Position numbers and translations under genes: made by a program
Shown: in pieces, positions 1 to 64,000 of the stretch
Layout: every line of letters starts with the position of its first letter
How positions within the stretch are numbered: the stretch's first letter is position 1
Source of the DNA: Nanobdellota archaeon
GTDB lineage: Archaea; Nanobdellota; Nanobdellia; Pacearchaeales; GW2011-AR1
NCBI GenBank assembly: GCA_038044985.1
Contig: JBBSYY010000012.1
Coordinates: forward strand, 5,973-69,972
Direction of reading: 5' to 3'
DNA: 64,000 nucleotides
Notes under the pieces: generated by a model
Database searches by the model: none
Told to the model about the DNA's origin: nothing
The model's input: the letters and a program-made list of their open reading frames with translations, nothing else

Positions 1-1302
1 AATTGTTTTCATAGCTGGCTGGTCCATTGCTAATTTTTCATAATCTGATTTTTCAAATCTTAACCACCCCTCTTTTGCAGCTTCTTCATATAGAGGGGTG
101 CCAGGATAAGGCATTACAACAGTAGATTGATGAATATCAACAAGTCCATTAATCATTAGATCTTTAGCTAATTTAAATGTCTTTAATGCATCTTCTCTTG
201 TTTCCCAAGGATAACCAACCATCATTGTTATATGAACAATCAAACCAGCATCTTTAGCGTCTTTACAATGTTGAAAAACAAGCGAGACATTAGTTCCTTT
301 ATCTAATTTATCAATTGTTTTCTGAGAGCCAGACTCTAAACCAAATTTCAATAGTCTAAATCCAGCTTTTTTCATAAGCTTATACATATCAGCATCAACC
401 CAACCAAATCTCATATTACAGGAATACATTACTTTTTTATTATATCTAGATTCTATCATTAGTTTGCAAAAATCTTTTAACCAAGCTCCGGGAGGAATAG
501 TTCCTGCATCGTCAAATATTTCCCTTGCTCCAAAATTATCAACTAAATTTTTTACTTCTGCAAAAGTATTTTCGGGAGTTCTTTGTTTATATGCTCCTTT
601 AGGATAAAGAGCATGGTCCCAGACACAAAAAGTGCACTTTCCCCATGCACAATCTCTCGCTGACATAATATAAAATTGAGGTCTTCCTTTAAGATTAAAT
701 TCATCTTGATAATTCCAATATTTAGTCAATTTTCTGTCTGGAAATGGGGCATCATTAATATCTTTATCTTCTCTATTAAATTCATATCTTCCATTTTCTA
801 TAATTTTTCCATTTTCTTTGTACCATATCCCGTTTGGAACCTTCCCTTTTTTATTCTCTAACCATTCAACTAATTCCATAAAGGCAAAATCAAAATAACC
901 CCCATTAATTACATAATCTACATTAGAATTTTCAAATGTTTCTCCAGGAAGATAACTAACATGGTCTCCGCAAATTACTATTTTTATATTCGGGAATTTT
1001 TTCTTGATATGATCAATTGCTTGCCAATGTTTTTTTACTACCGGAGCTTTTGTTTCAAAAAAGAATAAATCTGGTTTTTCTTTTTCAAGCATTTTATCAT
1101 GATCATTCCAATCCATGTTTTGAGCGATTGCATCTTCCCATATTACCTCATGTCCAGCATTTTTAGCCATAGTGGCTGCAGTGCCAAGAACTACTGGATA
1201 AAGAAATGTTGGTTTTTCAAAATATTGAAACTGCCTATTTTGACTTAAAAGAGGCGTGCCTAAAGGACTTAGTGTCGGCGGAAATCCTACTATGATTTTC
1301 AT
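1..1302 (-). CDS. B12-binding-domain radical SAM protein (3' end truncated by the window edge)
   Basis: My own translation from the ATG at 1300-1302 gives MKIIVGFPPTLSPLGTPLL... The frame stays open to position 1. A Rossmann-like N-terminal half is followed by ARDCAWGKCTFC (Cx4Cx2C cluster motif) and a radical-SAM TIM-barrel-like remainder. It is absent from the ORF track because it runs off the window. Confidence 0.7.
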   Translation of the reverse strand, partial: MKIIVGFPPTLSPLGTPLLSQNRQFQYFEKPTFLYPVVLGTAATMAKNAGHEVIWEDAIAQNMDWNDHDKMLEKEKPDLFFFETKAPVVKKHWQAIDHIKKKFPNIKIVICGDHVSYLPGETFENSNVDYVINGGYFDFAFMELVEWLENKKGKVPNGIWYKENGKIIENGRYEFNREDKDINDAPFPDRKLTKYWNYQDEFNLKGRPQFYIMSARDCAWGKCTFCVWDHALYPKGAYKQRTPENTFAEVKNLVDNFGAREIFDDAGTIPPGAWLKDFCKLMIESRYNKKVMYSCNMRFGWVDADMYKLMKKAGFRLLKFGLESGSQKTIDKLDKGTNVSLVFQHCKDAKDAGLIVHITMMVGYPWETREDALKTFKLAKDLMINGLVDIHQSTVVMPYPGTPLYEEAAKEGWLRFEKSDYEKLAMDQPAMKTI

Positions 1303-1492
1303 TTTTTATTTTTACCTCTTTCTAAAGAAAGTATATTAACCTTTAAACATTTATTTGATATAGAATAATCTTTTATAGTTTTTATTCTCTTTTTCATAAA
1401 TAATAGAGTCTATTCGTATTTAAAAAACTTTCTAATTTTAAACTATTGTTAATTTTTTATTTAATAATTTTAACTGCGTTTTGCAAGTGCTT

Positions 1493-2533
1493 CTACCAAA
1501 AAACCCTTCTCATCCACCCCCAAATCATCCCTGCTCCATAAGATAAATGGATAGTAGGATAGATAAATGGTAAAACGAAAATAGCTTTAATATCTTTATT
1601 TTTAATAGAATCATAGAAACTAAATAAAATTATAAGCAAAATATACGCTATTAAAGGTAAAAACCATAAAAAAGCTAAGTTAATTGATACATTTTCACCA
1701 GAATAAATTGCATAACCAGCAAAACCTCTTCGATCTGCTGAAGAGCCGATATCATCTGAATTTAAATTATTAATTAAACTATTAAAATTAACAACATTTC
1801 CAGTTATCGAAGGATTTACTAAAATACTTCCTATTAATAAAACAAAATAAACAAGAAACGAGCTAGGAATTAAGAAAAAAGGTTTTTTTAGTGTTTCAAA
1901 AAAACTTTCTTTTTCGGGCCTGGCCTTCCCATAATTAAATATTTGTTTAACAAATGAACTAAAATTCGGCCTTCTTTTATGATAAACAATGATTTCAGGA
2001 CTATAAGCAATTTTAAATCCTTGTTTTTTAACATCTGCTACAAATTTAGGATCTTCTCCAGGAAATAGTTTTTCATCAAATCTTACTTTTTCAACTACTT
2101 TTTTTTTACAAATTAAATTAGCAGAAGTTAATGCTGTTTCATCAACGTCAAGACTTTCTTTATTTGTAGAATACCTATTAGATAATTTCCAGGCACCAAA
2201 TTTACTACTTAATGCGTATCCAGAAATTCTTGCAAATCCTTTATCATCGTAGAAGGTTAATTGTGGCCCCCCTACCATATCAATTTCAGGATGATTTTCA
2301 AGAAACTTCTCAACTTTATTTAAATAATTATTCTCAATTATGGCATCATCATCAAGAAAAACCACGAAATCTCCTTTTGCTTTATCAATTCCTCTATTTC
2401 TATTTAAAGAAGGATTTTTTCCTATTGGCACAACAACATGAAACTTATTTTTGTTATAATCAAGATTTTTAATAGCTTCCAAAATTTCAGCATTTCTTTC
2501 GGGCGCAAGAGGAACAATAAGGGTGAATTTCAT
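1493..2533 (-). CDS. Family 2 glycosyltransferase with C-terminal transmembrane segments
   Basis: N-terminal GT-A signature (FTLIVPLAPE..., FLDDDA DxD motif); hydrophobic C-terminal third. Confidence 0.75.
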   Translation of the reverse strand: MKFTLIVPLAPERNAEILEAIKNLDYNKNKFHVVVPIGKNPSLNRNRGIDKAKGDFVVFLDDDAIIENNYLNKVEKFLENHPEIDMVGGPQLTFYDDKGFARISGYALSSKFGAWKLSNRYSTNKESLDVDETALTSANLICKKKVVEKVRFDEKLFPGEDPKFVADVKKQGFKIAYSPEIIVYHKRRPNFSSFVKQIFNYGKARPEKESFFETLKKPFFLIPSSFLVYFVLLIGSILVNPSITGNVVNFNSLINNLNSDDIGSSADRRGFAGYAIYSGENVSINLAFLWFLPLIAYILLIILFSFYDSIKNKDIKAIFVLPFIYPTIHLSYGAGMIWGWMRRVFW

Positions 2534-2829
2534 TCACAAAACTAACTAGAATTAGTTATAAATATTTATATGATTTATCTTAATATTTATTTAGCTTAGC
2601 AATTAAGAAATTGGGGGTTGGTTTTAACATCTAATTAAACAAATCTACTTCTATAGATAAATTAAAATTGCTTTTTATAATATATTTCTTATGAAATATA
2701 TGAAATCTAAGCTAATTTAAGAGATCTAGATTAATTTTATAAGTTATTAACAATCCTAAAATCTGTTACTTTAAATAATATATTTTTAATTTTATATATG
2801 TTTTTTAATGGAAGAAGTAGTTTAAATTT

Positions 2830-3612
2830 ATGAAAGTATCAATTGTAATTCCAGCTCATAATGAAGAGAAACGTATCAGAAAAACTTTAGAAGAATATCT
2901 TTCTTTTTTTAATAATTTAAAAGAAAAAGAAGTTTTGGATTATGAAATTATAGTCGTGTTAAATGCATGTGTAGATAATACTAAGCAAATCGTTGAAAGA
3001 TTTAATTGTGAGGAGTTAATTATTTTGGATTTTGAACAAGGAGGAAAGGGATTTGCTGTTGTAGAGGGTTTTAAAAATGCTTTAATGAGAAATAATGATC
3101 TAATTGGTTTTATTGATGCAGACAATGCAACCTCTCCAAAAGCTTTTTATGATTTAATAAAAGGTATTAGAAACTATGATGGTATAATTGCAAATAGGTG
3201 GGATAAAAAAAGCACTATAAGTCCAAAACAAACTTTATTCAGAAGATTTATTGGCAGAGTTTTTAATTTTGTTGTTAGAAGTTTGTTTATTTTCCAACAT
3301 CAAGATACTCAGTGCGGTGCAAAACTATTTAATAGAAGAGTGATTGAAAAAATTTATCCTGAACTAGGAAACAGTGAGTGGAGTTTTGATGTTGATTTGT
3401 TGTATTATGGTAAATATTTTGGATTTAAAATAAAATCAATATATACTGAATGGCACGACAAAAAGGGTTCAAAAGTTAGCAAAAAAACCCCAGGAAGGAT
3501 GTTTTTTTCTGTTGTAAGATTAAGATTAGTTCACTCTCCTTTTGATTTTATTTTAAAATTTCATCAGAAACTTCCGAGAAAATTGCAAGTTGGATATTGG
3601 TTTGGAAGATAA
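2830..3612 (+). CDS. Family 2 glycosyltransferase, dolichyl/polyprenyl-phosphate sugar synthase-like
   Basis: VSIVIPAHNEE start, IDADNA DxD-type motif and QCGAKLF motif typical of Dol-P-Man/Dol-P-Glc synthase-like GT2s. Confidence 0.75.
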   Translation: MKVSIVIPAHNEEKRIRKTLEEYLSFFNNLKEKEVLDYEIIVVLNACVDNTKQIVERFNCEELIILDFEQGGKGFAVVEGFKNALMRNNDLIGFIDADNATSPKAFYDLIKGIRNYDGIIANRWDKKSTISPKQTLFRRFIGRVFNFVVRSLFIFQHQDTQCGAKLFNRRVIEKIYPELGNSEWSFDVDLLYYGKYFGFKIKSIYTEWHDKKGSKVSKKTPGRMFFSVVRLRLVHSPFDFILKFHQKLPRKLQVGYWFGR

Positions 3613-3615
3613 AAA

Positions 3616-4569
3616 CTATCCGTTTCTCCACAAAAGAAATAAAGTTATGATTGAAGGAATAACCCCCACAATAAAATAATCTATAACAGACATTGAAAAA
3701 ACCTTAGCAGAACTGACATTAAATAATCCAAATAAACTTATTAAAGCAGCTTCTCTTGTTCCTAAACCGCCAATACTTATAGGAATCATGGAAACTAATG
3801 TCCCTAACGGAAGAATAGCCATATAATATAAAAAACTTATTTTAATTCCTAAAGACAATCCGATAAAATAATATATTAAATAAATAAACAACCAACTAAT
3901 TAAGTTCAATAAAAAAAATAAGATAAAGTATCTTTTTTTAGGAATATGCTCGTAAAAAGAGTTAAAAGTATTTTTTGTTTTATCTTTAATTTTTTCATTA
4001 ATAAACTTTCTATAAAAAAATCTTAATACAATTTTACTTCTTTCCTTTTTTATAAAAAATAAAGTCAATAAAACAAACGCAAGAAATAATCCAGTAAAAA
4101 AACCAATAGGAAGATTTATCTCGTCTTTAAAAACAAAAGAGAATAAAACAGCCATAAAAATTACGCTAGTAATATCTAAAACTTTGTCAATTGTAAAATT
4201 AAACAATCCTTTGCCAATATTTTTGTTTTTTGTATATTTTTTTAAATATTCTGCTCTGATTACAGAACCTAGTTTAGATGGGGTTATAAGGCCATAAAAA
4301 TTACTTATTAAATTAATTTTAAAAGATTCTTTAAAAGGAACTTTTATGTCTTGAAAAACAGCTACGATATGCCATTTAAAAGTCTGAACAACTAACATTA
4401 TAATCAAAAAAACTAATGTTATTAATAAAAAATAAATATTAACTTTTTTAATTTCTTCTAGAACATTAACAAAATTTATTTTAATTAAAATATAAAAAAA
4501 TAACAAAATTCCAATTAATGGCAGGAATTTTTTCCAGTTTTTTGTTGTGTTTTTCATTGTCTCGCTCAT
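3616..4569 (-). CDS. Flippase-like / LPG-synthase-TM family membrane protein
   Basis: About 8 predicted TM helices, and a PSKLGSVIRAEYLKK-type motif seen in UPF0104/LPG_synthase_TM proteins. The usual neighbourhood next to a polyprenyl-P GT2 is present. Confidence 0.55.
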   Translation of the reverse strand: MSETMKNTTKNWKKFLPLIGILLFFYILIKINFVNVLEEIKKVNIYFLLITLVFLIIMLVVQTFKWHIVAVFQDIKVPFKESFKINLISNFYGLITPSKLGSVIRAEYLKKYTKNKNIGKGLFNFTIDKVLDITSVIFMAVLFSFVFKDEINLPIGFFTGLFLAFVLLTLFFIKKERSKIVLRFFYRKFINEKIKDKTKNTFNSFYEHIPKKRYFILFFLLNLISWLFIYLIYYFIGLSLGIKISFLYYMAILPLGTLVSMIPISIGGLGTREAALISLFGLFNVSSAKVFSMSVIDYFIVGVIPSIITLFLLWRNG

Positions 4570-4739
4570 TTTTTAAATTTAGTGATTTTATAAAAACAGC
4601 AATTTTTTCTGGATTTAGCAAATTTCGGCTTATCCTTCTTCTATAAGTTTGATTAATCTATCTACTAATTTATTTAGAGCTATTAAGCTTTATTTAATAA
4701 TCTCTCCTTTATCATGTTAACTTTATTATTTGTGTAATA

Positions 4740-5753
4740 TCACACAAACAAAACATCTCTAAAAATAATTAAAGCTAATAAGCAAATAACTATTTGATAT
4801 ACAAAAATTAAATAAACAACATCTTTCTCATAAACTTTTTTCTTAAATTTTTTCAAAACAAATAAAGACAAATGAGTAGTGCCATAAATTTTTTCATATG
4901 GAACTTCTAGGCTATTATCTTCATTCACTTTTCCAAAAGACGGTTTTTCTAATTTTCCTCTTAATTTCAAAAAAGTTTCTATAATATAGGGAATAAATAT
5001 AAAAACAGCAATTTTTTCAAAATTTCCTAAAATAGCAATTCCAGCTATTAGTGCTCCTATAGAATAAGTTAAAATATCTCCTGGGAAAACTCTTGCTGGA
5101 AATTTATTATAAAAATAAAAAACTAGTAGACTAGCTACCATACACAAACCAACAATCATTAACCAAAAATTTCCAGTTAAATAACTAACTAAACTTAAAA
5201 AACTTAGGATTATGATTCCTTGTCCTGTTTCTAATCCATTAAATCCAGCTAAAAAATTATAAGTTGTAGCGGCTCCTGCTATCCCTACTGGAATTAAAAT
5301 TAGTGGATAAAAAATTCCTAAATTAACTGCTCCAAAAAAAGGGAGATTAATTATATTTGATCCAGCATTTATTACAACTAGGGGAACTGAAGCAACAAAA
5401 GCAAGAAATAATCTAAATCTAATTGACAATCCTCTATGTGTCCATCCTAAAACATCATCAACAAAACCAACTAAAGCTAGTATTAAAATAACATTTAATA
5501 ACGCAAAAATTTCTAAACTTCCATTATTCCCATCTAAAATAAAAGTTTTAATTGCTATATAACTTAAAACTCCTAAAATAAAACTAATTACTACAATAAT
5601 TCCTCCAGACGCGGCAATATTCTTAGCTTTATGGAATTTATTCATATCTTCCCATAAATAACCAACCTGTCTGCATTTTTTAATCCATTTTGGCAATGCG
5701 TAACTAGTTAATAAAAAGCTTAAAATAATAGGTATTAATAATAATGGTTCCAT
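4740..5753 (-). CDS. GT4-family (MraY/WecA/Alg7-like) UDP-GlcNAc:dolichyl-phosphate GlcNAc-1-P transferase, AglH-like
   Basis: VDDVLG motif, NFLAGFNGLETGQG motif and PGD motif; polytopic membrane protein adjacent to AglB. Confidence 0.8.
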   Translation of the reverse strand: MEPLLLIPIILSFLLTSYALPKWIKKCRQVGYLWEDMNKFHKAKNIAASGGIIVVISFILGVLSYIAIKTFILDGNNGSLEIFALLNVILILALVGFVDDVLGWTHRGLSIRFRLFLAFVASVPLVVINAGSNIINLPFFGAVNLGIFYPLILIPVGIAGAATTYNFLAGFNGLETGQGIIILSFLSLVSYLTGNFWLMIVGLCMVASLLVFYFYNKFPARVFPGDILTYSIGALIAGIAILGNFEKIAVFIFIPYIIETFLKLRGKLEKPSFGKVNEDNSLEVPYEKIYGTTHLSLFVLKKFKKKVYEKDVVYLIFVYQIVICLLALIIFRDVLFV

Positions 5754-5883
5754 TGATTATTTAATCTTTTTAAGTTTTTAAAGATATTTCTAATGCATTG
5801 AAGCTCCAAAGAACTTAGTAAGTATTTTATAACATCTCTTTCCTTAATAAAAATTTGTTAGAAGTGTTGATATGATAACAATT

Positions 5884-8634
5884 TCACAACAACCAATCTA
5901 AATACTTAGTTTCGTCTGTATCAAGATATTCTTGCTTTATTTGTTCTTTTCCGGTATAATACACTTCCCAAATCTTAACGGGTCCTTGAACTCCTTGAAA
6001 ATAAACAAAATCAGGCAAATTTGTTCCTCTACTTCTTATATTGTCTATAATTAATGTTGGTTCTGCATGAACTAATTTAAAATTCTTAAATTTATTAAAA
6101 GGATCGTTCATTAAATAAACCTGGCTTAAAAATCCTCTCATTAATCTTGGAGATAAATAAAACGCAGTTCCCATTTGATTTAACTGGACTGTTCCTTCGC
6201 TTGTTTGGTCTAATCTCGGAAAAATAAAAGCAGCCGCCTCTATTCCATTTTTGAAGTCCGTTAATTCTTTATTATTTAAATTGTATGAGTATCTTAAATT
6301 AACATTAAACTGCTGATTTTGGTAAACTACTATGATATAAGGTTGATAATATCTACTATTTTGAGTAGGCAATACTATCGCTCCAACAGCAGCCGAATTA
6401 GCTGGAAGAAGAATGTCTTTTCCATTTTGATTAATTACTAAATCTTCATCTAACCCAACTCCTCCAGCATAAACTAAAAGAGTCTGATTTTTGGTTTCTT
6501 GAGTTTTGGTTTCATCTAATAAAAATGTTCCGATAAAAGAATATCTATCAAAATCTTTATTACTACCAATACTTGAAAAAGCTCCGTATTTTCCTATGTC
6601 TGTAGAGTCTATTAAAAGGTAAGTTGTATCATGGTTGTAAAGAAATTCCAAAGCATCATTTTCATTATCTCCAGTTAAAACATGCCTTCCCATTAAATAA
6701 TTCCAATAAACAATTGCATTACCTCCATCAACAGTAGTTGCTCTATTACCTATACTTTGAACCCAATAACCATAATCCCACCAGTGGGAGAAAACCGCGT
6801 TTTCCGGTGTATTCTTTCTCGCCCAATCCATTGCTTTTTGCCATTGAATGTTATAACTACTTGGCACGAATCCAAAAGACTGGGCTTTAACACTTTGATA
6901 AAAAACAGAAAAACTATAAACACTTGAAATTAAAATTATTATTAATAAAATTCCAATCAAAATTTTAGACAATTTTCTGTATTTGAAAAATTTGTCACTC
7001 AAATCAACAATTAGAAATCCGACAAAAATTGGAGCAATTGGACCCAAAACCATAATTAATCTTATAGCTCCTCTTGCAGTAAAAAGAGTTAAAATAAACA
7101 AAGAAAACAATAACAAATATTCAAATCTTATTTTCTCGAAACTATCATCTTTTAGTTTATAATATCTATTATAATAATAAATAAAAGCTCCCAGAAATAA
7201 TAAAATAGAGATATAATAAAAGAACTTGCTGATAAAATTCTCTCCATTAAACAAACTTCCAGTAGAATACCTAGAGAATATTATTCCTAGTAAAAAGAAA
7301 ATATAAAAAGAAGTTAAAATCAAAGTATCCTTATTTTTTAATCTTAATAACATTTTTCTAAATAAGACAACTGAACCAATAAAAAACATCCAAAAAATTA
7401 GAGGTATGTTTTTAACAAAAGGCCCAAAATTCTGACTCCATTCTCGAAAATCAGGTTGTTTATTCTCGGCAACAGTTATATTCCATCTTCCAATAACTGG
7501 TTTAAAAATTGTTTGATGAACTGCCTTCGCTTTACTTGTAATAAAACTAGGCCCTAAAAAGATTAAGCTTATTACTATTAATATAATAATAGTAGCAATT
7601 AAAGAAAGGATGGTTTTTGGAATTTTTGTTTCTCTATTGATAAATTTATTAAATTTAGTATTCCAAATTAAGTAATGTACAATTATAATAAGTAAAACTA
7701 AAAAAGCTAAACCAGAAGATAAAGAAGTGAACATTTCATTAAAATCATATCTCTTACCAGAAAAATACATAAGTATAAGAAAACTAAAAAAAATCCAGAA
7801 AAAATAAGCTAAAAATTCTTTTTTACTAACTTTGTTTAAAATAAATGCTATTAGTACTGCTAGTCCTAATGGAATAAATATATAGATAACTCCGCCCCAA
7901 ACCAATCCTGTCATGCCAGTAAAAACTCCAGCCAAACTTCCCAATATAATTGAATTAATTAATTGTTCAGCTTTCCAAGATTTTAAAAATAAATAAAAAC
8001 TTAAAAATATAAAAAAGAATGCGGCGCTTTCTTTTTCAGGAATTCCTGCGACAGTTCTTGATAAAAAAACAGGAATAACAATCATAAAAAAAGTAGATAT
8101 TATTGCAATAATATTGGCTTTTAGAATACTTTTTTCTGACTTTCTTACAAAAATTTCTCTTACAAATAAAAAAAAACTTATTATGGTTAAACCAAACATT
8201 ATAACTGGAAAAACCACTCCTGCAAATTCAATTCCTTTATCTACTCCAATAAACTTGAGAATTTTATAAGTCCAGGCAATCATATAAGCAAGTAATGGGA
8301 CTTCAATTGAATTATCAAAACCTAAAGGAACATTTCTCATATAGTCTCTTTCAGGCAGACTGCCTTGTTCAACAATAGTTTTTGCATTTCTAAAAAACAA
8401 CCAGGGATCTAAATCAGGACCTAATGTCCAAGTATTAGTAGTGATATCCCATAATCCAGGCCTTCCTCCATGATCTGCCATAGGTAAACTTCTTATATAC
8501 GCCCCTAAAATTACGGCGATAACTAAAACAACTAAAACCCACCACCTGCCTTTAAAAAAGTTTAAGAACTTTTGTTTTCTTAAAACAATAAAATCTTCAT
8601 TTATTGTTTCATCATCAACATTTGAAACTTCCAT
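5884..8634 (-). CDS. aglB: Archaeal oligosaccharyltransferase AglB (STT3 family)
   Basis: 916 aa with a multi-TM N-terminal half. Contains the catalytic WWDYGYW motif (HWWDYGYWVQS) followed by a soluble C-terminal domain. Confidence 0.92.
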   Translation of the reverse strand: MEVSNVDDETINEDFIVLRKQKFLNFFKGRWWVLVVLVIAVILGAYIRSLPMADHGGRPGLWDITTNTWTLGPDLDPWLFFRNAKTIVEQGSLPERDYMRNVPLGFDNSIEVPLLAYMIAWTYKILKFIGVDKGIEFAGVVFPVIMFGLTIISFFLFVREIFVRKSEKSILKANIIAIISTFFMIVIPVFLSRTVAGIPEKESAAFFFIFLSFYLFLKSWKAEQLINSIILGSLAGVFTGMTGLVWGGVIYIFIPLGLAVLIAFILNKVSKKEFLAYFFWIFFSFLILMYFSGKRYDFNEMFTSLSSGLAFLVLLIIIVHYLIWNTKFNKFINRETKIPKTILSLIATIIILIVISLIFLGPSFITSKAKAVHQTIFKPVIGRWNITVAENKQPDFREWSQNFGPFVKNIPLIFWMFFIGSVVLFRKMLLRLKNKDTLILTSFYIFFLLGIIFSRYSTGSLFNGENFISKFFYYISILLFLGAFIYYYNRYYKLKDDSFEKIRFEYLLLFSLFILTLFTARGAIRLIMVLGPIAPIFVGFLIVDLSDKFFKYRKLSKILIGILLIIILISSVYSFSVFYQSVKAQSFGFVPSSYNIQWQKAMDWARKNTPENAVFSHWWDYGYWVQSIGNRATTVDGGNAIVYWNYLMGRHVLTGDNENDALEFLYNHDTTYLLIDSTDIGKYGAFSSIGSNKDFDRYSFIGTFLLDETKTQETKNQTLLVYAGGVGLDEDLVINQNGKDILLPANSAAVGAIVLPTQNSRYYQPYIIVVYQNQQFNVNLRYSYNLNNKELTDFKNGIEAAAFIFPRLDQTSEGTVQLNQMGTAFYLSPRLMRGFLSQVYLMNDPFNKFKNFKLVHAEPTLIIDNIRSRGTNLPDFVYFQGVQGPVKIWEVYYTGKEQIKQEYLDTDETKYLDWLL

Positions 8635-8966
8635 TAACTAATTTATCTCAATATATTTTTAAAGTTATAGCAAATGATTTATACAATTGAAAAGTTGTCA
8701 TTTGCTATATCAAAAATTCATTGTGTTATTTTTTAGAATTTTTGAGCCAGAAAAAAATTTCTTTTTTTCTACATTCGGAAAACCTAAATGATATTTCTCG
8801 ACATTTAAGTTTTACGTTATATTTAAGTTTGTTTGGTATGTTTTATAGAAGCTTTGTTAAACAATAAACATACTTATTTCAAATAATATAATTTAAAGAT
8901 GCCACTCTTTCTTAGGCGGCATAATTAAACCAATGATATCAGAATTAGATTATTTGAATAATCTTT

Positions 8967-9023
8967 ACTAAATTATTACTAAATTATTACTAAATTATTA
9001 CTAAATTATTACTAAAAATTATT
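8967..9023. repeat. Tandem 11-bp repeat (actaaattatt), 4 perfect copies plus 1 degenerate
   Basis: Read directly: actaaattatt at 8967, 8978, 8989 and 9000, then actaaaaatta. The 3' end overlaps the stop codon of the Zn-ribbon mini-gene. Confidence 0.9.
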
Positions 9024-9168
9024 CACTTAACATTCTATCAACGTCGTCTAATAATTCAGTTGCAGATTTCTCTATCTCAATAGAGTTTTTTCCGCAATAA
9101 CCACATTCAGTAGCCCCTCTTTCTGAACTAAATCTGTAATTACAATTGGTACATATGTATCTTGACAT
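9019..9168 (-). CDS. 49-aa zinc-ribbon mini-protein
   Basis: My own translation is MSRYICTNCNYRFSSERGATECGYCGKNSIEIEKSATELLDDVDRMLSE, with two CxxC pairs. It is below the ORF-track size cutoff. Confidence 0.55.
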   Translation of the reverse strand: MSRYICTNCNYRFSSERGATECGYCGKNSIEIEKSATELLDDVDRMLSE

Positions 9169-9527
9169 TTTTAATTATTCTTAGTTTTTTATTTTTTTGT
9201 TAATCATAACTATTGACAATGACTCGACAATTATAACCTATAATCCTAGTTTTAGCTTGGTTATGATTATTATTAAACCTTTATTTCATTTATCATCATT
9301 GATTAATTACTATTACTAGTCATTATCAAAGCTTTTTTATAAAAAAGGTAAGTATTCATAATTTTTAAATTTAGCGGTTTTTTAATAGATCTCTTGGGAA
9401 GAAATTATACCTATATTAGTGGTATAAAAGGAGATAGAAGTAGAATGGAGCAAGGATATTTTAAAATTCCTAACTTAAATTTCTAAAAAACCCAAAAATT
9501 TAAATACATATCAATTGATATGTATAT

Positions 9528-9782
9528 ATGAATCAAGAGTTAAGATCTCCAACTTTAGAAACTGTAAAAATGGTTGAGAAAACAATTAAAGAATATAGCG
9601 GAGAATTTAACAAAACTCAATTATGGGAAAAATTACCAAGAAAAGTTATGTGGTCTACCTATCTTATAATTTTAGAATATTTAGAAGAAATAAATAAAAT
9701 AATAACTTCTGGCAACAGAGTCATTACTTATATTTGGAATCCTGAATTAGCTAGAAAAGTCCTTTTTAGAAAATCTTATTAA
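9528..9782 (+). CDS. Hypothetical 84-aa protein (possible partner of the downstream RelE-like gene)
   Basis: ORF lying 9 nt upstream of the toxin-like gene on the same strand. I recognise no family. Confidence 0.4.
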   Translation: MNQELRSPTLETVKMVEKTIKEYSGEFNKTQLWEKLPRKVMWSTYLIILEYLEEINKIITSGNRVITYIWNPELARKVLFRKSY

Positions 9783-9791
9783 TTACTTTCT

Positions 9792-10130
9792 TTGTATCAT
9801 TCTATGTCAAAAATAGTGAAAGTAAAATTTGTTAGTGATAAATTAGAAAATGAATATATTAATTTGTCAGAGAATGATAGGAGTAAGAAAAAAATAAATT
9901 GGGTTATAGAGAGAATTAAAGAAAATCCAACCTATGACCAGTCTATTGCAAAAAGATTAATTCCAGTAGAATACAAACAACTATGAGTTAATAATGCTTA
10001 TTGGGTTGAATTAAGCAAAGATTCTAGACTTATTTATACTCTAACTTCAGAAGACAAGGTGGAGGTTATAGCAATTATTCTAGAATGGTTCACTAGGCAT
10101 AAAGACTATGAAAAAAGATTTGGTTATTAA
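9792..10130 (+). pseudogene. RelE/ParE-superfamily-like toxin gene interrupted by an in-frame TGA (9984-9986)
   Basis: The same frame continues after the stop as VNNAYWVELSKDSRLIYTLTSEDKVEVIAIILEWFTRHKDYEKRFGY. This looks like the C-terminal half of RelE-like toxins (RLIY..., HK.Y motif). Confidence 0.5.
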
Positions 10131-10988
10131 TTAAAACAAAACCGGCGTAATAAAAACTTCAATTAAAGCAGCAACAAACAATAAGACTATAGCAAAAATT
10201 ATTAAATTTAAAGAATCTTGCAGAATTATCCAAAATTTTTCAGATTTTAAATCGTGTTTTATAACTGCTATACTTATTATTCCTCCTGCCAAAGCCACAG
10301 CAAAATATGATCCTATTTCAGGAATTCCATGAATCATATATCTAACAAGCCCTAGAGGAATATTAGATAAACTGGACTCAGAAAAAATTCCAATGGCAGC
10401 GCTAATAACGCTTGCATTCCAAGCTAAAATAAATATTGCCCCTGCACCAAAAATCAGAGAAAATATTAAAGTAAATATCAAAACATATATATTATTAACA
10501 AAAATATTAACTATTCTTTCTTTAGCTGTTAAAAAAGCAGTTGTTTTTTGAACTCCTAAACCATAGCCGGCAACACAATCATTAAATCTATTTGGTTGAT
10601 TTATTAAACAATAAGTTTCAATCTGCGCCCTAAAATTTTCATTGCCATCTTCAAAAACAATATACCAAAATGAAAATGCAACTAAAAAACCAAAAAATAA
10701 AAACATAAAATAGGTTAATGCTTTTCCATGCTCTTCAATTAATCTTAAAAAACCAGTGCTCTGCAAATCTTTTTCTTCTTCACGCTTTAGTGCAAAATAT
10801 AAAAAAGGGATGCAAAACATAACACAAAAAGTAACTACTAAAATCCCAGAATATTTCGATAACACGGGATCTTCTGAAAACAGCCATTTAACTAAGAATA
10901 AAGAGAGAGTTGCATAAAATGCTCCTACAAAAAACATTTCCCATGGTTTTTTCTCGGCCTTTACAGGATTTATCAGCATTTCAAACAT
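10131..10988 (-). CDS. SpoIIM-like (DUF95) integral membrane protein
   Basis: Multi-TM protein with NN..V and WNASVISAAIG-type motifs characteristic of the stage II sporulation protein M family. Confidence 0.55.
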   Translation of the reverse strand: MFEMLINPVKAEKKPWEMFFVGAFYATLSLFLVKWLFSEDPVLSKYSGILVVTFCVMFCIPFLYFALKREEEKDLQSTGFLRLIEEHGKALTYFMFLFFGFLVAFSFWYIVFEDGNENFRAQIETYCLINQPNRFNDCVAGYGLGVQKTTAFLTAKERIVNIFVNNIYVLIFTLIFSLIFGAGAIFILAWNASVISAAIGIFSESSLSNIPLGLVRYMIHGIPEIGSYFAVALAGGIISIAVIKHDLKSEKFWIILQDSLNLIIFAIVLLFVAALIEVFITPVLF

Positions 10989-11105
10989 TTTTTCTTCACC
11001 ATTTTTCCTAATATCTTAGTTTTAAGAGTTTTTAAATATTCTAGTATTAATTCAACGTATACTTGCTTCCAACAAACTTTTATACCAGCATCATCTTATT
11101 ATTTA

Positions 11106-11921
11106 ATGGACAAAAAGAAGCTTTTGCAATTCAATCAAATCTGCAAAGACATCAAAAATGTTAAAATTCAGGGAGCAAGAAATATAGCAAAAGCAGGACT
11201 TAAAGCTTACTCTTTAATTCCGACAAAAACTTCAAAGAAAAAACTTCTTTTTTTAAGACCAACAGAGCCAATGTTAGAAAAAGCTTTAGTTCTTGCAGAT
11301 AAAATTCCTCATAATAAAATTATAAATCACTTCAATCAGGCTCAAGAAATTATTAATAAACATATTTTTAAACTAATAAAAAATAATGATATAATATTTA
11401 CCCACTGTCATTCAACAAATGTTGTTAATGCTCTAGTTTATTCAAAAAAACATGGAAAAAAATTTGGGGTTTATAATACAGAAACAAGGCCTTTATTACA
11501 AGGAAGAAAAACTGCTAAAGAATTAAGAAAAGCTAAAATAAAAGTATCAATGTTTGTTGATTCTGCGCTAGGAATTGCTCTTGAAGGAAAACAAGGGATT
11601 AAAAAGACCACCAAAGTATTATTGGGGGCAGATGCTTTACTAAAAAAAGGAATTATTAATAAAATAGGTAGTAATGTTATAGCACAAATTGCAAAAAACA
11701 ATAGAATACCTGTTTATATTATTGCAGATTCTTGGAAGTACACAAATAAAAATGTTCCTTTAGAAAACAGAACTTTAAATGAAATATGGAATAAAGCTCC
11801 TAAATTAATTAAAATTCAAAATCCTGCTTTTGATTTTGTCCATAAAAGATATATAAAAAAAATAATAACAGAGCTAGGAGCTTTAAGTTATGATAAGTTT
11901 TTGAGGGGGGTGAAAACTTAA
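11106..11921 (+). CDS. eIF-2B alpha/beta/delta-family protein (ribose-1,5-bisphosphate isomerase-like)
   Basis: ETRPLLQGR, LLGADAL and IPVYIIADSWK motifs match the IF-2B family fold. Confidence 0.6.
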   Translation: MDKKKLLQFNQICKDIKNVKIQGARNIAKAGLKAYSLIPTKTSKKKLLFLRPTEPMLEKALVLADKIPHNKIINHFNQAQEIINKHIFKLIKNNDIIFTHCHSTNVVNALVYSKKHGKKFGVYNTETRPLLQGRKTAKELRKAKIKVSMFVDSALGIALEGKQGIKKTTKVLLGADALLKKGIINKIGSNVIAQIAKNNRIPVYIIADSWKYTNKNVPLENRTLNEIWNKAPKLIKIQNPAFDFVHKRYIKKIITELGALSYDKFLRGVKT

Positions 11922-12084
11922 ACTCTTTTTAAGTTAAAATAATATATTATAGATTACTGCTAGAAATAGTTATTTTGTTCATAGTTTTTCTGAATCAGAA
12001 CTTTTAATAGTTAATTTATAATATTAGTTATTTTTTATTTATAACGATCCCTAGTCTTATTTAGTAAAATCTTTAGAAATCAAT

Positions 12085-12480
12085 CTACTTTTTCTTACTC
12101 TGCTCCTTCTCAATCTCCACAATAAGATTATTAATTTCTTCCTGTAAAACCTCTAATCTTTTCATGATTTCCTGTTTAATCTCTGTTAATTTTTCAGTTT
12201 GATTATTGGCAATTTCTTTAGTTTCAGAAATAGTTTTCTTAACAAAATTTCCTTTGCCAACATCAACAATTAAATTATTATCTTTAATTTCAACTGGCAA
12301 GTAAACTCTTTTGCCCAAATTTGCAAGAATATCCTTGTTTTTATTGTTTTCAATTTCATTTAAACTTGATATTAATTCTCCAAATTCCCTAATATTTTCC
12401 TCAATTAACTGCAGCTGTTGATTTAACTGATTGACTTCCTGTTCCATTAACTGAATTTTAATTAGTTGTTCTTGATTCAT
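12085..12480 (-). CDS. pfdA: Prefoldin alpha subunit
   Basis: Coiled-coil N- and C-termini flank a double beta-hairpin core (ILANLGKRVYLPVEI...VDVGKGNFVKK). Confidence 0.7.
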   Translation of the reverse strand: MNQEQLIKIQLMEQEVNQLNQQLQLIEENIREFGELISSLNEIENNKNKDILANLGKRVYLPVEIKDNNLIVDVGKGNFVKKTISETKEIANNQTEKLTEIKQEIMKRLEVLQEEINNLIVEIEKEQSKKK

Positions 12481-12520
12481 TGAGGAAGATAAATAAATAT
12501 GCTTTTAAATCTTTCTTACC

Positions 12521-12901
12521 CTACTCCGGTTTTACATTGCAATAATTAATATATCCTATACTTATTATAAGAACTCCAATAGAGTTTATTAAAATGTCTT
12601 TAAATGAAGAATATCTTCCTGGAACAAAATACTGATGTATCTCATCAGAAATTCCATAGATTATTGCCAAGACTACTCCCAAAATTAATAAACTCTTTGA
12701 TTTCTTTCCTTTAGTTATAGAAATTAATAAAAATAGAGCTAGATATGAGAATACCGTAAAATGATAAATATAACTAAGATAACCGGTTCCTCCGCCCGCA
12801 GGAAAAGTTAAAGAGGATATATAAAAAATTAGAACAGCTATAATTACTGTTACTAGCCATGAAATACCCCTATTTTTTTCAAACCATCTAACTATGTACA
12901 T
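12521..12901 (-). CDS. VanZ-like membrane protein
   Basis: SDEIHQYFVPGR...DILINSIGV motif; 4 TM segments. Confidence 0.7.
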   Translation of the reverse strand: MYIVRWFEKNRGISWLVTVIIAVLIFYISSLTFPAGGGTGYLSYIYHFTVFSYLALFLLISITKGKKSKSLLILGVVLAIIYGISDEIHQYFVPGRYSSFKDILINSIGVLIISIGYINYCNVKPE

Positions 12902-12982
12902 GTTTTATTATAATAAAATGAAATTTAAAGATTGTTGTAGTTAAAAATATCGTTAAGAATTGCTACTAGTCAATAATCTAAA

Positions 12983-13387
12983 TTACTGCAACCCAAAAAC
13001 CTTGCTTAAAAAAATACTAAAAATTATGCTTGTTATTATATACCACCATATCCAACTTCCAGATAAACTCGTTGTTGAATAAATATCCAAAAGCCATTTA
13101 AAAAGAATTAGTAAAGGAATTAACGTAATAATCATTGGCTTGAAAGATTCTTTCATCTGTTCAGGAAAATCCTCTAGCATTTTTTTATTTAGTTCTAACA
13201 TTTTCTTAGGATTATTTTTAAAATTTTTCATTTCTTCACGAAGTTTTTTCTGTCTTTCTCTAATTTCCCGCATTTTATCTCTGTCAGTCATAAAATATCT
13301 TACTATTGTAACTAATAAAGTAGCAATAAAAGAAATAATAATAATTGAAGTTTTCGGATTAGTTTGAATTAGTTCTGTTAGTGGCAT
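12983..13387 (-). CDS. DUF106 / EMC3-YidC-like membrane insertase homologue
   Basis: TM1, then a charged coiled coil (REIRERQKKLREEMK), then two further TM segments. It sits in the conserved archaeal position downstream of secY. Confidence 0.6.
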   Translation of the reverse strand: MPLTELIQTNPKTSIIIISFIATLLVTIVRYFMTDRDKMREIRERQKKLREEMKNFKNNPKKMLELNKKMLEDFPEQMKESFKPMIITLIPLLILFKWLLDIYSTTSLSGSWIWWYIITSIIFSIFLSKVFGLQ

Positions 13388-13655
13388 TTTTATGTTTTTA
13401 GCTTTTACTCCTTTTTTTATTTATCTTTTCTTACTTAATGTTATTTATTCTAAGGATTTATTAATAATTAGTTTAATTACCTCTTTATTATGTTTATTAT
13501 ATTATTTATAATCAAAACTGGTTTTTAAAACTTTATAATCACCATAAAACTAATAAATACAAAACTTCTAAATTATTACGATAATCTATAAAGGATATTA
13601 TTTATTTAGAAAAGCCCAAAGCAAAATAATAAAGGCGCACATTAGAATTAGTGGA

Positions 13656-13910
13656 ATGCTTTGCGCTTTTGGCGAGAGCTACATCATTCAAGTAAAAAAA
13701 GATGACGCCTTAGAAGAACAAATTAAAACAATACTTCATGAACTAGCTCATCTTAGTTTAGAAGGCAAAAATCTTGATGAAATAGATTCTGAATTAAACA
13801 AAAGTCTTATTCTTGGCAGATTATCCTTAGAACAAAAAAAGTTAATAGTAAAAATTGAAGAGGATATTGAAAAAAGTCAGGAAGTTTTTATGAAAGAAAT
13901 CTGCCTTTAG
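13656..13910 (+). CDS. Hypothetical 84-aa protein with an HELAH (HExxH) motif
   Basis: ORF only. ILHELAHLSL is a minimal metallopeptidase-like motif. The in-frame upstream region closes with a stop at 13569-13571, so there is no longer alternative. Confidence 0.3.
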   Translation: MLCAFGESYIIQVKKDDALEEQIKTILHELAHLSLEGKNLDEIDSELNKSLILGRLSLEQKKLIVKIEEDIEKSQEVFMKEICL

Positions 13911-13971
13911 TAAACTATATTAGAAAAAAATTATTATCAAATTATAATAAATCCTTTAATCTTTAATTTTT

Positions 13972-15336
13972 CTAAACCCCCATCATTTTTTTCATGGCAG
14001 GATTCATGTCAAGAGCATGTTGTTGTGCTATGTTCTGGTAGAACTGAAAGGTAATCATAATTCCTAATAATAAAGCTGTTCCTCCAACCAAAGCTCCTAA
14101 AACATCTGCAAGAGCAGCAAGCAATCCAATAGCAAGTCCTCCCATAATAGTTAAAGGTGTAACATATCTTGATAAAATTGATTCTAAAATTCTTTGGTCT
14201 TTTCTAAACCCGGGAATTTGTAGTCCTGATTTTAAAATATTATTTGCTTGTGCAGAAGCGTCCATTCCAGCAGTTTTAACCCAAAATACTGAGAATAATG
14301 CCGCAAAAAACATATAGAAAGCAATATGCCCAAAAGTCTGCCATAATAGATTAATTTCCCAACTTCCAGTAATTATTCTTCCAACTATATCTGTTGAACT
14401 TATCCAAAATAAAAAACCGCTTACAGGCTGTCCATTAACAACACTTCCCAAAAAAGTCGGTCTTCCAAGCCAATTTTGTAGCAAACCACCAAATAATTGA
14501 ATGTTAGCAATTAAAGCACCTGTTAAGATTATAGGAATTACCGATGCATAAAAAAACTGCAGGGGCCACTTAAGACTATATCCTCTTAATCTGTCATAAC
14601 TTAAAGGAATCTCAATTTTCAAACTTTGAGCCCAGACAACAACTAAAAACAAAATAATAGTTACAGCAATTGCAGAAAAAGCTAGCATTGCTCCTTGACT
14701 ATCTGCATTCATTAAACTAACTATCAAAGCTATAACTTTTCCAGAAGGTTGGAAATTACCTTCAGGACCTAAAAAACCAAAACTAGCTGCAATTAACTGC
14801 CAACCAACTCCTGCTGCGATAAATAAGCTAACTCCTGATCCAAATCCCCATTTTTGACAGACTTCATCCATAAACAAAATAGCTAGTCCTCCTAAAACTA
14901 ACTGAAAAATAACTATATAAGTAAAACCAGGAGCAGCCCTAATTCCTCCCATTGAAACATAAATAATAGATTCAAATAATATAAAGAAAAAAACTAGTAA
15001 TTTCTGTAATCCTTGAAAAAATCTTTTTCCTTCTACACTAGAAAGATCAATATTAAGAATCTGGCTTCCAACTAATAATTGCAAAATAATACTAGCCATA
15101 ACAATAGGTCCAATTCCAAGCGAGATAATTGATCCAAAACTTGCTCCAAGAATTACTGCAAAAAATTTAAACTGTTCTAAAAATCCCGGGTCTGCTCCAT
15201 AAAGAAAAATATTAGACATAAGAAAAAATGCGGCTAAAATAATAAGAGTCCATTTTAGCTTAGTATTAAAACTTAGTTTCTTTTCAATTGGCCCTTTTAC
15301 TTCAGGAAGATTTTTTAAAATATTTTTAAATTCCAT
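13972..15336 (-). CDS. secY: Preprotein translocase subunit SecY
   Basis: 10-TM SecY/Sec61alpha pattern at the canonical position after rpl15. Confidence 0.92.
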   Translation of the reverse strand: MEFKNILKNLPEVKGPIEKKLSFNTKLKWTLIILAAFFLMSNIFLYGADPGFLEQFKFFAVILGASFGSIISLGIGPIVMASIILQLLVGSQILNIDLSSVEGKRFFQGLQKLLVFFFILFESIIYVSMGGIRAAPGFTYIVIFQLVLGGLAILFMDEVCQKWGFGSGVSLFIAAGVGWQLIAASFGFLGPEGNFQPSGKVIALIVSLMNADSQGAMLAFSAIAVTIILFLVVVWAQSLKIEIPLSYDRLRGYSLKWPLQFFYASVIPIILTGALIANIQLFGGLLQNWLGRPTFLGSVVNGQPVSGFLFWISSTDIVGRIITGSWEINLLWQTFGHIAFYMFFAALFSVFWVKTAGMDASAQANNILKSGLQIPGFRKDQRILESILSRYVTPLTIMGGLAIGLLAALADVLGALVGGTALLLGIMITFQFYQNIAQQHALDMNPAMKKMMGV

Positions 15337-15423
15337 TTTTATTTTTCAATTATTTCCGTCTTTTGCTATACATTAAAAGCCTTCACTTTTAACTACTTAT
15401 TTAAATTATTTAATATTTAATTC

Positions 15424-15876
15424 TTATTTACTAATAGTTTTGCTGGTTTTCCTTAAAATCTCGACTTCTCCGCCAATTTTTTTAATCTTTTCTCTAGCCC
15501 TCTCACTGACATCTAAAACTCTTATTTTAATTTTTTTGTTTATTTCTCCATCTCCTAAAACTTTATATTCTTTTAAATCCAGCCAACCATCTTTCTCAAA
15601 TTTTTTTAAAGAATCAAAATTTTTTTCAATGTCTCTTAAATTAATCACTTTATTTTTTTTCTTAAATGTACTCTTGCTTGTTATTCCCTGTTTTCCAAAA
15701 TACTTATTTCCATAAAGTTTTATAACCAAAGTTTTTTTTTGGTCAGCTCTTTTTCCTGTTCCTGCCATGCCCTTTCCGCCCTTATGTCCACTGCCCTTCC
15801 ATTTTTTTCTAGAACCATGTCCATGAGTACTTCCGCCTCTGAATCTTCTAGATCTTCTTTTTTTCTTAGTTTTCAT
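15424..15876 (-). CDS. rpl15: 50S ribosomal protein uL15
   Basis: Gly/Lys/Arg-rich N-terminus (RFRGGSTHGHGSRKKWKGSGHKGGKG); canonical position. Confidence 0.9.
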   Translation of the reverse strand: MKTKKKRRSRRFRGGSTHGHGSRKKWKGSGHKGGKGMAGTGKRADQKKTLVIKLYGNKYFGKQGITSKSTFKKKNKVINLRDIEKNFDSLKKFEKDGWLDLKEYKVLGDGEINKKIKIRVLDVSERAREKIKKIGGEVEILRKTSKTISK

Positions 15877-15954
15877 TTTTTATCTTGCTTCATTAAAAAA
15901 TGAAGATTAAAAATTTTTAATTTTTTTATTTTTATTACCATAATTTAGCTTCTT

Positions 15955-16200
15955 CTAATTTTTGTTTATATAGTTCATATTTATCGCCAGGATATATAAA
16001 ATCAAAACCTTTATTATATATCTCACACATTTTCCTATTAATAGCATCGATACAATATCTAAAACTCCAATCATCTTAAAATTTAAATCCTTTTTTATAG
16101 TTACTATTTCATTATTAGAAACACTAATTATTAGACTATCTAAAAGAAATATTTTACCCTCTGCTAAATCTTCAAATCTAAAGTTTATTTTTTTAACCAT
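15955..16200 (-). CDS. Operon-embedded orphan ORF O10, apparently frameshifted
   Basis: ATG at 16198-16200, with one base between it and the rpl30 stop codon. Shares the FEDLAEG motif with O5. The distal part reads as odd hydrophobic sequence, whereas the adjacent frame gives DDWSFRYCIDAINRKMCEIYNKGFDFIYPGDKYELYKQKLEEAKLW down to 15935. Confidence 0.5.
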   Translation of the reverse strand: MVKKINFRFEDLAEGKIFLLDSLIISVSNNEIVTIKKDLNFKMIGVLDIVSMLLIGKCVRYIIKVLILYILAINMNYINKN

Positions 16201-16201
16201 C

Positions 16202-16669
16202 TCACAACATCCTCTCAATAAGTTTATTTATATCTTTTCCGTTATTTCCCAATACCCCTTTAGGATAAACCAGTTTACTTTTTATTCCTTTTCTAGGAGG
16301 ATGAAGCCTAAAAAAAGGCTTTAATTCAAAATCAGAAAGTTTTTTTCCTTTGATTAGATTATCAGCAACCTCTTCGACATTAATTTTTATTTTATTTTTA
16401 TCGCCTTCGACAGATTTTGCCCTTTCTTTAATTAATTTAACTAGAATATTCTTATCAATCTCGCCATAAGCGATATAAAACTTTACCTTTTTCAACATTC
16501 CTTCATTATTTTTATTTCTAGTAATTAAGATACAAGCATATTTTCTTCTTAATCTCAATCTATCTAAAGTTCCAGCAATATCTTTTTTTACATCAACCAT
16601 TCCAGAAATTCTAATTACTGCTAATAACTTATTCTCTGAAAGTAATTTTTCTTTTTTTGTATCTGCCAT
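16202..16669 (-). CDS. rpl30: 50S ribosomal protein uL30
   Basis: LAVIRISGMVDVKKDIAGTLDRLRLRRK motif typical of archaeal L30/L7e. Confidence 0.9.
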   Translation of the reverse strand: MADTKKEKLLSENKLLAVIRISGMVDVKKDIAGTLDRLRLRRKYACILITRNKNNEGMLKKVKFYIAYGEIDKNILVKLIKERAKSVEGDKNKIKINVEEVADNLIKGKKLSDFELKPFFRLHPPRKGIKSKLVYPKGVLGNNGKDINKLIERML

Positions 16670-16886
16670 TTTTTTAGTAACGTAAGCCCCTATTTCTTGC
16701 TTGCTGTTGCTATCTTCTAGTTCTTTATTAATTATTTTTTGTTCTCAATTAGATTTTATTTTTTTTATTAATACCTGCTAACTCAACTTGAGAGCTATAG
16801 CTACTCATTACTCTATTATTTTCATTAAGTTTAATATTACTAATATCATCATTCATTTTTTCTATTTTTATTTTTTAGATATGGGA

Positions 16887-17186
16887 TTAAGCTAATTCAA
16901 TGCTTTCATCAGAAAATCCAAGTTTTACCAGAACTTTTTTAACGTTCACTGAATGTTTTCCTTGGAGTTCAATAGCATTTCTTTTAACTGTCCCGCCACA
17001 AGCTAGTTTGTGTTTAAGCTCTTTTGCCAGAGACTTCAAATCAACTCCCTGAAAACCTAAGATGACTGTTATAATTTTCCCAAATTTCTTGATTTCTGTT
17101 TTTATCTGTATTCGCTGTTCTGTTTTTGCAATTTCTTGGCAAACACAAGCTTGCAAAGGCAATCCACATTTAGGACATATACTCAT
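16887..17186 (-). CDS. Translation initiation factor aSUI1 (eIF1 homologue)
   Basis: N-terminal CPKCGLP..CVC zinc knuckle plus a SUI1 domain (KLACGGTVKRNAIELQG). Confidence 0.85.
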   Translation of the reverse strand: MSICPKCGLPLQACVCQEIAKTEQRIQIKTEIKKFGKIITVILGFQGVDLKSLAKELKHKLACGGTVKRNAIELQGKHSVNVKKVLVKLGFSDESIELA

Positions 17187-17414
17187 TTGTTTATTTTTTT
17201 GTTTTTATCCTCAATAGATTTATTTAATAGTTTTAACTTATTTAAAGATTTTTTTGATTTTAAATTTTTGTTGTGTTTCGTTTTGCGCTTTTTATTGAGC
17301 AAAATGAAATGCTCAAAAATCTTTCGATTTTGTTGTGCTTCATTTTACAATTCTAGCTTGCTTAAGGCTTTCAAAACCTTCATAAAATTTATTTTTGTTT
17401 AGTTTTATTTATGT

Positions 17415-17649
17415 CAAGATTCTAGAAAACCACGCACTTTAGTGCGTGGGAATCTTGAGCACCTCAAGAATTCTGACAATTGAATTCTTGATGGTCATCA
17501 GGAATTTTATTCCTGAGACAAGAAAATTTCTTACAAAGGAAATTTTCTGTACAGAAAATTCCAAACAACAAAAGGAATTTTCTTGCATCCAAAAGTCCTA
17601 AACAAACCTCGGCTTTTAAGCCGAGGTAAAACTCAAGGACTTTTTGATT
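17415..17649. other. Array of at least 7 consecutive perfect stem-loops inside the r-protein operon (between rpl29 and SUI1)
   Basis: Stems verified by hand. They are 17415-22/17450-57 (enclosing ccacgcac-ttta-gtgcgtgg), 17453-59/17463-69, 17465-73/17482-90, 17498-505/17509-16, 17521-30/17539-48, 17553-62/17574-83 and 17591-99/17636-44 (enclosing cctcggctt-tt-aagccgagg). Confidence 0.85.
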
Positions 17650-17822
17650 TTATTAAATGTTAGCAATCTTGCAATTGTTTTTTTTAATTCTCTAATTTTT
17701 GTTTTTCCACCTTTAGTCAACTTAACTCTTTCTCTGATTAATTCATTTTTTAATTCTTTAATTTTTTCTTTTATTTCATTTACAGCCATTTTTGAAATAT
17801 CTTTTGATTTTAATATTGCCAT
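17616..17822 (-). CDS. rpl29: 50S ribosomal protein uL29
   Basis: 68 aa with the helical L29 pattern (KELKNELIRERVKLTKGG). The stop codon (17616-17618) lies in the loop of the GC-rich hairpin. Confidence 0.85.
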   Translation of the reverse strand: MAILKSKDISKMAVNEIKEKIKELKNELIRERVKLTKGGKTKIRELKKTIARLLTFNKIKKSLSFTSA

Positions 17823-18006
17823 CTTGTTAAGTTTTGGTTTACTTAAAGATTCAGAAAATTTTTCATGTTAAAATTTTCTGCGCTCAAAAATCTTTTGATT
17901 TTTGTTGTTTTTAAAACCATCTATAAATTTTAGTTTTAGGTAATCAAAGATTTTTAATCTTTTAGTCTTTATCACCATATTTAATAATTTTTATTTAATA
18001 AATTTA

Positions 18007-18786
18007 TCATTCTTTTGATTTTATATCAATAATTTCTTGAGGAGCTTCTTTAATATCTTTTTCCATCGGCTTTTTTATATCCTTATTTTTCACTTTTTCT
18101 TTTTTCTCTTCAGTTTCTTTGATTTTTTCTTCAACTTTTTTTTCGGGTTTTTCTTTTTTTTCCTGAATGCTTTCTTTGATTTTTTCTTTTACCAATTCAT
18201 TAATCTCAATTTTATCATAAATTCTAGCCCATGGGGGCATAATAGCAACTTTCACTCCAATAACTCCGCTTTTTGTTAGTGCTGTTGATTGCGCTCTATC
18301 AACTTCTTTTCTTGAATCTCCAGCTTTCTTTAAATAACCTTCTGAAAATCTCCATGATTTAGCTCTATCACTAGGCAGTTTTCCGCTTAATCTTATTTCA
18401 CAACCTAAAACTCCGGCAGCCATTATTTCTTGCAATTTTTTATAAGCAATTACTTTAAACTTCAAATTACCAGTTCTTTCTAAAGCAAGTGCGATCTCAT
18501 CGGCAACTGTTTGTGCGTCAAACAAAGGATCTTTAATTTCTTTTATTTCAATGTGTGGGTTTTCTAGTTTAAATCTTTTTTTTAAAATTTCTGTTAAATC
18601 TTCAATTTTCCCTCCCCCCCTACCTATAACTAAACCAGGTTTACTAGTAGAAATAATTATTTTCTCTCCGACTGGCGTATACTCAATGTTCAATTTACTA
18701 ATTTTTCCTCTTCCTAGATCCCTTTTAATATATTCTTTAATTCCAAACTCTTCTTTCTTCAGTTTTATAAATTTTTGTTCTTCCAT
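18007..18786 (-). CDS. rps3: 30S ribosomal protein uS3 with a Lys/Glu-rich C-terminal tail
   Basis: KH domain (GLVIGRGGGKIEDL) plus S3 C-terminal domain, then about 60 aa of KE-rich tail. It is in a non-canonical position, after rps5. Confidence 0.9.
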   Translation of the reverse strand: MEEQKFIKLKKEEFGIKEYIKRDLGRGKISKLNIEYTPVGEKIIISTSKPGLVIGRGGGKIEDLTEILKKRFKLENPHIEIKEIKDPLFDAQTVADEIALALERTGNLKFKVIAYKKLQEIMAAGVLGCEIRLSGKLPSDRAKSWRFSEGYLKKAGDSRKEVDRAQSTALTKSGVIGVKVAIMPPWARIYDKIEINELVKEKIKESIQEKKEKPEKKVEEKIKETEEKKEKVKNKDIKKPMEKDIKEAPQEIIDIKSKE

Positions 18787-18788
18787 TT

Positions 18789-19214
18789 TTAATTAGGTTC
18801 CTCCCACATTCCATTTAATTGCAGCATTTTTAACAATTTTGGATATCTTGAGTCAGAAGATTTATATATATTATAACGAACAACTTTCCCAAAATCATTT
18901 AAAAATCCTAACGAGATAACACGATCTTCAAAAATTAGTTTTTCTTTTAAAATTCTATAAGCTATTATTTTATCATCAGCTATTTTAGTCAGAAATTCTT
19001 TAACACCATAGATTTCAGATACTTTATTCTGTAAGATAACCTCATAAAATTCTTTTTTATTTTCTTTAATAATTCCAGAATAAACCATTTGCTTACTTAT
19101 TGTTTCTAAAGTTACTAAACTTTTATGTTCAACTATTACTTTTTTTCCAATTAAATTTTCTAGTTCTTCATGAATTCTAGGTTTTTCATATATAATTGCT
19201 TTTTGCATTTTCAT
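18789..19214 (-). CDS. Operon-embedded orphan ORF O9 (141 aa)
   Basis: Starts at the base immediately after the rps5 stop and ends 2 nt before the rps3 start. I recognise no family. Confidence 0.65.
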   Translation of the reverse strand: MKMQKAIIYEKPRIHEELENLIGKKVIVEHKSLVTLETISKQMVYSGIIKENKKEFYEVILQNKVSEIYGVKEFLTKIADDKIIAYRILKEKLIFEDRVISLGFLNDFGKVVRYNIYKSSDSRYPKLLKMLQLNGMWEEPN

Positions 19215-19940
19215 TTACATCTCCATAGTCTTTTTTAAAGCATTAATACAAGCCTTTGCTAAATTTATAGTTGTTCTTTTCTGCCCATCTGTATAACTAT
19301 AAACATCTTTTATTCCAGATATTCTTAAAATTTTCTTTAGCTCATCTCCAATGACTAATCCTGTACCTTGCGGGGCTGGAATTAATTTAACCTTACAACT
19401 CCCACATTTTCCCTCAACAACAAATGGAACTGTATGCGATTCTCCACAATTACAATCAAAACTACCACAAGCCCTTTTAATTTTAATAAGATTAAGTTTA
19501 GCTTTTCTTAATGCTTTTGCGTTTGCTGGCAAAGTTTCTTTTGCTTTTCCATATCCAATACCAATATAACCATCGCTTCCTACAACAAGTGCACATGAGA
19601 AGGTTGGAACATTTCCTTCAGCAGTTTTTCTTTGAGTTTGTCTCCAAGCTCTTCTTTTTCCACCGCCAAATTTTCCTTTTGCCTGTCCGATATTAAGGAT
19701 TTCTGACTTTAGCCCCAATAATGAATCAACAATTTCTGGCTCTAATATTCTATATTTCAACACTTCATCAATTTCTTTAATTTTTCCTTCTTTCACAAGT
19801 TTGCCAAGTTTTGTTTTTGGATTCCACTCTTCTAATTTTTTAATTTTTTGTTCTATCGCTCTATCTTCTCTGATTTTTTTAAAGTCTCTAGTTTTCCAAG
19901 CTTCATTCATTTTTTTATTTAATCCAATTTGTTTTTTCAT
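19215..19940 (-). CDS. rps5: 30S ribosomal protein uS5
   Basis: S5 dsRBD and C-terminal domain motifs (VVGSDGYIGIGYGKAKE; APQGTGLV). Confidence 0.9.
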   Translation of the reverse strand: MKKQIGLNKKMNEAWKTRDFKKIREDRAIEQKIKKLEEWNPKTKLGKLVKEGKIKEIDEVLKYRILEPEIVDSLLGLKSEILNIGQAKGKFGGGKRRAWRQTQRKTAEGNVPTFSCALVVGSDGYIGIGYGKAKETLPANAKALRKAKLNLIKIKRACGSFDCNCGESHTVPFVVEGKCGSCKVKLIPAPQGTGLVIGDELKKILRISGIKDVYSYTDGQKRTTINLAKACINALKKTMEM

Positions 19941-19942
19941 TG

Positions 19943-20245
19943 TTATTTTAATACTTTATATTTATATTTATATTTATTTAAAAAATCTTTAATTAAATCA
20001 CTGTCTAAAGCAACAGTCCAATACTCTTTCACTGGTTTATTTGGAACCCCTATAACATAATAATTTTTTGTTTCAGATAAATTAGTAACATTAAACTTTT
20101 TAGCTATTTCATGGAAAACATCGATATCACTAACCTGTATCATTCTTTTATGTGGCCAAAATACTAATTTATCTTCATTTGATATTTTATCCTCTAAATA
20201 TTTTCTACATCTTTGTCCAGCTTCAGTTTTATCCATCATTACCAT
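19943..20245 (-). CDS. Operon-embedded orphan ORF O8 (100 aa)
   Basis: 1-nt gap after the rpl18 stop and 2-nt gap before the rps5 start. I recognise no family. Confidence 0.65.
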   Translation of the reverse strand: MVMMDKTEAGQRCRKYLEDKISNEDKLVFWPHKRMIQVSDIDVFHEIAKKFNVTNLSETKNYYVIGVPNKPVKEYWTVALDSDLIKDFLNKYKYKYKVLK

Positions 20246-20246
20246 T

Positions 20247-20726
20247 TTACTTTACCTTTTCAATTTCATTTTTAACTTTATTAAAAAAATCATATCTTTG
20301 AATTTTTTCATTGTCAGGGAAGACTTTTTCGTTACAAGGGATATTTAATCCAGCATCTCTAGCTCCTTTAACTATGGCATAAACTCTTGAACCCTTTGTA
20401 TTTGGAATTAATCCAGAATCTAAAATGGCTTTTTTAATTTTTACTTTTTTTCCTATTAATAATCCAGCTAAATAACTTGCTGATAATGACTTTAAACTTC
20501 CGATTTTCTCTTTGGGCCATCCAAATTTCAGAAGTTCTTTAGTAGTTATCGTTTTTAAAACTTTGTCTTGTGCATGTTCACTTTCAGCAATCTGCAAAAT
20601 TATATACTTATTAGTTTTCCTAACAACTAATCTAGGAGAATTAGATTTAAGCAAAATTAATCTTTTTCTATAATTCGTTTTGCTTTCCCTTCTTCGTCTT
20701 TTATGCAATCTTCTTGGATGTTTCAT
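20247..20726 (-). CDS. rpl18: 50S ribosomal protein uL18
   Basis: RRRRESKTNYRKRL N-terminus and PRLVVRKTNKYI motif. Confidence 0.9.
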   Translation of the reverse strand: MKHPRRLHKRRRRESKTNYRKRLILLKSNSPRLVVRKTNKYIILQIAESEHAQDKVLKTITTKELLKFGWPKEKIGSLKSLSASYLAGLLIGKKVKIKKAILDSGLIPNTKGSRVYAIVKGARDAGLNIPCNEKVFPDNEKIQRYDFFNKVKNEIEKVK

Positions 20727-20731
20727 TTTAT

Positions 20732-21238
20732 CTACTGCTTGCTTCCTCTTAATTTTTTACTAACTTTCTCTTTAGTCTTTTTTTCAAATTCTTTTTCAGT
20801 TTGATATATTGGTTTAACAAAATTATCTGCTATAATTCCAATGCCATTTAAATATTCTCTAAAATTAGACTTGCTTTTAAACTCTTTCATTTTTATTTTT
20901 TTTCTTAATCTGATATATAACTCTTTATTGACAACCCCAACATTTTTTAATTCAATTAAATATTTCCTTAATTTCCTAGTTATCTTTACATATTCTTTTT
21001 TTCTATCTTTAATCTTCATTTTAATTTTTCCAGCCCCTCTTTTAGTTTTTCTTCTTCTTACCTTTTTTCTTCCTTTAACTGGTTTAATTGTTATTATCTC
21101 TTCTTGATATAATGTTTTAATGTCTTGTCTTGTAATAGCTTCTTTTATCTCAGCCAAATTTGCTTGATTAAAGACGATTCTATTTTTTCCAACACCCAAA
21201 ACCCTTGCAGCAAGCATCTTTTTCTTATTGAGGTTCAT
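20732..21238 (-). CDS. rpl19e: 50S ribosomal protein eL19
   Basis: KKMLAARVLGVGKNRI start and a basic central region typical of L19e. Confidence 0.9.
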   Translation of the reverse strand: MNLNKKKMLAARVLGVGKNRIVFNQANLAEIKEAITRQDIKTLYQEEIITIKPVKGRKKVRRRKTKRGAGKIKMKIKDRKKEYVKITRKLRKYLIELKNVGVVNKELYIRLRKKIKMKEFKSKSNFREYLNGIGIIADNFVKPIYQTEKEFEKKTKEKVSKKLRGSKQ

Positions 21239-21518
21239 TTTTATCTTTTGATAAGTTTATTTCTTGAATTATTTTGGCGCTTGCTACCATTTTTTCTAAG
21301 TTAGTTTTACATAAATTAATTGATCTATCAATTCTTATTTTTTCTTCATTTGATAATGTTTTTTTTCTTTTATCTAATAACTGATTGCATTCTCTATATG
21401 TATCTTCATAAAGTAGCTGATTAATTCTTAAAGCTTCTTCATAATTATCTCTACGAACTGCTTCAAAGAGTTTTTTATAAGTTTGCTCAATTTCTTCTTT
21501 ATTCATAGTATTATTCAT
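21225..21518 (-). CDS. Operon-embedded orphan ORF O7 (97 aa, helical)
   Basis: Overlaps the rpl32e end by 8 nt (or starts at the internal Met at 21506) and the rpl19e start by 14 nt. I recognise no family. Confidence 0.6.
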   Translation of the reverse strand: MNNTMNKEEIEQTYKKLFEAVRRDNYEEALRINQLLYEDTYRECNQLLDKRKKTLSNEEKIRIDRSINLCKTNLEKMVASAKIIQEINLSKDKNEPQ

Positions 21519-22095
21519 TTTTTTCCTCCATCTCTTCCTTTTTAATTTCCTGTTTATTTAAATTTGATTCAGTTTTCTCTTCAATTTTCTCCTCTAGTTT
21601 TTGATCAGTTTTTTCTTTTAGTTCTTCTTCTTTCTTTTCTTCAACTATTTTTTCCTTAACTACCATTTTCTTTTCTTTTTCAATTTTTTCTTCTTTTGTT
21701 TTTTTCTTTTTTTTCTCTAGTCCGGCCAAAAATTTTTTTGGATTAAGATTTAATAAATAAACTTTATTATGCAATGCGTATTCAGAAATCTCTTTCTTTT
21801 TCTTGTCTCCTATATTAGCTATTATCCCGATGTTATTTTCTCTAATTTTTTTTAAATCCTTAATATTATAAATCATAAATGGAAATTTTTTTTGACCATT
21901 TTTTTTTATTAATCCTCTTTCTTCCTTACTGCTTTTAAACCCAACCTTGACTTTTCTAAGTTTTCCCTTCATATTTAATCTAATTTTATTGTCTCTGCCT
22001 CTGGGTTTTCTATAGACTACTTTTTTCTTTCTTCTTAATCCTAGTTTTGAGTATTTATGAGAATCAACTACTCTAAATATTGTCTTTTTTGACAT
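21511..22095 (-). CDS. rpl32e: 50S ribosomal protein eL32 with a Lys/Glu-rich C-terminal extension
   Basis: L32e core (YRKPRGRDNKIR...) followed by an about 70-aa KE-rich tail. It starts directly after the rpl6 stop. Confidence 0.88.
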   Translation of the reverse strand: MSKKTIFRVVDSHKYSKLGLRRKKKVVYRKPRGRDNKIRLNMKGKLRKVKVGFKSSKEERGLIKKNGQKKFPFMIYNIKDLKKIRENNIGIIANIGDKKKKEISEYALHNKVYLLNLNPKKFLAGLEKKKKKTKEEKIEKEKKMVVKEKIVEEKKEEELKEKTDQKLEEKIEEKTESNLNKQEIKKEEMEEKNE

Positions 22096-22833
22096 TTACA
22101 AATAAACCCTCCCAGGTTTTTCAATTATGAAAATTCCGTCTTGATATATTCTCCTATCTTTATTTCTTATTTTAGTTCCTTTTTCAATATTAGTTGCTAT
22201 CTGCCCGGCTTTTTCAATATCAAAACTTTTTAATTCTACAATGTCCTTATCTATCTTAATTTCAACCTCAGGAACCGATTTTATTATTCTATCTTTATTT
22301 TCCCCTAAAAAGTTTTTAACAATAATTTCATTATTTTCTTTGTTGTAGATGACATTCATTGGAAAATGAACATTTGCGATCTGTAGTTTGTAGATAAATC
22401 CCTTTATTAGTCCATTAATCATATTTTTAATATGGGCTGAAAATGTTCCAAAAAGCCTTTTTTCAATTCTTCTATCTCTTTCAGAACTTATAATTATCTT
22501 ATTTACTTCTATTTTAAAATTAATTAAATCGTTTAGCTTTCTTTTCAATTCTTTATCATTTTTCCTGATAATTAAAAAATTTTCTCTGATCTCAACAGAA
22601 ATTTCTTTTGGTATTTCAATTTCTTCATATAATTTTTTCTGATTATCTTTTTTTCTAACTTTACTAATCTTAACCGATTTCCTTTGAGAGCTAGAACCAC
22701 CATCGCTTTCATTTGATTTGATATTATCGATAGTTTTTTTATCTAATCTTTCTTTATTTTGGTAGCTATTCTGGTTTATTTCAGCTTTACTAACTTTTCT
22801 TTGTTTTAAACTACTAATATTTTCTTCGGCCAT
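22096..22833 (-). CDS. rpl6: 50S ribosomal protein uL6 with an about 65-aa N-terminal extension
   Basis: Duplicated L6 alpha/beta domain motifs (FGTFSAHIKNMINGL; VHFPMNV). The start lies 1 nt after the rps8 stop. Confidence 0.88.
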   Translation of the reverse strand: MAEENISSLKQRKVSKAEINQNSYQNKERLDKKTIDNIKSNESDGGSSSQRKSVKISKVRKKDNQKKLYEEIEIPKEISVEIRENFLIIRKNDKELKRKLNDLINFKIEVNKIIISSERDRRIEKRLFGTFSAHIKNMINGLIKGFIYKLQIANVHFPMNVIYNKENNEIIVKNFLGENKDRIIKSVPEVEIKIDKDIVELKSFDIEKAGQIATNIEKGTKIRNKDRRIYQDGIFIIEKPGRVYL

Positions 22834-22834
22834 T

Positions 22835-23206
22835 TCAATACATATATGCTATTAAACATCCTCCTAAATTTTGTTCTTCGGCTTCAATATGTTTAACTAT
22901 CCCCTTATTTGTGGAAACTATAATAAAACCAAAATTTTTTGCTGGCAAAAATCTTCTTACATAAAATTTTATTTTTTTAACAGAAACTGTATATCTTGGT
23001 TTAATTACTTTAATCATATTTAAGTCTATTATTCTAACCTTTAACTCACTATCTTGAATTTTATAATCTAAATATCCAGATTCTTTTGCAATATCTAATA
23101 TACTTCTAAGTAATTTTGAATGCTTTTTTATATTTATTTCTGTTTTTTTTGCTCTTTTAGCATTCATTATTTCATTCAATCCATCAGCTACAATGTCTTG
23201 ACCCAT
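22835..23206 (-). CDS. rps8: 30S ribosomal protein uS8
   Basis: DIVADGLNEIMNA start and a GGCLIAYMY-type C-terminus. Confidence 0.9.
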   Translation of the reverse strand: MGQDIVADGLNEIMNAKRAKKTEINIKKHSKLLRSILDIAKESGYLDYKIQDSELKVRIIDLNMIKVIKPRYTVSVKKIKFYVRRFLPAKNFGFIIVSTNKGIVKHIEAEEQNLGGCLIAYMY

Positions 23207-23207
23207 T

Positions 23208-23438
23208 TTAAGAATATTTTTTAAAGCCTAATTCTTCAGCAATTTCTCTAAAGCAGTGCCTGCATAAATTTAATCCGTAAGAATTGATCATCGCGCCAAA
23301 TCTTCCACATCTTTCACATTTTTTCCTAGCTATCCCAGCACCTCTTTCTTTTGGTTTATTATGTTTTAAATACTTAGCTCTAATTGCAGGCTTTCCAGCA
23401 AGCTGTTTCAACATCTTTCTCCAATCACTTGCGGTCAT
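23208..23438 (-). CDS. rps14: 30S ribosomal protein uS14 (zinc type) with an N-terminal extension
   Basis: CERCGR...CRHCFRE zinc-ribbon S14 core. Confidence 0.85.
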
Positions 23439-23755
23439 TTTATTTCCTCCAATAGTTTATGATAATCTTTAGAATTTCTTTTGTAAGCATTTACTTCAAA
23501 ACTGTAGCCGTCAAGTCCCATATATCTAAACTCTCCAACGAATTTATCACTGACATTTTTATCATTAAAAGTATAAACCATTGTGTTAATACAACGTCCT
23601 GATATAACATCAAATACAATTTCCTCAGTAATACAAAGGACAGAACCACTCTTATTAACTCTAAATCTATCTCCAACTTTTACATCATTATCAATTATCA
23701 ATTTATACATTTCGCCAAGTCTTACATCTCTAGTTATTTGTTCTAATACCATCAC
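23435..23755 (-). CDS. Operon-embedded orphan ORF O6 (106 aa)
   Basis: 4-nt overlaps with both the rpl5 stop and the rps14 start. I recognise no family. Confidence 0.7.
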
Positions 23756-24393
23756 ACAATCTCCACCCCAAAATTTTTACTTAAAAAACTTACAATTTCT
23801 TCTTGACTAACCAATTGTTTTTTTGGCAATTTTCCACGCTTAATTTTTTTAAATTTAACCCTTTTCCCTCTTCTTTTAAAAACAATTCTTACTTCAAAGC
23901 CCAAAATACCAATATCTCTTTCATAATCTAATCCAGGCACTTCAATATATTCTTTAATACCAAAACAAAATTGATTTTCAGTTATTTGCTGTCTTTTTAT
24001 TGTATTGTCGAAGGCAGAAAAAAACCTTTTTAATAGTCCATATATTTTATCTTTATCGCGAATTGTAACCTTACACCCACTCTGTTTTCCAGGGCTAATC
24101 CCAAATTCAGGCACTCTTTTTGTAGATTTTTTGATATAAACTTTTTTGTTGGTTATTTTTTTCAATAATTTTACAGATTTTTCTAGTTTATCGTCTATCC
24201 CTCCGCAATGTAGGACTAATTTTTCTATCTCAACATCTCTCATTTTATTTTGCATTTTATTTTCATTTCTTGGTTTTGATAATTTCTTACTATCAGTAGT
24301 TTGAACTTCTGTTGCTTTTTTAGCTAATTCTTTTACCATAATATTTTGTTTATTATCAACATCCAAAATTTTCTGATTCTGTATTAGTTCCAT
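23752..24393 (-). CDS. rpl5: 50S ribosomal protein uL5 (possible N-terminal extension; alternative start near MRDVEIEK)
   Basis: L5 core motifs (LVLHCGG; GFEVRIVFKRRG). Confidence 0.88.
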   Translation of the reverse strand: MELIQNQKILDVDNKQNIMVKELAKKATEVQTTDSKKLSKPRNENKMQNKMRDVEIEKLVLHCGGIDDKLEKSVKLLKKITNKKVYIKKSTKRVPEFGISPGKQSGCKVTIRDKDKIYGLLKRFFSAFDNTIKRQQITENQFCFGIKEYIEVPGLDYERDIGILGFEVRIVFKRRGKRVKFKKIKRGKLPKKQLVSQEEIVSFLSKNFGVEIV

Positions 24394-24437
24394 TTTAAAA
24401 TTTCAGTTTTGTTATAACTTTTTTAAAAAGCTTCATC

Positions 24438-25085
24438 TTAAATTTCCTCCATCGCAATTATATTTTTAACCCAAACATTTATCTTTTTGCCAATGTTAAT
24501 TTTTGCAAGTTTTTTACCGCCTCTTTCAATAATATCCTCAATTTTTCCTTTTTGACCTATATGCTTGCCTCTTATAATGAACCCTATTTTCCCAACTTCC
24601 ATTTTAATTACCTTTTCAATATTTCTATTATTAAAATTAAAAACGACAGAGTCTCCAACATTCGCTTTTTCTTTATAAATAACATTTCTTCCATCAATTA
24701 AGTTTAGCTGAATTTTATTTCCTTTAATTATTTTTTTTCCAGTAATTTTTATAGTCTTTTTATCAAAATTGTCAGAAATATTATCGAGCATGATTTTTTT
24801 ATGTTTAGACAAACCAACCCTATAATTTTTATCATTTAATAAAAGAACATCAAATAATCTAAGGGGATAATTTGTTTCTGTAATAACTTTTCCATTAATT
24901 TTAATTTTTTTTTCTTTTAGTAAATTTTTTAATTCTTTTTTAGTCCTAACTAGTCCTAAAACATCTCTTACTACTATTATCAATGGGATAGAATTTTTTT
25001 GGTCGTGCGTACTTACAGCCAAATACTTTGTTCCTTTCCTTGGAACTGGCCAAAATTTTCCAATATTTTGTCTTTTAAGATGCAT
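24438..25085 (-). CDS. rps4e: 30S ribosomal protein eS4
   Basis: MHLKRQNIGKFWPVPRKGTKY start followed by S4 and KOW domains. Confidence 0.9.
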   Translation of the reverse strand: MHLKRQNIGKFWPVPRKGTKYLAVSTHDQKNSIPLIIVVRDVLGLVRTKKELKNLLKEKKIKINGKVITETNYPLRLFDVLLLNDKNYRVGLSKHKKIMLDNISDNFDKKTIKITGKKIIKGNKIQLNLIDGRNVIYKEKANVGDSVVFNFNNRNIEKVIKMEVGKIGFIIRGKHIGQKGKIEDIIERGGKKLAKINIGKKINVWVKNIIAMEEI

Positions 25086-25326
25086 ATTTTTTCTCCTGTT
25101 TTAATCTATCTAAAACTTTTTTCTCTAGAGCAAAAATTTTGATATCATCATCTTCTATTAAGTATCTTTGACCTTCTGCTAAATCTTCATACCTACTATA
25201 AAAATAACTGTCCTTGGATAATGGTATTTCATGATACTGATAAAACCCTTCTACAGATCCATAACTCTTTCTAATCTTTTTAGCAATAAATTTTAATGCT
25301 GTTTTTCTTAATTTTTTTATTAACAT
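25075..25326 (-). CDS. Operon-embedded orphan ORF O5 (83 aa)
   Basis: 9-nt gap after rpl24 and 11-nt overlap with the rps4e start. Carries a YEDLAEGQRYLIED motif shared with O10. Confidence 0.6.
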   Translation of the reverse strand: MLIKKLRKTALKFIAKKIRKSYGSVEGFYQYHEIPLSKDSYFYSRYEDLAEGQRYLIEDDDIKIFALEKKVLDRLKQEKKYAS

Positions 25327-25335
25327 TTTCTTACC

Positions 25336-25743
25336 TTATTTACTAATTGTTTTATCTCCTCCAGCTTTTCTTTCAAGGGACTCTTTTCTTTTTTTATCTT
25401 CTAAATTTAGTTCTTTAATTTGTAATTTTGATGGATCAAATTTAACTGCAATTTTTGTTCCATCTTTTTTGGTTCTATAAATTCCATCAATCGTTACTTT
25501 TAATTTTTTTAAATTAACTATATTCACTTTTCCTATTTTATCTTTAAACTCTCCCGCCAATACTTTAACTAAATCGTCCTTAACTACCGAAAAATTCCTC
25601 TTCCCATATTTTTTTCTCAGTTCTTTGCTTAAATTAACACTCATCATTTTTCTTCTAATATGCAAACTAGCATTATACCTATACTTTCTCTGCTTTCTAG
25701 GTTGTTTGCTTGCCTTCCAATGTTTTGAAAATTTTTTTTTCAT
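25336..25743 (-). CDS. rpl24: 50S ribosomal protein uL24
   Basis: KOW motif region (VVKDDLVKVLAGEFKDKIGKV) and a basic N-terminus. Confidence 0.9.
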   Translation of the reverse strand: MKKKFSKHWKASKQPRKQRKYRYNASLHIRRKMMSVNLSKELRKKYGKRNFSVVKDDLVKVLAGEFKDKIGKVNIVNLKKLKVTIDGIYRTKKDGTKIAVKFDPSKLQIKELNLEDKKRKESLERKAGGDKTISK

Positions 25744-25744
25744 C

Positions 25745-26119
25745 TTAAAAAGATTCCAACATTTTTACAGATTTAACAAGAAATTCTTTATATCTTTCTT
25801 TAGCTAAATCAAATAAAGATTGATAATAATCAGGAATTCCATTTTTTAAAAAAGAGGAGTTAAAATAAATAGAAGCAATTCTATCCAAACTTAATATGCC
25901 GTCAGCAAGGCTTTTTCCAACACGTTCAATGTCTCCTTGTTGAGCAAAAGCAGCTGATTCTATTGATGTAAAATTTATGAGACATAATTCTTCTAAATAA
26001 CTTCCCAGTCTTTTACTTATAAATTTCTGTTTAACTATATTGTTTATTCTGTTAGAATAATCTCTAAGATTATTTAATTCTCTTGTCATTAAATTATTAA
26101 TTTCATTATTCATTTTCAT
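25745..26119 (-). CDS. Operon-embedded orphan ORF O4 (124 aa, helical)
   Basis: 4-nt overlap with O3 and 1-nt gap before rpl24. A GAGGAAAG Shine-Dalgarno-like motif lies upstream of the ATG. Confidence 0.65.
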   Translation of the reverse strand: MKMNNEINNLMTRELNNLRDYSNRINNIVKQKFISKRLGSYLEELCLINFTSIESAAFAQQGDIERVGKSLADGILSLDRIASIYFNSSFLKNGIPDYYQSLFDLAKERYKEFLVKSVKMLESF

Positions 26120-26421
26120 GTTTTTCTTTCCTCAAAAATATTATCGCATTTATTTCTCAATTCAACATATTTTTCTGCATAAAGCCTTGGATTAAAAGAT
26201 AATCCCATTAAACCAGAACAATAATTCTTAAAAGCTTCATCGGTTTCTTCTACTTCCCAATAAGAAACTTTTCCTCTTCGTTCACTAAGATTTTGATCAT
26301 ATCCATCATCAACAACTATTGATGGGCTAACTATAGTTACTTCTTCATCATTGATATACACATCTAATGTTTTTATGCAAGATTCTATTTCTCTTATTAA
26401 TATTTTTTTTACGTCTTTCAT
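26116..26421 (-). CDS. Operon-embedded orphan ORF O3 (101 aa, acidic)
   Basis: 1-nt gap after the rpl14 stop and 4-nt overlap with the O4 start. Confidence 0.65.
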   Translation of the reverse strand: MKDVKKILIREIESCIKTLDVYINDEEVTIVSPSIVVDDGYDQNLSERRGKVSYWEVEETDEAFKNYCSGLMGLSFNPRLYAEKYVELRNKCDNIFEERKT

Positions 26422-26422
26422 T

Positions 26423-26824
26423 TTACATCACAAATTTAGCAATTTTACTTACAAATGGGTATCTGTCTGCGGCTTCTTTAGCAATTGGTCCTTTAATCTG
26501 CGTACCTTTTGTATTTCCTTTTTCGTCTTTTAATAAAACAACGGCATTGTTTGTAAAAGCAACTCTTTCTCCAGTTTTTCTTCTATATGACTTTTTCTGC
26601 CTTATTACAACTGCATCAAAAACCTCTCCAATCATTTCATGATTTCCTTTTCTTACAGATACTTTAACCCAATCACCAACTTTAGCATACTGCTGTCTAC
26701 CTCTTCTTGTTTTTCCACCTTTAACGCTAACTATTCTTACAACAGTTGCTCCACTGTTATCACTAGCTAAAACTAAACTTCCTAAATTCAATCCTCTAGT
26801 TATTTTTGCTGCAACGCCTTTCAT
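26423..26824 (-). CDS. rpl14: 50S ribosomal protein uL14
   Basis: L14 core runs from MKGVAAKITRGLNLGS onward. I chose the internal Met at 26824 because the longer ORF-track start (26887) would overlap rps17 by 53 nt. An AAGGAG motif lies upstream. Confidence 0.88.
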   Translation of the reverse strand: MKGVAAKITRGLNLGSLVLASDNSGATVVRIVSVKGGKTRRGRQQYAKVGDWVKVSVRKGNHEMIGEVFDAVVIRQKKSYRRKTGERVAFTNNAVVLLKDEKGNTKGTQIKGPIAKEAADRYPFVSKIAKFVM

Positions 26825-26834
26825 TTTAAAATTT

Positions 26835-27179
26835 TCATTCTCCTTTTTCCTTAGTTTTACTTTCTTTACCAACCTTTCTGACAACAATAAAATGAATTAT
26901 CTTGCTAATAGGCCTGCATTCTTTAATTTCAATATAATCTCCAATACTGATTTCTTTTGACATGCAATCAGGAAGTCTTGCATGAAGTTTTGTTTTCCTT
27001 TTAGCATATCTTTCATATTTTCTAACAAAAATTGTCCTTTCAAATTCAATTACAACCCTTTTTGGAAATTTCTTTCTTACAGTTCCATAAAAACTTCTAC
27101 CTCTAAGACTTATACTGCCATGTTTTGGACATGCAAAATCATTGCATTCCTTTTCCGTTATGTTTTTTTGTTCTGCCAT
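26835..27179 (-). CDS. rps17: 30S ribosomal protein uS17
   Basis: CPKHGSISLRGR...VVIEFER...IGDYIEIKECRPISK OB-fold S17 pattern. Confidence 0.9.
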   Translation of the reverse strand: MAEQKNITEKECNDFACPKHGSISLRGRSFYGTVRKKFPKRVVIEFERTIFVRKYERYAKRKTKLHARLPDCMSKEISIGDYIEIKECRPISKIIHFIVVRKVGKESKTKEKGE

Positions 27180-27186
27180 TTTAATT

Positions 27187-27441
27187 CTATATTCCTTTTA
27201 AATAATTTGGTAACCATTTATCAACTAATTCTTGATAGAGTTTTATTTTAACCTCAATATCATTATCATTTCTTACTCTAACAAAATCTTTTAATTCTAA
27301 TAGTCCTGCTCCAATATTGATCACTGCATCTTTTTTCCCAAGACTATAACTATTATCCCAAAAAAAATTGAAATCTTCTAAATATTTGTTTAACCCAATC
27401 AATAATGCATTTTTCCTTATTTCATAATTTTCAAATTTCAT
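27187..27441 (-). CDS. Operon-embedded orphan ORF O2 (84 aa)
   Basis: 8-nt gap after rpl22 and 7-nt gap before rps17. It occupies the slot where rps3-rpl29 normally sit. Confidence 0.6.
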   Translation of the reverse strand: MKFENYEIRKNALLIGLNKYLEDFNFFWDNSYSLGKKDAVINIGAGLLELKDFVRVRNDNDIEVKIKLYQELVDKWLPNYLKGI

Positions 27442-27449
27442 TTTAATTT

Positions 27450-28043
27450 TTATCTCAGATTAGGAACTAATTTAATTAAAACATGACTTCTCTTAAATCT
27501 CCCTTGCCCAAATCTTTTCTGTGGTTTAGAAGCAATATTAGCCATGCAAAAAATTTTAAATTTTTCTAATTCTAGCTCATTATAAATTGCATTTGCTCTT
27601 AAACTTTTTAATAATTTTAAAAATTCATTAACAGCATTTATAGGATATCTCCCTCTTCCAGAAGCGATACTAATTCCTTTTTTATGCGGTATTTCTCCTT
27701 TCATTGGAATGGCAATTTCTATTTTTTTGACTTTTTCAAGATTTCTAATAGACTGATCAATTTCTTTATTTCTGATAAAATTACAAACAGCAACAGCCTG
27801 TTTTGTAGAAATCCTCAAATCCTCTCCTTTAACAACAGCTTCTGTTTTTTTTATTCTTTTAATTTCTGCTTTAGGTTCTCTTTTTTCTTTAGTTTTTTCT
27901 TTTTTAATATCTAACTTATCGCCTTTATTATATTGAACCTCTGTTGCTTGCTTGGCGTTACTATAACTACTATTGCTAATTTTTTCTTCTTTAAAACTTT
28001 CTTTTATATTTCCTTTAATTTTATTATCTAATTTTTCATCCAT
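27450..28043 (-). CDS. rpl22: 50S ribosomal protein uL22 with an about 60-aa N-terminal extension
   Basis: L22 core (ISTKQAVAVCNFIR...GRGRYP...). The start lies 1 nt after the rps19 stop. Confidence 0.88.
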   Translation of the reverse strand: MDEKLDNKIKGNIKESFKEEKISNSSYSNAKQATEVQYNKGDKLDIKKEKTKEKREPKAEIKRIKKTEAVVKGEDLRISTKQAVAVCNFIRNKEIDQSIRNLEKVKKIEIAIPMKGEIPHKKGISIASGRGRYPINAVNEFLKLLKSLRANAIYNELELEKFKIFCMANIASKPQKRFGQGRFKRSHVLIKLVPNLR

Positions 28044-28044
28044 T

Positions 28045-28455
28045 TTATTTTACAGACTTAGATGCACTAGATCTTGTAGCGCCGATTCCAGCTGCGCCAT
28101 GTTTAACTTTAGATCGAGTAACTGAAAATTCTCCTAACCTATGACCCAACATTTCTTTTTCAATCTGAATAGGAACAAATGTCTTGCCATTATGAATATG
28201 TATTTTCATGCCTATCAATTGCGGAACAATAATAAGACTTCTTAAATGAGTCCTTATAAGTTTTTTATTCTCAATTTTTTTATCGCATCTTATAACAAAT
28301 TTCTGTATCTTGTCATATTGCCTTAATATAGTTCTTTTTTCGTTGCTTTTCAATAATTTTGCAAATTCTCTAATGTCCATTTTTTTTAATTCCTCTAGAG
28401 TGTTGCCTCTATATGTGAATTCCTTTTTCTTTATTTCAAATGTTTGATCTGTCAT
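28045..28455 (-). CDS. rps19: 30S ribosomal protein uS19
   Basis: HNGKTFVPIQI...GHRLGEFSVTR motif. Confidence 0.9.
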   Translation of the reverse strand: MTDQTFEIKKKEFTYRGNTLEELKKMDIREFAKLLKSNEKRTILRQYDKIQKFVIRCDKKIENKKLIRTHLRSLIIVPQLIGMKIHIHNGKTFVPIQIEKEMLGHRLGEFSVTRSKVKHGAAGIGATRSSASKSVK

Positions 28456-28598
28456 TTTTTATTTTTATTTTGTGTTTATTTGTTTACTTGATTAATAATC
28501 ATAAACCTATTAAGCGAGAACTTCTGTTCCAGCTTATCTAACTTATTATTAATCTTCATTATACGTTTTTTGTTTAATTTTTTATTTTTAAAATATTA

Positions 28599-29468
28599 TC
28601 ATACTAAAATTCCTTTCCCCCTGCCAGTCTTCCTAGGCCTTATATGGCCAACTTTTGCTCCTGGAGGAGCATTTCTTTTTGCTATTTTGCTTTTGATTCT
28701 TTTTCCTCTACCACTTCCAAAAGGATGGTCTACAATATTCATTTTTACTGCAGAGGTTCTATGCCATTTTCTTCCTACAGATTTCATTTTATAATATTTC
28801 TTGCCTGCTTTAACAAACGGTTTTATTATTCTGCCATCTCCTCCAACAACACCTATAATTGCTCTACAATTTTCATGCAGTTTTATCTTTCTTCTTTTAA
28901 CTTGTATTTCAACTTTATCATCTTTTGTTGTTATAATTCCAAAACTTCCAGAACTCCTAAAATACTTACCGCCATTTCCAGGAACAGCCTCAACATTAAA
29001 GACCGTCGTACCTTGCTTAATGTCTTTTAGTTTTAAAATATCCCCAGTTTCAGAAATTCTGCTTTCGGGCCTTTTTCCAATATAAATTTCTTTTCCCTCA
29101 TAAATACCATCAACAGCAGGCACGAAAAATCTTATTTTTTTATTTTTGTCTTTTTGTATATTAACATCTAATGAAGTTTGATCGCTCTTACTAACTTGCT
29201 GTTTATTTTTATTCTCAAGTTCTTTTTTAAAGCTAATAATATTTCTAACTTTTTCTTCTTTAGGATTAATACTACTTATATTACTGCTAACAACCTCAAT
29301 TTCAGCAAGAGGAGCTGTATGCCCAAGAGAATTAATTAACCTAATAACCTTACCGATACCTTCTATGTTTAGACTAGGGTAACTTATTTTATATATATAA
29401 GCTCTTGGTCTAACTCTATACGTTAAACTTCCTTTTCCTCTTGCTTGCGAATATATTCTTTTTCCCAT
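28599..29468 (-). CDS. rpl2: 50S ribosomal protein uL2 with an about 50-aa internal insertion
   Basis: L2 motifs (GHTAPLAEI; VDHPFGSGRG; PPGAKVGHI). A Lys/Asn/Ser-rich insert (ISSINPKEEK...QKDKNKK) lies between the N-terminal OB and SH3-like domains. Confidence 0.9.
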   Translation of the reverse strand: MGKRIYSQARGKGSLTYRVRPRAYIYKISYPSLNIEGIGKVIRLINSLGHTAPLAEIEVVSSNISSINPKEEKVRNIISFKKELENKNKQQVSKSDQTSLDVNIQKDKNKKIRFFVPAVDGIYEGKEIYIGKRPESRISETGDILKLKDIKQGTTVFNVEAVPGNGGKYFRSSGSFGIITTKDDKVEIQVKRRKIKLHENCRAIIGVVGGDGRIIKPFVKAGKKYYKMKSVGRKWHRTSAVKMNIVDHPFGSGRGKRIKSKIAKRNAPPGAKVGHIRPRKTGRGKGILV

Positions 29469-29469
29469 T

Positions 29470-29709
29470 TTATATCATTCCTAGTTTAGTAACAACATCA
29501 ATTGCAGGATCTCTTGCATTTAATTTAGCATAAACATACTTTTCATTTTTTCTTATTAAGCTATTAATTTTATCTACCTTAACATTAAACATATTCTCAA
29601 TTTCCTTTTTAATTTCATCTTTGGAATTTCTCATATCTGTCTTAAAAACCAAAGTATTATTAAGTTCGATTAGCCTAACTGCTTTTTCAGACATAACTAG
29701 TTTGAGCAT
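29470..29709 (-). CDS. rpl23: 50S ribosomal protein uL23
   Basis: L23 pattern (LVFKTDMRNSKDEIKKEIENMFNVKV). A GGGAGG Shine-Dalgarno-like motif lies upstream of the ATG. Confidence 0.88.
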   Translation of the reverse strand: MLKLVMSEKAVRLIELNNTLVFKTDMRNSKDEIKKEIENMFNVKVDKINSLIRKNEKYVYAKLNARDPAIDVVTKLGMI

Positions 29710-29853
29710 TTTTCCTCCCTGTTTATAGGCTTTTTATTTATTTTATTAGTAATCCTATAAAGATTAAGAATGCTAGAAACTCTATTGTTATTTCTTTCTC
29801 CAATATTACCTAAGTTTATTAATATTTTAATTATCATTTTAAGTTTTGGTTTT

Positions 29854-30672
29854 TTATTTCTCCTTACTATTTTCTTTAAAAAAATCTTCAAGTTCTTTAA
29901 TCGCATTTTCGCTAAACATAGTTAATCTTGCTCCGTTTTCGGCTAGATCATTCACACTTAATTTTTTAACTTTAATAGTTTCAATTCCTCTAATTTTCTT
30001 ATTTTCATCATTGCTTACGATAAACAATAATCCTGCATTTTTTTTATATTTCCTGCCCCTCATTTTTCCAATCCCGGCTCTCACCGTCTTTTTTTGTATA
30101 GCTATTCCATATAATTCGCCTAAAATTTTTTTTAAACTTTCCAATAATTCTTTTGTTTTTAGCTGAAAAATTTTATTTTCAACAACCAAAGGCAGCTTAT
30201 TATTAATTTTATTAAGATTGTTTAAAGAATCATATTTTTTCTTTAGCTCTTCAAAATTAGAAATATAACTTAATGCTGATAATAATGCTTTTTTTAGTTC
30301 TTTTTTATTTATTTTTTTTATTTTATAAAGCCCTCTTGGAGGGTGGGCTCTTCTACCCCCTCTTGCGAAAGGTACTATTGCTCCTTGCCATGAAAATTGA
30401 GTTCCTCTTCTCCAAAAAGCTTTTTTTGGTATTCTTGCAAGCCCTCTTCCTCTGTCAGATTTCCACGAATGTCTTTTATGTCTAACATTTCCACTTGCAG
30501 ATCTATCCATTCCAGCATAAAGCTTTGTAGAATAAGGGTGTTCTGCTCTATTATTCATCTTTTCAGCTTCAACAACTTTAAAAATAATATCTTCTCTTAT
30601 TGGTTCTTCGAATAATTCTGTCTCTATTTCTCTTATCTTTTCTCCATTAATATTTAAAATTGGGATTTTCAT
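29854..30672 (-). CDS. rpl4: 50S ribosomal protein uL4
   Basis: GRGLARIPK...GGRRAHPP motifs; AGGAG upstream of the ATG. Confidence 0.9.
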   Translation of the reverse strand: MKIPILNINGEKIREIETELFEEPIREDIIFKVVEAEKMNNRAEHPYSTKLYAGMDRSASGNVRHKRHSWKSDRGRGLARIPKKAFWRRGTQFSWQGAIVPFARGGRRAHPPRGLYKIKKINKKELKKALLSALSYISNFEELKKKYDSLNNLNKINNKLPLVVENKIFQLKTKELLESLKKILGELYGIAIQKKTVRAGIGKMRGRKYKKNAGLLFIVSNDENKKIRGIETIKVKKLSVNDLAENGARLTMFSENAIKELEDFFKENSKEK

Positions 30673-31118
30673 TTATATTTCTCCTGATCTTTTGCTAGTT
30701 CTGTTTCTAATCTATCTACATAGGCTTCCCCTCTTTCTAAAAATCTAGCCCAATCCACCTCGGCCATCAAATCTAATCCAGAAAAAGTATTTTCTAGATC
30801 ATGAAGAATAATCTCTGTTTTTATTTGATAATTTTCTAAAACCTTTCTATTTTCTTCTTCAGAAGGACTTACAACAACTAATGCTGTATTATTTTTTAAT
30901 TCTGAGCGATAATGATGACATAAAATAGCCTCTGTTAATAGAAACTTATCTGAATTATGATTAACATAACGATAAGGAGGTTCATTATCAAAAACCTTAG
31001 GCTTAGGCATCTTTCTAAAATTTCCATTTCTACTGATAATCTCTGCAAATCTATGCGATTCTTCTAAAGATCCTACTCCAAATAAAAACTTAGCTCTTAA
31101 TCTCTGTTCCATTTTCAT
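30669..31118 (-). CDS. Operon-embedded orphan ORF O1 (149 aa, net acidic)
   Basis: ATGA overlaps at both ends, verified by hand (rpl3 stop 31115-17 with O1 ATG 31116-18; O1 stop 30669-71 with rpl4 ATG 30670-72). I recognise no family. Confidence 0.7.
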   Translation of the reverse strand: MKMEQRLRAKFLFGVGSLEESHRFAEIISRNGNFRKMPKPKVFDNEPPYRYVNHNSDKFLLTEAILCHHYRSELKNNTALVVVSPSEEENRKVLENYQIKTEIILHDLENTFSGLDLMAEVDWARFLERGEAYVDRLETELAKDQEKYK

Positions 31119-32083
31119 CTCAACTCAATAAACTCATAATTTTTTTTAATTTGATCTTTTGAGGGTCTTAAGGAAACAGTTACAATTAATTGCCTTTTTG
31201 CAGGACCTTGAACACTTCCATAAATTAAAGCATAGTCTTCTTTTATTTTACCAAAATTTTTAAAACCTTGTTCAGGATTAATATCTTCTTCTTTAAGGTT
31301 AGAAATAAAAATGATTTTATTATTATAAATAACTCTAGTAAAATAACCCATCTGACCAGCCATCGGTTGTGTAAATTCAACTCTTGCTGGATGCCACGGC
31401 CCCCCTGACCCAGGCCCTCTTATTCCTTTTTCAGATTTATGGGCCTGCAAACTTAATCCGAATCTTTTAGTCGATCCTTGGAAGCCCTTTCCTTTTGTTA
31501 TTCCTCTAACATCAACTAAACCATCTTTTAAAAATTCTTTATTTAAAAAATCCACAATTCTTATTTCTTTATTTAAATTCTCTTTAATAAAATTTAATTT
31601 TTCTTCAATTGTTCCAGAAAGTCCAATTTCAGCAATATCAGGAGTTTTTTTAATTCCTGTTTTTTTAGTTTGAGAATAAATAACTACTCTAATATCATTA
31701 TATTTTCCTTTATATTTATCAAAATCAACTTTATTTTTTATTTGTTTAGGAAGTTTGATTTTCTTTTTTAATTCTTTATCTAAATTTTGATTTAAGATCC
31801 CTCCTATCAAATTATTATCTTTATAAAATCTGACTGATAAAATTTTTATTGTTGGAAACTCTATTATTGTAACGGGGATGGTAATCCTTTTTCCTTTTGT
31901 TAAAGAATTAGGAGTGTTATCTTTAACATAAGCAGAAGCCATTCCAACTTTATATCCTATAAATCCTAGTAATCCTAGATCTTTTCTAGAAAGAGAACTC
32001 CAGTTAACCCTAGGTAAAATCTTGTTGGCTTTTTTCCTAGGATAAAACTGCAAACTTCCATGCCGAATATGTCCGCGCCTCAT
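31115..32083 (-). CDS. rpl3: 50S ribosomal protein uL3
   Basis: MRRGHIRHGSLQFYPRKKA start and a GKGFQG motif. It is the first gene of the cluster, with about 500 nt of intergenic sequence upstream. Confidence 0.92.
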   Translation of the reverse strand: MRRGHIRHGSLQFYPRKKANKILPRVNWSSLSRKDLGLLGFIGYKVGMASAYVKDNTPNSLTKGKRITIPVTIIEFPTIKILSVRFYKDNNLIGGILNQNLDKELKKKIKLPKQIKNKVDFDKYKGKYNDIRVVIYSQTKKTGIKKTPDIAEIGLSGTIEEKLNFIKENLNKEIRIVDFLNKEFLKDGLVDVRGITKGKGFQGSTKRFGLSLQAHKSEKGIRGPGSGGPWHPARVEFTQPMAGQMGYFTRVIYNNKIIFISNLKEEDINPEQGFKNFGKIKEDYALIYGSVQGPAKRQLIVTVSLRPSKDQIKKNYEFIELR

Positions 32084-32598
32084 CTTATAGTTATTTAATT
32101 ATATTTTTTATTTTTGTTGATAATATATTAATAAAATAGCTAGTATTCCGTATTTAAGCAGTTTTAATACTTACTAATCTTATTAATTATATTAATATTC
32201 TTGCTAATTTATTAGTAATTTACAATAATAAGCCAGAACTAAATAAATTAGCTTTTGGACAATCGTAACTTAACAGCTATTAGTTTATTACCCTGATTAT
32301 TGCTTTAACTTCCCCTTACTAATAATTATTTTTCTTAATTATTAACTTGATAGCAAAAAAGCTAAGAACTAATGTTCTTGGGCCTGTTAGTAAAAACCAA
32401 CCGCTATCAAAAACCTATTTATAAGTTTCAGATTTATCTATATGTAAATTAGCAAGAAAAAAAGAGTTTTTAAAGATTTCGTTATTTCTAACACATCTAA
32501 TTATTAATCGAATAAGTTATTAATAATTTTTAATAGATAATCTAAAGGTAGTTTAATATTTTAGAAAAGCTTTTAACTTGGTTTTAAGAAGTTTGTAG

Positions 32599-34077
32599 AT
32601 GGGCAAATATACAGTATATGAAGAAAAAGTTGACGAGTTTATTGAAAAATATTATCTACAGAAAATTGTCTCCAGTTTTCTGAAAGATATTAAAGCAATG
32701 AATAATAAGATGATTTCTATAATATTATTTGGAGGATTTGGAAAAGGAGAAGGGAGTATACAGTTTATTAACAATAAATTTGTTCCTTATAATGATTTTG
32801 ATTTTTATATTATAACAGAAAAAAAACTTAGTGATAAGGAACTAAACAAAATTTCTATGAATGCTTCAAAAGAAATTGGAATGGGTGGATTAGAGATAGC
32901 TTATTTTCCAGAGCAAGAGTATGATTCTAAAAAATTTTTTCATATAGATGTTAGATGTATCCCTTATGATCATCTAAGTAAATTAATGAAAATTCAAAGA
33001 TATTATGAATTAAAGTATGGAAGCAGAGTTATCTATGGAGATAAAACCGTTCTTCACAAAATTAAAGAAATAAAACCAGAAGAAATTCCTTTCTCAGAAG
33101 GTTTAAGGAACTTATTTAATAAATTACATACTATGTTATTAGGTTTAAGCAAGAGCTATAATAAAGAGCAAGAAAAAATTAAAATATTTTGGAGTTATAA
33201 ATGTTATTTATCAATTTGTGAGGCTTTATTACTCCTTGACAGAAAGTTTGCTCCAACTTCTGTGGAAAGAGCTAATCTTTTTATTAACAACTATAAAAAA
33301 GATTTTCCTGATTTGTATGAAATAATTCCAAACCTGCCAGAAAAAGTTAGAAAAGCAACTAGATTTAAATTAAAACTAGACTTTAATATTAATCATAAAA
33401 AATTATGGGATATCGCTTTAAAAGATATTTTAATTGTTTTTAAATATTATCTAAAAAAATTTGTTGGTGGTGATAATAATGGTGCTGAAGATATTGGGTC
33501 TGGAATTATTAATTACGTCGAGAATGGTGATATCAAAGATATAATTAATAACAAACTGCCTTATACTTATTTCAAACCTTATTTAAATGAAAGAATTGGA
33601 TTTAACTTCTTTTTATCTCAATATTTATTAAATTTTGGTTATTTTAATGTTTTAAGAAAAAAAGACAAGATTTATTTTAAACCGTTACTTAATTGGAAAG
33701 ATGTTGGATTAAGAATGATTCTTCCTGTTTATTATTTGTTAAAAGCTTATCAAGAAGTAGAGCAAGAGATAAAGCAAGAAAACATTCAAGAAATACCAAA
33801 ATCTCACACGAATCAAATAATGAATTCTAGATTAAATAAAAAAATAATAAAGACTACTTTAAATAATCATAATTTAACTCATTCAATTAATTTAATATCA
33901 GTTAATTCTAACTCAAATAATTCTGATGATGAAAATTTAATAATTAATTCTGAATATTTAAACAAAACTTATAATGAATTAAAAAAATTCATTAAGTTAG
34001 ATAATAAAGATTTTTGGTATTTAAGAGAGAAAGCTCTAAAGGCTTATGGTTTATACTATCAACAGAGGTTGTTGTAA
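32599..34077 (+). CDS. Pol-beta-superfamily nucleotidyltransferase-domain protein with a long helical and Asn-rich C-terminal region
   Basis: ILFGGFGKGEGS ... NDFDFYII (G-x-G-x-x-S plus DxD) NTase signature near the N-terminus. I do not recognise the remainder. Confidence 0.45.
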   Translation: MGKYTVYEEKVDEFIEKYYLQKIVSSFLKDIKAMNNKMISIILFGGFGKGEGSIQFINNKFVPYNDFDFYIITEKKLSDKELNKISMNASKEIGMGGLEIAYFPEQEYDSKKFFHIDVRCIPYDHLSKLMKIQRYYELKYGSRVIYGDKTVLHKIKEIKPEEIPFSEGLRNLFNKLHTMLLGLSKSYNKEQEKIKIFWSYKCYLSICEALLLLDRKFAPTSVERANLFINNYKKDFPDLYEIIPNLPEKVRKATRFKLKLDFNINHKKLWDIALKDILIVFKYYLKKFVGGDNNGAEDIGSGIINYVENGDIKDIINNKLPYTYFKPYLNERIGFNFFLSQYLLNFGYFNVLRKKDKIYFKPLLNWKDVGLRMILPVYYLLKAYQEVEQEIKQENIQEIPKSHTNQIMNSRLNKKIIKTTLNNHNLTHSINLISVNSNSNNSDDENLIINSEYLNKTYNELKKFIKLDNKDFWYLREKALKAYGLYYQQRLL

Positions 34078-34176
34078 ATTTTTAATTAGAATTCAATATT
34101 AGTTGGTTCTGTTTAATCGAATGGGATAAACTCTCTCTAAACCATGGTTTTCTAAGATAAATTAATTATTTTATTA

Positions 34177-34245
34177 ATCAAAAATTTCTTGTGTTTTTGA
34201 TAGAAATTTTTAAGACAGAAAAAATTAGATTTTTCTGTATTAATG
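34177..34245. repeat. Double-hairpin intergenic repeat, copy A
   Basis: The sequence atcaaaaatttcttgt...gaaattttt..gacagaaaaaa...ttttctgtattaat is closely similar to 59569-59630. Stems are 34181-89/34202-10 and 34215-22/34231-38. Confidence 0.75.
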
Positions 34246-34357
34246 ATAATTTTAATAAATAGTAGCATTTATTCTTGGTAAAAACTTGTTTTATTATAGT
34301 AGGCGTAACAATATCATTAAAGCTAAATTATTTATATTTAAGATTATTCTATAATAA

Positions 34358-34906
34358 ATGGGACAGTTTTACTTAGACATAGAAACTACTGGGTTAAATC
34401 CAACAAAAGACAAAATTATTACAATTCAGTTTCAGGAATTAGACAGATATACTGGGGAGCCTATAGGAGAGTTAATAATACTTAAAGAGTGGGAATCTTC
34501 TGAAAAAGAAATTTTAAAACAATTTATATCAAAAACAGATATTTTAACTGGAGATTTTAATTTTGTTCCGGTGGGTTATAATTTAAACTTTGAACACAAT
34601 TTTCTAAAAATAAGAACTACGATTAATAATCTACCGTTAATAGATATTCTTAATAACCCTTTTATTGATTTAAGGGCAATTGGAATTTTAATGAATAAAG
34701 GGCAGTTTAAAGGATCAAAACTAAGCAATTTAACAGGAAAACAAGAAGATGGAATAAATATTCCTTTATGGTATGAAAATAAAAAATATGATAGAATAAT
34801 CGATTATATAATAAATGAAACAAAAGAATTCGTAAAATTTAATGCTTGGCTTTATAAAAAAATGCCATTTTTGTTTGCTGAATTCAGAAATTCGAGTTGG
34901 AAGTGA
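34358..34906 (+). CDS. RNase H-fold (DEDD/DnaQ-like) 3'-5' exonuclease-domain protein
   Basis: The N-terminal YLDIETTGL motif (Exo I) is typical of DnaQ/PolB-exo-like proteins. Confidence 0.55.
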   Translation: MGQFYLDIETTGLNPTKDKIITIQFQELDRYTGEPIGELIILKEWESSEKEILKQFISKTDILTGDFNFVPVGYNLNFEHNFLKIRTTINNLPLIDILNNPFIDLRAIGILMNKGQFKGSKLSNLTGKQEDGINIPLWYENKKYDRIIDYIINETKEFVKFNAWLYKKMPFLFAEFRNSSWK

Positions 34907-35119
34907 ATTAAATGTTGCTGTGATAAGAATTTAATATAAGTTTTATGACTTTTTTTACAACTCAAGGTTCTGTTAGCTTAAAGGGTCATGAACTGCTTCT
35001 CTTTCTCTAGTTTATCCATAATATTTGAGATTTTAAATAAATAATTAATATCTGTTATAATGAAACTTATCGACAAGAATTGGTAGTATGCTCATTAACA
35101 GTGCCTAACTCAAAAAAAT

Positions 35120-35944
35120 TTAATCATATAATTTTTTTATTCCAGCAATATCTCCGCTATTCAGTGTTCTTTTTTTTGTTTCTCCTATTCCAGCAAATCT
35201 ATACATTGTTTCTTCAGTACAGGAATCAGAAGGATGAGCCATTCCAGCAGTATGTCCTTTTTCGTGTGTTGCAATATTCAGAAAATCCATTACGTTTGGA
35301 TTTATTGTTGCGTCGCCCCAGACAAAATCAGGATCGTTATAAACAACATCAAATTCTACAATTTTTCTATTAAATGTTGGTCCTGAAAAAACTCCCCAAA
35401 CTATTGCTACTGCAATTACTCTTGGATCTAAAATACTTCCAAATAAAACCTCGTTTTTTCCGTCTGGTGATAAAATATCAGCACCATTAACTATTAGACT
35501 AGTATTTCTTGTTCCAAAAACATCGAAAGCAACTTGGTCATCCCAAGCATTAAAACTTACTTCAACTGAATCAGCAACAAAACTATCACTCAAACCATCT
35601 GAATTTGTTGTATCTAAAACATATTGTTCTGTTGTTTTCCATTTTGCTCCTTTTGCAAGAAAAGCATAGCAAGTAGTATCACCTAGATGTGAACTACCTC
35701 CACGATGGCTTGCTTCGTCTTTTTTCTTTATTATCATATATCCTTCAACTACCTCTCCATTAACATCAACTGCGCTTCCAAGACTAAAAAGCCCTGGAGC
35801 AAGTTCTACAGCATGGCTTGGAACAATAACCTCTGCTCCTCCATTAGAAACAGCAGTTGTAAAATTTGGTATAGCCATAACTATTGAGAACATTACTATT
35901 AATAATAAAACGCTAATTAATCCAATAAATAAATGTTTTTTCAT
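35120..35944 (-). CDS. Secreted metzincin (matrixin/M10-like) zinc metalloprotease
   Basis: Signal-peptide-like N-terminus, an HEKGHTAGMAH (HExxHxxGxxH) zinc site and a downstream Met-turn (TMYRF). Confidence 0.75.
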   Translation of the reverse strand: MKKHLFIGLISVLLLIVMFSIVMAIPNFTTAVSNGGAEVIVPSHAVELAPGLFSLGSAVDVNGEVVEGYMIIKKKDEASHRGGSSHLGDTTCYAFLAKGAKWKTTEQYVLDTTNSDGLSDSFVADSVEVSFNAWDDQVAFDVFGTRNTSLIVNGADILSPDGKNEVLFGSILDPRVIAVAIVWGVFSGPTFNRKIVEFDVVYNDPDFVWGDATINPNVMDFLNIATHEKGHTAGMAHPSDSCTEETMYRFAGIGETKKRTLNSGDIAGIKKLYD

Positions 35945-36152
35945 CTTATTATAAAAAGGTTTATATTTTTAAACTTTGTTATATTGAAATATAAAGGTTC
36001 AATAAATAAACTTTTTAATGAAAGAAGAAACGAAATCTTGAACTCAACAAAACTTATTAATAACAACAAATACCACTAACCATTAATTATTTAAACTATT
36101 GTTAACTATATTTGTTATCTAAAATAAAAAGGTGTAAATTGAAAAAAGAAAA

Positions 36153-37580
36153 ATGAAAGTCCTATTAATAGCTCCAAATTATCTGAAAGTGTATAGTTAT
36201 GTTTCTGAAGAGGCGACAATGATTTTGCCTCCTTTAGGATTAGTTTATATTGCTAGTTATTTAAGAGCAAAGGGAGTTGAGATACAAGTTCTAGATTTTG
36301 CTGCGCTAAGATCAAATACAGAAATGGAAAGAAATCTTATAGCAAAAAGTAAGGCAGATCTTGTTGCAATGGCTGCTACAACTAATACTATTATGGAGGC
36401 TTATAATTTAGCGAAAATAACAAAACAAATTCTGCCAAATGCAAAAGTTGCTGTTGGCGGACCTCATCCAACCATGGAGCCAATAAAAACCTTACAAGAA
36501 TGTTCTGAAATAGATTATTGTGTTATAAGCGAGGCAGAAGAAACAATGTTGGAATTATCAATAGCTTTAGAAAATGGAAAACCTATTAATACAATACTTG
36601 GTTTATCTTATAGAGACGATAAAAATAATAATGAAATTCAAGTAAATGCTTCAAGGCCTTTAATACAAGACTTAGACAGTTTGCCTTTTCCAGCTAGAGA
36701 TTTACTTCCATTAAAAAAATATTGGACTCCAGGTGTAAGAAGATATCCTTTCGCGACAATAATGACCTCGCGTGGATGTCCGTACAGCTGTACTTTTTGC
36801 AGTAATTTTAAAACTCAGGGTAAGCAGTTTAGATTTAGAAGTCCTGAAAATGTTTTAGCTGAAATAGATGAGTTAGTAACTAAATATGGTGTAAAGGAAA
36901 TAAATATAATTGATGATAATTTTACTTTCCTGCCTAAAAGAGTTAAAGAAATTTGCGATTTATTAATAAAAAGAAAATATGATTTAGAATTAAAAACTGG
37001 AAATGGAATAAGATCAGATAGAGTTTCTCTGCCAATGTTAAAGCACATGAAAAAAGCTGGATTTTATTTAGTTGCATTTGGTATTGAGTCTGGAAATCCA
37101 GAAATATTAAAGAAAATGAGGAAAGGAGAGACTAAAGAACAATTAAGAAATTCGGTTAAGATGGCCAAGCAAGCTGGTTTAATAACAGAAGGATTTTTTA
37201 TGTTTGGAAATGAAGGAGAGGGTAGGAAAGAGATGCTAGACACAATAGAATTCGCTAAAGAACTTGATTTGAATATTGCTCAATTCCAAGTTTATACGCC
37301 TGTTCCAGGAAGTCCTTATTATGAGAAAATAGCAAAAGAAGGTAAGGTATTTTCAACAAAATGGGAAGACTTTAATGCTTTTAATGAACCTTTATTTGAG
37401 TATGGAGAAAGCAAATATGACTTAATGATTGAAATGCAGAGAAGAGCTTACAGAGAATATTATTTCAGACCTAAAATGATTGTAAAGAAATTATTAGAAG
37501 TTAGAAATTTAAAACAATTTCATGCTTATGTTAAAGCAGGAATGGCTGTTGCGAAGATGAGTGTGGGGAAGGCGACGTAG
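36153..37580 (+). CDS. B12-binding-domain radical SAM protein
   Basis: N-terminal cobalamin-binding-like Rossmann domain and SRGCPYSCTFC (Cx3Cx2C). Confidence 0.8.
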   Translation: MKVLLIAPNYLKVYSYVSEEATMILPPLGLVYIASYLRAKGVEIQVLDFAALRSNTEMERNLIAKSKADLVAMAATTNTIMEAYNLAKITKQILPNAKVAVGGPHPTMEPIKTLQECSEIDYCVISEAEETMLELSIALENGKPINTILGLSYRDDKNNNEIQVNASRPLIQDLDSLPFPARDLLPLKKYWTPGVRRYPFATIMTSRGCPYSCTFCSNFKTQGKQFRFRSPENVLAEIDELVTKYGVKEINIIDDNFTFLPKRVKEICDLLIKRKYDLELKTGNGIRSDRVSLPMLKHMKKAGFYLVAFGIESGNPEILKKMRKGETKEQLRNSVKMAKQAGLITEGFFMFGNEGEGRKEMLDTIEFAKELDLNIAQFQVYTPVPGSPYYEKIAKEGKVFSTKWEDFNAFNEPLFEYGESKYDLMIEMQRRAYREYYFRPKMIVKKLLEVRNLKQFHAYVKAGMAVAKMSVGKAT

Positions 37581-37616
37581 ATTTATGATATTGATTAAAT
37601 AATATAAGTATATATC

Positions 37617-38045
37617 ATGAAACACAAAATTAATGATCTTAATCGAGAGATGGCAGATCTAGATGCAACACTAGAAGAATTTAGCGAATCGGTTGATCTT
37701 CTTTCGAGAGATCGTAATTTAGAGAATGCTAGGCAAGCGCAATGGAGAAATATGGAGTCTTTTCACTTATTATATGATTTGTATTTAATGGTCGGTTATG
37801 TTTATAACGTTACCGAAAAATTTTTACGTGACTCGCATGATTGTGTTGCTGCTTTAAGTTTAGTAAAAGAAGAAGATGAATTCTCTTTAATAAATTATGG
37901 TCCTGGAAATTATATCCCACTTCTAATAAAAAATGTGGAAAGACGAATTGATTTATCCGATGGTTATAGAAATCATGGTAATTATTATGTAAAGAGAAAA
38001 TTAAGTGAGCTATTAGATGAACATCTGAATAAGAGATTTGGATAG
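37617..38045 (+). CDS. Hypothetical 142-aa protein
   Basis: ORF in a locally GC-richer stretch. The tail GNYYVKRKLSELLDEHL resembles the tails of the operon orphans. Confidence 0.45.
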   Translation: MKHKINDLNREMADLDATLEEFSESVDLLSRDRNLENARQAQWRNMESFHLLYDLYLMVGYVYNVTEKFLRDSHDCVAALSLVKEEDEFSLINYGPGNYIPLLIKNVERRIDLSDGYRNHGNYYVKRKLSELLDEHLNKRFG

Positions 38046-38097
38046 ATTATATCAAACAAAAGAATTCTACTTTCTTCATACTATTTTTACCAATAGT

Positions 38098-38367
38098 TTA
38101 ACTCCCAACCACCTCATCTAAATCCGGCACAAATTCATCAAGTTCTTGAAAATGCCCTCCAGACATTGCAGCTGTTGTAAAAGAATGAACAGCTAGCGCC
38201 ACATCAACCATTTTTTGAGATAAGATTTCACGTTTTTTATAATATAACTCGTCTGATAATCTATTAAGCTTTTCATTGACTGATTTTTTATTACTAGAAT
38301 TAGTATATTCGCTAATCAAAGCCAGCATTTCTTTCGCTTTTTCTTTTTCGTACTTAATATCTTTCAT
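38098..38367 (-). CDS. Hypothetical 89-aa helical protein
   Basis: ORF convergent with 37617-38045 in a locally GC-richer stretch. Confidence 0.4.
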   Translation of the reverse strand: MKDIKYEKEKAKEMLALISEYTNSSNKKSVNEKLNRLSDELYYKKREILSQKMVDVALAVHSFTTAAMSGGHFQELDEFVPDLDEVVGS

Positions 38368-38456
38368 AATGAAAGCTTGTATAGATGGTTTATAAGTTTT
38401 ATTAGTATAAATTATAGGAAATATAATCTTTTAAATCCATTTTTATAAATGATAAG

Positions 38457-39347
38457 ATGAAGAACATGAAAGTAATAATGATTGATGCTTTTAAACCCAG
38501 CTATCTAGAACATGCGCCATATTTAAAATCTTTAACAGAAAAATACCAATATGGAGAATTAGATATGGGAATTGGGCATTGGAACGGTGTAGAGACTTTA
38601 TTTAGTGGCAAGTCGGAAATTATTTCTCTTTTTTATAAGAGTAATAATAATTCTTTAAAATTTATTAGATATTTTTTATGGCTAAAAATATTTGGAAAAA
38701 TTGGAAGATTTTTAGTAGAAGCTTTAGTTAATTTTCCTAGATTGATGAATGGATATGAATTAGTTAAAACAAGAAATATTCCTCTAAATATATTATATAA
38801 ATTTAATATAAGTGTGAAAAGACATTTCGCCAAAAAAGATGATATAGAATTTAGATATTTTGGAGAGCTTGATAAGATAGGCCATAAATATGGAACAAAA
38901 AGTCTGGAAATTATTAAAGCAATAAATGAGGTAGATAAAAAAATTTCAAAAATGGGGTGGGATTTAATTTTTTCAGATCATGGAATGGCTGATATTGAGA
39001 AAACTATAGAAGTTCCTATAACAGAAGATTGTTTTATTGACTCTGATATGGCTAGATATTGGGGTAATGAAAAAGAATTAAAAATAATAAGGGAAAAACT
39101 TCCTCTAGAATATGGAAAAATAATTAATTGGAATGAAAAATATGGAAATTTAATATTTTTAGCTAATACTGGAATTTTAATATATCCAAATTTTTGGAAC
39201 GAAAAACTAGTAAAGGCAATGCATGGTTATGACGGTAAAGATAAAGATATGAAAGCTTTTTACATAATAAAAATAAACGGCAAGAGAAAAGATTTAGTTG
39301 CTGAAGAACTTTATAATGAATTAAAAAATTATGAGTTATCAAAATAA
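38457..39347 (+). CDS. Alkaline-phosphatase-superfamily enzyme (type I phosphodiesterase/nucleotide pyrophosphatase-like)
   Basis: MIDAFKPSY, LDKIGHKYG and SDHGM metal-ligand motifs. Confidence 0.6.
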   Translation: MKNMKVIMIDAFKPSYLEHAPYLKSLTEKYQYGELDMGIGHWNGVETLFSGKSEIISLFYKSNNNSLKFIRYFLWLKIFGKIGRFLVEALVNFPRLMNGYELVKTRNIPLNILYKFNISVKRHFAKKDDIEFRYFGELDKIGHKYGTKSLEIIKAINEVDKKISKMGWDLIFSDHGMADIEKTIEVPITEDCFIDSDMARYWGNEKELKIIREKLPLEYGKIINWNEKYGNLIFLANTGILIYPNFWNEKLVKAMHGYDGKDKDMKAFYIIKINGKRKDLVAEELYNELKNYELSK

Positions 39348-39349
39348 AA

Positions 39350-39952
39350 ATGAAAAATCAGAAATTTGAAGACAACAGATTAGAGAATACTTATGAACAT
39401 AAGAATTTTATTGTAAGATGGTATTTTAGATGGAAAGTTATGACGGCAATTTTATTGGCTGGATTAATAAAAGAGGATATTATTTTGGATTATGGGTGTG
39501 GAGGGGGATGGTTGGAAAAAAAGCTTGCTAATTTTAAGATTTATGGTTATGACATAAATCCTAAGAAAACTTTTATTAAAGATTATAGAAAAATAAAGCC
39601 AACAAAAATTTTTGCTTTAGATGTTTTTGAGCATATTCCTAAAAATGAGATAAAAAAAATAATAAACGGTTTTAAAAAATTAAATAATAAGTTTGAGTTA
39701 ATTGTTTCTATACCGACCGAAAACCGGATTTCTAGAAAAATTAGGGGACTAGTTGGAAAGAAGGAAGTTCCTGATGAACATATAACTAAATATGAAGATA
39801 TCTTAAAAATTCTTATGGAAAATTTTGAGTTAAAAAAGAAGGTGAACTTTTTTACAGTTACCCATACTTTTTTGTTTGAGCATGATTCTAGAAAATATAC
39901 TGAAAAAGCTAGTGATTATAAGGAAATTAAAGAGTTGATTAAAAGAAAATAA
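39350..39952 (+). CDS. Class I SAM-dependent methyltransferase
   Basis: ILDYGCGGG motif I; a 2-nt gap after the upstream gene suggests an operon. Confidence 0.7.
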   Translation: MKNQKFEDNRLENTYEHKNFIVRWYFRWKVMTAILLAGLIKEDIILDYGCGGGWLEKKLANFKIYGYDINPKKTFIKDYRKIKPTKIFALDVFEHIPKNEIKKIINGFKKLNNKFELIVSIPTENRISRKIRGLVGKKEVPDEHITKYEDILKILMENFELKKKVNFFTVTHTFLFEHDSRKYTEKASDYKEIKELIKRK

Positions 39953-40035
39953 CCGTTTTTAAAATTCTTAATTACAAAAAAAAAGTAATTACATTTAGAC
40001 CTCTGATATTTCTTCGCGACGCTTTTTTTCTGCAG

Positions 40036-40088
40036 CAGAAAATCTTTTAAAAGATTTTCTGTGCCATAAAATCCAAAAGATTTTTTGG
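40036..40088. terminator. Hairpin pair between convergent genes (candidate bidirectional terminator)
   Basis: Perfect 13-bp palindrome cagaaaatcttttaaaagattttctg (40036-40061), then ccaaaa-gatt-ttttgg (40073-40088), with T-tracts on both sides. Confidence 0.35.
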
Positions 40089-40107
40089 GCTCAAAAACTT
40101 TAAACTA

Positions 40108-41778
40108 TTATTTTAAACTTTTAATATTATCATAATCAAACTGATAAACAATTACAACTGGCTGTTGGACGTTTGGATAAGCCTGAACAGGAACTAACAA
40201 ATCAGGATGTTTTTGAGGATATGCAAAAGCCCAGGGTTCTTCTCTTTCATAAGCAGAAACGACTAAATATTTAGGTCTTTTTTCTAGGATAAATTTATCT
40301 AAATCTGACTCGTTACCTTTAGCGAGGTCTCTTCTATAAGCTAGTTCAAATGGGTAAACTGAACGCTCTGAATAATAAGTTAGCTGCGGAAGTCCACTTC
40401 CTATTATAATATCTTCTAGATTTGAATTTTCTTTAATCCATAATCCTGCTTGTTTAACTTCCATATAAGAAAGTTTTTTAGATTCAATTAAACTAAACCC
40501 AAATTTATAGTTTGGTATTAAAATAATTAAAAAAATGATTAAAAAAACAATAGCAATTGTTTTAGGATTAATTTTTTCTTTTAAAAATCCGGTTATATAA
40601 TAAAAAGGATAAACCGCAATAAAAAATAAAAATGGTATTACTGGCATTATATATCTTTGCTCTAATTGAGGAGCCATATATCCTAAAAATAAAAAACTTA
40701 AAACTATAAAAGATAAAATAAAAAACTTTTTCTGTATAGTATCATTTGAAAAAATTTTATCAAAACCTAAAAACAAATCTATAAAAAAAAGAAAGAACCC
40801 TATAATAAATAAAAGGTATATTGGACTTATTACGAATAAACTAGAGTATCCCTTCTGATTTGCATCTAATATATATGGCAGATTATTAATATAAAGAAAC
40901 AAATCAGAAGTTTTAGCTAACTCAACACCAACCTCTCCAGTCTTAGAAACTCCTTCTATTCCAAGATAATAGTTTGTAAGATCTAAAATTGGATTTCCAA
41001 AATGCTTATTATAGAGAATAAAATGCGGGATTAAAATAATTAAAAAGATTATAATTGATATCCATAATTTTTTATTGACAAATATTTTATGTTTTTCTCT
41101 TACTAATGCTAAAAGTAAAATAGGAATTACAAACATTAAATACTGCATTCTTGTTAAAACAGTCAAAGCAGCAAAAATTCCGAATAAAATAAAATATTTA
41201 ATTCCTTGATTTTTCATATAACCCTTCCAGAAAAAGATTAAAGAAGTTAAAAGAAAAAAGGTTGCTGGAATTTCTGTTAATAGCCTTCCTGTAAAAAATA
41301 AAAAAACCCAAGATAAAGTTATTCCTAAACTTGTTAATAAAGCTAATTTTTTATTAAACATTTCACTTATTAAAAAATAACTGACAAAAACAATTCCTGT
41401 TGATAGTAAAACAACTAAAATTCTCATGCCAATTTCTCCAATGCCAATTGCAAAAAATAAAGTTCCTATTAAAGCCCATAAAAAACCTCTTCTATAATAC
41501 CACATATCGATTAAATTTGGATTAATGCCGGCCCATCTTTTCGCACTTGCCATGTAATCAGCAGCATCCCACCATAAAACTTGGTCATTTGTTTTTAAAT
41601 AAACAAGAATTCTTATTATCAAGGCTACTAAAAAAATTAAAAGAAATAATTTATCATAACTATCCTGTATCCAACCAAAAAGTAAATGTTTAATATTTTC
41701 TTGTTTTTCCTTTTGAGTATTTTGAGTATGATTAAAAATTAGTTGTTCTGCAGATGGTAATTTATCGGTTATATCCAT
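40108..41778 (-). CDS. ArnT/PMT-like (GT39/GT83-type) polyprenyl-phosphate-sugar-dependent membrane glycosyltransferase
   Basis: More than 10 TM helices, an N-terminal loop motif WWDAADY and a soluble C-terminal domain. Confidence 0.6.
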   Translation of the reverse strand: MDITDKLPSAEQLIFNHTQNTQKEKQENIKHLLFGWIQDSYDKLFLLIFLVALIIRILVYLKTNDQVLWWDAADYMASAKRWAGINPNLIDMWYYRRGFLWALIGTLFFAIGIGEIGMRILVVLLSTGIVFVSYFLISEMFNKKLALLTSLGITLSWVFLFFTGRLLTEIPATFFLLTSLIFFWKGYMKNQGIKYFILFGIFAALTVLTRMQYLMFVIPILLLALVREKHKIFVNKKLWISIIIFLIILIPHFILYNKHFGNPILDLTNYYLGIEGVSKTGEVGVELAKTSDLFLYINNLPYILDANQKGYSSLFVISPIYLLFIIGFFLFFIDLFLGFDKIFSNDTIQKKFFILSFIVLSFLFLGYMAPQLEQRYIMPVIPFLFFIAVYPFYYITGFLKEKINPKTIAIVFLIIFLIILIPNYKFGFSLIESKKLSYMEVKQAGLWIKENSNLEDIIIGSGLPQLTYYSERSVYPFELAYRRDLAKGNESDLDKFILEKRPKYLVVSAYEREEPWAFAYPQKHPDLLVPVQAYPNVQQPVVIVYQFDYDNIKSLK

Positions 41779-41815
41779 TATTAATTTTATAGAAGTTTGT
41801 TTTTATAGTTTGTTA

Positions 41816-42811
41816 TTATCTGTCAAGTTTCCTTAATTCATGATATAGGTTTGTTAAAAAAATTCGGTTGTCTTCTTGAACATAATGCAATTCTCTTACC
41901 CCCATTCTGCTAAAAATCTTGCAAAATCTTAAATAATAAGAAGGATCGTCTTTAGGTGGCTCTTTCTCTGAATTCCAGTCCCACTTCCCTTCTTGTATAT
42001 CATTAACAACTATAAGAAAATCTTCTATCTCTTTATTTTCTTGATATGCTAGATTTCTTGCCATCGAAGAGGCTTTTTCAAAAACCATCGGAGAAGTTAT
42101 AGCAGAACCTATTGATAAATAAACGCCTCCATCTAAGTTTGAGACAGAATTAACAAATTTATAAAAATCAGTTCCAGAAGTTTTGCCTATTGCTTCAAAA
42201 TCACATAAAGGATGTTCATGTATTATATCCTGGCCTAGACAAGAGTGAACTGTAAATGATATCTTATGACAATATGCTGCTTCTTGCACGCTAAATTTTT
42301 TATAGGGATGTTTTATAATTTCTTCTCCTAATTTTTCTGAACTAATAAGTTTTCCAATAGACTCGCCATAACCTAAATTATTTTTAGCTCCTTCTATAAT
42401 AGCTAGATTAATATATTTTCCTGTCTCCTCCCATAACCCGAATTGGCCTTTTTGTACATAATATCTGACATCTTCTTCAGTTTTCCCTAGATAAGCAAAT
42501 TCCCAATCATGAATTGAGCCAGCTCCATTTGTAGCTAGATGTGTTATATAATTTTTTTCGGCCATTTTCTTTAAAATCAGAGATAATCCGTTTTTAATTA
42601 GATGGGCACCGAAAAACATTATCACTTGTTTATCCTCTTTTTTAGATTTTAATATCTCATTTGCTATATTAGTTATTATTTCCAAGTTTTTCGATCTTTT
42701 AGGAACCTCGTCTGGATTTATCATTATATCTAAACTAGTCTTACTCTTTCTTTCAGATAAAGGCAATGTTTTTATTTTTGATTTATCGAATTCCATTTTT
42801 ATTTGAGACAC
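41816..42811 (-). CDS. Deoxyhypusine-synthase-like fold protein (function unknown)
   Basis: GAHLIKNGLSLILKKMAEKNYITHLATNGAGSIHDWE resembles the DHS pattern (TSNLISSGLRE...VTTAGG.EED). This comes from recall only. Confidence 0.35.
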   Translation of the reverse strand: MSQIKMEFDKSKIKTLPLSERKSKTSLDIMINPDEVPKRSKNLEIITNIANEILKSKKEDKQVIMFFGAHLIKNGLSLILKKMAEKNYITHLATNGAGSIHDWEFAYLGKTEEDVRYYVQKGQFGLWEETGKYINLAIIEGAKNNLGYGESIGKLISSEKLGEEIIKHPYKKFSVQEAAYCHKISFTVHSCLGQDIIHEHPLCDFEAIGKTSGTDFYKFVNSVSNLDGGVYLSIGSAITSPMVFEKASSMARNLAYQENKEIEDFLIVVNDIQEGKWDWNSEKEPPKDDPSYYLRFCKIFSRMGVRELHYVQEDNRIFLTNLYHELRKLDR

Positions 42812-42899
42812 TTTTTTCTATTAAATTTATTTTAGTATTTTTTATTTTTGTTAAACTACAATTTATGATAGTGATAATCACTTGAGAATCTTTAATTAA

Positions 42900-43904
42900 C
42901 TAGTATTTGTCATTCTTATTTTGCAAAGATAAAATTTTCTCTCTTAGATCTAGAAAGGTCGGGGCATAAGTACCAATATGTTTTACAGTTATCCCTGCTG
43001 CTAAATTTCCTATTTTTGCTGCGTTTATTAAAGAATCTAATGAATTATCAGACGATGCTAAAGCTAAAGCAATTGCTGCTATGGCTGTATCTCCTGCTCC
43101 AGTTTCTTCAAAAGATTCTTCTGGAATTGTTTCTATTTCTATTATGGTATTAGTTAATGGGAACAACATCATTCCTTCTTTCCCTAAGGTTATCAATATA
43201 TTAGAATCAAATTTCTGTCTTAATTTACAACCAGCATCATCAATAGAATACTCTCCAGACATTTTAAGGGCCTCGTCTTTACTAGGCGTTATCAAAAAAG
43301 AATTCTTATAAATAGTATTAAAATTTTTGTTGTCTGGTTTAGGATCTATTATTATCTTATTTTTGTAAGGATGTAAATAATTTATAAGATCCTGTGTAAT
43401 TGCCCCCTTTGCATAATCAGAAATAATTATTTTATCTGCTTTTTCAGCTGCTTGTAAAAGATTATCAATATCTTTAAACTTTTTTTCTGAAATTTCTTCT
43501 CTGTCGATTCTTACTATATGTTGCTTTTGGCCAGAGCTTCTTCCGATAACCCTTTCTTTCATAATTGTTGTATCACTTTTTTCAAAATAATAATTGATCC
43601 TATTATTACTTAAAATTTTTTTTAGTTCATTCCCATAAAAATCTTCTCCCACGAAACTAAAAAGATAAATCTCTCCTTTAGTAGAAAGATTTACTACATT
43701 TAGAGCTACATTTGCAGCTCCTCCTGGTTTGTAAAATTCTTCTTCTACACTAAGAACTGGCACAGGAGCTTCTGGGCTTATTCTTTTAACACGGCCAATA
43801 GTATATTTATCTAGTATAACGTCTCCTATAACAAGAATATTCTTATTGTAAAAATTATTTAAAACATCTAATAAATTTTTCATATAATCGAGATTAGAAA
43901 GCAA
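42900..43904 (-). CDS. PfkB-family sugar kinase, D-glycero-beta-D-manno-heptose-7-phosphate kinase-like (HldE/RfaE domain I)
   Basis: GGAANVALN and TGAGDT motifs; adjacent to the adenylyltransferase-domain gene. Confidence 0.7.
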   Translation of the reverse strand: MLSNLDYMKNLLDVLNNFYNKNILVIGDVILDKYTIGRVKRISPEAPVPVLSVEEEFYKPGGAANVALNVVNLSTKGEIYLFSFVGEDFYGNELKKILSNNRINYYFEKSDTTIMKERVIGRSSGQKQHIVRIDREEISEKKFKDIDNLLQAAEKADKIIISDYAKGAITQDLINYLHPYKNKIIIDPKPDNKNFNTIYKNSFLITPSKDEALKMSGEYSIDDAGCKLRQKFDSNILITLGKEGMMLFPLTNTIIEIETIPEESFEETGAGDTAIAAIALALASSDNSLDSLINAAKIGNLAAGITVKHIGTYAPTFLDLREKILSLQNKNDKY

Positions 43905-43935
43905 TATAAAAAGTTTTATATTCTCCAGATCGATT

Positions 43936-44415
43936 CTATACCTTTCTTATTCTTTTTATAATATCACTAGTAGAATATCCTTTCTCTAACTCAAATGTTT
44001 TATACTTACCCCCACATTTTTCAATAAGTTCTTTTTCTTCGTTAATTCTTTCTTCAATCCAAGTTCCTCCTTTAACATGGATATTGGGTTTTATTCTTTC
44101 TAAATATTCCAGAGGCCTGTCTTGTGGAAAAATAACTACATAATCTACTGGTTTTAATTCAGATAAAAGATAAGCTCTTTCATTTTCAGGAATTATAGGT
44201 CTATCAAGACCTTTATTTATTCTTACAGATTCGTCGCTGTTTAACAATACAATAAGAACATCTCCTAAATCTTTTGCTTTTTTTAAAAATCTTATATGGG
44301 CTGAATGAATTAAGTCATAACTTCCATTTGTAGTAATAATTGTTTTATTTTGTAGTCTTAACTCTTTGGCCAATCCTTCAATTTCTTCTATTGTTCTTAT
44401 TCCATAAGCGCTCAT
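43936..44415 (-). CDS. Cytidylyltransferase-fold D-beta-D-heptose-1-phosphate adenylyltransferase-like (HldE/RfaE domain II)
   Basis: TNGSYDLIHSAHIRFLKKA (HxGH-type) motif; 159 aa. Confidence 0.7.
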   Translation of the reverse strand: MSAYGIRTIEEIEGLAKELRLQNKTIITTNGSYDLIHSAHIRFLKKAKDLGDVLIVLLNSDESVRINKGLDRPIIPENERAYLLSELKPVDYVVIFPQDRPLEYLERIKPNIHVKGGTWIEERINEEKELIEKCGGKYKTFELEKGYSTSDIIKRIRKV

Positions 44416-44475
44416 TTTAAAGTTTTAAATAATCTAATTTATAAGAATATAGGTTTTAGAACTTTTATTTTAGAA

Positions 44476-46323
44476 TCAAACTTTAGCAGGATATCTTTCT
44501 TTTTCTATAACTCTATCTATCTTATCACTACTATTGCCATTATCATCAGTTGAATATAAAACATTGTCATATAGATGATGTCTGACGGCTGTAGATAATA
44601 CTTTCGAGTCTAAAGTTCCGTTTAATTTTTCATTTGCATATCTTACAACCCCTTCAATAGCTAATTCTGATTTTGGCAAAACTGCGAAATAAGGTGCGAG
44701 ATTCTCTAGTTCTTGAATTCCAAAATTTCTTTCTGAAATAAATTTTCTAACTCTGGCTAGATTTTTCAGAATTTCTTTTGATTCTAGATTGTTTTGATTA
44801 TCTAATAATTTTCTTAAATGCTCTTCTGTTCCTTTCCCTAGGCTTTCATAACTAAACTCGCTTTTATTTAAATAGGATTCCGCGAGTTTATGTCCTTCTG
44901 GAACTAAAGTTATAAAATTGAAAATTCTTCTAAGCTCTGCATTTTTATTCCTATAATCTTCTAAAGAATCTTGATCAAGCCATACACCTAAGTCATTTTT
45001 TATTTCCTTTAATCTTGGTCCTCTCCATTCTTTTGGGAACCTTAAAACAGATCTATCAAAAAAAGTATCTGGAACATCACTATTATCTCCATTATAATGG
45101 CCGTTCTCTTCACAATAAGCTCCAAGTTTTGTTCCTTTATATGGAGCAAGGGTAGATGCCCATGCCATTGAAGGACCTCCTGATTCTTGTCTTAGTCTTA
45201 CATTTAATTCAACCAATTCTAAATCTGCTTCTAGATTCATTTTTGTTGGTTTCGTAGTTGCTCCATAGGGCAATCCCGTAATTTGTTCTGTCCTTACTTT
45301 AAAGTCATTTTCTATTAAATATTTCATTCCTTCAAACATTAAATCTTCTGGCATTGCCCTGTCTAATACTTCCTCTCTTATATTTCGATCTGCAGCTTCA
45401 ATTGCTAGTGTTAAACCAAAACAACCTGCTTCTCTTAAAAGATCTAATCTTTTTTTATCTTTAGTCATCTCCCATCTCATTTGAGCATGATAAGGAATTC
45501 CTACCTCATTCATATAATGATCTTTAAACTTTACAAGCCATTCTTTGATATCAAATCCGTGAACATCATCTTGACAATAAAGAACTTTTGTCGGCCATTT
45601 TTCAGCAATTTCTCTAGTCTCTCTAATAACATCATCTACACTTCTAATATTAAATGGAAATAATCTACCATAACCTAGTTTATTCAATTTAGAACTAGAA
45701 CATTCAGAATTAGGTTGGTCAATAACGGGAAGCATTGATAATTTTATTTGTTCTATAATTTTTGGGGGGGCTGAAATATCCTCTGGTCCACTACTATTAT
45801 AACAATAAGTGCATTTATATGGGCAGCCAGTCATAGTGATAAAACTTTTAATGTAACTGTTTGCATGTTGAGGATGTAATTTATAAAAAGTTTTTCTATC
45901 AGGATGGGGAAATTGTTCCTTTTCTTTCATTGGCATAATTCCTTTTTCTGCCTCTCCCTTCAAAATTTTTCTTAATGAATGAAAACCTTCGCTCATAACT
46001 ACGTAATCTGCATGTTTTTCTGCTTCTGATGGAAAGTAAGTTGCATGGGGTCCTCCAATAACTGTGATTATATCAGGATAATCTTTTTTTAGTCTTTCAT
46101 AAGCTTCAAATAATTGTAAATGATTTCCTGTATAAATATTAAAACCAATTATATCTGGCTTAAAATCTTTTATTTTTTCAAAAAATTCTTTAAAATTGTG
46201 GTCTTTTACTAAATGATAATTTCTTTCCCATCCTAAATCTCTTGCTAAACCACCTAAATGCAATAATCCAAGAGGTTCGATAACTGAATAAGTTGCACCA
46301 AAAAGTATCCTTTTTTTTGACAT
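44476..46323 (-). CDS. B12-binding-domain radical SAM protein (615 aa)
   Basis: N-terminal B12-binding-like domain, MTGCPYKCTYC (Cx3Cx2C) and a long C-terminal extension. Confidence 0.8.
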   Translation of the reverse strand: MSKKRILFGATYSVIEPLGLLHLGGLARDLGWERNYHLVKDHNFKEFFEKIKDFKPDIIGFNIYTGNHLQLFEAYERLKKDYPDIITVIGGPHATYFPSEAEKHADYVVMSEGFHSLRKILKGEAEKGIMPMKEKEQFPHPDRKTFYKLHPQHANSYIKSFITMTGCPYKCTYCYNSSGPEDISAPPKIIEQIKLSMLPVIDQPNSECSSSKLNKLGYGRLFPFNIRSVDDVIRETREIAEKWPTKVLYCQDDVHGFDIKEWLVKFKDHYMNEVGIPYHAQMRWEMTKDKKRLDLLREAGCFGLTLAIEAADRNIREEVLDRAMPEDLMFEGMKYLIENDFKVRTEQITGLPYGATTKPTKMNLEADLELVELNVRLRQESGGPSMAWASTLAPYKGTKLGAYCEENGHYNGDNSDVPDTFFDRSVLRFPKEWRGPRLKEIKNDLGVWLDQDSLEDYRNKNAELRRIFNFITLVPEGHKLAESYLNKSEFSYESLGKGTEEHLRKLLDNQNNLESKEILKNLARVRKFISERNFGIQELENLAPYFAVLPKSELAIEGVVRYANEKLNGTLDSKVLSTAVRHHLYDNVLYSTDDNGNSSDKIDRVIEKERYPAKV

Positions 46324-46490
46324 TTTATCTTTTTTATTTTATTAATTTTAGTAGACTAACATATATTGTTGAGACTTCTCTCGCCTATAGTTAATCTAAT
46401 ATTTATTATTACTTTATATTAATTTCATTTATCTATCAATTAAACTGGTATCTTCTATCAACTATAATTAACTATTGTTAATAAATGTTT

Positions 46491-48410
46491 TTATTTTGTG
46501 CTTTCAACTCTTTCCCAAGAATCTGAATGTCTCTTTTGAAGTACTTTAGAATTAAAAATAACATAAGACCACATAAATAGTCTTGCAAATAATAAGTTAA
46601 CCCCCCATAAAAATTCTTTTAAATTAGCTGGATAAGAAAATAAATTTAAAGCTCCTTTAGTTTCATTATAAAAAGTTTTGCTTCTTGGGGTTATATCTAT
46701 ATCTACATAATCACCTAAGTTCTCGTGGGCGAGACTTGTTCTAACTTTTTGTTTTAGCCATTCTTCTAAGTTATTGACGTTTTTAACAAAAACTTTTGCT
46801 TTTTCAGCATAAGCTATTTTGTACCCTTTTTCCCAGAACATATAAGGAACTATTGTATCTTCTGCCGTATCTAGGGGGAAGGAGTTAATAACATTATTTC
46901 TAAATGCAAATAAATATCCTGAACACTCTAAAAATCTGTTTTCTTTAAAAGCTTGTTTTCTCATCTTATGAGCATGTTCAAAAAGAAAATTTGCCCAGTA
47001 GCCGTATTTTGTTTCTCTGGATTCTTCTGGCACTGGCCTTCCTGCCACGCAACCAATAGAGGAATCATTAAATAATTTTATTATCTCATTTATTGCATTA
47101 TCATCCAGATAAACATCCCCATCTGTAAAAATTAAAATTCCTTCATTAATAGTTGGTAATAAAAGATTTAAAGCTAGACTTTTTCCTTTTCCAGGGTCTT
47201 TAAATAAAGAAATTTTTTTATATTTTTCAGAATATTTTCTGACTACATCTTGAGTTTCTTTATCTGGGGCAGATACTATAATATGAAAAGGATGGTCGAT
47301 TTTTTGATTTAAAATAGATTCAATAGCCATTTCTATTTTAGGTTCTTTATAAGAAGTTATTACAATGGCAAGAGAAACCTTGCTTAATTCTTCTAATGCT
47401 TTTATAACTTCTTCTAAAGAAATTTTTTCCATGCTTTTACAATCTTTTTGCATGCATTCAGAACAATCTGATTTGGCCAATATTATTTTTCCATGCCCAA
47501 ATGTTTCTTTTTCATTTTTTGGAGTTGGTCCTATTAGGCATATATTTTTCTTTTTTAAGGCAAGAGCTATATGAAGTCCAAGTGAATCGGTTGCTATAAC
47601 ATAATTACAAACACTAATTAATGCTGGAAAATCTATTAAATCGTTTCCTGTTCCTGCATCAATTACGGGAGAATTAGACAGAGACATTATCTCTTTATTT
47701 CTTTCTACTTCATTTGAACCTCCAAATAAAATAATTTTGCATTTAAATTTTTTATAAATTTTATCAATAAGTTTTGCGCTCAAATCAATAGGAAGTGATT
47801 TAGGCCAGCGGTCAGCTCCTCCAAGAACTAATCCTAGAACAATTTCATTGCCTATATTATATCTTTTTTTAAATTCTTCAGCTTTTTTTATTTGATAATT
47901 GCTAAGCCTTAAAAAAGGCTCGTATTTTTTCCAGTTTTTAATTTCTACAACTTCTGACATTAATTGTCTATGAGTTTTTTTGCAGGTTCTTTTAAGGTAG
48001 TCATTCTTAGAAATTTTACCAAGCTCTGAATCTATTATAGTTTTGTCTCCTAATAAACTCATATCATACCATTCTTTTGCTGTCTGGCTTGGAACAATCT
48101 TATTGTCCATCAAAAAAAAACCCAGCTTTTTACATTTAAAATAAGAGATTAACTCTGAATAAATTCTATCTTCTTCTAGATTTATTATAAGATCAAAGCT
48201 CTCTTTTTTTAAATTCTCCCTGTTAAATTCAGAATCTATTATCACTTTTTCAATATAAAGATTATTAATAAAAAGAGGTTTTGCTTTTTTGTCTGTAAGC
48301 CAAAAAATTCTTGGATTAAACTTCTTGTATTTATCTCTTAAAGCTTGAGCTATAAAACTTGTTCTAACAACGTCTCCTAGAGCTCCTATTTTTATAATTA
48401 GAATTTTCAT
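46491..48410 (-). CDS. Fusion protein: GT9 (heptosyltransferase-like) N-terminal domain plus GT2 C-terminal domain
   Basis: MKILIIKIGALGDVVRTS is a classic GT9 start. The C-terminal half has LAIVITSYKEP... and FTDGDV (DxD), typical of GT2. Confidence 0.7.
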   Translation of the reverse strand: MKILIIKIGALGDVVRTSFIAQALRDKYKKFNPRIFWLTDKKAKPLFINNLYIEKVIIDSEFNRENLKKESFDLIINLEEDRIYSELISYFKCKKLGFFLMDNKIVPSQTAKEWYDMSLLGDKTIIDSELGKISKNDYLKRTCKKTHRQLMSEVVEIKNWKKYEPFLRLSNYQIKKAEEFKKRYNIGNEIVLGLVLGGADRWPKSLPIDLSAKLIDKIYKKFKCKIILFGGSNEVERNKEIMSLSNSPVIDAGTGNDLIDFPALISVCNYVIATDSLGLHIALALKKKNICLIGPTPKNEKETFGHGKIILAKSDCSECMQKDCKSMEKISLEEVIKALEELSKVSLAIVITSYKEPKIEMAIESILNQKIDHPFHIIVSAPDKETQDVVRKYSEKYKKISLFKDPGKGKSLALNLLLPTINEGILIFTDGDVYLDDNAINEIIKLFNDSSIGCVAGRPVPEESRETKYGYWANFLFEHAHKMRKQAFKENRFLECSGYLFAFRNNVINSFPLDTAEDTIVPYMFWEKGYKIAYAEKAKVFVKNVNNLEEWLKQKVRTSLAHENLGDYVDIDITPRSKTFYNETKGALNLFSYPANLKEFLWGVNLLFARLFMWSYVIFNSKVLQKRHSDSWERVESTK

Positions 48411-49588
48411 TTTATTTTTACCAGCTTCTCATACTCTTTCATATATTTTTTATAAATAATATCCCAATCATAATTTTTTGATTTTTCTATATTTTTTTTA
48501 GCTATTTCCTCCATTAATTTTTTATTGTTAATCAAATAAAGAATTTTTTCTTCTAATTTTTCAACATCTCCATAGCTAACAAAAAATCCATTTTCAGGTT
48601 CTTTCATTTCATAAGGAACTCCATTAACTGGAGAGGCAATTATTGGAAGCCCTGAAGCCATTGCTTCAAATAAAGTTAAAGGCAACCCTTCTCTATAACT
48701 TGGCAGAACATAAATATTTGCTGCTTGGTACATTTCAGCAATTTTTTCTTTTCCCCTTATAGGCCCTAAATATTGCATATTTTCATAATTTTTTATTAAG
48801 CTCTTAATTTCTTCTGCTTTACCTTCATCAGGTCCAACCCAAATAAAAGCTATATCTTTTCTTTTTTTTGTTATGTTAATAGCTGCTTTTGCTAACATCT
48901 CAGGCCCTTTTGTTGGATTTAGTCTTCCAAAAAATAAAATTAAGTATTTTTCTTTAATACTATAATTTTTTTTAAAATTGTTGTTAACTATTTTTTTAAA
49001 TAATATTTTATCTGTTCCGTTGGGAATAACAAGTATTTTATTCCGGTTTTTTTTATCTACATGTTTATTCAAAATATCTAATTCCCAGGGCGTTAATGCA
49101 ATTATTTTATCAATCATATTAAAAGATAGTTTATTAAAAATTAAATCATTTATAAACAAAAATGGCTTTAAAATTTTAGGCCTGAAAGAAGCATCTGTCC
49201 AAGGACAGTGGGTTGTATGAATATGTTTAAAGCCTTTTATTCTTGACAGCAATCCTATAATTAAAACATATAAATGTCCTGAAACATGGCTATGAACAAT
49301 ATCAAACTTTACATTATTTTCATCAAATCTCAATAACAAAGATGGCCAGATAAAAGTATTTAAAGATAACCTAGCAATATAAGGCAATCTATGAACATGA
49401 ACTCCTTCTAATATTTCTTCTTTTATTTTTATTCTTGAATTTTTATCTGAATCACAACAAAAAACATGAACTTCATGGCCTTCTTTAACTTGCCTTTGTG
49501 CAAGCTCATAAATAACTTGTTCTACTCCTCCAAAAGTGGGCAGATAAAACATATTTACATGACAAATTTTTAGTTTCAGAAATTTCAT
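48407..49588 (-). CDS. GT4-family (group 1) glycosyltransferase
   Basis: EGLPLTLFEAMASGLPIIAS (E-x7-E) motif; 4-nt overlap with the downstream GT9-GT2 gene. Confidence 0.85.
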   Translation of the reverse strand: MKFLKLKICHVNMFYLPTFGGVEQVIYELAQRQVKEGHEVHVFCCDSDKNSRIKIKEEILEGVHVHRLPYIARLSLNTFIWPSLLLRFDENNVKFDIVHSHVSGHLYVLIIGLLSRIKGFKHIHTTHCPWTDASFRPKILKPFLFINDLIFNKLSFNMIDKIIALTPWELDILNKHVDKKNRNKILVIPNGTDKILFKKIVNNNFKKNYSIKEKYLILFFGRLNPTKGPEMLAKAAINITKKRKDIAFIWVGPDEGKAEEIKSLIKNYENMQYLGPIRGKEKIAEMYQAANIYVLPSYREGLPLTLFEAMASGLPIIASPVNGVPYEMKEPENGFFVSYGDVEKLEEKILYLINNKKLMEEIAKKNIEKSKNYDWDIIYKKYMKEYEKLVKIK

Positions 49589-49635
49589 TGTGAAATGAGG
49601 ATTTGAAAATCCTTGATTTCCATTATTTTCATTGT

Positions 49636-51846
49636 TTATTCAACAAAAACTTTCTCTCCATTTTTAATTTTATCAATTATTATTTTTGAAATTTTTGGTC
49701 TCATAAACCAATTAGGAATCGGCTTTCCTGCTTGTAAAAGTTTTCTAATTTCGGTTCCTGAAATATTCATTTTATAATCTTCTGGATGATCCACAAAATC
49801 TAATTCATGAACATATTTATTTTCCAGATTAGAGTAGAATACATTGCCAAACTTTATCGGAATTATTCCAAGCTCTTCTTGATTAAATTTATCAAAAATT
49901 TCATGTGAGGATTTAGGGTGGTAAAAATTTCCTACGCCCGTGTGATCTCTCCCAACAATAAAATGAGAACATCCAAAATTTTTTCTTACTAAAGCAGTGA
50001 ATAAAGCTTCTCTTGGACCAGCATACCTAGAATGTGTTAAAAAAGTTCCCATAACTACTTTTGATTTTGGATATAAGTTCATCATCTCTTCATAAGTTTT
50101 TATTATAATATGCGGTTGAAAATCACCAGATTTTTTACTTCCAACTACTGGATGAATGAACAAACCATCACAAAGCCCTCTTTTCATTGCTTCAAGCTGA
50201 ATAAATTCATGACTTCTGTGTATTACATTTCTTGTGTGAAAACCGACTACTTTACTCCAACCCCTCTCTGAAAAAATTTTTCTTGTTTGATTGGGAGTAA
50301 ACTCATGAATTCTATAATCAGATATTCTTTTTTTTAATAAGGTTATTCCTCCTCCTAAAAAAAATTCATCGCACTCTAAAAAATTTTTAACCCCGGGATG
50401 AGTGGGGTCTTTTGTTCCATATATTTTATCTACAACTAATTCTTTATCTACTTTATAAATTTCTTTTAAATGTAAAATCCCCCTTATTTCTCCATTTTTG
50501 GTTAAAGCTATGTTTTCTCCCTCAATAAGGCTACTTTTTACATCTTCATTAACGGCCAAAAAAATTGGCAGTGGCCAAATAATATTGTTAGTTAACCTCA
50601 TATCATTTATAACAGAATTAAAATCCTTAGAGTCCATAAACCCATCTAATGGGCTAAAAGCTCCTATAGCTAAGTTTTCTAAATCCATTAAAGTTTCTTC
50701 ATTTATTTCTATTTTTTTTATCGGCAGAGGCCCTTTATAATTTGGGTTAAACCTATTTATTAATACCCCCCCATGCGGTTTAATAAGCAATTCTGGAAAG
50801 TTATCTGATTCTAAATAATTTATTTTTTCTATTTTTTCAATAATATTTTCTCCTTGTTCTTTGTTTAATAATTCTATCTGATTAAATAGGTTTAGTAAAA
50901 TATTTACTGTTTCAACAGGATATTTTCCAATTGCAGTTTCTTTTGTTAAAGCAATTCCTGTTGCTCCATCTAAGATGCTATTTATGATATCGTTGACCTC
51001 TGCTTTATTAGGTTTTAGAGCAAAAGCCATTTGCTCTAAAGTGTTTGTAGCTATAAATGCTTCTTTTCCAAACTCTTTAACTTTTTTTAAAATTAATTTT
51101 TGGGCAAATGGAATTTTTTCTAGAGGAATTTGAGTTCCTAAGTCGCCCCTATCTATAAGAATTCCATCTGAAACTTTAGTTATTTCTAAAAAATTTTTCA
51201 GGCCTTTTTTAGATTCAATTTTGGAGTATACAATTGAATTAGGATAAATTTGTTTAAATTTAATCACGCTTTCTGGAGATTCCATAAAAGACAAAGTGAA
51301 GTGCAATATTCCATATTTTTTTGCTAATTCTATAGCCTTATAATCTTTCTTGCTAAAAGGAGATAACGAGAATGTTTGACTATCAATATGAACTGCTTTT
51401 CTAGCTCCAATTAATCCGCCAATTATGGCCTTACATGATATATATCCATTTTCTTTTGTTGTAGTGTCAAAAACCCTTAATAAAAGAGAATTAAAATCTA
51501 TAGAAATTAAATCGCCGACTTCTAAACCCCTAATAATTCCTTCTGGACTTAAGAATATTTTATTAGAGTCACATTTTACCCTACTAGAAAATAGTTTAAT
51601 AATCTCTCCTTCTCTTAAAAAAAGATCCTCAATGTTGCCAGATCTTATCTGTGAACCTTCTGTGTCTAATATTATAGAGGGCCCGTAACCTAAAAGATCT
51701 TTTATTCTTTGATCTATATCATCTTCTTCGGTATGAGATAAATTTATCCTAAAAAAATCAACTCCCCTGTCTTTAAATCTTTCTAAAATTTCTGGATAAT
51801 TTGAACTAGGTCCAATAGTACATATAATTTTCACTTTTTTTAGCAT
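49636..51846 (-). CDS. Fusion protein: pyruvate-kinase-like barrel domain (N) plus sulfate adenylyltransferase / ATP sulfurylase (C)
   Basis: N-terminal half: KIICTIGPSS, RINLSH, ILDTEGSQIR, IDRGDLG and TKETAIGKYP, matching the pyruvate kinase catalytic core. C-terminal half: PHGGVL, FSPLDGFM, GFHTRNVIHRSHE and VGRDHTGVG, matching ATP sulfurylase signatures. Confidence 0.8.
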   Translation of the reverse strand: MLKKVKIICTIGPSSNYPEILERFKDRGVDFFRINLSHTEEDDIDQRIKDLLGYGPSIILDTEGSQIRSGNIEDLFLREGEIIKLFSSRVKCDSNKIFLSPEGIIRGLEVGDLISIDFNSLLLRVFDTTTKENGYISCKAIIGGLIGARKAVHIDSQTFSLSPFSKKDYKAIELAKKYGILHFTLSFMESPESVIKFKQIYPNSIVYSKIESKKGLKNFLEITKVSDGILIDRGDLGTQIPLEKIPFAQKLILKKVKEFGKEAFIATNTLEQMAFALKPNKAEVNDIINSILDGATGIALTKETAIGKYPVETVNILLNLFNQIELLNKEQGENIIEKIEKINYLESDNFPELLIKPHGGVLINRFNPNYKGPLPIKKIEINEETLMDLENLAIGAFSPLDGFMDSKDFNSVINDMRLTNNIIWPLPIFLAVNEDVKSSLIEGENIALTKNGEIRGILHLKEIYKVDKELVVDKIYGTKDPTHPGVKNFLECDEFFLGGGITLLKKRISDYRIHEFTPNQTRKIFSERGWSKVVGFHTRNVIHRSHEFIQLEAMKRGLCDGLFIHPVVGSKKSGDFQPHIIIKTYEEMMNLYPKSKVVMGTFLTHSRYAGPREALFTALVRKNFGCSHFIVGRDHTGVGNFYHPKSSHEIFDKFNQEELGIIPIKFGNVFYSNLENKYVHELDFVDHPEDYKMNISGTEIRKLLQAGKPIPNWFMRPKISKIIIDKIKNGEKVFVE

Positions 51847-51926
51847 TTTTTTAATATATTTAACTGATTTAAATACATTGTTATACTTGATGCTAGATTT
51901 ATAAAATAGGTATAGTAATTATTATA

Positions 51927-52832
51927 ATGGAAGAAATAGACTTTATAGGAATAGGAGCCGGGAGATCTGGAACTACGTGGATAGTGAATATTCTCTCAAA
52001 ACATCCACAAATATGTTGTCCATATATAGGAAAACTAAATTATTTTTCTGCCACTAGACCATATAATAAAACATCAGAATATGATAAAAGAGGGATTAAA
52101 GGATATCTTGACTTATTTAAAAGTTGCAAAAAAGGACAAGTGAGAGGAGAGTTCAGTTCATATTATATGGTTAATCCAAAAATTGCTAAAATAATTAAAA
52201 AACATTTCCCAAATGTTAAAATATGGGCTTGTTTAAGAGAGCCTATTGAAAGAGCTTATTCTGACTGGCTTGCATTTAAAAGATTTAAGCTAAAAGAAAA
52301 AGATAGTTTTAAAGTTGCATTTTTTAAAGAACAAACTGGGCTTTATCCAAATGGCGATGGTTATAGGCACAGAGGATTTTATTACAAACAATTAAAGTCC
52401 TATTTTGCTTTATTTCCAAAAAAGAACATTAAAATAATACTATATGACGATATTGTAAAAAATCCTGAAAAAGTTGCAAGAGAGTTTTATGATTTTTTAG
52501 GAGTAGACAGTAATTATAAACCTAAAAATTTAAAAGAAAAACCGGCTAAATCTACTGAAACTAGATTTAAATTTATCAGAAGTATTATAACCTTTTTGTC
52601 AGAAATTTCTCATAAATTAGAAGAAAGTAATTTTGGAGCGATTATTTTTTTAATAAAAAGAAAAACAAAAATTAATGAATTATTTAATAAAATAAATGAC
52701 ATTAATGTTAAGGAATCTAAAAAACCGAAGTTAGAATCAGAGGTTAGGGAAAGACTGAAAAAGGTATATATAAAAGATATAGAGAAACTAGAAAAATTAA
52801 TTAGTAGGGATTTAAGTTCATGGAAAAAATAA
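51927..52832 (+). CDS. PAPS-dependent sulfotransferase-family protein
   Basis: IGAGRSGTTW (5'-phosphosulfate-binding loop) and CLREPIERAYS (3'-phosphate-binding motif). Confidence 0.75.
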   Translation: MEEIDFIGIGAGRSGTTWIVNILSKHPQICCPYIGKLNYFSATRPYNKTSEYDKRGIKGYLDLFKSCKKGQVRGEFSSYYMVNPKIAKIIKKHFPNVKIWACLREPIERAYSDWLAFKRFKLKEKDSFKVAFFKEQTGLYPNGDGYRHRGFYYKQLKSYFALFPKKNIKIILYDDIVKNPEKVAREFYDFLGVDSNYKPKNLKEKPAKSTETRFKFIRSIITFLSEISHKLEESNFGAIIFLIKRKTKINELFNKINDINVKESKKPKLESEVRERLKKVYIKDIEKLEKLISRDLSSWKK

Positions 52833-53024
52833 AATTACACTATTCATGAAATTTATAATCAATAAATAAGAAATATCATGATATTTAAAAAACAACAATA
52901 TCAGTAGTAATTCCTGTTTACAAACCATAAAAAAAAGAACCGTAATCATATTCTTCGTAAGAAGATTTCCATAAAGATTCTTCTAATTTATTTCTCCAGT
53001 TTTCCATTCTATTAAAATTATTAT

Positions 53025-53453
53025 TTAAATTTTCCAGATATTTCCAAAATAATAGGGATTCCTATCTAAAGTATCTGTGTCTTTTGGATTATAGAGCTTA
53101 TCCATGGTGTATAAGATAATTGCTTCACTATTGCCAAGAACTTTATACCCATGCCATATGCCTGGAGGAGTTTTGATTAATATTCTATTACTAACTCCTA
53201 TTTGAAATTTTTTAATTAATGAACTTCCTTTAATTTCTTTTATAGCTACATAAAGAATAGTTCCGTTTATACAAGTAGTGTATTCTGTCTGTTTCTTATG
53301 AAAATGTAAGCCTTTAATACTTCCTGGATTAACAATAGAAACTAAATTTTGTCCAAATTTTCCTTCGAAAATAGAATCATCTGACCTTAAAACTTCAAAA
53401 AGTTCTCCTTCATGATCTATAAATGGTTTTAACTTTTTAAATTCAATTTCCAT
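53025..53453 (-). CDS. RmlC-like cupin (NDP-sugar 3,5-epimerase / ketoisomerase-like)
   Basis: The KGLHFHKKQTEY...PPGIWHGY pattern resembles dTDP-4-dehydrorhamnose 3,5-epimerase-type cupins. Confidence 0.55.
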   Translation of the reverse strand: MEIEFKKLKPFIDHEGELFEVLRSDDSIFEGKFGQNLVSIVNPGSIKGLHFHKKQTEYTTCINGTILYVAIKEIKGSSLIKKFQIGVSNRILIKTPPGIWHGYKVLGNSEAIILYTMDKLYNPKDTDTLDRNPYYFGNIWKI

Positions 53454-53586
53454 TTTTAAGTTTTATTAGTCTTTTAATAAAAGTAATTAGATAATCCAAT
53501 AGTGTAAACTAGATTCATAATCTATCTCTCTTTTTTAATTTTTCTATTTTTTTTATTTACTGATCTTTTTATGAATTATTTATTTT

Positions 53587-54834
53587 TTATTCTGAATATT
53601 CCAATATTCTAGGTTCTGGGAGATGAACAATAAACCTTCCTCCTCTTTTCAAGAATTCTTGTTCTTTTTCCATAATTTCTTCTACATGATTCCAAGCAAA
53701 TAAGATAGCATAATCTGCATTATCATTATGAAAAACTTCTGGAGAAACTATAGGGATATGTTTTCCTGGTGTGTAAAGTCCTTGTTTATAAAGAGTTGAA
53801 TCAGAAACATAATCAATTATTTCTGGACCCAGATTACAATAATTCTGAACAATTGTTCCTTTTGAAGCAGCGCCATAACTTACAATTTTTTTGCCTTGTT
53901 TTTTAAAATTTATAATTAAACTAACAAATTTTTCTTTATTTGCTTCAATTCTTTTTACAAATTCAAGATAGGGTTTTATTGTATTTATTTCTTTTTGTTT
54001 TTCTTTTTCTAAATAATTTTTTAATCTTTCTGACTTTTCATAATTATTTTTTCTTGCGATATAAACTCTCATTGAACCTCCATGTACCTCTTGTTTTTTT
54101 GCATCAAAAATCTCCATATCATATATAGGAAATAATTTTGATAATGATGACAAAGAAAAATACCAGATATGTTCGTCATATATTTGGTCATAAGAATTTT
54201 TTTCTAGAATATCCAATAAGTACGGGTCTTCTGTTATAAAAACTCCTTTTTCGTCTAGTAACTCTTGTACTCCTTTCACAAAATCATGTATATCGATTAT
54301 ATTCAAAAAAACATTTGTTGAGATTACTGCTCTAGCTTTCTTTTCTTTTGCTATTTTTCTTGCTAAGTCCTGGCTAAAAAAATCAGCGATGGTTTCTATA
54401 CTTTGCTTTCTCGCAATTTGTGCTACATTATAAGAAGGTTCTATACCTAAAACATTTTTTCGATCTTCAAATGATTTTAACATAATCCCATCGTTACTCC
54501 CAATTTCTACAACCTTTTTATTCCCTTCTAAAAATCTGCTCTCAACTTCTTCTGCAAATTTTGCAAAATGTTTTTCCATAAATTTAGATGTTGAAGAAAA
54601 AAAAGCATAATTAGTTTTTCCTGTTTCATCAGGAATAATGTACTTATCATATGGAACAAGGTTAATCAATTGAGTCATATAACAACTATGGCAAAAACCT
54701 ACGGCCATTTTGTATGTATATTCTGATTTATCTAAATCTTCATTTTTTAAAAAGGCATTTGCAGCCGGCATATCTCCGAAGTTAATAAATTCTTCAAGAG
54801 TTTTTCTATTACAAACCTTACATTCAATTTTCAT
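53587..54834 (-). CDS. NDP-hexose C-methyltransferase-like (Zn-binding N-domain, class I MTase, C-methyltransferase C-domain)
   Basis: The CKVCNRKTLEEFINFGDMPAANAFL start and VVEIGSNDG motif I match the TylCIII/NovU-type architecture. Confidence 0.6.
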   Translation of the reverse strand: MKIECKVCNRKTLEEFINFGDMPAANAFLKNEDLDKSEYTYKMAVGFCHSCYMTQLINLVPYDKYIIPDETGKTNYAFFSSTSKFMEKHFAKFAEEVESRFLEGNKKVVEIGSNDGIMLKSFEDRKNVLGIEPSYNVAQIARKQSIETIADFFSQDLARKIAKEKKARAVISTNVFLNIIDIHDFVKGVQELLDEKGVFITEDPYLLDILEKNSYDQIYDEHIWYFSLSSLSKLFPIYDMEIFDAKKQEVHGGSMRVYIARKNNYEKSERLKNYLEKEKQKEINTIKPYLEFVKRIEANKEKFVSLIINFKKQGKKIVSYGAASKGTIVQNYCNLGPEIIDYVSDSTLYKQGLYTPGKHIPIVSPEVFHNDNADYAILFAWNHVEEIMEKEQEFLKRGGRFIVHLPEPRILEYSE

Positions 54835-54951
54835 AAAAAAGTTATTTGTAATTCGTTTATATAAATTGTTGTCTTATAGTGTTGTTATTTTATAGCACTA
54901 TATGTTTTAGAGAATAAAAATCTTTATAATGTAAGTTTAATAAAAAAAATC

Positions 54952-55923
54952 ATGGTGGGGAAAAAAGTAATTATAACTGGTGGGTGTGGTTTTTTAGGTA
55001 GTAATTTGTCTAGAAGACTTGTTAATTTAAATTTTAATGTAAGCTTATTTATTAAAAGTGGGCAATCTAAGCAAAATATTAGTAGTATTGAGGATAAACT
55101 TGAAATTATTGAGGGAAATCTGTTAGATGAAGAAAAGGTAAGAATAGTTATCGAAGAGAAGGATTATTTGTTTCATTTTGCCTGGCAAACTGATTTAAAA
55201 AAATCTATGGAAGATCCCTGCAAAGATTTTAAAAATGATTTAGGGGGTTTAATAAATATTTTAGAAAGTTGTAAAAAAATTAATCCTAATATAAAAATTG
55301 TTTTCCCAAGTACTACTACTGTGATAGGATTTCCTAAAAAACTACCTTCAAATGAAAATGAAAATGAAAATCCTAGTTCAATATATGACATAAATAAATT
55401 AACAGCAGAAAAATATTTACGAGTTTATTATGAAACTTATAATATTAAAAGTTGTGTTTTAAGACTGTCTAATGTTTTTGGAGAATATCAAAAAATAGAT
55501 AATCCTAATAGGGGAGTCTTAAATTTTATGATTGGAAAAGCGTTAAAAAATAAGCCTTTGGCAGTTTATGGCGATGGAAAATGGATTAGAGATTATTGTT
55601 ATGTTCAGAATTATATTGATGCTTTTATTTTAGCGGCTGAATCTGAGAATACTAACGGAGAAACTTATGTTTTGGGTTCTGGGTTAGGAAGAAGTTTTAA
55701 TGAAGCCGTTGAAAAAATAAAGGAGATAACTAAAGGATTGATAGGAAAAGAAGTTAATATTAAACATGTTCCATTTCCAGAAAAAGAGCACGAAATAAAT
55801 AAAAGAAATTTTATTGCTGATTATTCGAAATTCTGTCGAGCGACTGGATGGAAACCAAAAATTAGTTTCGATGAAGGAATAAGAAAAACTATAGAATTTT
55901 ATATAAATGAAAAAAATAAATAG
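54952..55923 (+). CDS. NAD-dependent sugar epimerase/dehydratase (extended SDR)
   Basis: TGGCGFLGSNL Rossmann motif and a YxxxK (YDINKLTAEKY) catalytic motif. Confidence 0.8.
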   Translation: MVGKKVIITGGCGFLGSNLSRRLVNLNFNVSLFIKSGQSKQNISSIEDKLEIIEGNLLDEEKVRIVIEEKDYLFHFAWQTDLKKSMEDPCKDFKNDLGGLINILESCKKINPNIKIVFPSTTTVIGFPKKLPSNENENENPSSIYDINKLTAEKYLRVYYETYNIKSCVLRLSNVFGEYQKIDNPNRGVLNFMIGKALKNKPLAVYGDGKWIRDYCYVQNYIDAFILAAESENTNGETYVLGSGLGRSFNEAVEKIKEITKGLIGKEVNIKHVPFPEKEHEINKRNFIADYSKFCRATGWKPKISFDEGIRKTIEFYINEKNK

Positions 55924-55926
55924 AAG

Positions 55927-56868
55927 GTGGAAAAAAAGAAAATTTTAGTTACTGGTGGTTTAGGACATATAGGATCAAAACTAGTAAGAGAATATTCCAA
56001 TAGAAAAGAAGTTGATTTAATTAGGATGTATGATAATTTACATACACAAAGATATTGTTCATTATTTAATCTTCCTTACTCAGTTAATTATGAGTTTATT
56101 GAAGGTGATATTAATGATAAAAATAAACTAGAAGAAATTGTAAAAGATATTGATGTTGTAATTCATCTTGCAGCAATTACAGATGCCCCATCAACGGTTA
56201 ATAATAAAGAAGAAACTTTCAGAGTAAATTTAGAAGGAACCATAAATATTTTAAATGCTTCAATAAATACTGATGTAAAAAGATTTCTATTTCCAAGCAC
56301 TACTAGTGTTTATGGAGGAGCTATAGGATTAGTTGATGAAAATTACAAGAATTATAAACCTGAAAGTCCTTACGCTGAATCAAAGTTAATAACTGAAAAA
56401 ATTGTTCAAGAAGCTTCTAATAAAAGCCTTAATACTACCATTTTAAGAATGGGAACTATTTTCGGAGCGAGCATTGGAATGAGATTTCATACTGCAGTAA
56501 ATAAGTTTTGTTATCTAGCTTCTATGAATAAGCCATTGACTATTTGGGATAGTGCCTTAAATAGTAAAAGACCTTATCTTGGACTAGCTGATTGTATAAA
56601 TGCTTTTGAATTTTTAGAAAAGAACGGAAAACCTGGAGAGATTTATAATGTTTTAACAGATAATTTTAGTATAAATAAGATAATAGACAGCATAAAAAAA
56701 TTTAGAGACGTCAAAATTGAAATAACCAAAAATCCTTTACTAAACCAAAGCCCTTATGAAGTTTCAAATGATAAAATAAAAAAATTAGGTTTTGAGTTCA
56801 AAGATAATTTAAAAGAAAGTATTGAAGAAACAATTAAACTTTTTGAAAGTATAAAAAATCCAGTTTAA
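55927..56868 (+). CDS. NAD-dependent sugar epimerase/dehydratase (extended SDR), GTG start
   Basis: TGGLGHIGSKL and YAESKLITE motifs; 3-nt gap after the upstream SDR gene. Confidence 0.75.
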   Translation: MEKKKILVTGGLGHIGSKLVREYSNRKEVDLIRMYDNLHTQRYCSLFNLPYSVNYEFIEGDINDKNKLEEIVKDIDVVIHLAAITDAPSTVNNKEETFRVNLEGTINILNASINTDVKRFLFPSTTSVYGGAIGLVDENYKNYKPESPYAESKLITEKIVQEASNKSLNTTILRMGTIFGASIGMRFHTAVNKFCYLASMNKPLTIWDSALNSKRPYLGLADCINAFEFLEKNGKPGEIYNVLTDNFSINKIIDSIKKFRDVKIEITKNPLLNQSPYEVSNDKIKKLGFEFKDNLKESIEETIKLFESIKNPV

Positions 56869-57299
56869 ATGAATAATAAAGTTGATGATAATTAATAATA
56901 AACAAAGAATTGAAGATTAATTGAAATGTGACTTCCTCCACGACCTAAAGATCGTGGCTTCCTGCGCGATGAACTGATCTTTAATTTCAGATAAATTTAT
57001 TAATAATAAATAAAAGAAATAATTAGCGAGAAAAAGTAAGAAGCAATTCATCCTCATATTAAAGTATGATGGATTTCTTGCTTAGAGGTTAACAAAATAA
57101 TTAGTTTATCTTCAGAAAATTATTTATTTGGCTGGCTTTATCAACTTCTTAAATTAACAGAATATTTTATCAACTACTTCTACTAAACCCTAATTTAAAC
57201 ACAAAACAAGGACTTTCCCCTTTCTTTTTTATAAAACCGTATTAAAATGCAAATAGTAAACAAACATAAAAAAATTTATCTATAAAATTTAATTAAAAT

Positions 57300-57524
57300 T
57301 TATTTCCTGCCTTTTTTCTCTGGCTCACAATGCAGACAAAATGGTTTTACCCATTTAAGCAGGCCTTTTAAAATCAGTAATGAGCCTATTACGTGCCAAA
57401 TATATTGTATCGAATAAATGGCGGTTACAAGCACAATAATACCTATAACAATATATTTTCCAGCAAAGCATTTTGAGCAAACACCATTATAACATGTTTG
57501 ATTCATTAGCACACCCCCTATCAA
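57300..57524 (-). CDS. Small Cys-rich membrane protein (hypothetical)
   Basis: ORF with two TM helices bracketed by C..C..C and CxxC motifs. Confidence 0.4.
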   Translation of the reverse strand: MIGGVLMNQTCYNGVCSKCFAGKYIVIGIIVLVTAIYSIQYIWHVIGSLLILKGLLKWVKPFCLHCEPEKKGRK

Positions 57525-57567
57525 TTTACTATTGCTCTTTAGTCTTTAAATATTTTGTGATTAAAAA

Positions 57568-57639
57568 TGAGCCTGCGAGGATTCGAACCTCGATCCTTCG
57601 GGCCGAAACCGAAGATTCTATCCATTGAACTACAGGCTC
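57568..57639 (-). tRNA. tRNA-Arg (anticodon UCG)
   Basis: Hand-folded cloverleaf: GAGCCTG-TA-GTTC-AATGGATA-GAAT-C-TTCGG-TTTCGGC-CCGAA-GGAT-CGAGG-TTCGAAT-CCTCG-CAGGCTC-A. It has a perfect 7-bp acceptor stem and 5-bp T stem, no encoded CCA, and a T-tract downstream. Confidence 0.85.
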
Positions 57640-58361
57640 TTTTTAGATTTAGTATTAATAAGAAAAACCTATTTAAAACTATTCGTATAAAGTTTTATTA
57701 AATCTATAAGTGATTAGAGGAGTAGAATAAATTAATAATAATTAATAACAAATAATGAAAACAGAATAAATAAAATAAAAAAATAGCTAGTGGGATTATG
57801 TCCCTCTTAAAAAAAATAAAATTAATATTTATAAAAACATAAAAATAATTTAAAATAAAATTTATCTTTTTTTCTTTTTTTTCTTTTTTTTCGCCATTAT
57901 ATAACCTCATGTTTGTAAATTAACTGATAATATAATGTATTAAGAGTTTAAGTATTTATATATTTTTGTTCTTATAAAATTTTTAAAGATTTTTGTTAAA
58001 AAAATTCGATCGATAAATTTTTCATATGAATCTCTTAAACTCAGAGAAACCTCCTTCTCCCAAAAACAATTTTTATTATATAAATTGTAAATTGCTTTTG
58101 CTCGGCACCACAAAACCAGCAAACAAAAAGCATTTTTTATCAAATATTAATTTTGTAAAATGCTTTTTGTTTGACAAACCCAAACTCAATAACTCACTCC
58201 CTATTTTATCATTTAGACGGTGAAGTGAGTTATTTCGCCTTTAGGTGTGGGTTAAAAACCGAAGGTTTTGTGATATATAAAAAACTATTCCAAGTTTATT
58301 AAAAATAATTCTGAAAAATTGTGTTTTTGGGTTTTGTATTGAAATACAAGAAATAATAAAA

Positions 58362-59084
58362 TTATGAAGTTTTATTCTCTATATTTTTAGTTGCTTTTAT
58401 ATCAATAAATCCTAGGTTAGACTTTTTAATAATTCCGTTAAGTTTAAATCTGTCTCTTACTAGCTCTAAATCTCCTTGAAATTCTTCTATTTTAAAATCC
58501 TCATCATTTAAATTAACCAAAACTTTTCCATTGTTTAGCTTAACTATACCAGACGTCCTATAATTTAAATCATCTAAATGAAAATTATGTATTTTCAAAA
58601 AACTAAAATCAGATTTTTCAAGTAAGATTTTCATATTAGAACTGCTAGTTATAGATATGCCATCAACAAAAATATTTTCTGTCTTTCCATCTAACTTTTC
58701 GATATTGTTTTTATTAAAAATTAATTTCCCATTAAAACCATCAATAACTATGCTTGCTTTATTTAATTTTAATTCTTCTTTCCCAACAAAAAAGTTACCA
58801 GAAGAAATTTTTAGTTCTATCTTATCCATTTTACTGTTTATTTCTAATTTCTCAGATGGTGTTAACACTGCATCTATATCAATAGTGCCTCCCCTATCTT
58901 TTATAATATTCCCTGTAATCGATTTGGCAAAACTCGGATTATAAAATGAAGTATAGATTAAAAAACCCAATACTCCAAAAAAAACTAAAAAAACAAATGC
59001 CCAAATACGGCTTTTTTTATGAGCTCTTTTTTGATCTATTATTTGTATTTGCGCATCCATTTTTATCTTGTTCTTGTTTTCCAA
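58362..59084 (-). CDS. Membrane-anchored beta-rich hypothetical protein
   Basis: Single N-terminal TM segment; overlaps the upstream gene by 22 nt (operon). Confidence 0.5.
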   Translation of the reverse strand: MENKNKIKMDAQIQIIDQKRAHKKSRIWAFVFLVFFGVLGFLIYTSFYNPSFAKSITGNIIKDRGGTIDIDAVLTPSEKLEINSKMDKIELKISSGNFFVGKEELKLNKASIVIDGFNGKLIFNKNNIEKLDGKTENIFVDGISITSSSNMKILLEKSDFSFLKIHNFHLDDLNYRTSGIVKLNNGKVLVNLNDEDFKIEEFQGDLELVRDRFKLNGIIKKSNLGFIDIKATKNIENKTS

Positions 59085-59560
59085 TGACCCATTTTACTAC
59101 CTAAAAATTCTACGAATTTAAAAGGATTATTTATATTTTTTATAATAAGATTATTTTCTCTGGAAAACATATGAATTTCTACATCTCCATAAGATAAAAA
59201 TCTTTCTAATAAAGTTTGGTTTATATGGGAATCACTTATTGCATTAAACTCTAATCTTTTTAAGACTATTGAAAAATACCCGTTTTTATGAATAACGGAA
59301 TCATCATTAATCTGATAATAATTTCCAAGTCTATGGATTTCAGTTGCAATTAACACAGCTATTATAAAAGCTAATGATAGTTTAAATGCAGCATCATCTA
59401 AGGGCCTTCCAGAAAGTTTTGTGTAAATAACTACCCCTACTAAAATAATTATCATTAAATAAAAGTGGATATAAATTTTTCTTGAATTTCTAACTCTTAA
59501 TATATCTCTAATTAGGATATTTTTATCGGTTTTATCCAATCCTTTTTTCCTCTTTTTCAT
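59063..59560 (-). CDS. Bacterial-PH-domain (bPH_2/YdbT-like) membrane protein
   Basis: Two TM helices followed by a bPH_2-like pattern (VIHKNGYFSIVLKRLEFNAISDSHINQTLLERFLSYGDVEIH). Confidence 0.55.
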   Translation of the reverse strand: MKKRKKGLDKTDKNILIRDILRVRNSRKIYIHFYLMIIILVGVVIYTKLSGRPLDDAAFKLSLAFIIAVLIATEIHRLGNYYQINDDSVIHKNGYFSIVLKRLEFNAISDSHINQTLLERFLSYGDVEIHMFSRENNLIIKNINNPFKFVEFLGSKMGHWKTRTR

Positions 59561-59568
59561 CTTATTGC

Positions 59569-59630
59569 ATCAAAAATTTCTTGTTGAAATTTTTGGGACA
59601 GAAAAAAGTTTACTTTTTTCTGTATTAATT
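59569..59630. repeat. Double-hairpin intergenic repeat, copy B
   Basis: Sequence atcaaaaatttcttgttgaaatttttgggacagaaaaaagtttacttttttctgtattaatt. Stems are 59571-80/59586-95 and 59598-609/59612-23. It is near-identical in its arms to copy A. Confidence 0.75.
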
Positions 59631-59874
59631 TTTAGTTGGTTTAAACTTAAATCCTTATATTAATTAAAAGAGCAGGCTTTTTATAAAGATTTGGTGTCAG
59701 TTAATTAAAACTAATATATCTCTAGTTATGGTGCTATTAAATCCGCTGGCGATGAAACCCTGGTCTGCTATTAATTTTCCCTCAATAAGCTCCAGATTAT
59801 AATAATCTCATTAACTAATAACTAACCAATCTCGTCTATGAAATAACATTTTAATCTGTTGCCTCAATAACTAG

Positions 59875-60744
59875 TTATCTAGCTCCAACAACAATAGCTG
59901 CAATAACACATATTAAAATAATTACTGAACTTATTATCTGCCTTAAGGTAATTTTTTCTTTTAAATATATCCATGCAAAAATATAAATAAAAACTGTAGA
60001 TGAAATAAAAATAGTTGTTGTAAATACAATTCCTAAAGTTTGATATCCATAATATAAAATAACCCTCATAAAAACAGCCATTATTCCAAGTAACAAAATC
60101 AAAAACCTAGTTTTTTCTTTCACACTAGTTAATTTTCTTTGAAAAACCGCCCAGGTTATTATAAGAATACATAAAGACCTTAAGAAATAAAATGTAATCG
60201 GATTATAATAATCAAGCAGGGGCTTTGAAAGAACAAGCTCGAAAGCAACTAAAAAACTTCCTATTACAGCTGAAAGAGCATATTTATTAAAATATAAATG
60301 ATGTCTCTTAGTATGGGCGACAACTAAGGTTATACTTGCGATTAACGACAGAATAATAACAGAATAATTTCTTTCATTTTCATATGAATTAAAGAAAAAA
60401 CTAAAAATAAAGGCTAACAAGATAATAAGTAGGGGGGTTGTTAATCTTATTGGCTCTATTTCAGATAAATCTTCTCTTGTCAGAGAATAAAAAACAAAAA
60501 AATTAGCAAAAATAGAAATGACGACTATTGCCATAAAAATAACTAAATTTTTTAGCTCTATGGCTTCTGGCTCTACATTCCAAAAAAAGAAAACAAGAGG
60601 CAATGCGAAAACAACTATGCTTAAAAAAATATAAACAACATAATTCCTAAAAGTTATTTTTGACTTTATTATTTTTTTGTCTATAATGGACAATATTGAA
60701 TCGAGAAGTGCTCCTAGAAAAGCTATTGGCATTACTAATGGCAT
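59875..60744 (-). CDS. EamA/DMT-superfamily transporter
   Basis: About 10 TM helices arranged as two 5-TM halves. Confidence 0.6.
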   Translation of the reverse strand: MPLVMPIAFLGALLDSILSIIDKKIIKSKITFRNYVVYIFLSIVVFALPLVFFFWNVEPEAIELKNLVIFMAIVVISIFANFFVFYSLTREDLSEIEPIRLTTPLLIILLAFIFSFFFNSYENERNYSVIILSLIASITLVVAHTKRHHLYFNKYALSAVIGSFLVAFELVLSKPLLDYYNPITFYFLRSLCILIITWAVFQRKLTSVKEKTRFLILLLGIMAVFMRVILYYGYQTLGIVFTTTIFISSTVFIYIFAWIYLKEKITLRQIISSVIILICVIAAIVVGAR

Positions 60745-60931
60745 TTTACTTTAACCTCTTTTATAACTTTAATAATTAACAGAAAGGTTTTTATAAAGAT
60801 TTGGTAATTGCCTTGCTAAAATTATCTGAAGGTCCTTGTTTAATTAATTTTAGTAATAACAAGAAAAAAACAAATATATGGAAAGACTTTTATATCCTAA
60901 TTCTTATTATTAGTATTAAGAGCGTATAAAA

Positions 60932-62299
60932 ATGTTCATATCAAAATCAAAAAAGATTAATCGGTTACCAAAATTTTTTATTGTCTTTATAATAGTAATG
61001 CTGTTTACAAGTATTTTTTCTATTAATGTTATTGCTAAAGACTATTCTGACAACGGAAAAAAAGACTCTAAATCCAATTCTGATTCTAAATCTGATTCAT
61101 CTAGTTCAGACAAAGGCTCCTTGAGATCTAACTCAGCCTTAAGTAAAAGTTCAAATGATATGAAGTCAGAAAATTCAGATTCTGACTCAGATAAAGATTC
61201 TGATGAAAATGATGAGGATTCTGAAGATAAATCTACTCAAAAAACAGAAACAAAAATAATAACAGATGAGCAAGGAAGAAAAGTTACTGTAGAAACAAAA
61301 ACAGAAACTAATGGAAAGGGGGGGACAGAGACTGAAGAAAAAAGAACTTTTATTGATGAATTTGGTAATAAAGTAACTATTGAAACAGAAACCAAAATTG
61401 AAAATGGAAAAAATGAAATAGAAGTTAAAAGAAAAATTATAACTCCAGATGGAACTGAAATTATTTTTAAAACAGAGACTAAAATTAAAGACGGCAGGAC
61501 TGAAACAAAAATTTCTGTTGAAGTAGAGGGGGTTGGATTTGAAACTAAACTAACAATTAAAGAAGAGTTTGAAGAAGGAAAGGCGATACTTAAAGCTAAA
61601 CTTTCCACTGGAGCTGAACAAGATATTATTACAACTCCAGATGAAGTATTAAAAACAGCTCTTGCAGAAATTGGAGGAAAAAACATAAATATTGAATTAA
61701 AAGAAGTTCTTGAAAAAGGTCAGAAAGAAGCTGTTTTTTCGGCTAAAACGACAAATCTAGGGAGATTTTTAGGAATTTTTGATACTAGCGTTAATTTAGA
61801 AACTTTAATTAATACACAAACAGGAGAAATTATAAAAACAAATAAACCATGGTGGGCATTTTTAGTTGTAGGATATAATAAAGCAACAATATGTCATGTT
61901 TCCGAAGAAAATAAAAATAAAAAAGTTACTCTTGAAATTGCAATACCTGCTGTTAAATCTCATCTAGCTCATGGTGATAGTGTTGGAAAATGCGCACCTA
62001 TTTGTAGAGATGGAATTCTAGAAAAAGGAGAAATATGTGAAACTGGAATAAATGAAACTCAAGTATGCACAACAACAGAAGGATATGCAGGAACAGAAGC
62101 ATGTAACTCCTTATGTAATGGGTATGACGTTTGTATTACAACAGAATCCTGTGGAGATGGAATTGTAAATGGTTTAGAGGCTTGTGATGATGGGAATACA
62201 ATAAATGGCGATGGATGTAATAGTTTATGTCAAATAGAAATAATTACAAATGGGACAAATCAACCTCCTTCAAATCAAACCAATAATACAACAGTTTAA
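60932..62299 (+). CDS. Secreted/surface protein: Ser/Asp-rich linker, three TETK-type beta repeats and C-terminal Cys-rich repeats
   Basis: Signal/anchor sequence, SDS-rich tract, repeats IITDEQGRKVTVETKTE / FIDEFGNKVTIETETK / IITPDGTEIIFKTETK. The sequence CGDGIVNGLEACDDGNTINGDGCNSLC matches the Myxococcus-type cysteine-rich repeat pattern. Confidence 0.65.
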   Translation: MFISKSKKINRLPKFFIVFIIVMLFTSIFSINVIAKDYSDNGKKDSKSNSDSKSDSSSSDKGSLRSNSALSKSSNDMKSENSDSDSDKDSDENDEDSEDKSTQKTETKIITDEQGRKVTVETKTETNGKGGTETEEKRTFIDEFGNKVTIETETKIENGKNEIEVKRKIITPDGTEIIFKTETKIKDGRTETKISVEVEGVGFETKLTIKEEFEEGKAILKAKLSTGAEQDIITTPDEVLKTALAEIGGKNINIELKEVLEKGQKEAVFSAKTTNLGRFLGIFDTSVNLETLINTQTGEIIKTNKPWWAFLVVGYNKATICHVSEENKNKKVTLEIAIPAVKSHLAHGDSVGKCAPICRDGILEKGEICETGINETQVCTTTEGYAGTEACNSLCNGYDVCITTESCGDGIVNGLEACDDGNTINGDGCNSLCQIEIITNGTNQPPSNQTNNTTV

Positions 62300-62551
62300 T
62301 CCTAATTGAATAATTAATGGTCTTCGATTAACTTCGCTTAAACATTGACCAAAAACCTCTTTTTTTCGTTTCTGATTTCTTTTGTAATTGGTCTGAATAA
62401 GCTTTTTGAATTAATACAAAATTATCTTGAGCGTCTTTTATCAGAGAATTAACTTTATTTGTGCTTTCTACATACCCTCTACTTGTAAATTCTTGCTCTC
62501 CTAAATATTTATTTATATCACCTAATAAATTTTGAGGGGGACCCTCAAAAA

Positions 62552-62842
62552 ATGGAGAGGATATTTTGCAAGGCCATTATTTATTTAAATATCACAAATA
62601 AAAATAGAATTGAAGAATTTATAAAATATTCTTCTTTTTTACCAGGAGTAGTATGGCCACAGAAAGTTTTAGGTAGTTGGGATTTTGAAATAGATTTCGA
62701 ATTAGAAGATTATGATACCTTTCAAAATATAATACTTCAGTTAAAAGAAAATTTCTCAGATATAATAAAAGATTACGAATTTTGCATCGTTTCTAGGGAA
62801 TTTAAATTAGATTTATTTCCAGACGCGCGTCCAATCATTTAA
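62552..62842 (+). CDS. Lrp/AsnC ligand-binding (RAM) domain-like fragment lacking an HTH domain
   Basis: The pattern ...LPGVVWPQKVLGSWDFEIDFELEDYDTFQNII... resembles the C-terminal domain of Lrp/AsnC regulators. I found no N-terminal HTH upstream. Confidence 0.3.
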   Translation: MERIFCKAIIYLNITNKNRIEEFIKYSSFLPGVVWPQKVLGSWDFEIDFELEDYDTFQNIILQLKENFSDIIKDYEFCIVSREFKLDLFPDARPII

Positions 62843-62935
62843 TTGAAAAAATGTTAGATTTCTGCAAAAAAAATTAATAATTAACTCTAAATCTAAAATT
62901 TAATCTAGACTACTAAAGACTTGTCTATCAATAAA

Positions 62936-64000
62936 TTAATTATATTTCCTCAACTCCTCATCTAAAATTTTTTTGACGATTTGATAATCCGCCCTTTTAT
63001 TAGTTACATTCATAACCTTTCCTATTAAAAAATTAGATGCTTTTTTTTCTCCTTTTTTATAATCAATTACAGTTTTTTCATTCTCGATCAAAACTTCTTG
63101 AATTATTTCTCTTAATTCTTGTTCATTGTCAATCTTTACAAATTCTTCAATAATTTTTTTTGGAGAAAAACTTTTTGGTATAAACTTTCTCATTATGTCT
63201 TTTGCTTTTAATGGAGTTATTTTATTTTTTTCCAACAACTCTAAAAGCTCTATAAAATGATCTGCATTTATCTCTAATTCTTGCATTGTTTTCTTATTAT
63301 AATTTAAAACAGAAAACCATTCAACAGTAATCCATGACAAAGCAAATCTAGCGTCAATTTTTTCAATAATTTTTTCATATAATTCTGCAATTTCTAAGTT
63401 TTTAATAAGAATTCTTGCATTTTCTTTATCAATTTTATACTTTTTAATAATCTTTTCAAGTTTTTCCATTGGAGTTTCTGGAAGGGCTTCTCTAATATTT
63501 TCAATTCTATCTTTTGTTATTTTTATTACAGGTAAATCTGGATCAGGAATAAACCTATAATCAGCTTGTTCTTCTTTTTCTCTCATTAATTCTGTAATCT
63601 CCAATTCAGAATTCCATCTTCTTGTTTCTTTTTTTATTGGTTTTTCTTTCTCATGTCTTTTAACTTCATAATTAATAGCTTTAACTATTTCCCTAACAGA
63701 ATTAACATTTTTAATCTCGGTTCTTTCTGTCCCTTTTATATTAACATTAACATCTGCCTTAATTCCAGCATCTTTATTTAAAGCTTTTATATAAGATAAC
63801 GATAAAATTAACTGCCTTAACCAAATTTCAACATGCTCTGAACTTTTAAAATCAGGTTCTGTAACAATTTCAACTAAAGGAGCTCCTGCTCTATTATAAT
63901 CTATTTTTCCTGTTTCAGGATTCCAAGCCGCTGGGTCTTCTTCTAAATGCACTTCCCTTATTTTTATTCCTAAAAAATTTCCTTTTTCAGCAACAGGAAC
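62936..64000 (-). CDS. gatB: Asp/Glu-tRNA amidotransferase subunit B (GatB), 5' end outside the window
   Basis: HLEEDPA (HLEEDAGK-like) motif, NRAGAPLVEIVTEPD and a C-terminal YqeY-like domain. The frame stays open to position 64000. Confidence 0.85.
   Translation of the reverse strand, partial: VPVAEKGNFLGIKIREVHLEEDPAAWNPETGKIDYNRAGAPLVEIVTEPDFKSSEHVEIWLRQLILSLSYIKALNKDAGIKADVNVNIKGTERTEIKNVNSVREIVKAINYEVKRHEKEKPIKKETRRWNSELEITELMREKEEQADYRFIPDPDLPVIKITKDRIENIREALPETPMEKLEKIIKKYKIDKENARILIKNLEIAELYEKIIEKIDARFALSWITVEWFSVLNYNKKTMQELEINADHFIELLELLEKNKITPLKAKDIMRKFIPKSFSPKKIIEEFVKIDNEQELREIIQEVLIENEKTVIDYKKGEKKASNFLIGKVMNVTNKRADYQIVKKILDEELRKYN

Follow-up and report, generated by a model that had tools for sequence, protein, structure and literature searches.

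Small orphan genes embedded in the ribosomal protein gene cluster of Pacearchaeota/Woesearchaeota-type archaea

Work on Methanococcus operons in the late 1980s reportedly came across unidentified ORFs in the archaeal S10/spc cluster, and ORFs of this cluster were later recognised as the genes for S4e, L32e, L19e, aSUI1 and the RNase P protein Rpp29. Small accessory genes also lie between the conserved genes of phage late operons, where they are known as morons or hyperplastic regions; morons classically carry their own promoter and terminator and reside in mobile genomes. Free-standing homing endonuclease genes perform intron-less homing in T-even phages and organelles.

The window (the whole 64-kb stretch of DNA analysed here) contains ten orphan ORFs, O1 to O10, between ribosomal protein (r-protein) genes (Table 1). 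Like the S10/spc ORFs, they are extra same-strand genes wedged among universal r-protein genes and unassignable when first seen; co-transcription with r-protein genes, a property of the S10/spc ORFs, is predicted for the orphans as well. However, the S10/spc ORFs are conserved throughout the Archaea, always at the same places, and encode core translation or RNase P components, whereas the orphans are restricted to a single DPANN clade, differ from strain to strain, turn up at different junctions and have no match among r-protein families. They resemble morons in being small, diverse, subject to fast turnover, mostly obscure in function and located precisely between conserved, highly expressed genes, with a content that differs among close relatives. 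In contrast to morons, they occupy the r-protein operon of a cellular chromosome, have no room for signals of their own and show no PHROG or BFVD matches. The likeness to homing endonuclease genes lies in the patchy distribution between highly conserved genes, whose sequence could act as recombination arms, but no LAGLIDADG, GIY-YIG, HNH or PD-(D/E)xK domain or motif was detected in the orphans, which belong to dozens of unrelated families. No co-converted flanks were seen in the one case tested (the L18/S5 junction, related locus L018 versus L020; three-digit numbers denote such loci).

Table 1. Orphan ORFs and host gene cluster in the window.
Feature	Length	Setting	Coordinates	Strand	Remarks
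r-protein supercluster		L3 to SecY; 22 r-protein genes, SUI1 and SecY	13972..32083	(-)	Pfam and synteny with relatives
O1	149 aa	between L3 and L4	30669..31118	(-)	4-nt overlaps at both ends; no family match
O2	84 aa	between L22 and S17	27187..27441	(-)	ORF and junction lengths
O3	101 aa	after L14	26116..26421	(-)	acidic (pI 4.7); 4-nt overlap with O4
O4	124 aa	before L24	25745..26119	(-)	
O5	83 aa	between L24 and S4e	25075..25326	(-)	overlaps S4e by 11 nt
O6	105/106 aa	between L5 and S14	23435..23755	(-)	ATGA overlap with S14
O7	97 aa	between L32e and L19e	21225..21518	(-)	overlaps L32e by 8 nt and L19e by 14 nt
O8	100 aa	between L18 and S5	19943..20245	(-)	alpha/beta
O9	141 aa	between S5 and S3	18789..19214	(-)	ORF and junction lengths
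O10	81 aa (annotated ORF)	between L30 and L15	15935..16200 (annotated ORF 15955-16200)	(-)	frameshifted

By Pfam, the orphan neighbours are L3, L4, L23, L2, S19, L22, S17, L14, L24, S4e, L5, S14, S8, L6, L32e, L19e, L18, S5, S3 and L30; L29, SUI1, L15 and SecY were identified via homologues with Pfam-labelled products. The S3-L29-SUI1 block is displaced, lying after S5 and not after L22, a rearrangement common to many relatives, and near L29 and SUI1 the cluster also has gaps (429, 217 and 184 nt) that are truly non-coding. The r-protein gene cluster is normally uninterrupted, and an orphan-rich version appears to be undescribed. Identical contigs were recovered independently from several Hainich groundwater samples, and an NCBI Nanoarchaeota MAG carries all ten orphan ORFs, labelled as hypothetical proteins; the mis-assembly that the initial annotation had considered is therefore ruled out.

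That annotation had described ten same-strand ORFs as genuine, unassignable and embedded in the operon, in an unusual arrangement, and this description holds for all ten, which were recovered on the minus strand at the coordinates it gave. Their junctions range from -14 to +10 nt, with the single exception of the 78 nt between O10 and L15; gaps given earlier as 0-9 nt measure 0-10 nt, apart from this one. Four-nucleotide overlaps join L3 with O1, O1 with L4, O3 with O4 (as previously noted) and O6 with S14, and the 8-14 nt attributed to the overlaps of O5 and O7 were measured as 8, 11 and 14 nt. ATGA overlaps had been assigned to both ends of O1 and O6, which is correct for O1 and for the S14 side of O6, but the 5´ end of O6 is either GTG 23755, with a GTGA overlap, or ATG 23752, the start chosen by gene callers, with a 1-nt TGATG overlap.

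The frames had been judged unlikely to arise by chance. With a stop-codon frequency of about 0.10 per codon, the chance probability of each is 1e-7 to 9e-5, and the observed lengths were reached in 0-3 of 20,000 shuffles. The products, as stated before, are not Lys/Arg-rich like r-proteins (K+R fractions of 0.14-0.23 versus 0.19-0.32); their charges are mixed and several are acidic, including O1 (pI 6.0) and O3, with a pI of 8.7 for O4. The pattern GC1>GC2>GC3 of the r-protein genes is shared by the orphans, O10 being atypical. Five of them (O3, O4, O6, O7 and O8) are intact in two related contigs, L003 and L005, with dN/dS of 0.23-0.76, below 1, versus 0.05-0.27 for r-proteins. All ten ORFs represent real genes, encoding small soluble proteins, with O10 frameshifted and the other nine intact.

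None of the ten was placed in a known r-protein or other family by Pfam, NCBIfam, PHROGs or PADLOC, and no toxin, antitoxin or defence family was matched in PADLOC, PHROGs or Pfam. Profile searches revealed no nuclease or transposase domain, and no flanking repeats, conserved junction motif or mobility machinery were found. The PDB fold and sequence searches run on the orphans returned no RNA-binding or ribosome-related fold. The ten ORFs showed no mutual relatedness by sequence and hhalign comparison, and no paralogue was found elsewhere in the window.

The individual families differ widely in depth. O1 has one distant homologue, P0088, with 28% identity and an E value of 1e-3 against the full library (2e-12 against the local set); on a contig of a different sample, P0088 occupies the same L3/L4 position, likewise with overlaps of 4 nt. 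O2 has an orthologue at the same junction in L018 (53% identical) and no more distant relatives among 1.84e9 representatives. In L003 and L005, O3 has orthologues with 79% identity (dN/dS 0.23-0.31); three more distant representatives exist, and hhalign links O3 weakly (53% probability) to the S5/S3 gap ORFs of these two loci. O4, suggested by its family alignment to be all-helical, has orthologues 72-77% identical (dN/dS 0.43-0.76) and at least 16 representatives at the 50% level, with members at L6/L32e (L014), S3/L29 (L016) and L18/S5 (L018, L020), and no Pfam or PDB sequence match. O5 has no homologues outside its own 50% cluster and is the least supported of the intact ORFs.

O6 belongs to a family of nine members with a conserved C-terminal motif of 11 protein letters, one of them at L2/S19 in L022. 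Its AlphaFold model is confident and compact (pLDDT 85.8, pTM 0.80), a beta sheet with two helices matching no PDB fold (best E 0.38). Its orthologues have dN/dS of 0.42-0.63, and O6 of the window is 76% identical to that of L003 and 40% to that of L005, yet L5 and S14 are closer to those of L005; such divergence jumps, specific to O6, O7 and O8, disagree with the flanking genes. O7, whose composition is suggestive of a helical protein, has orthologues 66% and 44% identical (dN/dS 0.40-0.51), a paralogue at L4/L23 in L003 and a member in L018 at the same junction as in the window. O8 represents the largest family (about 35 representatives at the 50% level), with members at L18/S5, L22/S17 and L2/S19; its model is likewise confident and compact (pLDDT 83.9, pTM 0.75) and matches no fold in PDB (best E 0.86) or BFVD (best E 0.08), nor does its sequence match PDB. 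For O9, ORFs of L014 at L23/L2 (27% over 136 aa) and S3/L29 are probably distant relatives, sharing N-terminal ELENLVGK and C-terminal Y..LK.L.LN.GMW motifs.

The wider pool was surveyed in 13 r-protein clusters of related DPANN archaea (Pace-/Woesearchaeota type; 52-90% r-protein identity) from at least nine samples. Together these loci contain 97 gap ORFs, which group into about 60 sequence clusters. Of these, 44 are singletons and 16 have several members, eight of the latter being found at more than one junction; unrelated families share a junction, with three at L3/L4. Content varies even between strains with 83-90% identical r-proteins, and the clusters of L004, L007 and L010 are compact and free of gap ORFs. 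Some inserts in relatives bear domains: an RNase_T exonuclease at L4/L23 in L022, a Lactamase_B/Apyc1-like protein at L15/SecY in L018, and HEAT_2 proteins in L003 and L005. Inside the cluster, 16.7 kb contain about 10 small ORFs without Pfam match, versus about 4 in the 47 kb beyond it. Remote homologues of O1, O4, O6, O7 and O8, from lineages with canonical as well as displaced S3 gene order, lay between r-protein genes, often at a different junction, in 10/10 context look-ups from other wells and other studies; all families had been discovered inside a cluster and the metagenomic contigs were mostly short, and cluster residency may be partly a sampling effect. Families have remained in the cluster through deep divergence, with identities falling to 25-40%. 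Over short periods, they are duplicated, relocated to other junctions, replaced, degraded or lost.

Since the junctions leave no room for promoters or terminators of their own, nine orphans (all but O10, with its 78 nt to L15) would have to share the transcript of the r-protein operon. Translation could start from Shine-Dalgarno-like motifs buried in the upstream gene, such 4-mers preceding 5/10 orphans and 9/24 neighbours versus an 18% background, or by termination-reinitiation at ATGA or TAAaATG junctions. Most orphan boundaries are ATGA or TGATG junctions or have 0-2 nt spacers, and in this they resemble archaeal gene pairs with -4 and -1 overlaps, which mediate termination-reinitiation coupling and often encode subunits of complexes (PMC6728339, PMC10666635). 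These papers describe a mechanism and not a gene family, and the coupling of the orphans is a prediction. Coupled in this way, orphan proteins would be co-expressed with r-proteins, in roughly similar amounts.

In every case sampled, the members of this large, heterogeneous and lineage-specific pool lie inside the universal r-protein cluster of Pacearchaeota/Woesearchaeota-type DPANN, a group of ultra-small groundwater archaea; the gap genes are small and fast-evolving, and were found only inside the cluster in every case checked. The reading that we tentatively favour, at somewhat less than even confidence, is a dynamic pool of small accessory proteins that reside in the operon, are co-expressed with it and probably have a link to translation. 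Their products would be accessory factors with a function tied to the translation apparatus, judged dispensable from their patchy presence, and might bind to or modulate ribosomes, r-proteins in free form or subunits under assembly. The fold searches that returned nothing RNA-binding or ribosome-related, the mixed charges with several acidic products and the patchy presence speak against this reading. The variable content, the junction changes and the roughly 60 clusters argue against one selfish family, neighbour-specific chaperones or core ribosomal subunits. Of the three origins proposed by the initial annotation, lineage-specific ribosome-associated subunits thus survive in the weak form of dispensable accessory factors and not as core subunits, which are unlikely given a gene set that varies and is missing from some relatives; a single selfish family is contradicted by ten unrelated ORFs lacking nucleases, transposases and repeats, but the colonisation of a highly expressed operon is a live rival; and chaperones dedicated to the adjacent r-protein are contradicted, for the well-sampled families, by junction changes.

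The main rival, though in itself rather unlikely, is that the orphans are promoter-less hitchhikers, accessory or selfish genes whose roles have nothing to do with the ribosome. They would accumulate in the r-protein cluster because, in a tiny genome, it is the longest and strongest operon and is never switched off; a gene landing precisely at a junction there is expressed for free and tolerated. Turnover would be neutral, or would reflect niche or conflict selection acting at the strain level. The extreme heterogeneity, the strain-variable content, the relaxed constraint with O10 decaying, the unrelated families at the same junction and the inserts with ordinary enzyme-like or repeat domains all suit this explanation, and dN/dS up to 0.76 and the many singletons, O5 among them, are explained just as well by weakly selected passengers. 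Nevertheless, the O8 and O4 families stay in the cluster across lineages of only 52-70% r-protein identity, none of the ten look-ups fell elsewhere, mobility machinery, flanking repeats and a junction motif were not found, and the test of transfer via homologous flanks at L18/S5 (L018 versus L020, one case) was negative. We regard as improbable that the orphans are immunity, anti-toxin or anti-defence proteins, for example protecting ribosomes against toxins of hosts, competitors or viruses and produced in step with the ribosome by virtue of their place in the operon. Small, diverse, fast-evolving and strain-variable genes are the usual signature of an arms race, to which the divergence jumps of O6, O7 and O8 and the overlapping acidic/basic pair O3/O4 could be added; however, the searches for toxin, antitoxin and defence families came back empty, the O8 fold matches no viral protein model in BFVD, there is no space for an autoregulated promoter, and relatives of O4 occur without O3.

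Dedicated chaperones or assembly factors for the adjacent r-protein are a very improbable explanation. The tightly coupled junctions speak for them, as does the constancy, in a limited sample, of O1 (L3/L4), O2 (L22/S17), O3 (L14/L24) and O10 (L30/L15), but O4 occurs at four junctions (L14/L24 besides the three given above), O8 at three, O9 at three (S5/S3, L23/L2, S3/L29) and O6 at two (L5/S14, L2/S19), unrelated families share junctions and close relatives lack them. For O4, O6, O8 and O9 this reading is largely refuted. That the ORFs are spurious and lie in expanded intergenic DNA, or that the assembly is chimeric, is scarcely credible: the frameshift of O10, the lack of homologues for O5 and the true non-coding gaps around L29 and SUI1 would agree with an artefact, but the very low chance probabilities, dN/dS below 1, confident folds, identical contigs from independent assemblies and the same architecture in 13 loci from at least nine samples do not. 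For at least eight of the ten ORFs, the chance probabilities, conservation, folds and independent assemblies lead us to reject it.

O10 had been described as an ORF at 15955-16200, and the frame is indeed open, but the gene is not intact, as seen from its frameshift relative to P0043 and its atypical codon-position GC. Residues 1-46 of this homologue (89 aa) align in frame 1 and residues 38-89 in frame 3, which places the hydrophobic 3´ half of the annotated O10 out of frame; the ancestral C-terminus lies in the other frame, down to 15935, ending ...YELYKQKLEEAKLW. L005 has intact homologues of O10 at L30/L15, and in L018 the copy likewise carries a change close to its end. A short EDLAEG segment is present in both O5 and O10 (27/32 nt).

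The ten orphans (O1–O10), small same-strand ORFs wedged between the r-protein genes of the window, are all present as described in the initial annotation. Their open frames, which it had judged improbable by chance, have individual probabilities of 1e-7 to 9e-5 given a stop-codon frequency of ~0.10 per codon, and no more than 3 of 20,000 shuffles attain the observed ORF length. With the exception of O10, they share the coding pattern of codon-position GC with the r-protein genes. Their products are, as claimed, less basic than r-proteins, O1, O2, O3 and O6 being acidic or near-neutral, and hydrophobic segments are absent from them save in the out-of-frame tail of O10. The operon-like character of the junctions holds for distances of −14 to +10 nt, including four exact 4-nt overlaps and many junctions of the form TAAaATG; it does not extend to the 78 nt that separate O10 from L15.

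Intact orthologues of O3, O4, O6, O7 and O8 are found in two related Hainich-type contigs, L005 and L003, with 90% and 83% r-protein identity to the window, respectively (three-digit labels denote fetched loci with r-protein clusters from related DPANN archaea, and L3, L4 or S5 denote r-proteins). The orthologue of O2 in L018, 53% identical, occupies the corresponding junction. The dN/dS values (Nei–Gojobori, with dS partly saturated) are 0.23–0.76 for the orphans versus 0.05–0.27 for twelve flanking r-protein genes. The orphans are coding sequences under relaxed purifying selection. For O5 no homologue was found, and its support comes from ORF statistics and context. The alignment of O10 with its homologue P0043 switches frame, residues 1–46 matching one frame and residues 38–89 another; near position 16070 the window copy thus appears to be frameshifted, unless the sequence is in error, and its annotated C-terminal half is not the ancestral protein. 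AlphaFold models were obtained for O8 (pLDDT 83.9, pTM 0.75; 36-sequence alignment) and O6 (pLDDT 85.8, pTM 0.80; 9 sequences). Conservation, selection, predicted folds and independent assemblies argue against a mis-assembly or artefact. The contig, of which the window is a minus-strand view, was recovered in repeated assemblies of Hainich groundwater passed through 0.1-µm filters (ENA ERZ1292627 and others), and an NCBI Nanoarchaeota MAG lists the same proteins under the entries "hypothetical protein AABW90_00730...00885". The closest relatives in genome collections are labelled Woesearchaeota and Nanoarchaeota, with one family member labelled Pacearchaeota.

Twenty r-protein genes of the window were confirmed directly by Pfam, and L29, SUI1, L15 and SecY were assigned via homologues carrying Pfam-labelled products; the gene for RNase P Rpp29 is not present in the cluster. 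The displaced S3–L29–SUI1 block is common to many relatives, occurring also in L003–L005, L012, L014, L018 and L020, and the canonical L22–S3–L29 order is kept in L016, L022, L023 and L024. In L024, a Hainich H43 contig, no L4 or L23 gene is called between L3 and L2, which suggests a further rearrangement of the r-protein cluster in that lineage. The window has a GC content of ~27%. Outside the cluster it encodes mainly glycosylation enzymes, with EMC3/YidC-like, VanZ and prefoldin genes after SecY, nearly all with Pfam matches. A fusion gene located there adjoins a sulfotransferase and several glycosyltransferases, suggesting sulfated glycan synthesis in a small genome. The coordinates of this and other features are collected in the Table.

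Table. Coordinates of features in the window and in r-protein loci of related archaea
Locus	Coordinates (strand)	Position	Feature
Window	49636-51846 (-)	outside the cluster	736-aa fusion of pyruvate-kinase barrel, PUA-like domain and ATP-sulfurylase
Window	16887-18786 (-)	after S5, not after L22	S3-L29-SUI1 block
Window	17187-17615 (-)	L29 to SUI1	429-nt gap without long ORF
Window	17311-17324 and 17882-17895 (-)	non-coding gaps flanking L29, one copy in each	14-mer AAAGATTTTTGAGC
Window	28476-28559 (-)	L2–S19 gap	27-codon micro-ORF (MKINNKLDKLEQKFSLNRFMIINQVNK)
Window	29697-29906 (-)	144-nt L4–L23 spacer	69-codon ORF across the spacer, overlapping the 3' end of L4
L003	8488-8877	after O4	HEAT-repeat protein insert
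L003	near 14525-14582		match to the stretch around the 14-mer
L005	6784-7173	after O4	HEAT-repeat protein insert
L008	78-425	before S19	GXGXG-repeat protein insert
L018	14613-15203	L15–SecY	Lactamase_B/anti-Pycsar Apyc1-like insert (196 aa)
L022	2122-2766	L4–L23	RNase_T-type exonuclease insert (214 aa)
L024	7377-9984	L3 to L2	L3, then reverse-strand 123-aa gene, then L2

The orphans match no known family in the collections searched. Nothing credible was returned for any of the ten by Pfam or NCBIfam (both at E up to 1), PHROGs or PADLOC, and no curated-family profile match links them to known ribosomal proteins or to cluster residents such as aSUI1, Rpp29 and adenylate kinase. Pfam scans of 36 O8-family and 17 O4-family members were likewise empty, as were profile searches against PDB sequences, and a Pfam scan of 23 gap ORFs of relatives (same-strand ORFs between neighbouring r-protein genes) gave only a HEAT_2 and a GXGXG match. 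With Foldseek, the best E-values were 0.86 (PDB, ribosomes included) and 0.08 (BFVD) for the O8 model and 0.38 (PDB, ribosomes included) for the O6 model, with all TM-scores <0.45; these two orphans, the ones modelled, show no structural likeness to solved ribosome components. Several weak matches of O8 had a nucleotidyltransferase fold, but the TM-scores were <0.45 and the apparent D-x-D lacks conservation across the 36 aligned sequences, and a minimal nucleotidyltransferase was rejected. No Foldseek match supported O6 as a MazF/CcdB-like toxin, and the R-x4-6-H motif of HEPN proteins is absent from the O4 alignment; both of these readings were rejected. An exhaustive phmmer search with the ten concatenated orphans against 1.84 billion 50%-identity representatives recovered ~35 representatives for O8, ~16 for O4, 7 for O6, 4 for O7, 3 for O3, 1 partial for O10 and 1 borderline for O1 (P0088); O2, O5 and O9 had none outside their own cluster.

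When the r-protein genes of all fetched loci were mapped together with the same-strand ORFs between them, a much wider pool emerged, comprising 97 gap ORFs in 13 loci. The window has 10, compared with ~22 in L003, ~14 in L005, 13 in L014, ~10 in L018, 10 in L022, 6 in L020 and 5 each in L012 and L016; L004 is fully compact with 0, and L007, L009 and L010 have 0 in the covered parts. R-protein identity between these loci and the window is 52–90%; the samples from which they derive number at least nine and belong to different projects, and lineages with the canonical order and with the displaced S3 block are both represented. The gap ORFs fall into 60 clusters (phmmer, E <=1e-4), 16 of them multi-member, and half of the latter (8/16) are found at two or more junctions. 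From L3–L4 to L15–SecY, almost all junctions hold a gap ORF in at least one locus, and L3–L4 hosts three families without detectable mutual similarity. Content varies between strains with 83–90% r-protein identity, and gap ORFs are absent from the compact clusters of L004, L007 and L010. Small ORFs without a Pfam match are several-fold denser within the cluster than in its flanks.

All 10 of 10 context look-ups for remote homologues of O1, O4, O6, O7 and O8 fall between r-protein genes, often at a junction other than that in the window, and no paralogue of any orphan family was found elsewhere in the 64-kb window. The exclusivity of the families to the cluster is provisional, since all were discovered in a cluster and most contigs are short. 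The families persist in the cluster over deep divergence, with frequent gain, loss, duplication and relocation, and with decay in O10. O3 and O4 are adjacent in the window, L003 and L005, and relatives of O4 occur without a relative of O3 in L014, L016, L018 and L020.

The suggestion that the orphans form one selfish family is excluded: by all-against-all BLAST and hhalign the ten are mutually unrelated, with no general relationship indicative of a single superfamily. A C-terminal motif, Y-x-[KR]-L-[LMI]-x-x-[GA], is shared by the O6, O9 and O10 families and several gap ORFs of relatives (14/61 gap ORFs versus 4/604 background ORFs, by a regular expression formulated with the data already in view). 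Under leave-one-out testing with HMMs, the omitted members mostly (6/8 groups) rank first or second of 665 ORFs, with weak E-values of 1e-4 to 0.3, and the motif is a weak, post-hoc lead only. The window ORFs of 149 aa (L3–L4) and 83 aa (L24–S4e) face ORFs of 148 and 83 aa in L014 and L020; as diverged orthologues these pairs were rejected at an hhalign probability <1%, being unrelated or beyond detection.

Mobile-element mechanisms are excluded by the absence of nuclease, integrase and transposase domains, flanking repeats and a junction motif. No nuclease domain (LAGLIDADG, GIY-YIG, HNH, PD-(D/E)xK, EDxHD) was detected by Pfam, NCBIfam or PHROG, the predicted folds of O8 and O6 resemble no PDB nuclease by Foldseek, no integrase or transposase lies in or adjoins the cluster, no repeat family flanks the orphans, and no information content was found around their starts and stops beyond the codons themselves. 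The orphans differ from free-standing homing endonuclease genes, which carry a nuclease, and from integron cassettes and MITE-like or transposon-borne genes, which have flanking repeats or recombination sites, or an integrase or transposase nearby. Transfer via homologous flanks gave no signal in the comparison of L018 with L020 at L18–S5.

The orphans lie close against same-strand r-protein genes and would be co-transcribed with the r-protein operon, their translation proceeding by reinitiation or coupling; together, these would lead to production at r-protein-like levels. SD-like motifs precede 5/10 orphans and 9/24 r-protein genes, the same frequency, against a background of 18%. According to two reports, coupling or reinitiation at −4 and −1 overlaps is shown by experiment in archaea, and gene pairs with such overlaps are often subunits of complexes (PMC6728339, PMC10666635). 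A role tied to translation is plausible, although it falls somewhat short of an even chance, and its main argument is that the O8 and O4 families have stayed long-term in one operon though moving within it. Of the ribosome-associated subunits first proposed, core subunits are excluded because presence is patchy even among close strains, and the translation-tied role is the part retained. Chaperones dedicated to the neighbouring r-protein were also proposed, and are contradicted by the better-sampled families, which change neighbours: those of O4, O8, O6 and O9 occur at 2–4 different junctions, whereas dedicated chaperones of the Acl4, Yar1, Sqt1 and Syo1 type have one fixed r-protein partner. 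Adjacency is conserved solely for O1, O2, O3 and O10, in small samples.

It is rather doubtful that the orphans are promoter-less hitchhiker genes, against which the long residence of the O8 and O4 families has to be weighed; heterogeneity, turnover and relaxed constraint nevertheless keep this model close behind a translation-tied role. Phage morons have their own promoter and terminator and mobile genomes, and nine of the ten orphans seem to leave no space for signals of their own. The rapid, gene-specific jumps in divergence (O6 in L005; O7 and O8 in L003) would be accounted for by a conflict or immunity role, which is improbable; the ten orphans have no PADLOC match, and Pfam identifies no toxin, antitoxin or defence protein, in contrast to known toxin–antitoxin or defence modules. 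The translation-tied role could be extended to a variable accessory ribosome proteome kept by this DPANN clade: dozens of novel-fold small proteins, encoded solely inside the r-protein operon, made in step with r-proteins, binding ribosomes or assembling subunits and swapped between strains. Taken as a whole this claim is unlikely; its possible purpose would be to tune translation or to protect it, from ribosome-targeting toxins among other things, in cells living as episymbionts.

No gene arrangement in prokaryotes is more conserved than the S10–spc r-protein cluster, and it is the backbone of MAG phylogenomics, whose standard markers are r-proteins located together on one scaffold. Yet one large archaeal clade tolerates up to ~22 extra small genes within it, apparently retained for long periods and belonging to families seen nowhere else in the contexts sampled. 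No description of this arrangement was found in the full-text literature searched, which included two large studies devoted to unknown gene families and a survey of how archaeal r-protein clusters are organised. Accessory genes embedded in a conserved operon are already known as a general kind; the present case is unusually strong in its dozens of families, predicted novel folds, provisionally cluster-restricted residence and relocation between junctions. The once-unassigned ORFs of archaeal spc/S10 operons differ in being fixed, universal and now known. The yield is ~60 new small-protein clusters, at least two with confident predicted folds unmatched in solved structures, and a natural experiment in the recruitment of new genes to an essential operon and in their movement inside it, presumably with translational coupling unbroken. 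If they bind ribosomes, the orphans would be accessory proteins of the ribosome that vary between strains, in organisms whose genomes are otherwise minimal; as hitchhikers, they would be a cellular counterpart of phage morons exploiting the strongest operon of the cell.

The intergenic gaps of the window cluster contain further features. The first 200 nt of the 429-nt gap form five stable hairpins in a row (MFE −68.8 versus −39.5±4.0 in shuffles, z ~−7), the last of which, CCCACGCAC...GTGCGTGG, is followed by TTTTCT and looks terminator-like. The gap has no Rfam match, and it may split the cluster into separate transcription units, encode an RNA or be the remnant of a lost insert. Two or more matches to the 14-mer arise in just 4/100 shuffles. 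The L2–S19 micro-ORF has a conserved counterpart of 46 codons (...KINNKLEKLEQIFSFNRFTITNQV...) between L2 and S19 in L005, and could represent either a conserved RNA element or an eleventh gene resident in the cluster, of very small size. The ORF across the L4–L23 spacer resembles one of 66 codons that lies between L4 and L23 in L003 (47% identity, E 7e-5); the ORF at this position in L005 is 61 codons long.

Follow-up and report, generated by a model that had tools for sequence, protein, structure and literature searches.

In Archaea, ribosomal protein genes follow the canonical order L3-L4-L23-L2-S19-L22-S3-L29-SUI1-Rpp29-S17-L14-...-S5-L30-L15-SecY, and few known gene orders are as strongly conserved as that of clusters of this S10/spc type. 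The locus that contains Rpp29 is the best conserved of the archaeal RNase P protein loci, while in the Thermoproteales both ribosomal protein and RNase P protein loci are fragmented or rearranged (PMC4919917). Reduced forms of archaeal RNase P have also been described, with Rpp21 lacking in the Thermoproteaceae and no detectable Pop5 in the nanoarchaeote Nst1 (PMC4919917).

The window analysed here is a stretch of 64,000 nucleotides from a metagenome-assembled genome (MAG) of Candidatus Pacearchaeota (DPANN), the assembly comprising 725 kb in 64 contigs at 88% completeness. It carries a supercluster of universal and archaeal ribosomal protein genes plus SecY, all on a single strand (Table 1). 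Pfam identified L22, S17, L14, L24, S4e, L5, S5, S3, L29, L30, L15 and SecY, and the SUI1 domain of aSUI1 (PF01253) scored 67.4 bits (cut-off 25.5); the other cluster genes were identified via tblastn, their translations matching collinear genes in the clusters of relatives. The gene set, the strand and the order of ribosomal protein genes outside a three-gene block are those of the canonical supercluster, and basal members of the genus and sister families keep that order exactly, mostly minus Rpp29. The window differs in that S3-L29-SUI1 lie between S5 and L30, that Rpp29 is absent, and that a repeat element and several unassigned ORFs lie between cluster genes. The colinear order ...L22-S3-L29-SUI1-(Rpp29)-S17...S5-L30... 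is replaced, on the minus strand, by L22-O2-S17...S5-O9-S3-L29-SUI1-L30-L15-SecY, the order that the first-pass annotation had proposed and that the Pfam assignments bear out. As in the Thermoproteales loci, a neighbourhood of translation genes that is conserved elsewhere has broken down in one lineage, but here the cluster is unfragmented and co-directional, one block is transposed, and the change can be placed within a single genus-level clade.

Table 1. Features of the rearranged part of the cluster (window coordinates).
Feature	Position	Strand	Remarks
uL22	27450..28043	-	PF00237, E = 2.5e-8; upstream neighbour of the vacated slot
O2 (84-aa orphan ORF)	27187..27441	-	no Pfam match; occupies the vacated L22-S17 slot
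uS17	26835..27179	-	PF00366, E = 1.2e-16; now after L22/O2, not SUI1/Rpp29
L14	26423-26887	-	Pfam
uS5	19215..19940	-	PF00333 + PF03719; upstream neighbour of the block's new position
O9 (141-aa singleton orphan)	18789..19214	-	no Pfam match; at the S5|S3 junction
uS3	18007..18786	-	PF07650 + PF00189; first gene of the relocated block
S3-L29 spacer (184 nt)	17823..18006	-	
uL29	17616..17822	-	PF00831
Dispersed hairpin-rich repeat element, MITE-like (~240 nt)	17409..17648	-	
Distal part of L29-SUI1 spacer	17187..17408	-	AT-rich
aSUI1/eIF1	16887..17186	-	PF01253, E = 1.5e-18; last gene of the relocated block
SUI1-L30 spacer (217 nt)	16670..16886	-	downstream junction of the relocated block
uL30	16202..16669	-	PF00327; downstream neighbour; directly after S5 in canonical genomes
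L15	15424-15876	-	Pfam
SecY	13972-15336	-	Pfam

The comparison of cluster order across related archaea, which had been proposed at first pass, was made entirely on MAGs. In a survey of the whole genus, 46 of 49 genomes have S3 directly after S5; two (G005 and G049) are canonical and the order in G041 was not called. The relocated arrangement occurs in 23 of the 24 genus genomes of the first sample, and 20 genus-level loci in GenBank read S5-S3, 18 of them continuing as S5-S3-L29-SUI1(-L30) before the locus ends. Beyond the genus, the canonical order was found in all 16 genomes sampled from eight other families of the order Pacearchaeales and, at greater distance, in 37 GenBank loci of Pace-, Woese- and Nanoarchaeota (L069-L110 less the truncated L107), S5 and L30 being adjacent in L065, L068 and L069-L110 (again excepting L107). 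Because these other families and more distant loci are canonical, the relocation is not the norm of the phylum; it is a derived state carried by a genus-level clade, and the suspected rearrangement of a conserved gene order is genuine. The window comes from a 64-contig MAG and has a multicopy repeat inside the block, so that mis-joins at S5|S3 and SUI1|L30, perhaps caused by the repeat, might be considered, but such an artefact is next to impossible, because 46 independently assembled genomes have the same order, many of them with an S5-S3 gap of 5-13 nt and without the repeat, which in the window sits between L29 and SUI1 and thus at neither breakpoint. The S3-L29-SUI1 relocation is a real, inherited rearrangement within one genus-level group of Pacearchaeota.

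A tree of nine proteins (1311 columns) was substituted for one of three proteins because the latter was too weak to place G005. It supports the genus clade at 100/100, with the canonical L065 branching first, followed by G005+G049. Constraining all relocated genomes to one clade gave a log-likelihood 0.23 above that of the free search (AU p = 0.52), and the same constraint on the three-protein tree gave AU p = 0.11. A single origin, with the canonical L065, G005 and G049 basal, appears on these trees to be the best fit; it is not proven, because the node parting G005+G049 from the relocated genomes has weak support and the free maximum-likelihood (ML) tree needs two changes, a single change being seen in only 12% of bootstrap trees. 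That the relocated order was ancestral to the genus and reverted in G005, G049 and L065, or that the block moved more than once, would agree with the weak nesting of G005 (with G049) among relocated genomes in free ML trees and with the rarity of one-change bootstrap trees, of which the three-protein data gave 0%. Such a history is nevertheless very unlikely, as an exact return to the canonical order or a repetition of identical moves is unparsimonious, the outgroups are all canonical, L065 is basal with the genus node supported at 100/100, and the constrained tree is equal or better in both data sets.

The spacer lengths given in the first-pass annotation (184, 429 and 217 nt) agree with the ORF table; its statement that all other junctions are short holds from L3 to S3 (at most 144 nt) and fails at L30-L15, which measures 325 nt when the doubtful ORF O10 is left uncounted. 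Since the long spacers flank exactly the relocated genes, they could be taken for visible scars, that is, decayed remnants of the rearrangement such as duplicated genes. A further point on this side is the SUI1-L30 gap, 53-192 nt in 16 relocated relatives (3 nt in G012), against an S5-L30 gap of 3-40 nt in most canonical genomes. The junctions of relocated relatives are, however, sealed: S5 and S3 are 5-13 nt apart in nine relocated relative loci, L29 and SUI1 are 12-50 nt apart in 15 of 16 relocated relatives, and in G012 the block junctions overlap or measure 3 nt, with no spacers at all. A mobile repeat that in such form is present only in the host genome makes up more than half of the 429 nt between L29 and SUI1, and no spacer has translated similarity to Rpp29 (a six-frame search with an order-specific HMM found no remnant, the SUI1-L30 spacer reaching ~2 bits). 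The reading as scars is therefore unlikely, and comparison with the sealed junctions indicates that the long spacers around the block are later insertions. What looked like scars are places where a multicopy hairpin repeat and orphan ORFs have secondarily invaded an operon, one that is fully compact in sister genomes.

The ~240-nt repeat, a recent insertion that fills most of the L29-SUI1 spacer, has 12 near-full-length copies of 79-98% identity on nine other contigs, plus fragments. Full-length elements occur only in the host genome, related modules being present in G057, G019, G050 and G023. Two subfamilies can be told apart, between which the first stem shows covariation. Hairpin plus T-run modules lie at 17606-17627 and 17430-17449, and the element has terminator-like matches in a bacterial-type sigma-70/terminator scan that was, overall, no better than shuffles (6 terminator-like sites against 5.5 expected). 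The alignment of element copies begins at ATCAAAAAG, inside the L29 ORF, and the last ten codons of L29 (IKKSLSFTSA) as well as its stop codon come from the element, while L29 in relatives ends in ...TFNRLNK(Q/S)xExK. The repeat resembles archaeal MITE-like elements in being short, non-coding, multicopy (at least 12 copies), mostly intergenic, highly structured, and in relatives often located at contig ends. It differs from them in that neither terminal inverted repeats nor target-site duplications were clear by eye in the alignment of the 12 copies with their flanks, in that no partner transposase was identified, and in that an essential ribosomal protein gene takes its C-terminus and stop codon from one of the copies.

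The two orphan ORFs at the vacated and new positions have no Pfam match and, at phmmer E < 0.1, no paralogues in the host genome. A faint resemblance of O9 to Rpp29 had been noted at first pass but was not borne out: profile comparison (hhalign) with an order-level Rpp29 profile gave a probability of 0.1% for O9 and 0.4% for O2. Among 5.8 billion protein clusters, O9 matches only itself and one 99% variant, and the closest relative (L046) has in its S5|S3 slot an 87-aa ORF with no match to O9. Without homologues for an alignment, a single-sequence AlphaFold2 model of O9, all-helical with a mean pLDDT of 50, was unusable for judging the fold. Neither ORF is conserved in the genus: G012, G009 and many loci have nothing in the S5-S3 and L22-S17 slots, L22 and S17 being directly adjacent in G009 and, from match coordinates, separated by ~23 nt or less in G012, G014 and G015. 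Pfam, the profile-profile comparison, the lack of homologues and the lack of conservation argue against either ORF as a divergent Rpp29, and this reading was rejected. O9 is, on sequence comparison, a singleton orphan that failed as Rpp29 in each test with a usable outcome, and its distribution indicates that it entered the S5|S3 junction once the block had moved.

The absence of an Rpp29 gene from the cluster, also pointed out at first pass, extends to the whole genome. PF01868 has no match in the entire assembly (725 kb, 88% complete), and an order-specific Rpp29 HMM found nothing among the host ORFs (best E = 1.3; one of the best matches is alpha-NAC-type-like by sequence and the others are unrelated ORFs). 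With the same Pfam and order-specific profiles, Rpp29 was undetected in all 24 genus genomes tested and in sampled genomes of families f3, f4, f6, f7 and f9. Its supposed tie to the relocation did not hold, because the canonical genus members G005 and G049 and the canonical families f4 and f9 also read S3-L29-SUI1-S17 without Rpp29; SUI1 abuts S17, with the Rpp29 slot empty, in the canonical G005, G049, G027 and G037. Judged from these gene orders, the absence of Rpp29 is older than the relocation and appears to be a trait common to most families of Pacearchaeales.

The genome-wide search, proposed at first pass for Rpp29 and RNase P RNA, did recover the RNA (C24:1223-1626), which matches RF00373 along the full model with E = 8.5e-23 and 83.2 bits, slightly below the gathering score (84). 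Candidates for Rpp21 (C55:157-453; top PDB match RNase P component 4, E = 6.7e-4) and Rpp30 (C52:9569-10048; top PDB match RNase P component 3, E = 5.6e-6) score below the Pfam cut-offs, and Pop5 (C23:11618-11896), missed by the Pfam genome search, was found through a genus relative (E = 6e-35). The set of four core proteins (Pop5, Rpp30, Rpp21 and Rpp29) is thus incomplete for Rpp29, the RNA and the other three persisting, as far as these matches indicate, in divergent form. As in the Thermoproteaceae and Nst1, RNase P RNA is kept and one canonical protein subunit is undetectable; the present case differs in that Rpp29 is the undetected subunit while a candidate for its usual partner Rpp21 is retained. 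No description of this combination was found in the literature searched.

Because a Pop5 that is clearly present escaped the Pfam genome search, the non-detection of Rpp29 argues for loss less strongly than it might seem to. Rpp29 might have diverged past sequence recognition and be encoded elsewhere, possibly as an unassigned small ORF, and besides Pop5 the low scores of Rpp21 and Rpp30 and the fact that Rpp21 normally forms a heterodimer with Rpp29 (PMC4919917) speak for it. This is possible, if rather doubtful: weak small-ORF matches were obtained among the 24 genus genomes for Rpp21 (15/24), Rpp30 (22/24) and Pop5 (5/24), but none for Rpp29, there or in the host; the order-specific profile is silent; the conserved SUI1-S17 slot is empty in canonical relatives; and O9 and O2 are not genus-conserved. 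We lean slightly towards a combined view in which most Pacearchaeales families (f1, f3, f4, f6, f7 and f9 of nine sampled) would have an RNA-based RNase P truly without Rpp29, keeping the RNA, Pop5, Rpp30 and, unusually, Rpp21, the obligate partner of Rpp29, and in which, separately, the S3-L29-SUI1 transposition would cleanly mark out a Pacearchaeota subclade as a rare genomic change. A real loss would point to a reduced holoenzyme, a natural Rpp29-less archaeal RNase P, and a transposition with a single probable origin would give Pacearchaeota systematics a rare-genomic-change character.

One inherited block transposition, followed by insertions and preceded by the disappearance of Rpp29, very probably accounts for the whole locus. 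Rpp29 would have gone from the cluster, and become undetectable in the genome, before the move. The uS3-uL29-aSUI1 block would then have left the uL22-uS17 slot for a position ~8 kb downstream, between uS5 and uL30, keeping its strand and the order of its genes. The move can also be described as an exchange of places between two neighbouring segments, [S3-L29-SUI1] and [S17...S5]. This probably happened once, within the genus-level clade and after the split from the three basal canonical lineages, and would have been inherited by all later members. Originally the block was presumably tightly integrated, S5 and S3 lying ~5 nt apart and the genes overlapping or nearly abutting, and it presumably remained co-transcribed with the cluster. 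The transposition shows that an order of S10/spc type can be altered while the cluster stays whole. With the junctions sealed, tandem duplication of S3...S5 with subsequent reciprocal loss and excision with reinsertion are both candidate mechanisms of the swap. Later additions in the host genome would comprise O9 at S5|S3, O2 in the vacated L22|S17 slot, the ~240-nt repeat in the 3' end of L29, which would have rewritten the end of the protein and left the gene followed by two hairpin plus T-run modules, and, ahead of both L29 and SUI1, AT-rich spacers in which TATA-like motifs occur.

The latter spacers may now act as putative internal promoters of L29 and SUI1. The TATA-like motif of the S3-L29 spacer, TTTATAGATGG, lies at ~17925, and this spacer also contains a hairpin formed by CAGAAAATTTT/AAAATTTTCTG; that of the distal L29-SUI1 spacer, AAATTTTATGAAGG, lies at ~17375. 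Matches to Rfam families in the spacers were sub-threshold and attributable to chance. The distal L29-SUI1 spacer repeats a ~26-nt motif of the S3-L29 spacer; this is all they have in common, and they were rejected as mutual duplicates (similarity 70 against 64 +/- 7 for shuffles). The 3' ~95 nt of the S3-L29 spacer have a homologue at one further place in the genome, on contig C6 (local alignment 124 against 56 +/- 7 for shuffles).

The ribosomal-protein supercluster of the window (27% G+C) runs from L3 (32083) to SecY (13972) on the minus strand of contig C12, in a 725-kb assembly of 64 contigs that is 88% complete. Pfam matches agree with the gene order of the first-pass annotation, in which orphan ORF O2 occupies the L22-S17 slot while S3-L29-SUI1 follow S5 and a second orphan, O9, and precede L30. 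The order is real: the same arrangement in 46 independently assembled genomes excludes a mis-join.

Features of the supercluster, its spacers and the RNase P loci of the same genome (window coordinates unless a contig is named)
Feature	Position	Strand	Context or evidence
L22	27450-28043	minus	Pfam
O2	27187-27441		between L22 and S17; no Pfam match
S17	26835-27179	minus	Pfam
L14		minus	Pfam
O4	25745-26119		between L14 and L24
S5	19215-19940	minus	Pfam
O9	18789-19214		between S5 and S3; no Pfam match
S3	18007-18786	minus	Pfam
~95-nt module	17823-17920		3' part of S3-L29 spacer
L29	17616-17822	minus	Pfam
~240-nt hairpin-rich element	17409-17648	minus	multicopy alignment
SUI1	16887-17186	minus	Pfam
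L30	16202-16669	minus	Pfam
L15 and SecY		minus	Pfam
Second ~95-nt module	C6:~5890-5990	minus	homology
Pop5	C23:11618-11896	minus	genus homologue
RNase P RNA	C24:1223-1626		83.2 bits

S3, L22, S17, L14, S5, L29/SUI1, L30 and L15 were mapped in 40 related genomes, 24 of the same genus and 16 representing eight further families of the order. The arrangement L22-S17-L14 ... S5-S3-(L29-SUI1)-L30-L15 occurs in 23 of the 24; the canonical L22-S3 ... S5-L30 is found in the remaining genome, G005, and in 16/16 from the other families. Across the whole genus (n=49), 46 genomes are relocated, two canonical (G005, G049) and one undetermined. Among 80 GenBank loci centred on S5, S3 comes next in 20 genus-level loci (in 18 of which L29 and SUI1 come after it, still inside the locus), and L30 comes next in L065, in L068 (which is the G049 contig) and in 37 loci of more distant Pace-, Woese- and Nanoarchaeota. 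The main reading of the first-pass annotation, a rearrangement of a conserved gene order, stands. It is a genuine, modest evolutionary rearrangement of a well-known cluster, absent from the literature searched on Pacearchaeota gene order and RNase P, and the transposed block is useful as a clade marker.

Other Pacearchaeales or Woesearchaeota genomes break the cluster differently. On the 486-kb contig C1 of G036, S5 lies at 461110-461790 and S3, Rpp29, S17 and L14 at 11546-13892, about 450 kb apart as numbered, or ~36 kb across the ends if the contig is circular. Locus L072 has the order S17-L14-L24-S4e-L18-S5, without the intervening L5...L19e.

A tree of S3, S5 and L14 (549 columns) does not resolve the placement of G005 (AU p = 0.11). 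In a tree of nine proteins (S14, S8, L6, L32e, L19e, L18, S5, L30 and L15; 1311 columns) the genus node has support of 100/100, canonical L065 is the first branch within it, and canonical G005 and G049 lie near the base beside relocated groups, at weakly supported nodes. Constraining all relocated genomes to a single clade gives a log-likelihood 0.23 above the free search result (AU p = 0.52; nine proteins). The best fit is one transposition within the genus-level clade that followed the branching-off of the canonical-order lineages; it is not proof, because the deciding node is weak.

Two neighbouring segments, S3-L29-SUI1 (~1.3 kb) and S17...S5 (~8 kb), swapped places with strand and internal order unaltered, and many descendants show tight new junctions. 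One possible route is tandem duplication of the stretch S3...S5, after which the S3-L29-SUI1 part of the first copy and the S17...S5 part of the second were lost; the other is excision and reinsertion of the small block. Each of the 40 genomes has one S3, and no duplicate or remnant survives to choose between the two. Having probably remained inside the co-directional cluster, the block is likely to have kept its co-expression. In the window genome, the hairpin plus T-run modules of a repeat, together with TATA-like motifs ahead of L29 and of SUI1, may have split the block into separate units.

The spacers at S3-L29, L29-SUI1 and SUI1-L30 measure 184, 429 and 217 nt, as first reported, and no junction upstream of S3 exceeds 144 nt. 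The long spacers had been taken for scars of the rearrangement, a view contradicted by relocated relatives, where the junctions are sealed: nine loci have an S5-S3 gap of 5-13 nt, 15 of 16 have L29 and SUI1 12-50 nt apart, and SUI1-L30 measures 53-192 nt. In G012, L29 overlaps S3, SUI1 overlaps L29, and SUI1 is 3 nt from the L30 start. Since these junctions are sealed, a repeat largely fills the 429-nt spacer and O9 is a singleton, the long gaps are later additions to an originally compact junction.

The specific cause of the 429-nt spacer is a ~240-nt element with 12 near-full-length copies (79-98% identity) on nine other contigs of the same genome (C36, C59, C34 (three), C42, C37, C13, C11, C45 (two) and C58), plus fragments. 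It starts (ATCAAAAAGTCC) inside the L29 ORF and therefore encodes the last ten L29 residues (IKKSLSFTSA) and the stop codon, unlike relatives, where the C-terminus is ...TFNRLNKxxExK; only at this copy does a real ORF enter the element. Two subfamilies differ by covarying changes in the first stem (ACCTCGGC/GCCGAGGT versus ACCATGCC/GGGCATGG), and T-runs follow both terminal hairpins. The full-length element is confined to this genome; four others of the genus (G057, G019, G050 and G023) carry several copies each of related modules 50-180 nt long, which often sit at the ends of contigs. The ~95-nt module of the S3-L29 spacer has one homologue elsewhere in the genome, at an apparently non-coding site on C6 (score 124 versus 56 +/- 7 for shuffles). 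The two share a TATA-like box, AAAAACAACAAAAATC, GATTTTTGAGC, an AGAAAAT...ATTTTCT hairpin and TCTTTAAG, and could represent a promoter/leader cassette or the gene of a small RNA. In L046 (CAYIJD010000008.1), the closest relative, the contig ends at 4822, 24 nt past the S3 stop. The window's repeat-bearing spacers fall at precisely this point, a coincidence suggesting that the L046 assembly was also broken by repeats.

The interleaved orphans appear to turn over and to switch slots inside the cluster. In L046 (S5 85% identical) the S5-S3 slot holds an 87-aa ORF of different length without a match to O9. O7 and O8 are kept in place there at 44% identity, and O4 has a homologue between L6 and L32e in L056, a locus from another genus genome (1103-1462; 36% identity, E = 1.9e-20).

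Rpp29 is missing from the cluster, as initially noted. PF01868 finds no match in the genome and no convincing one in 24 genus genomes; families f2, f5 and f8 have one, and f3, f4, f6, f7 and f9 do not. A profile of six Rpp29 sequences of the order matches only its source genomes; it detects no Rpp29 among the genome's own ORFs (best E = 1.3) and no remnant in the window's spacers. Its top match among those ORFs looks like an alpha-NAC-type protein. The faint likeness of O9 to Rpp29 proposed earlier disappears on profile comparison (probability 0.1%; O2, 0.4%), and a single-sequence structure model of O9 (pLDDT 50) is too poor for use. S17 directly follows SUI1 in canonical-order G005 and G049 (genus), G027 (f4) and G037 (f9); loss of the Rpp29 gene from the cluster therefore predates the relocation and is independent of it, and the link first drawn between the two is not supported.

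A six-frame PF01900 search of the genome (E <= 0.01) misses Pop5 (MRPLKPSHRERKRYLLIKG...), recovered through a genus homologue (E = 6e-35); Pfam-based absence calls are thus unreliable in this lineage, and non-detection is no proof of absence. Weak small-ORF matches occur for Rpp21 in 15, Rpp30 in 22 and Pop5 in 5 of the 24 genus genomes, and for Rpp29 in none. On balance these searches lean modestly towards a true loss of Rpp29. An Rpp29-less set retaining Rpp21 is not described in the RNase P literature searched. The Rpp29-containing ribosomal-protein locus is the best conserved among RNase P protein loci; Thermoproteales have fragmented loci, and Thermoproteaceae and the nanoarchaeote Nst1 partial protein sets (PMC4919917). 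RNP-type RNase P proteins occur throughout DPANN (PMC6380272).

The remaining RNase P parts are retained: besides Pop5, the genome encodes a zinc-ribbon Rpp21 candidate and a short Rpp30 candidate, with RNase P components 4 and 3 as respective best PDB matches. A genome search also located the RNase P RNA; C24:1-1766 (L001) carries on one strand the 3' end of 23S rRNA (1-954), this RNA and a tRNA (1695-1766).

Follow-up and report, generated by a model that had tools for sequence, protein, structure and literature searches.

This study analyzed a 64,000-nucleotide stretch of DNA (hereafter, the window) with a G+C content of 27.7%, the source of which is a DPANN archaeon of the Pacearchaeota/Woesearchaeota group. 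The minus strand carries a ribosomal-protein operon in the order L19e, L18, orf100, S5, orf141, S3, L29, SUI1, L30, L15, and SecY (Table 1). GCA_964360005.1 and Hainich groundwater assemblies were identical base for base to the window over the 1.9-3 kb compared around rpl29, and the sequences L022-L024, which carry the same rpl29, were also identical to it, revealing no population variation. A spacer of 429 nt separates rpl29 from SUI1, and a dense array of hairpins occupies the 3' end of rpl29 and the first half of this spacer. The remainder of the spacer includes a second, unrelated expansion of approximately 110 nt relative to L025, the nearest relative, with its own hairpin at 17301-17346. 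The motif TTAAATAAAT is located at 17218-17227, approximately 30 nt upstream of the SUI1 ATG, and is conserved with L025; its sequence resembles a TATA box and could serve as a promoter. ARAGORN identified a single tRNA-Arg in the window, distant from the array at 57568-57639.

Table 1. Positions of the hairpin array, its components, and the neighboring genes in the window
Feature	Position	Strand	Remarks
SUI1/aIF1	16887-17186	-	Pfam SUI1, E = 1.5e-18; normally abuts rpl29
Remainder of the rpl29-SUI1 spacer	17187-17412	-	From alignment with L025, blastn blocks, and sequence
Conserved tetranucleotide TTAT	17409-17412	+	Immediately 5' of the element; TAM-like, candidate target or left cleavage motif
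Complete non-autonomous element, 236 bp, GTCAAGATTC...GGACTTTTTGAT	17413-17648	+	Plus strand taken as "top"; boundaries from alignment of copies and the L025 empty site
Left-end module	17415-17457	+	AT-rich outer stem 17415-22/17450-57 around a GC hairpin
Left subterminal GC hairpin, CCACGCAC-TTTA-GTGCGTGG	17430-17449	+	Present in all copies
Internal hairpin, TCAAGAATTC/GAATTCTTGA	17464-17491 (arms 17464-73/17482-91)	+	Part of segment 17463-17516
Internal hairpin, TCAGGAAT/ATTCCTGA	17498-17516	+	Part of segment 17463-17516
Core double hairpin, ACAAGAAAATTTC..GAAATTTTCT-GTAC-AGAAAATTCC..GGAATTTTCTTG	17518-17585	+	Stems 17521-30/17539-48 and 17553-62/17574-83
Right-end module	17587-17648	+	Outer stem 17587-99/17636-48; terminus ...TTGAT, candidate right cleavage motif
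Right GC hairpin, ACCTCGGCTT-TT-AAGCCGAGGT	17606-17627	+	Enclosed by the right outer stem
rpl29, 68 aa	17616-17822	-	Pfam Ribosomal_L29, E = 1.3e-9
Solo hairpin, CAGAAAA...TTTTCTG class	17852-17880	+	In the S3-rpl29 spacer
S3	18007-18786	-	Operon gene
Hairpin types of the family			ACC...GGT and ACAGAAAAT

The hairpins listed in the initial annotation of this stretch were all, position by position, perfect Watson-Crick inverted repeats. The rpl29 stop codon (TAA on the minus strand) does lie in the loop of the second GC hairpin, with 17616-17618 comprising the last stem base and two loop bases. The array had also been placed immediately after this stop codon, but its last 33 nt (17616-17648) are codons 59-68 of rpl29, the final 10, together with the stop. 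GC-rich hairpins of the form ACC-N5-C-TTTA-G-N5-GGT are located near each end of the array, both in direct orientation and with stems that are perfect Watson-Crick helices of 8-10 bp, and between them lie AT-rich hairpins, each arm a variant of CA(A)GRAWTYC. The family consensus shows two nearly alike GC hairpins (left, AAACC-ACGCAC-TTTA-GTGCGT-GG; right, AAACC-ATGCCC-TTTA-GGGCAT-GG), and in it the hairpin at 17464-17491 has arms identical to the outer stem of the left module. The left GC hairpin is located 17-18 nt from its boundary and the right GC hairpin 21-22 nt from its own. The element has no terminal inverted repeats: its ends read GTCAAGAATTC... and ...GGATTTTTTGAT, and the left end (GTCAAGAATTCTCAA) is unrelated to the reverse complement of the right end (ATCAAAAAATCCTTT).

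Folding of the 261-nt stretch yielded predicted energies of -98.8 kcal/mol for the minus strand and -101 kcal/mol for the plus strand, compared with shuffle means of -50 and -47, respectively. The corresponding z-scores against dinucleotide shuffles were -10.9 and -13.4, and none of 200 shuffles was as stable, which places the hairpins well outside chance expectation. The two strands fold equally because every pair is of the Watson-Crick type. When hairpins with stems of at least 8 bp and at least two GC pairs were counted, seven were found in 200 nt here, against a background of 0.31 per kb in the window and 0-1.1 per kb in approximately 250 kb of related loci. An Rfam search of the whole window at the gathering threshold returned the tRNA-Arg as its sole match at that level and nothing at the array; with E values up to 10, a search of 17100-18050 returned only noise, the best matches scoring 14-27 bits against thresholds of 42-106. 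Three other candidate identities were rejected. A C/D-box sRNA was considered for UGAUGA at 17492-17497, which overlaps a hairpin arm and has no matching D box; a replication origin or ORB was discarded on the basis of its position within an operon and the lack of ORB-like boxes, and an integron attC site on the basis of the lack of GTTRRRY boxes.

We compared the locus with 20 species-level genomes of Pacearchaeota/Woesearchaeota that share the unusual gene order S5-S3-L29-SUI1-L30. The distance between rpl29 and SUI1 was -32 to +7 nt in 19 of these 20 relatives and 65 nt in one, versus 429 nt in the window. The nearest relative, L025, originates from the same aquifer, and its flanking genes match those of the window at 88-98% DNA identity; between its rpl29 and SUI1 lies a spacer of 68 nt without hairpins. 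In the relative L028, the spacer is 319 nt long, AT-rich, and unrelated in sequence. With the L025 sequence reverse complemented to match the plus strand of the window, and a slash marking each junction, the empty site reads TTTGTTTAGTTTGGTTTTATTCAT/TTTATTAAACG (TCAT/TTTATTAAA at the junction itself), and the filled site reads TTTGTTTAG-----TTTTATTTAT/(236 bp, 17413-17648)/TTTATTAAATG. At this one empty site, the flanks of the two sequences align base for base to the left and right of the junction, and the target was neither duplicated nor shortened. The GlyRS region offers a further homologue (L071) with conserved gene order, but its spacers have diverged too far for the junctions of the copies to be located.

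The L29 protein terminates in ...TFNKIKKSLSFTSA in the window and in ...TFNKMNKTKLNKHAINL in L025. Because the insertion lies within rpl29, the last 10 codons and the stop codon of this gene are element sequence. The element entered the last codons of rpl29, directly 3' of a TTAT, once this lineage had separated from its nearest sequenced relative. It replaced the end of rpl29 with 10 codons and a stop codon of its own, and it uncoupled rpl29 from SUI1, which it normally abuts.

A metagenome scan identified at least six further copies of the whole array, which were 79-92% identical and five of which were exactly 237 bp long. All six were intergenic and located beside archaeal housekeeping genes, namely those for aEF-1alpha, a DnaG-like Toprim protein, GlyRS, a tRNase Z-like protein, and saccharopine dehydrogenase. 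Three of the copies flank the GlyRS region and were found in GCA_964360005.1, the window's own genome. An nhmmer profile built from the copies matched the window at 17414-17648 (E = 9e-77). The copies have common boundaries, TTAT/GTCAAG... on the left and ...TTTTTTGAT/ on the right. TTAT stands directly before GTC... in all seven full copies and in the diverged homologue L061, and the terminus ...TTGAT is likewise kept in all copies and in L061. Beyond these boundaries, the flanks of the copies are unrelated and AT-rich, and no consistent direct repeat surrounds the seven copies. L061 retains the termini and the architecture with different stem sequences; the right-end hairpin reads CCTCGGCTT-TT-AAGCCGAGG in the window, CCATGCCC/GGGCATGG in other copies, and CCGTGGAC/GTCCACGG in L061, and all these versions are fully compensated. 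In copy L035, the segment 17463-17516, which holds two internal hairpins, is missing by deletion.

Smaller units of the array are dispersed as well. Solo hairpins of the ACC...C-TWWA-G...GGT design occur elsewhere in the contigs that bear copies, and hairpins of the CAGAAAA..TTTTCTG class have five matches in the 64-kb window compared with 0.13 expected. A blastn-short search of the spacer against the window revealed no second full copy in the 64 kb, only a 21-nt motif repeated at 17882, and the 14 kb beyond the window ends (L072 and L074) held no further copies. The copy number of the family is in the tens. The array is very probably a recently inserted multicopy mobile repeat. This is the reading that the initial annotation had held in reserve when it spoke of stacked palindromic mobile repeats. 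An element of 236-237 bp that exists in several copies makes up the entire array, and its units belong to dispersed palindrome families. Hundreds of dispersed copies had been named there as the sign of simple MITE/REP-like junk; dispersed copies do exist, but they number tens rather than hundreds, and they are not shown to be "junk," as the covariation described below indicates selection on the hairpin structure.

The core double hairpin, ACAAGAAAAT...ATTTTCTGTACAGAAAAT...ATTTTCTTGTA, recurred in 38 metagenome stretches, six of which hold the whole array, and the motif was also present in L007. The contigs had a G+C content of 27-44%, came from several environments, and provided 31 distinct double-hairpin sequences. 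Conservation extended beyond the search pattern to [T]ACA-AGAAAAT ... ATTTTCT-GTAC-AGAAAAT ... ATTTTCT-TGTA; that is, the conserved stem bases are ACA(A)GAAAAT / ATTTTCT(T)GT, joined by GTAC. All 39 double-hairpin sites were intergenic. The genes flanking them were tandem in 15 cases, convergent in 6, and divergent in 1, and 21 of 22 loci adjoined at least one gene 3' end. The scan of IMG/VR viral contigs for the double-hairpin pattern returned 0 matches, which argues against a viral link. The core double hairpin was also found without the end modules, in some cases directly upstream of start codons, and this finding suggests that it may have a host function of its own.

The inner stems of the core vary with compensation. 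The 62 hairpins examined contained 31 different inner arms and formed a mean of 3.2 extra Watson-Crick pairs, compared with 0.94 when arms were swapped between hairpins. In an alignment of 27 sequences, the pairing 1:2 plus 3:4 accounted for 95.8% of cells as paired, with 82 double-changed cells versus 22 expected; covariation for this pairing was 0.280 versus 0.070 for shuffles, and none of 500 shuffles was as high. For 2:3 plus 1:4, the covariation was 0.091 versus 0.078, and 60 of 500 shuffles were as high. The arms had previously been described as sets of the form X X' X X' with alternative pairing. The 2:3 register is possible on paper because all four arms share conserved bases, but covariation supports 1:2 plus 3:4 only. 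The strong covariation indicates that the hairpin structure is under selection, at least for the propagation of the element itself. G-U pairs constituted 10 of 589 predicted pairs, and the loops alternated between TTTA and TAAA among copies; the scarcity of G-U pairs and the loop flips suggest that palindromy is kept at the level of DNA rather than RNA. A de novo origin of the array by local template switching is excluded by the identical copies elsewhere. As a separate observation, the loop flips show that local processes of the template-switching type act on the array.

We lean toward the explanation that positions 17413-17648 of the window constitute a gene-less transposable element of 236-237 bp that is composed of REP-like palindromic units and is probably mobilized in trans, in single-stranded form, by an enzyme of the IS200/IS605 type. 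For mobility specifically through a single-strand HUH mechanism, we regard the chances as evenly balanced. The element would move as single-stranded DNA by "peel and paste," as do the IS200/IS605 family and the derivatives of it that lack genes (PATEs, REP/REPIN). The folded subterminal hairpins would be recognized by an HUH tyrosine transposase whose gene lies elsewhere and which would cut directly after TTAT on the left and directly after ...TGAT on the right. The right tetranucleotide (TGAT) differs from the left (TTAT) by a change of T to G, and just 5' of the hairpin feet an A on the left is replaced by a C on the right (AAAA versus ACAA/CAAA); we infer a link between the two, since pairing between a guide and its cleavage site would predict exactly such a matched change. 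The candidate guide pairs are AAAA with TTAT on the left and (A)CAA(A) with TGAT on the right.

A tblastn search with an approximate IS200 TnpA probe found nothing in 488 kb. A Pfam scan of approximately 40 ORFs from the window and the loci with copies or hairpins revealed housekeeping genes only, with no Y1_Tnp and no TnpB, and no RAYT was found in the sequence examined (window and loci). Of the 12 genes that adjoin copies, 10 run antisense to the putative top strand. If genes run with replication, this orientation is the opposite of that expected for insertion into the lagging-strand template, and it counts against the IS200/IS605 model.

Compared with known systems, the element appears to work most like a PATE derived from IS200/IS605, and its units resemble REP/BIME palindromes. 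In IS608, the transposase binds subterminal hairpins of one strand, insertion occurs 3' of a tetranucleotide outside the element with no DNA gained or lost, the left cut is located 19 nt from the foot of its hairpin, and four bases immediately 5' of each foot serve to recognize the cleavage sites (PMC3201880). Gene-less PATE derivatives exist and are mobilized in trans (PMC10055086). The element shares with the IS200/IS605 family and PATEs (IS608, ISGst PATE-like) the direct-orientation hairpins near both ends without terminal inverted repeats, the insertion directly 3' of a fixed outside tetranucleotide without target duplication, a right end that finishes in a related tetranucleotide (TGAT versus TTAT), and a gene-less, multicopy state; its left hairpin foot is located 17-18 nt from the cut site, versus 19 nt in IS608. 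There are differences as well. Whereas the ends of IS608 form imperfect palindromes with an extrahelical base (PMC3201880), the hairpins here are perfect, and the right hairpin is located 22 nt from the end here but 10 nt from it in IS608. Unlike IS200/IS605 elements, this element was accompanied by no TnpA or TnpB in the 488 kb and approximately 40 ORFs searched; in place of ORF remnants, its interior carries a series of further palindromic units; and the host here is a DPANN archaeon.

The structure of REP sequences is recognized as single-stranded DNA by an HUH enzyme. Like the bacterial REP/BIME/REPIN sequences mobilized by RAYTs, the units described here are short palindromes outside genes that share a conserved stem base. 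They can stand alone, form doublets, or cluster in mosaics, and they are mostly located by gene 3' ends and over-represented in the genome. In contrast to REP sequences, their tag is ACA...TGT bounds with a GTAC joint rather than GTAG or CGTC, their inner stems vary freely with compensation (31 arm variants) whereas a REP population is near-identical, and no RAYT was found in the window and loci. In one REP survey, repeats with the GTAG tag were confined to bacterial phyla and the PVC group (PMC3733652). Tentatively, the double hairpin ACAAGAAAAT...ATTTTCT-GTAC-AGAAAAT...ATTTTCTTGT may represent an undescribed REP-like class of DPANN archaea, which would be sequence-tagged and structure-selected, recognized by a dedicated single-strand DNA enzyme or a host factor, and spread both in composite gene-less transposons and as a portable 5' leader before diverse genes. 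Such a leader would comprise a TATA-like box, a hairpin, the double hairpin, and a Shine-Dalgarno sequence in a hairpin loop.

The initial annotation had preferred to interpret the array as a designed structured RNA of the ribosomal operon, such as an attenuator or riboswitch-like switch, a processing site, a translational coupling device for SUI1, or an sRNA. The very stable predicted fold, the two possible arm registers, and the stop codon in a hairpin loop speak for a cis-regulatory RNA of this kind. Nevertheless, the array is missing at the orthologous site in L025 and in 19 of the 20 relatives; an identical array is located beside unrelated genes; no Rfam match was obtained; and the alternative pairing lacks covariation. 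On these grounds, we consider a cis-regulatory RNA scarcely credible. A different role for RNA would be that of a PATE encoding a guide, in which an omega-RNA-like transcript reading out of the right end would be used in trans by a TnpB-type nuclease, with TTAT as the target-adjacent motif. PATEs of the IS200/IS605 family "often encode omega RNAs" (PMC10055086), the approximately 240 nt of stacked stem-loops end exactly at the right boundary, and the sequence of the core double hairpin is kept across many genomes. The guide reading is nonetheless very improbable in our estimation: the approximately 40 ORFs scanned with Pfam included no TnpB, G-U pairs are almost lacking and loops flip between copies, which speaks for selection on DNA rather than RNA, and the double hairpin is also present in 5' leaders without the element ends. 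A classical MITE, mobilized by a DDE transposase and bearing terminal inverted repeats and target-site duplications, is quite improbable. Such a MITE would likewise be short, non-autonomous, gene-less, multicopy, intergenic, and AT-rich, would prefer AT-rich targets, and would cause assembly breaks, and a high density of MITEs has been reported in at least one Woesearchaeal genome (PMC11602168). In contrast to a MITE, the element has ends that are not inverted repeats, its seven copies share no consistent direct repeat around them, and the empty site exhibits no duplication.

More weight attaches to an element of mobile origin that the host now uses, in which the GC hairpins and U-tracts would end or protect the S3-rpl29 transcript and SUI1-L30-L15-SecY would be transcribed from a promoter of their own in the spacer, although we still regard this use as rather unlikely. 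The operon mRNA bears the complement of the element, in which the GC hairpins are followed by UUUGUUU and UUUUCU. This arrangement resembles an intrinsic terminator, both GC hairpins preceding T-rich tracts on the transcribed strand, and the only two strong sites of a GC hairpin plus T-tract in the 64 kb are the two of the element, both on the sense strand of the operon. The same orientation appears in RNA for 10 of the 12 copy-adjacent genes, TTAAATAAAT upstream of SUI1 is conserved with L025, the lineages L010 and L011 independently have hairpin pairs at the rpl29 3' end, and the double hairpins adjoin gene 3' ends at nearly all loci (21 of 22). However, unlike in an intrinsic terminator, the GC hairpins here belong to a unit that is mobile, and such hairpins occur at none of the other gene ends in the window; archaeal termination does not require hairpins and needs just oligo-U; a solo GC hairpin by GlyRS is oriented oppositely; and L025 manages without the element. 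Host use is compatible with the gene-less transposable element that we favor and is not exclusive of it.

No description of the element family was found in the literature searched, and to our knowledge no such element has been characterized so far in this lineage. The effects on the host are side effects rather than design. A single insertion gave an essential ribosomal protein another C-terminus and its gene another stop codon, and it parted genes that abut or overlap in 19 of 20 relatives. Even in its core ribosomal operon, this streamlined archaeal genome, probably that of a symbiont, tolerates proliferating hairpin transposons, and the family offers a tractable case of TTAT-targeted insertion without target duplication. 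Such repeats also inflate screens for "structured RNA" and break assemblies; the contig carrying GlyRS in the metagenome-assembled genome (CAYHUQ010000038 of GCA_964360005.1) terminates in a copy of the repeat at both ends.

The comparison with the nearest relative, L025, whose rpl29 site is empty, revealed that the spacer between the S3 gene and rpl29 measures 184 nt in the window versus 28 nt in L025. This expansion contains hairpins of its own (see the table), and at its border the 5' end of rpl29 is repeated in degenerate form (17957-17983 versus 17799-17825). At the 3' end of rpl29, two other relatives have independently acquired or retained hairpin pairs of their own; that of L010 lies inside a C-terminal extension of rpl29 of approximately 20 codons, and in L011 the rpl29 stop codon falls within a hairpin arm. 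The rpl29 3' junction may be a hot spot for insertions, or it may be a place where hairpins are favoured. The double hairpin, the AT-rich core of the 236-237-bp element inserted in the 3' end of rpl29 in the window, was also identified in the S3-rpl29 spacer of another Pacearchaeote contig, L050, so that units of this kind are found repeatedly in the spacers of ribosomal operons, in different lineages and at different junctions.

Coordinates of hairpins, repeats, open reading frames and leaders in the window and in the compared loci
Feature	Location
S3-rpl29 spacer expansion (~157 nt extra versus L025)	window 17826-17983
Hairpins within the expansion	window 17852-17880 and 17885-17904
rpl29 3'-terminal hairpin pairs	L010:4875-4925; L011:5220-5275
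Double hairpin in the S3-rpl29 spacer	L050:511-768
orf141	window 18789-19214
orf100	window 19943-20245
97-aa ORF	window 21225-21518
SUI1-internal hairpin pair	L006:4985-5057; L007:5241-5313; L010:5034-5106
Intergenic hairpin pairs of shared design, with ATTAAT	window 34177-34245 and 59570-59628
GC(G)CTCAAAAATCTTT(C/T)GATTTT(T)GTTG motif	window 17311-17337 and 17882-17908; L035:8290-8315
~115-nt leader	L007:6945-7085; L032:472-612; L033:690-826 (= L051); L039:1648-1786; L067:82-222

Throughout the clade (window 14000-26500 and L001-L021), the S3-L29-SUI1 block is situated between S5 and L30 and not upstream of S17/L14, and small unannotated ORFs are interleaved in this ribosomal region of the window. 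In three relatives, a conserved pair of 8-9-bp hairpins, TCCRAACY... and GTTTTCAAG..., lies within the coding sequence of SUI1.

The same double-hairpin core was found in a different multi-hairpin composite on contigs of approximately 40% G+C (L041, L046, L056, L058, L062 and L064), where it is bordered by CCCGAGAAATGGG / CCCATTTCTGGG; this composite is near-identical across several contigs of one other organism. Separately, a conserved leader of approximately 115 nt was observed immediately 5' of the start codons of differing genes in five contigs; the genes encode SecY, a Zn-ribbon protein, a membrane protein and a pilin-like protein. In the leader, an AT-rich stretch resembling a TATA box precedes the hairpin TGAAAAT..ATTTTCA; ATTACA and the double hairpin come next, and then TGTAYTC, a covarying hairpin with the Shine-Dalgarno-like AAGAGGT in its loop, and ATG. 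Such a leader could serve as a portable promoter/5'-UTR module.

Two intergenic hairpin pairs of the window are built alike, with (C)AAAAATTTC..GAAATTTTT(G) followed by ACAGAAAAA..TTTTTCTGT and then ATTAAT, and constitute another small composite repeat. The long intergenic stretch at 59629-59874 exhibits locally raised G+C (e.g., ggtgctattaaatccgctggcgatgaaaccctggtctgc), and an Rfam search of it at E values up to 1 returned no match. A motif of 21-27 nt, GC(G)CTCAAAAATCTTT(C/T)GATTTT(T)GTTG, occurs at three intergenic positions with 95-96% identity, one of them in L035, which carries an element copy with an internal deletion. A perfect 12-bp palindrome, CAGAAAATCTTT-TA-AAAGATTTTCTG (40036-40061), is flanked by convergent genes.

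Short-read contigs carrying the GlyRS gene, namely L068 (contig CAYHUQ010000038 of GCA_964360005.1, the assembly corresponding to the window's own genome), L069 and L070, end at or just before element copies; the element therefore fragments assemblies of this genome.

Follow-up and report, generated by a model that had tools for sequence, protein, structure and literature searches.

The ribosomal-protein super-operon described here is, with a probability that we put at roughly 0.6, a hot spot driven by recombination, where small, fast-evolving accessory genes of several families come and go. It lies in a window of 64,000 nucleotides, the whole stretch of DNA analysed, from a lineage of the Nanoarchaeota (public records say Woesearchaeota or Pacearchaeota). 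Related genomes differ from junction to junction in what stands between their ribosomal genes, and it is from this variation that we infer gain, loss, replacement and duplication. One family, SF-A, occurs at many junctions. The original prediction, that the ten small open reading frames O1–O10 are divergent paralogues of one small family multiplied and inserted throughout the operon, finds support for SF-A but not for the ten as a whole, which fall into at least seven separate groups by family profiles.

Organization of the super-operon

The gene order is L3, L4, L23, L2, S19, L22, S17, L14, L24, S4e, L5, S14, S8, L6, L32e, L19e, L18, S5, S3, L29, SUI1, L30, L15 and SecY, with small ORFs (orphans) interspersed. 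The ORF list confirmed the ten predicted ORFs on the minus strand (Table 1), and the protein strings quoted from them are present.

Table 1. Coordinates of the super-operon and its interspersed small ORFs in the window
Feature	Position	Strand	Junction or basis	Remarks
Ribosomal-protein super-operon	13972..32083	-	ORF list, translations; BLAST against relatives' operons	
O1, 149 aa	30669..31118	-	L3/L4	singleton
46-aa ORF, putative gene	29697..29837	-	in 145-nt L4/L23 spacer	relatives in L007 and L021
O2, 84 aa	27187..27441	-	L22/S17	singleton
O3, 101 aa	26116..26421	-	L14/L24	family F5
O4, 124 aa	25745..26119	-	L14/L24	family F0
O5, 83 aa	25075..25326	-	L24/S4e	singleton; overlaps S4e start
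O6, 105 aa from ATG at 23752 (or 106 aa from GTG at 23755)	23435..23752	-	L5/S14	family F6
O7, 97 aa	21225..21518	-	L32e/L19e	family F2
O8, 100 aa	19943..20245	-	L18/S5	family F7
O9, 141 aa	18789..19214	-	S5/S3	families F16 + F48
O9 C-terminal module, residues 111-137, ...VVRYNIYKSSDSRYPKLLKMLQLNGMW	18804..18884	-	within O9	matches SF-A last strand + helix
O10, SF-A family gene	15938..16200	-	L30/L15	-1 frameshift near 16075

Coding status and protein character

The small ORFs are real genes, encoded on the same strand as their neighbours and tightly packed against them. Among 176 gaps of 200–700 nt between ribosomal genes, 148 contained a stop-free sense-strand run covering at least 80%, compared with only 8 for the antisense strand. 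Orphans with counterparts in relatives had dN/dS values of 0.2–0.65, below 1 throughout. Their spacing is as tight as that of the ribosomal genes, with modal values of +1 and -4 nt, and their GC and GC3 contents are in line with those of neighbouring genes. O1, for instance, has 4-nt overlaps with both the stop of L3 and the start of L4.

The exact coincidence of ORF ends with the neighbours' stop and start would also be expected of functionless filler, kept open for no other reason than that an early stop codon would uncouple translation of the essential gene downstream. Relaxed constraint (dN/dS of 0.4–0.65 for most orphans) and extreme divergence and turnover fit such filler as well. We nevertheless consider this quite improbable: dN/dS falls as low as 0.23–0.31 for O3, and SF-A combines a conserved, confidently predicted fold with invariant residues across 38 clusters. 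Moreover, the frameshifted O10 stops 75 nt short of L15 in the window, and the operon thus tolerates broken coupling at L30/L15.

The orphan proteins differ from ribosomal proteins in charge, with a median pI of 6.5 versus 10.1 and a pI above 9.5 in 10% versus 95%. None of the window orphans matched Pfam or NCBIfam, and O4 had no sequence match in the PDB. No PADLOC match was obtained for the window orphans, P0022 giving one weak PglZ match (16.5 bits), and no PHROG match fell below E = 0.008; for O1, all four of Pfam, PHROG, PADLOC and NCBIfam were without a match. In their pI, their patchy presence in close relatives and the lack of a family-model match, the orphans are unlike ribosomal proteins. 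Anti-phage defence or a phage origin likewise finds no support, with no PADLOC or PHROG match for the window orphans and SF-A absent from IMG/VR.

Variation among related operons

In 87 related operons we found 232 inter-gene ORFs of 35 aa or more, which form 159 BLAST clusters. The load ranges from 0 to 20 of these ORFs per operon (0–12 in near-complete operons when only orphans of at least 60 aa are counted), six complete operons in the sample have no orphan, and of the 25 junction types represented by 10 or more loci, 21 are used. The original remark that ordinary operon evolution can hardly account for such a pattern is borne out, and across the 87 operons the effect is stronger than could be seen from the window.

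The window and the related operons L007 and L001, whose ribosomal proteins are 91% and 84% identical to those of the window, differ at no fewer than nine junctions, including non-homologous replacement at L3/L4 and S5/S3. At L3/L4, L007, L001 and L004 hold family F8, which is unrelated to O1; at S5/S3, L007 and L001 hold family F4 instead of O9, relatives of which occur at L23/L2. At the site of O2, L007 has nothing but a 5-nt spacer, and L001 has three other ORFs. Families found at more than one junction are F2, F4, F6, F7, F8, F11, F16, F18, F19, F21, F26, F30 and SF-A. O7 has a paralogue at L4/L23 in L001, homologues of O8 stand at L22/S17 (L004) and S3/L29 (L089), and F6 has one relative at L4/L23 in L023. 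The O3 family is linked to F4 (matches of E = 1e-5 to 7e-5), which is located at other junctions. The most position-stable orphan is O4 (dN/dS 0.43–0.51), whose family is found at L14/L24 every time in eight operons with ribosomal proteins only about 64% identical.

Inserts are precise to the ORF, an empty site reading TAA-A-ATG and a filled one TAA-G-ATG…TAA-A-ATG, and the flanking ribosomal genes are unaltered. Where cassettes have been replaced, the flanks are 96–97% identical. The S3 gene shares 99% nucleotide identity with that of L007, and its pS of 0.046, compared with 0.2–0.4 in neighbouring genes, indicates recent recombination. Neither the rest of the 64-kb window nor 172 kb of sequence flanking the related operons, a modest sample, contained a further copy of any orphan family.

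In standing between essential genes of high conservation, the orphans are reminiscent of seg and mob in T4-like phages, and one relative, L070, carries a 313-aa LAGLIDADG + HTH ORF (LAGLIDADG_3 plus HTH_7) between L2 and S19. It is the only such case among 150 relatives' orphans. We give least credence to the orphans being dedicated mobile elements, either free-standing homing-endonuclease genes or integron-like cassettes, aimed at conserved ribosomal genes. Neither the window orphans nor the relatives' small orphans contain nuclease, integrase or transposase domains; LAGLIDADG, HNH, GIY-YIG and PD-(D/E)xK nuclease domains in particular are absent from the window orphans. At the insert boundaries there are neither direct nor inverted DNA repeats, attC-like repeats were not found in positions 15400–32100, and SF-A, not found on IMG/VR viral contigs, has a predicted fold with no viral or nuclease neighbour in the structure search.

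The SF-A family

SF-A is a family of about 90 aa that was recovered by profiles (alignment A6). Its predicted fold (AlphaFold pLDDT 92.7, pTM 0.82) combines five β-strands with a Tyr/Leu/Trp helix at the C-terminus, the helix showing the conserved pattern Y-x2-Y-x3-L-x3-G-L-W; the module used in our tests was Y-x2-Y-x3-L-x3-G-[LI]-W. The invariant residues hold across clusters defined at 50% identity in a library of 1.84 billion representatives. No match was found in Pfam, the PDB or viral data. The best Foldseek neighbours, PC4/Sub1, PUR-alpha and KA1-type folds, also have an antiparallel sheet packed by a C-terminal helix, but TM-scores were only 0.31–0.43 with E of at least 0.05, and no sequence relationship was found; the likeness of the modelled fold is a resemblance, not membership.

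Eight of nine examined SF-A contexts lie inside ribosomal operons, and one member lies outside any. In relatives, the family occupies L30/L15, L6/L32e, L14/L24, L23/L2, L18/S5, S3/L29 and L2/S19. L30/L15 is occupied repeatedly, in lineages of either operon order, and in L089 four tandem copies stand between L30 and L15.

In the window, profile matches identify O10 as a frameshifted SF-A member. The frame-corrected protein matches the full-length profile with E = 5.6e-17, both halves of the split gene match the same family profile, and the orthologues in L004 and L007 are unbroken at 87 aa. Full-length matches were far weaker for O9 (E = 0.031), O3 (E = 0.24) and O6 (E = 3), and the remaining window orphans were at noise level. 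The extreme C-terminus of O9 scored 12.3 bits against the C-terminal sub-profile, a comparison in which none of 1,830 shuffles reached 6 bits and no other window orphan outside SF-A exceeded 0.4 bits. In hhalign, O9 scored 24.7 and 21.2 against SF-A, with best decoys at 16.6 and 17.2. As judged from these scores, O9 carries the SF-A C-terminal module, that is, its last strand and helix. The O3 family aligned with SF-A over 66 collinear columns (E = 4.5e-4, probability 33%), and O3 is probably a distant relative. The O6 family scored 17.1 (probability 2.4%), barely over the best decoys of 16.6–17.2; O6 is possibly a relative, linked through O9 and marginal directly. A confident structure model was obtained for SF-A only, the single-sequence model of O9 having a pLDDT of 50.7.

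Several families rather than one

The case for a single family draws on SF-A itself, which did multiply into many junctions and to which O10, the O9 C-terminus, O3 and perhaps O6 connect. Evolution is also fast, with dN/dS up to 0.65, and homology could therefore have decayed past detection. We nonetheless regard it as very improbable that all ten orphans are divergent paralogues of one family.

In Smith-Waterman comparisons of 12 proteins (66 pairs, 20,000 composition-matched shuffles), O6–O9 was the sole pair to survive correction (p = 4e-4, 0.026 corrected), and its tails indeed align without gaps with 7 of 20 residues identical, as checked by eye. The second motif proposed for O5 and O10 is present as (S)RYEDLAEGQRYLIE and (F)RFEDLAEGKIFLLD, and the two genes have a common stretch of 14 aa and 32 nt (repeat D11), but the pair's p of 0.0047 rises to 0.31 after correction, and O5 did not match the SF-A profile. 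O3–O6 corrects to 0.59, and the other 63 pairs are at chance level. The product of 37617–38045 resembled none of the orphans in pairwise comparison. When family profiles built from homologues in related operons were compared by hhalign, reversed decoys were exceeded only by O3–O10, O9–O10 and, marginally, O6–O9, and the separate groups persisted.

The proposed signature G-[LF]…Y-x-x-L fails in independent families. Across 113 orphan families with no member in the window it was seen 5 times against 5.2 expected (P = 0.60), and a looser form 14 times against 8.6 (P = 0.06). Its presence in 5 of 10 window orphans, against 0.44 expected, is a circular test because the pattern was read off those very sequences. 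The shared MKM starts are trivial, MK being the commonest start in the operon (12 of 36 genes).

For O1, O2, O4, O5, O7 and O8, profile iteration detected no relationship to SF-A or to one another. O4 (from its alignment) and O7 (from its sequence) look helical, at odds with the predicted β-sheet fold of SF-A. The extended SF-A superfamily takes in only about 27 of the 232 operon orphans (12%), and the larger inserts in relatives are unrelated enzymes. On present sequence comparisons, O1–O10 are several unrelated families, although homology beyond sequence detection may unite more of the orphans.

Comparison with known systems

Archaeal S10/spc/alpha operons contain non-ribosomal genes, namely SUI1/aIF1, the RNase P subunit Rpp29, adk, cmk and secY, as well as the historical ORFa-e of the Methanococcus spc operon. 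Like these, the orphans are extra genes tightly packed between ribosomal-protein genes and presumably co-transcribed with them, and some, such as F0, hold a fixed position across lineages. To our knowledge, those extra genes are limited in number, present throughout large clades and assignable to recognised families, whereas here a single operon can hold up to 20, content varies between near-identical operons, and the window orphans match no Pfam or NCBIfam model.

Bacterial hot spots of horizontal gene transfer are confined to a handful of intergenic regions, most often beside tRNA genes or mobile elements, and hold multi-gene islands. Here, in contrast, nearly every junction of one essential operon is used, and each insert is one small ORF set in register for presumed translational coupling. 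Core-gene-flanked hot spots of this type, reportedly described in bacterial chromosomes by Oliveira, Touchon and Rocha in 2017, share with our operon the variable accessory genes between conserved core genes and the different cargo at one site in close relatives; the flanks here are sufficiently conserved for recombination to use them as arms.

Phage morons and free-standing homing-endonuclease genes are also small, diverse, fast-evolving ORFs set precisely between conserved genes, with high turnover. The orphans differ in their cellular chromosome, in having no nuclease domains and no PHROG or viral-contig matches, and in having no evident promoters or terminators of their own, as spacers are only 1–5 nt. 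The orphans resemble integron gene cassettes as an array of single-ORF units of variable content, which would be expressed from an upstream promoter, but the units here are scattered among essential genes instead of being stacked at a single site, attC-like repeats are lacking, and no integrase domain was found among the inserted ORFs scanned.

Origin and possible role of the inserted genes

We favour a hot spot of accessory genes, in which small genes would come and go, replace one another and duplicate where one ribosomal gene stops and the next starts, and would be expressed through read-through transcription and translational coupling. Homologous recombination within the strongly conserved ribosomal genes on either side would most likely carry them between genomes, and local duplication and microhomology at near-identical stop/start junctions would most likely spread them within an operon; movement from junction to junction would require an illegitimate step. 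SF-A would have expanded within the operon in this way, represented in the window by O10, the O9 C-terminus, probably O3 and perhaps O6.

The orphans could instead be proteins of the ribosome, or associated with it, that are particular to this lineage (factors for assembly, hibernation or protection, for instance) and placed in the operon for synthesis in step with ribosomes. Their families are confined to ribosomal operons, F0 and SF-A keep to particular junctions over large evolutionary distances, and ORFs in the spc operon of Methanococcus that at first lacked an identity turned out to encode S4e, L32e, L19e and an RNase P subunit. We think this rather unlikely in view of the low pI, the 159 unrelated clusters, the complete operons devoid of orphans, the SF-A member outside any ribosomal operon, and the presence/absence and non-homologous replacement between genomes with 84–91% identical ribosomal proteins. 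Nevertheless, a functional tie to the ribosome, and not the way in which the genes spread, could explain why families stay within the operon, and the fixed junctions across distant lineages (F0 at L14/L24, SF-A at L30/L15) suggest a working member of the operon passed on vertically more than they suggest cargo.

Under the hot-spot reading, the orphan products would not be core ribosomal proteins; we take them to be small binding proteins, abundantly co-expressed and accessory in role, which possibly act in genetic conflict or modulate the ribosome. The ribosomal operon is normally fixed, yet in this lineage related genomes would gain, lose and swap small genes at almost every one of its junctions.

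Operon organization and coding potential of the inter-gene ORFs

The window is low-GC (about 27%) DNA of a DPANN archaeon and carries an archaeal ribosomal-protein super-operon in the order L3, O1, L4, L23, L2, S19, L22, O2, S17, L14, O3, O4, L24, O5, S4e, L5, O6, S14, S8, L6, L32e, O7, L19e, L18, O8, S5, O9, S3, L29, SUI1, L30, O10, L15, SecY, in which O1 to O10 are small genes without annotation (orphans). Their products have 83–149 aa, and the genes lie on the operon strand, overlapping their neighbours by a few bases or abutting them. None of them had a match in Pfam, PHROGs, PADLOC or NCBIfam. Related loci used for comparison carry three-digit designations (L001, L007 and so on), distinct from the names of ribosomal proteins. 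Hainich groundwater is the origin of L007 and of contigs identical to the window.

Positions of features in the window and in related loci
Feature	Locus	Position	Strand
Ribosomal-protein super-operon	Window	32083 to 13972	minus
46-aa ORF in the L4/L23 spacer	Window	29697–29837	
O5 copy of the stretch common with O10	Window	25164–25195	
S3-L29-SUI1 block	Window	16887–18786	
S3	Window	18007–18786	
S3	L007	14072–14851	
O10	Window	about 15938–16200 (15938–16227 in one entry)	minus
O10 copy of the stretch common with O5	Window	16149–16180	
O10 frameshift (-1)	Window	about 16075	
Product compared with the orphans	Window	37617–38045	
Cell-surface glycosylation cluster	Window	39350–60744	
ORF with LAGLIDADG_3 and HTH_7	L070	929–1870	
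Tandem SF-A-superfamily genes	L089 (GCA_018303785.1)	1746–4759	
SF-A member P0051	L095	228–527	

Related operons were obtained as 86 fragments by an S4e scan of species-representative genomes and metagenomes; BLAST located the ribosomal genes, and ORFs of 35 aa or more on the same strand were collected from the gaps. This mechanical pipeline yielded 232 inter-gene ORFs, which fell into 159 BLAST clusters (F0, which includes O4; F2 with O7; F7 with O8; and so on). Among gaps of 200–700 nt, stop-free runs of at least 80% were found on the operon strand in 148 of 176 cases, versus 8 on the opposite strand, in a genome in which stop codons are frequent. Orphans common to relatives had dN/dS values of 0.2–0.65, which stay under 1 yet exceed those of the ribosomal genes compared alongside. 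Because of the sense/antisense asymmetry and the dN/dS values, the inter-gene ORFs are predicted to be protein-coding. The same asymmetry ruled out chance spacer ORFs, and an assembly artefact was ruled out by the recurrence of the arrangement in independent NCBI, ENA, JGI and Logan assemblies. In near-complete operons, orphans of 60 aa or more number between 0 and 12 (10 in the window), and L001 reaches 20 inter-gene ORFs when all those of at least 35 aa are counted. The 46-aa ORF in the 145-nt L4/L23 spacer, with relatives in L007 and L021 (clusters F15 and F93), is either a gene or conserved spacer sequence.

No Pfam domain was found in the small inserts of the relatives. Domains were confined to larger inserts and comprised NTPase I-T, HAD, NUDIX, RNase T (an RNase T-like exonuclease), DUF362, methyltransferase, tRNA-editing, metallo-β-lactamase and one LAGLIDADG endonuclease. 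Enzyme inserts of more than 145 aa lie between ribosomal genes in L013, L021, L025, L037, L058, L062, L079, L080 and other loci. The LAGLIDADG_3 and HTH_7 domains belong to a 313-aa ORF between L2 and S19 of L070, the only nuclease-type insert among 150 orphans scanned. PDB sequence searches with the family profiles of O3, O4 and O8 returned nothing meaningful, the best match being O8 against 3nrk (E = 0.002).

In the window and its closer relatives (L001, L004, L005, L007 and L011), the S3-L29-SUI1 block stands between S5 and L30; in more distant relatives (L052, L060, L062 and L070–L082) it occupies the usual archaeal site between L22 and S17. The difference is a clade-specific rearrangement of the super-operon. 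Outside the operon, the window holds an ordinary glycosylation gene cluster, with glycosyltransferases, sugar epimerases, a sulfotransferase with ATP-sulfurylase, a radical-SAM enzyme, a PMT-family transferase and few small ORFs of unknown kind.

Relationships among the window orphans

The original prediction held that O1–O10 are divergent paralogues of one family, inserted repeatedly into the operon and marked by a C-terminal G-[LF]…Y-x-x-L motif. All sequence strings quoted in its support are present in the window. In a Smith-Waterman comparison of 12 proteins (the ten orphans and two nearby unknowns; 66 pairs, 20,000 shuffles), significant similarity was limited to O6 and O9 (z = 7; p = 4e-4; 0.026 corrected); O5–O10 (p = 0.0047) and O3–O6 lost significance after correction, and the remaining pairs were at chance level. 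The motif occurs in five of the ten window orphans versus 0.44 expected, a circular count, since the pattern was defined on the same sequences; among 113 independent orphan families of related operons it occurred in 5, versus 5.2 in shuffles (P = 0.6). An HMM of the C-terminal motif, derived from visually selected tails, matched its own seeds only; it was rejected as circular and replaced by a profile from independent database matches. The MKM start thought to be shared reflects the commonest start in the operon, MK, and the product at 37617–38045, also named for comparison, proved unrelated to any orphan. The Tyr-containing C-terminal helix does link some orphans.

The SF-A family

An unannotated family of about 90 aa, here named SF-A, was defined by merging ten BLAST clusters through iterated profile searches with shuffled decoys. 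Its 16 members are located at the L30/L15, L6/L32e, L14/L24, L23/L2 and L18/S5 junctions. Among 1.84 billion representative proteins, the SF-A profile retrieved only 38 clusters (50% identity), all but one of 85–110 aa and matching essentially the whole profile length. The exception, P0035 (L093), is a 778-aa CLIPPER_2-repeat protein in which SF-A positions 18–51 were matched seven times (E = 6e-7), probably a β-repeat coincidence. A confident AlphaFold model, computed from the alignment of SF-A matches (pLDDT 92.7, pTM 0.82), predicts five β-strands and a C-terminal helix with a conserved Y-x2-Y-x3-L-x3-G-L-W. Residues G13, F16, E20, T32, Y47, Y74, Y77, L81 and W87 are invariant in SF-A. Foldseek found no significant neighbour of this model in PDB or BFVD, the best being KA1, PC4/Sub1 and PUR-like sheets (E about 0.05, TM below 0.5); a PDB sequence search with the profile gave no match, and a scan of viral contigs for SF-A found nothing. 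SF-A is a new protein family without a detectable structural relative.

Eight of the nine SF-A genomic contexts examined are ribosomal operons. P0051 lies outside ribosomal operons, downstream of a topoisomerase-like zinc-finger C-terminus, so that SF-A is not strictly confined to the operon. L089 has a tandem array of four SF-A-superfamily genes between L30 and L15; a fifth stands at S3/L29, where an O8-like gene also occurs, and S5/S3 of the same locus holds an F86 gene.

O10, which lies outside the interval of the original prediction, is clearly an SF-A member (E = 5.6e-17). A frameshift, consistent with one A missing from 'TTTTAAAGATGAT', breaks this gene in the window; L004 and L007 have it in intact form. 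The break reflects either pseudogenization or an error in sequencing. Residues 111–137 of O9 match the last strand and helix of SF-A: hhalign scores were 24.7 and 21.2 (best reversed decoys, 16.6 and 17.2), and an independent SF-A C-terminal sub-profile gave 12.3 bits, with none of 1,830 shuffles reaching 6 bits. Searched alone against 5.8 billion proteins, O9 matched only a 99%-identical twin, and its single-sequence structure model was too poor for use (pLDDT 50.7). The O3 family is collinear with SF-A over 66 columns (E = 4.5e-4, hhalign probability 33%) and is also tied to F4, a family of other junctions. O6 is linked to SF-A only through its pairwise match with O9 and a marginal profile score. 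O5 did not match the SF-A profile, although it has a stretch of 14 aa and 32 nt in common with O10. Low-complexity sequence aside, this stretch (84% identical, encoding RFEDLAEG in O10 and RYEDLAEG in O5) is the sole DNA repeat of the operon, and may be a transferred fragment or a codon-bias effect. Profile comparisons gave no link of O1, O2, O4, O7 or O8 to SF-A or to one another. Widening the SF-A profile with O3, O9, F17, F85 and F112 gained no further families; the extended superfamily amounts to about 12% of all operon orphans.

Turnover and insertion pattern

The window, L007 (ribosomal proteins 91% identical to those of the window) and L001 (84%) differ at no fewer than nine junctions.

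Occupancy of selected junctions in the window and two close relatives
Junction	Window	L007	L001
L3/L4	O1	F8, unrelated to O1	F8, unrelated to O1
S5/S3	O9	F4	F4
L22/S17	O2	empty	three other ORFs
L24/S4e	O5	empty	empty
L23/L2	empty	filled	filled
S17/L14	empty	filled	filled
L6/L32e	empty	filled	filled

Inserts occur at 21 of the 25 junction types represented in 10 or more loci, the busiest being L14/L24 (18 families) and L30/L15 (13 families). O8-like genes occur at three junctions (L18/S5, L22/S17 and S3/L29), O9-like genes at two (S5/S3 and L23/L2) and O6-like genes at two (L5/S14 and L4/L23). Two paralogues of one family share a single operon in the case of F2, F8 and F18. F0 (O4), and SF-A at L30/L15, keep fixed positions across distant lineages. 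Neither the remainder of the 64-kb window nor 172 kb of sequence flanking the relatives' operons contained a further copy of any orphan family, and the families appear to be restricted to the operon.

Insertion is ORF-precise: an empty site reads 'taaAatg' and a filled site 'taaGATG…TAAAatg', with the flanking genes intact. No DNA repeats bounding the inserts were found in the operon. Mobile-element readings of the orphans have neither an enzyme nor a repeat in their favour. Flanks of replaced cassettes are 96–97% identical. S3 of the window and of L007 is identical in protein sequence and 99% identical in DNA (pS 0.046), and its neighbouring genes have pS values of 0.2–0.4; from this divergence pattern, S3 appears to be a recent recombination tract. 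The tract adjoins the S5/S3 junction, where the window and L007 carry different orphans. Flank identity and the S3 tract point to homologous recombination through conserved ribosomal genes.

Discussion

The best-supported reading of these data makes the operon a hot spot for small accessory genes that belong to many families. The original observation is partly confirmed and its interpretation partly supported: unusual genes have been inserted into the operon many times, but on the sequence evidence both the explanation by a single family and the stated motif are rejected. What underlies the observation is broader in scope, and more unexpected, than the original prediction. The insertion pattern and the turnover are direct results of the comparison; we infer that recombination is the vehicle of spread and coupling the means of expression: genes placed in register at stop/start junctions would inherit transcription and translational coupling from the operon, could pass from genome to genome through recombination in the conserved flanks, and could be duplicated locally.

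The main rival to the hot-spot reading is a ribosome-associated role of the orphans, which is kept in play by the restriction of the families to the operon and by the constant junctions that F0 and, at L30/L15, SF-A occupy across distant lineages. However, the orphan proteins are not typical ribosomal proteins, because their median pI is 6.5 versus 10.1 for ribosomal proteins and their presence varies between close relatives. That the ORFs are filler kept open for coupling is unlikely for SF-A and conceivable for singletons. It is also improbable, in our estimation, that the orphan set, including the undescribed SF-A fold expanded almost wholly within ribosomal operons, binds ribosomes and serves to diversify or shield them, for instance from ribosome-targeting factors of a host or virus; if so, an arms race in episymbiotic archaea would centre on translation, and the operon would act as a locus dedicated to diversification and driven by recombination, not as a passive landing pad.

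The S10-spc-alpha super-operon is a textbook case of gene order nearly unchanged across prokaryotes, and its proteins serve as binning markers and, in concatenated form, as a basis for phylogenies. Both additional genes within ribosomal operons and hot spots between core genes are already known; no published description of small-gene turnover in this operon was found in the open-access papers covered. In these genomes, neither annotation by synteny nor the extraction of markers should rely on ribosomal genes being neighbours. In one archaeal lineage, nearly every junction of the operon gains, swaps and loses small genes, and one unannotated family, SF-A, has expanded inside it, which challenges the idea of an operon closed to insertion. 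The turnover also yields abundant lineage-specific small proteins for study in organisms where most genes are 'hypothetical'. In such promoter-poor, tiny genomes, new genes may gain expression when they are inserted in register into an operon that is itself strongly expressed.
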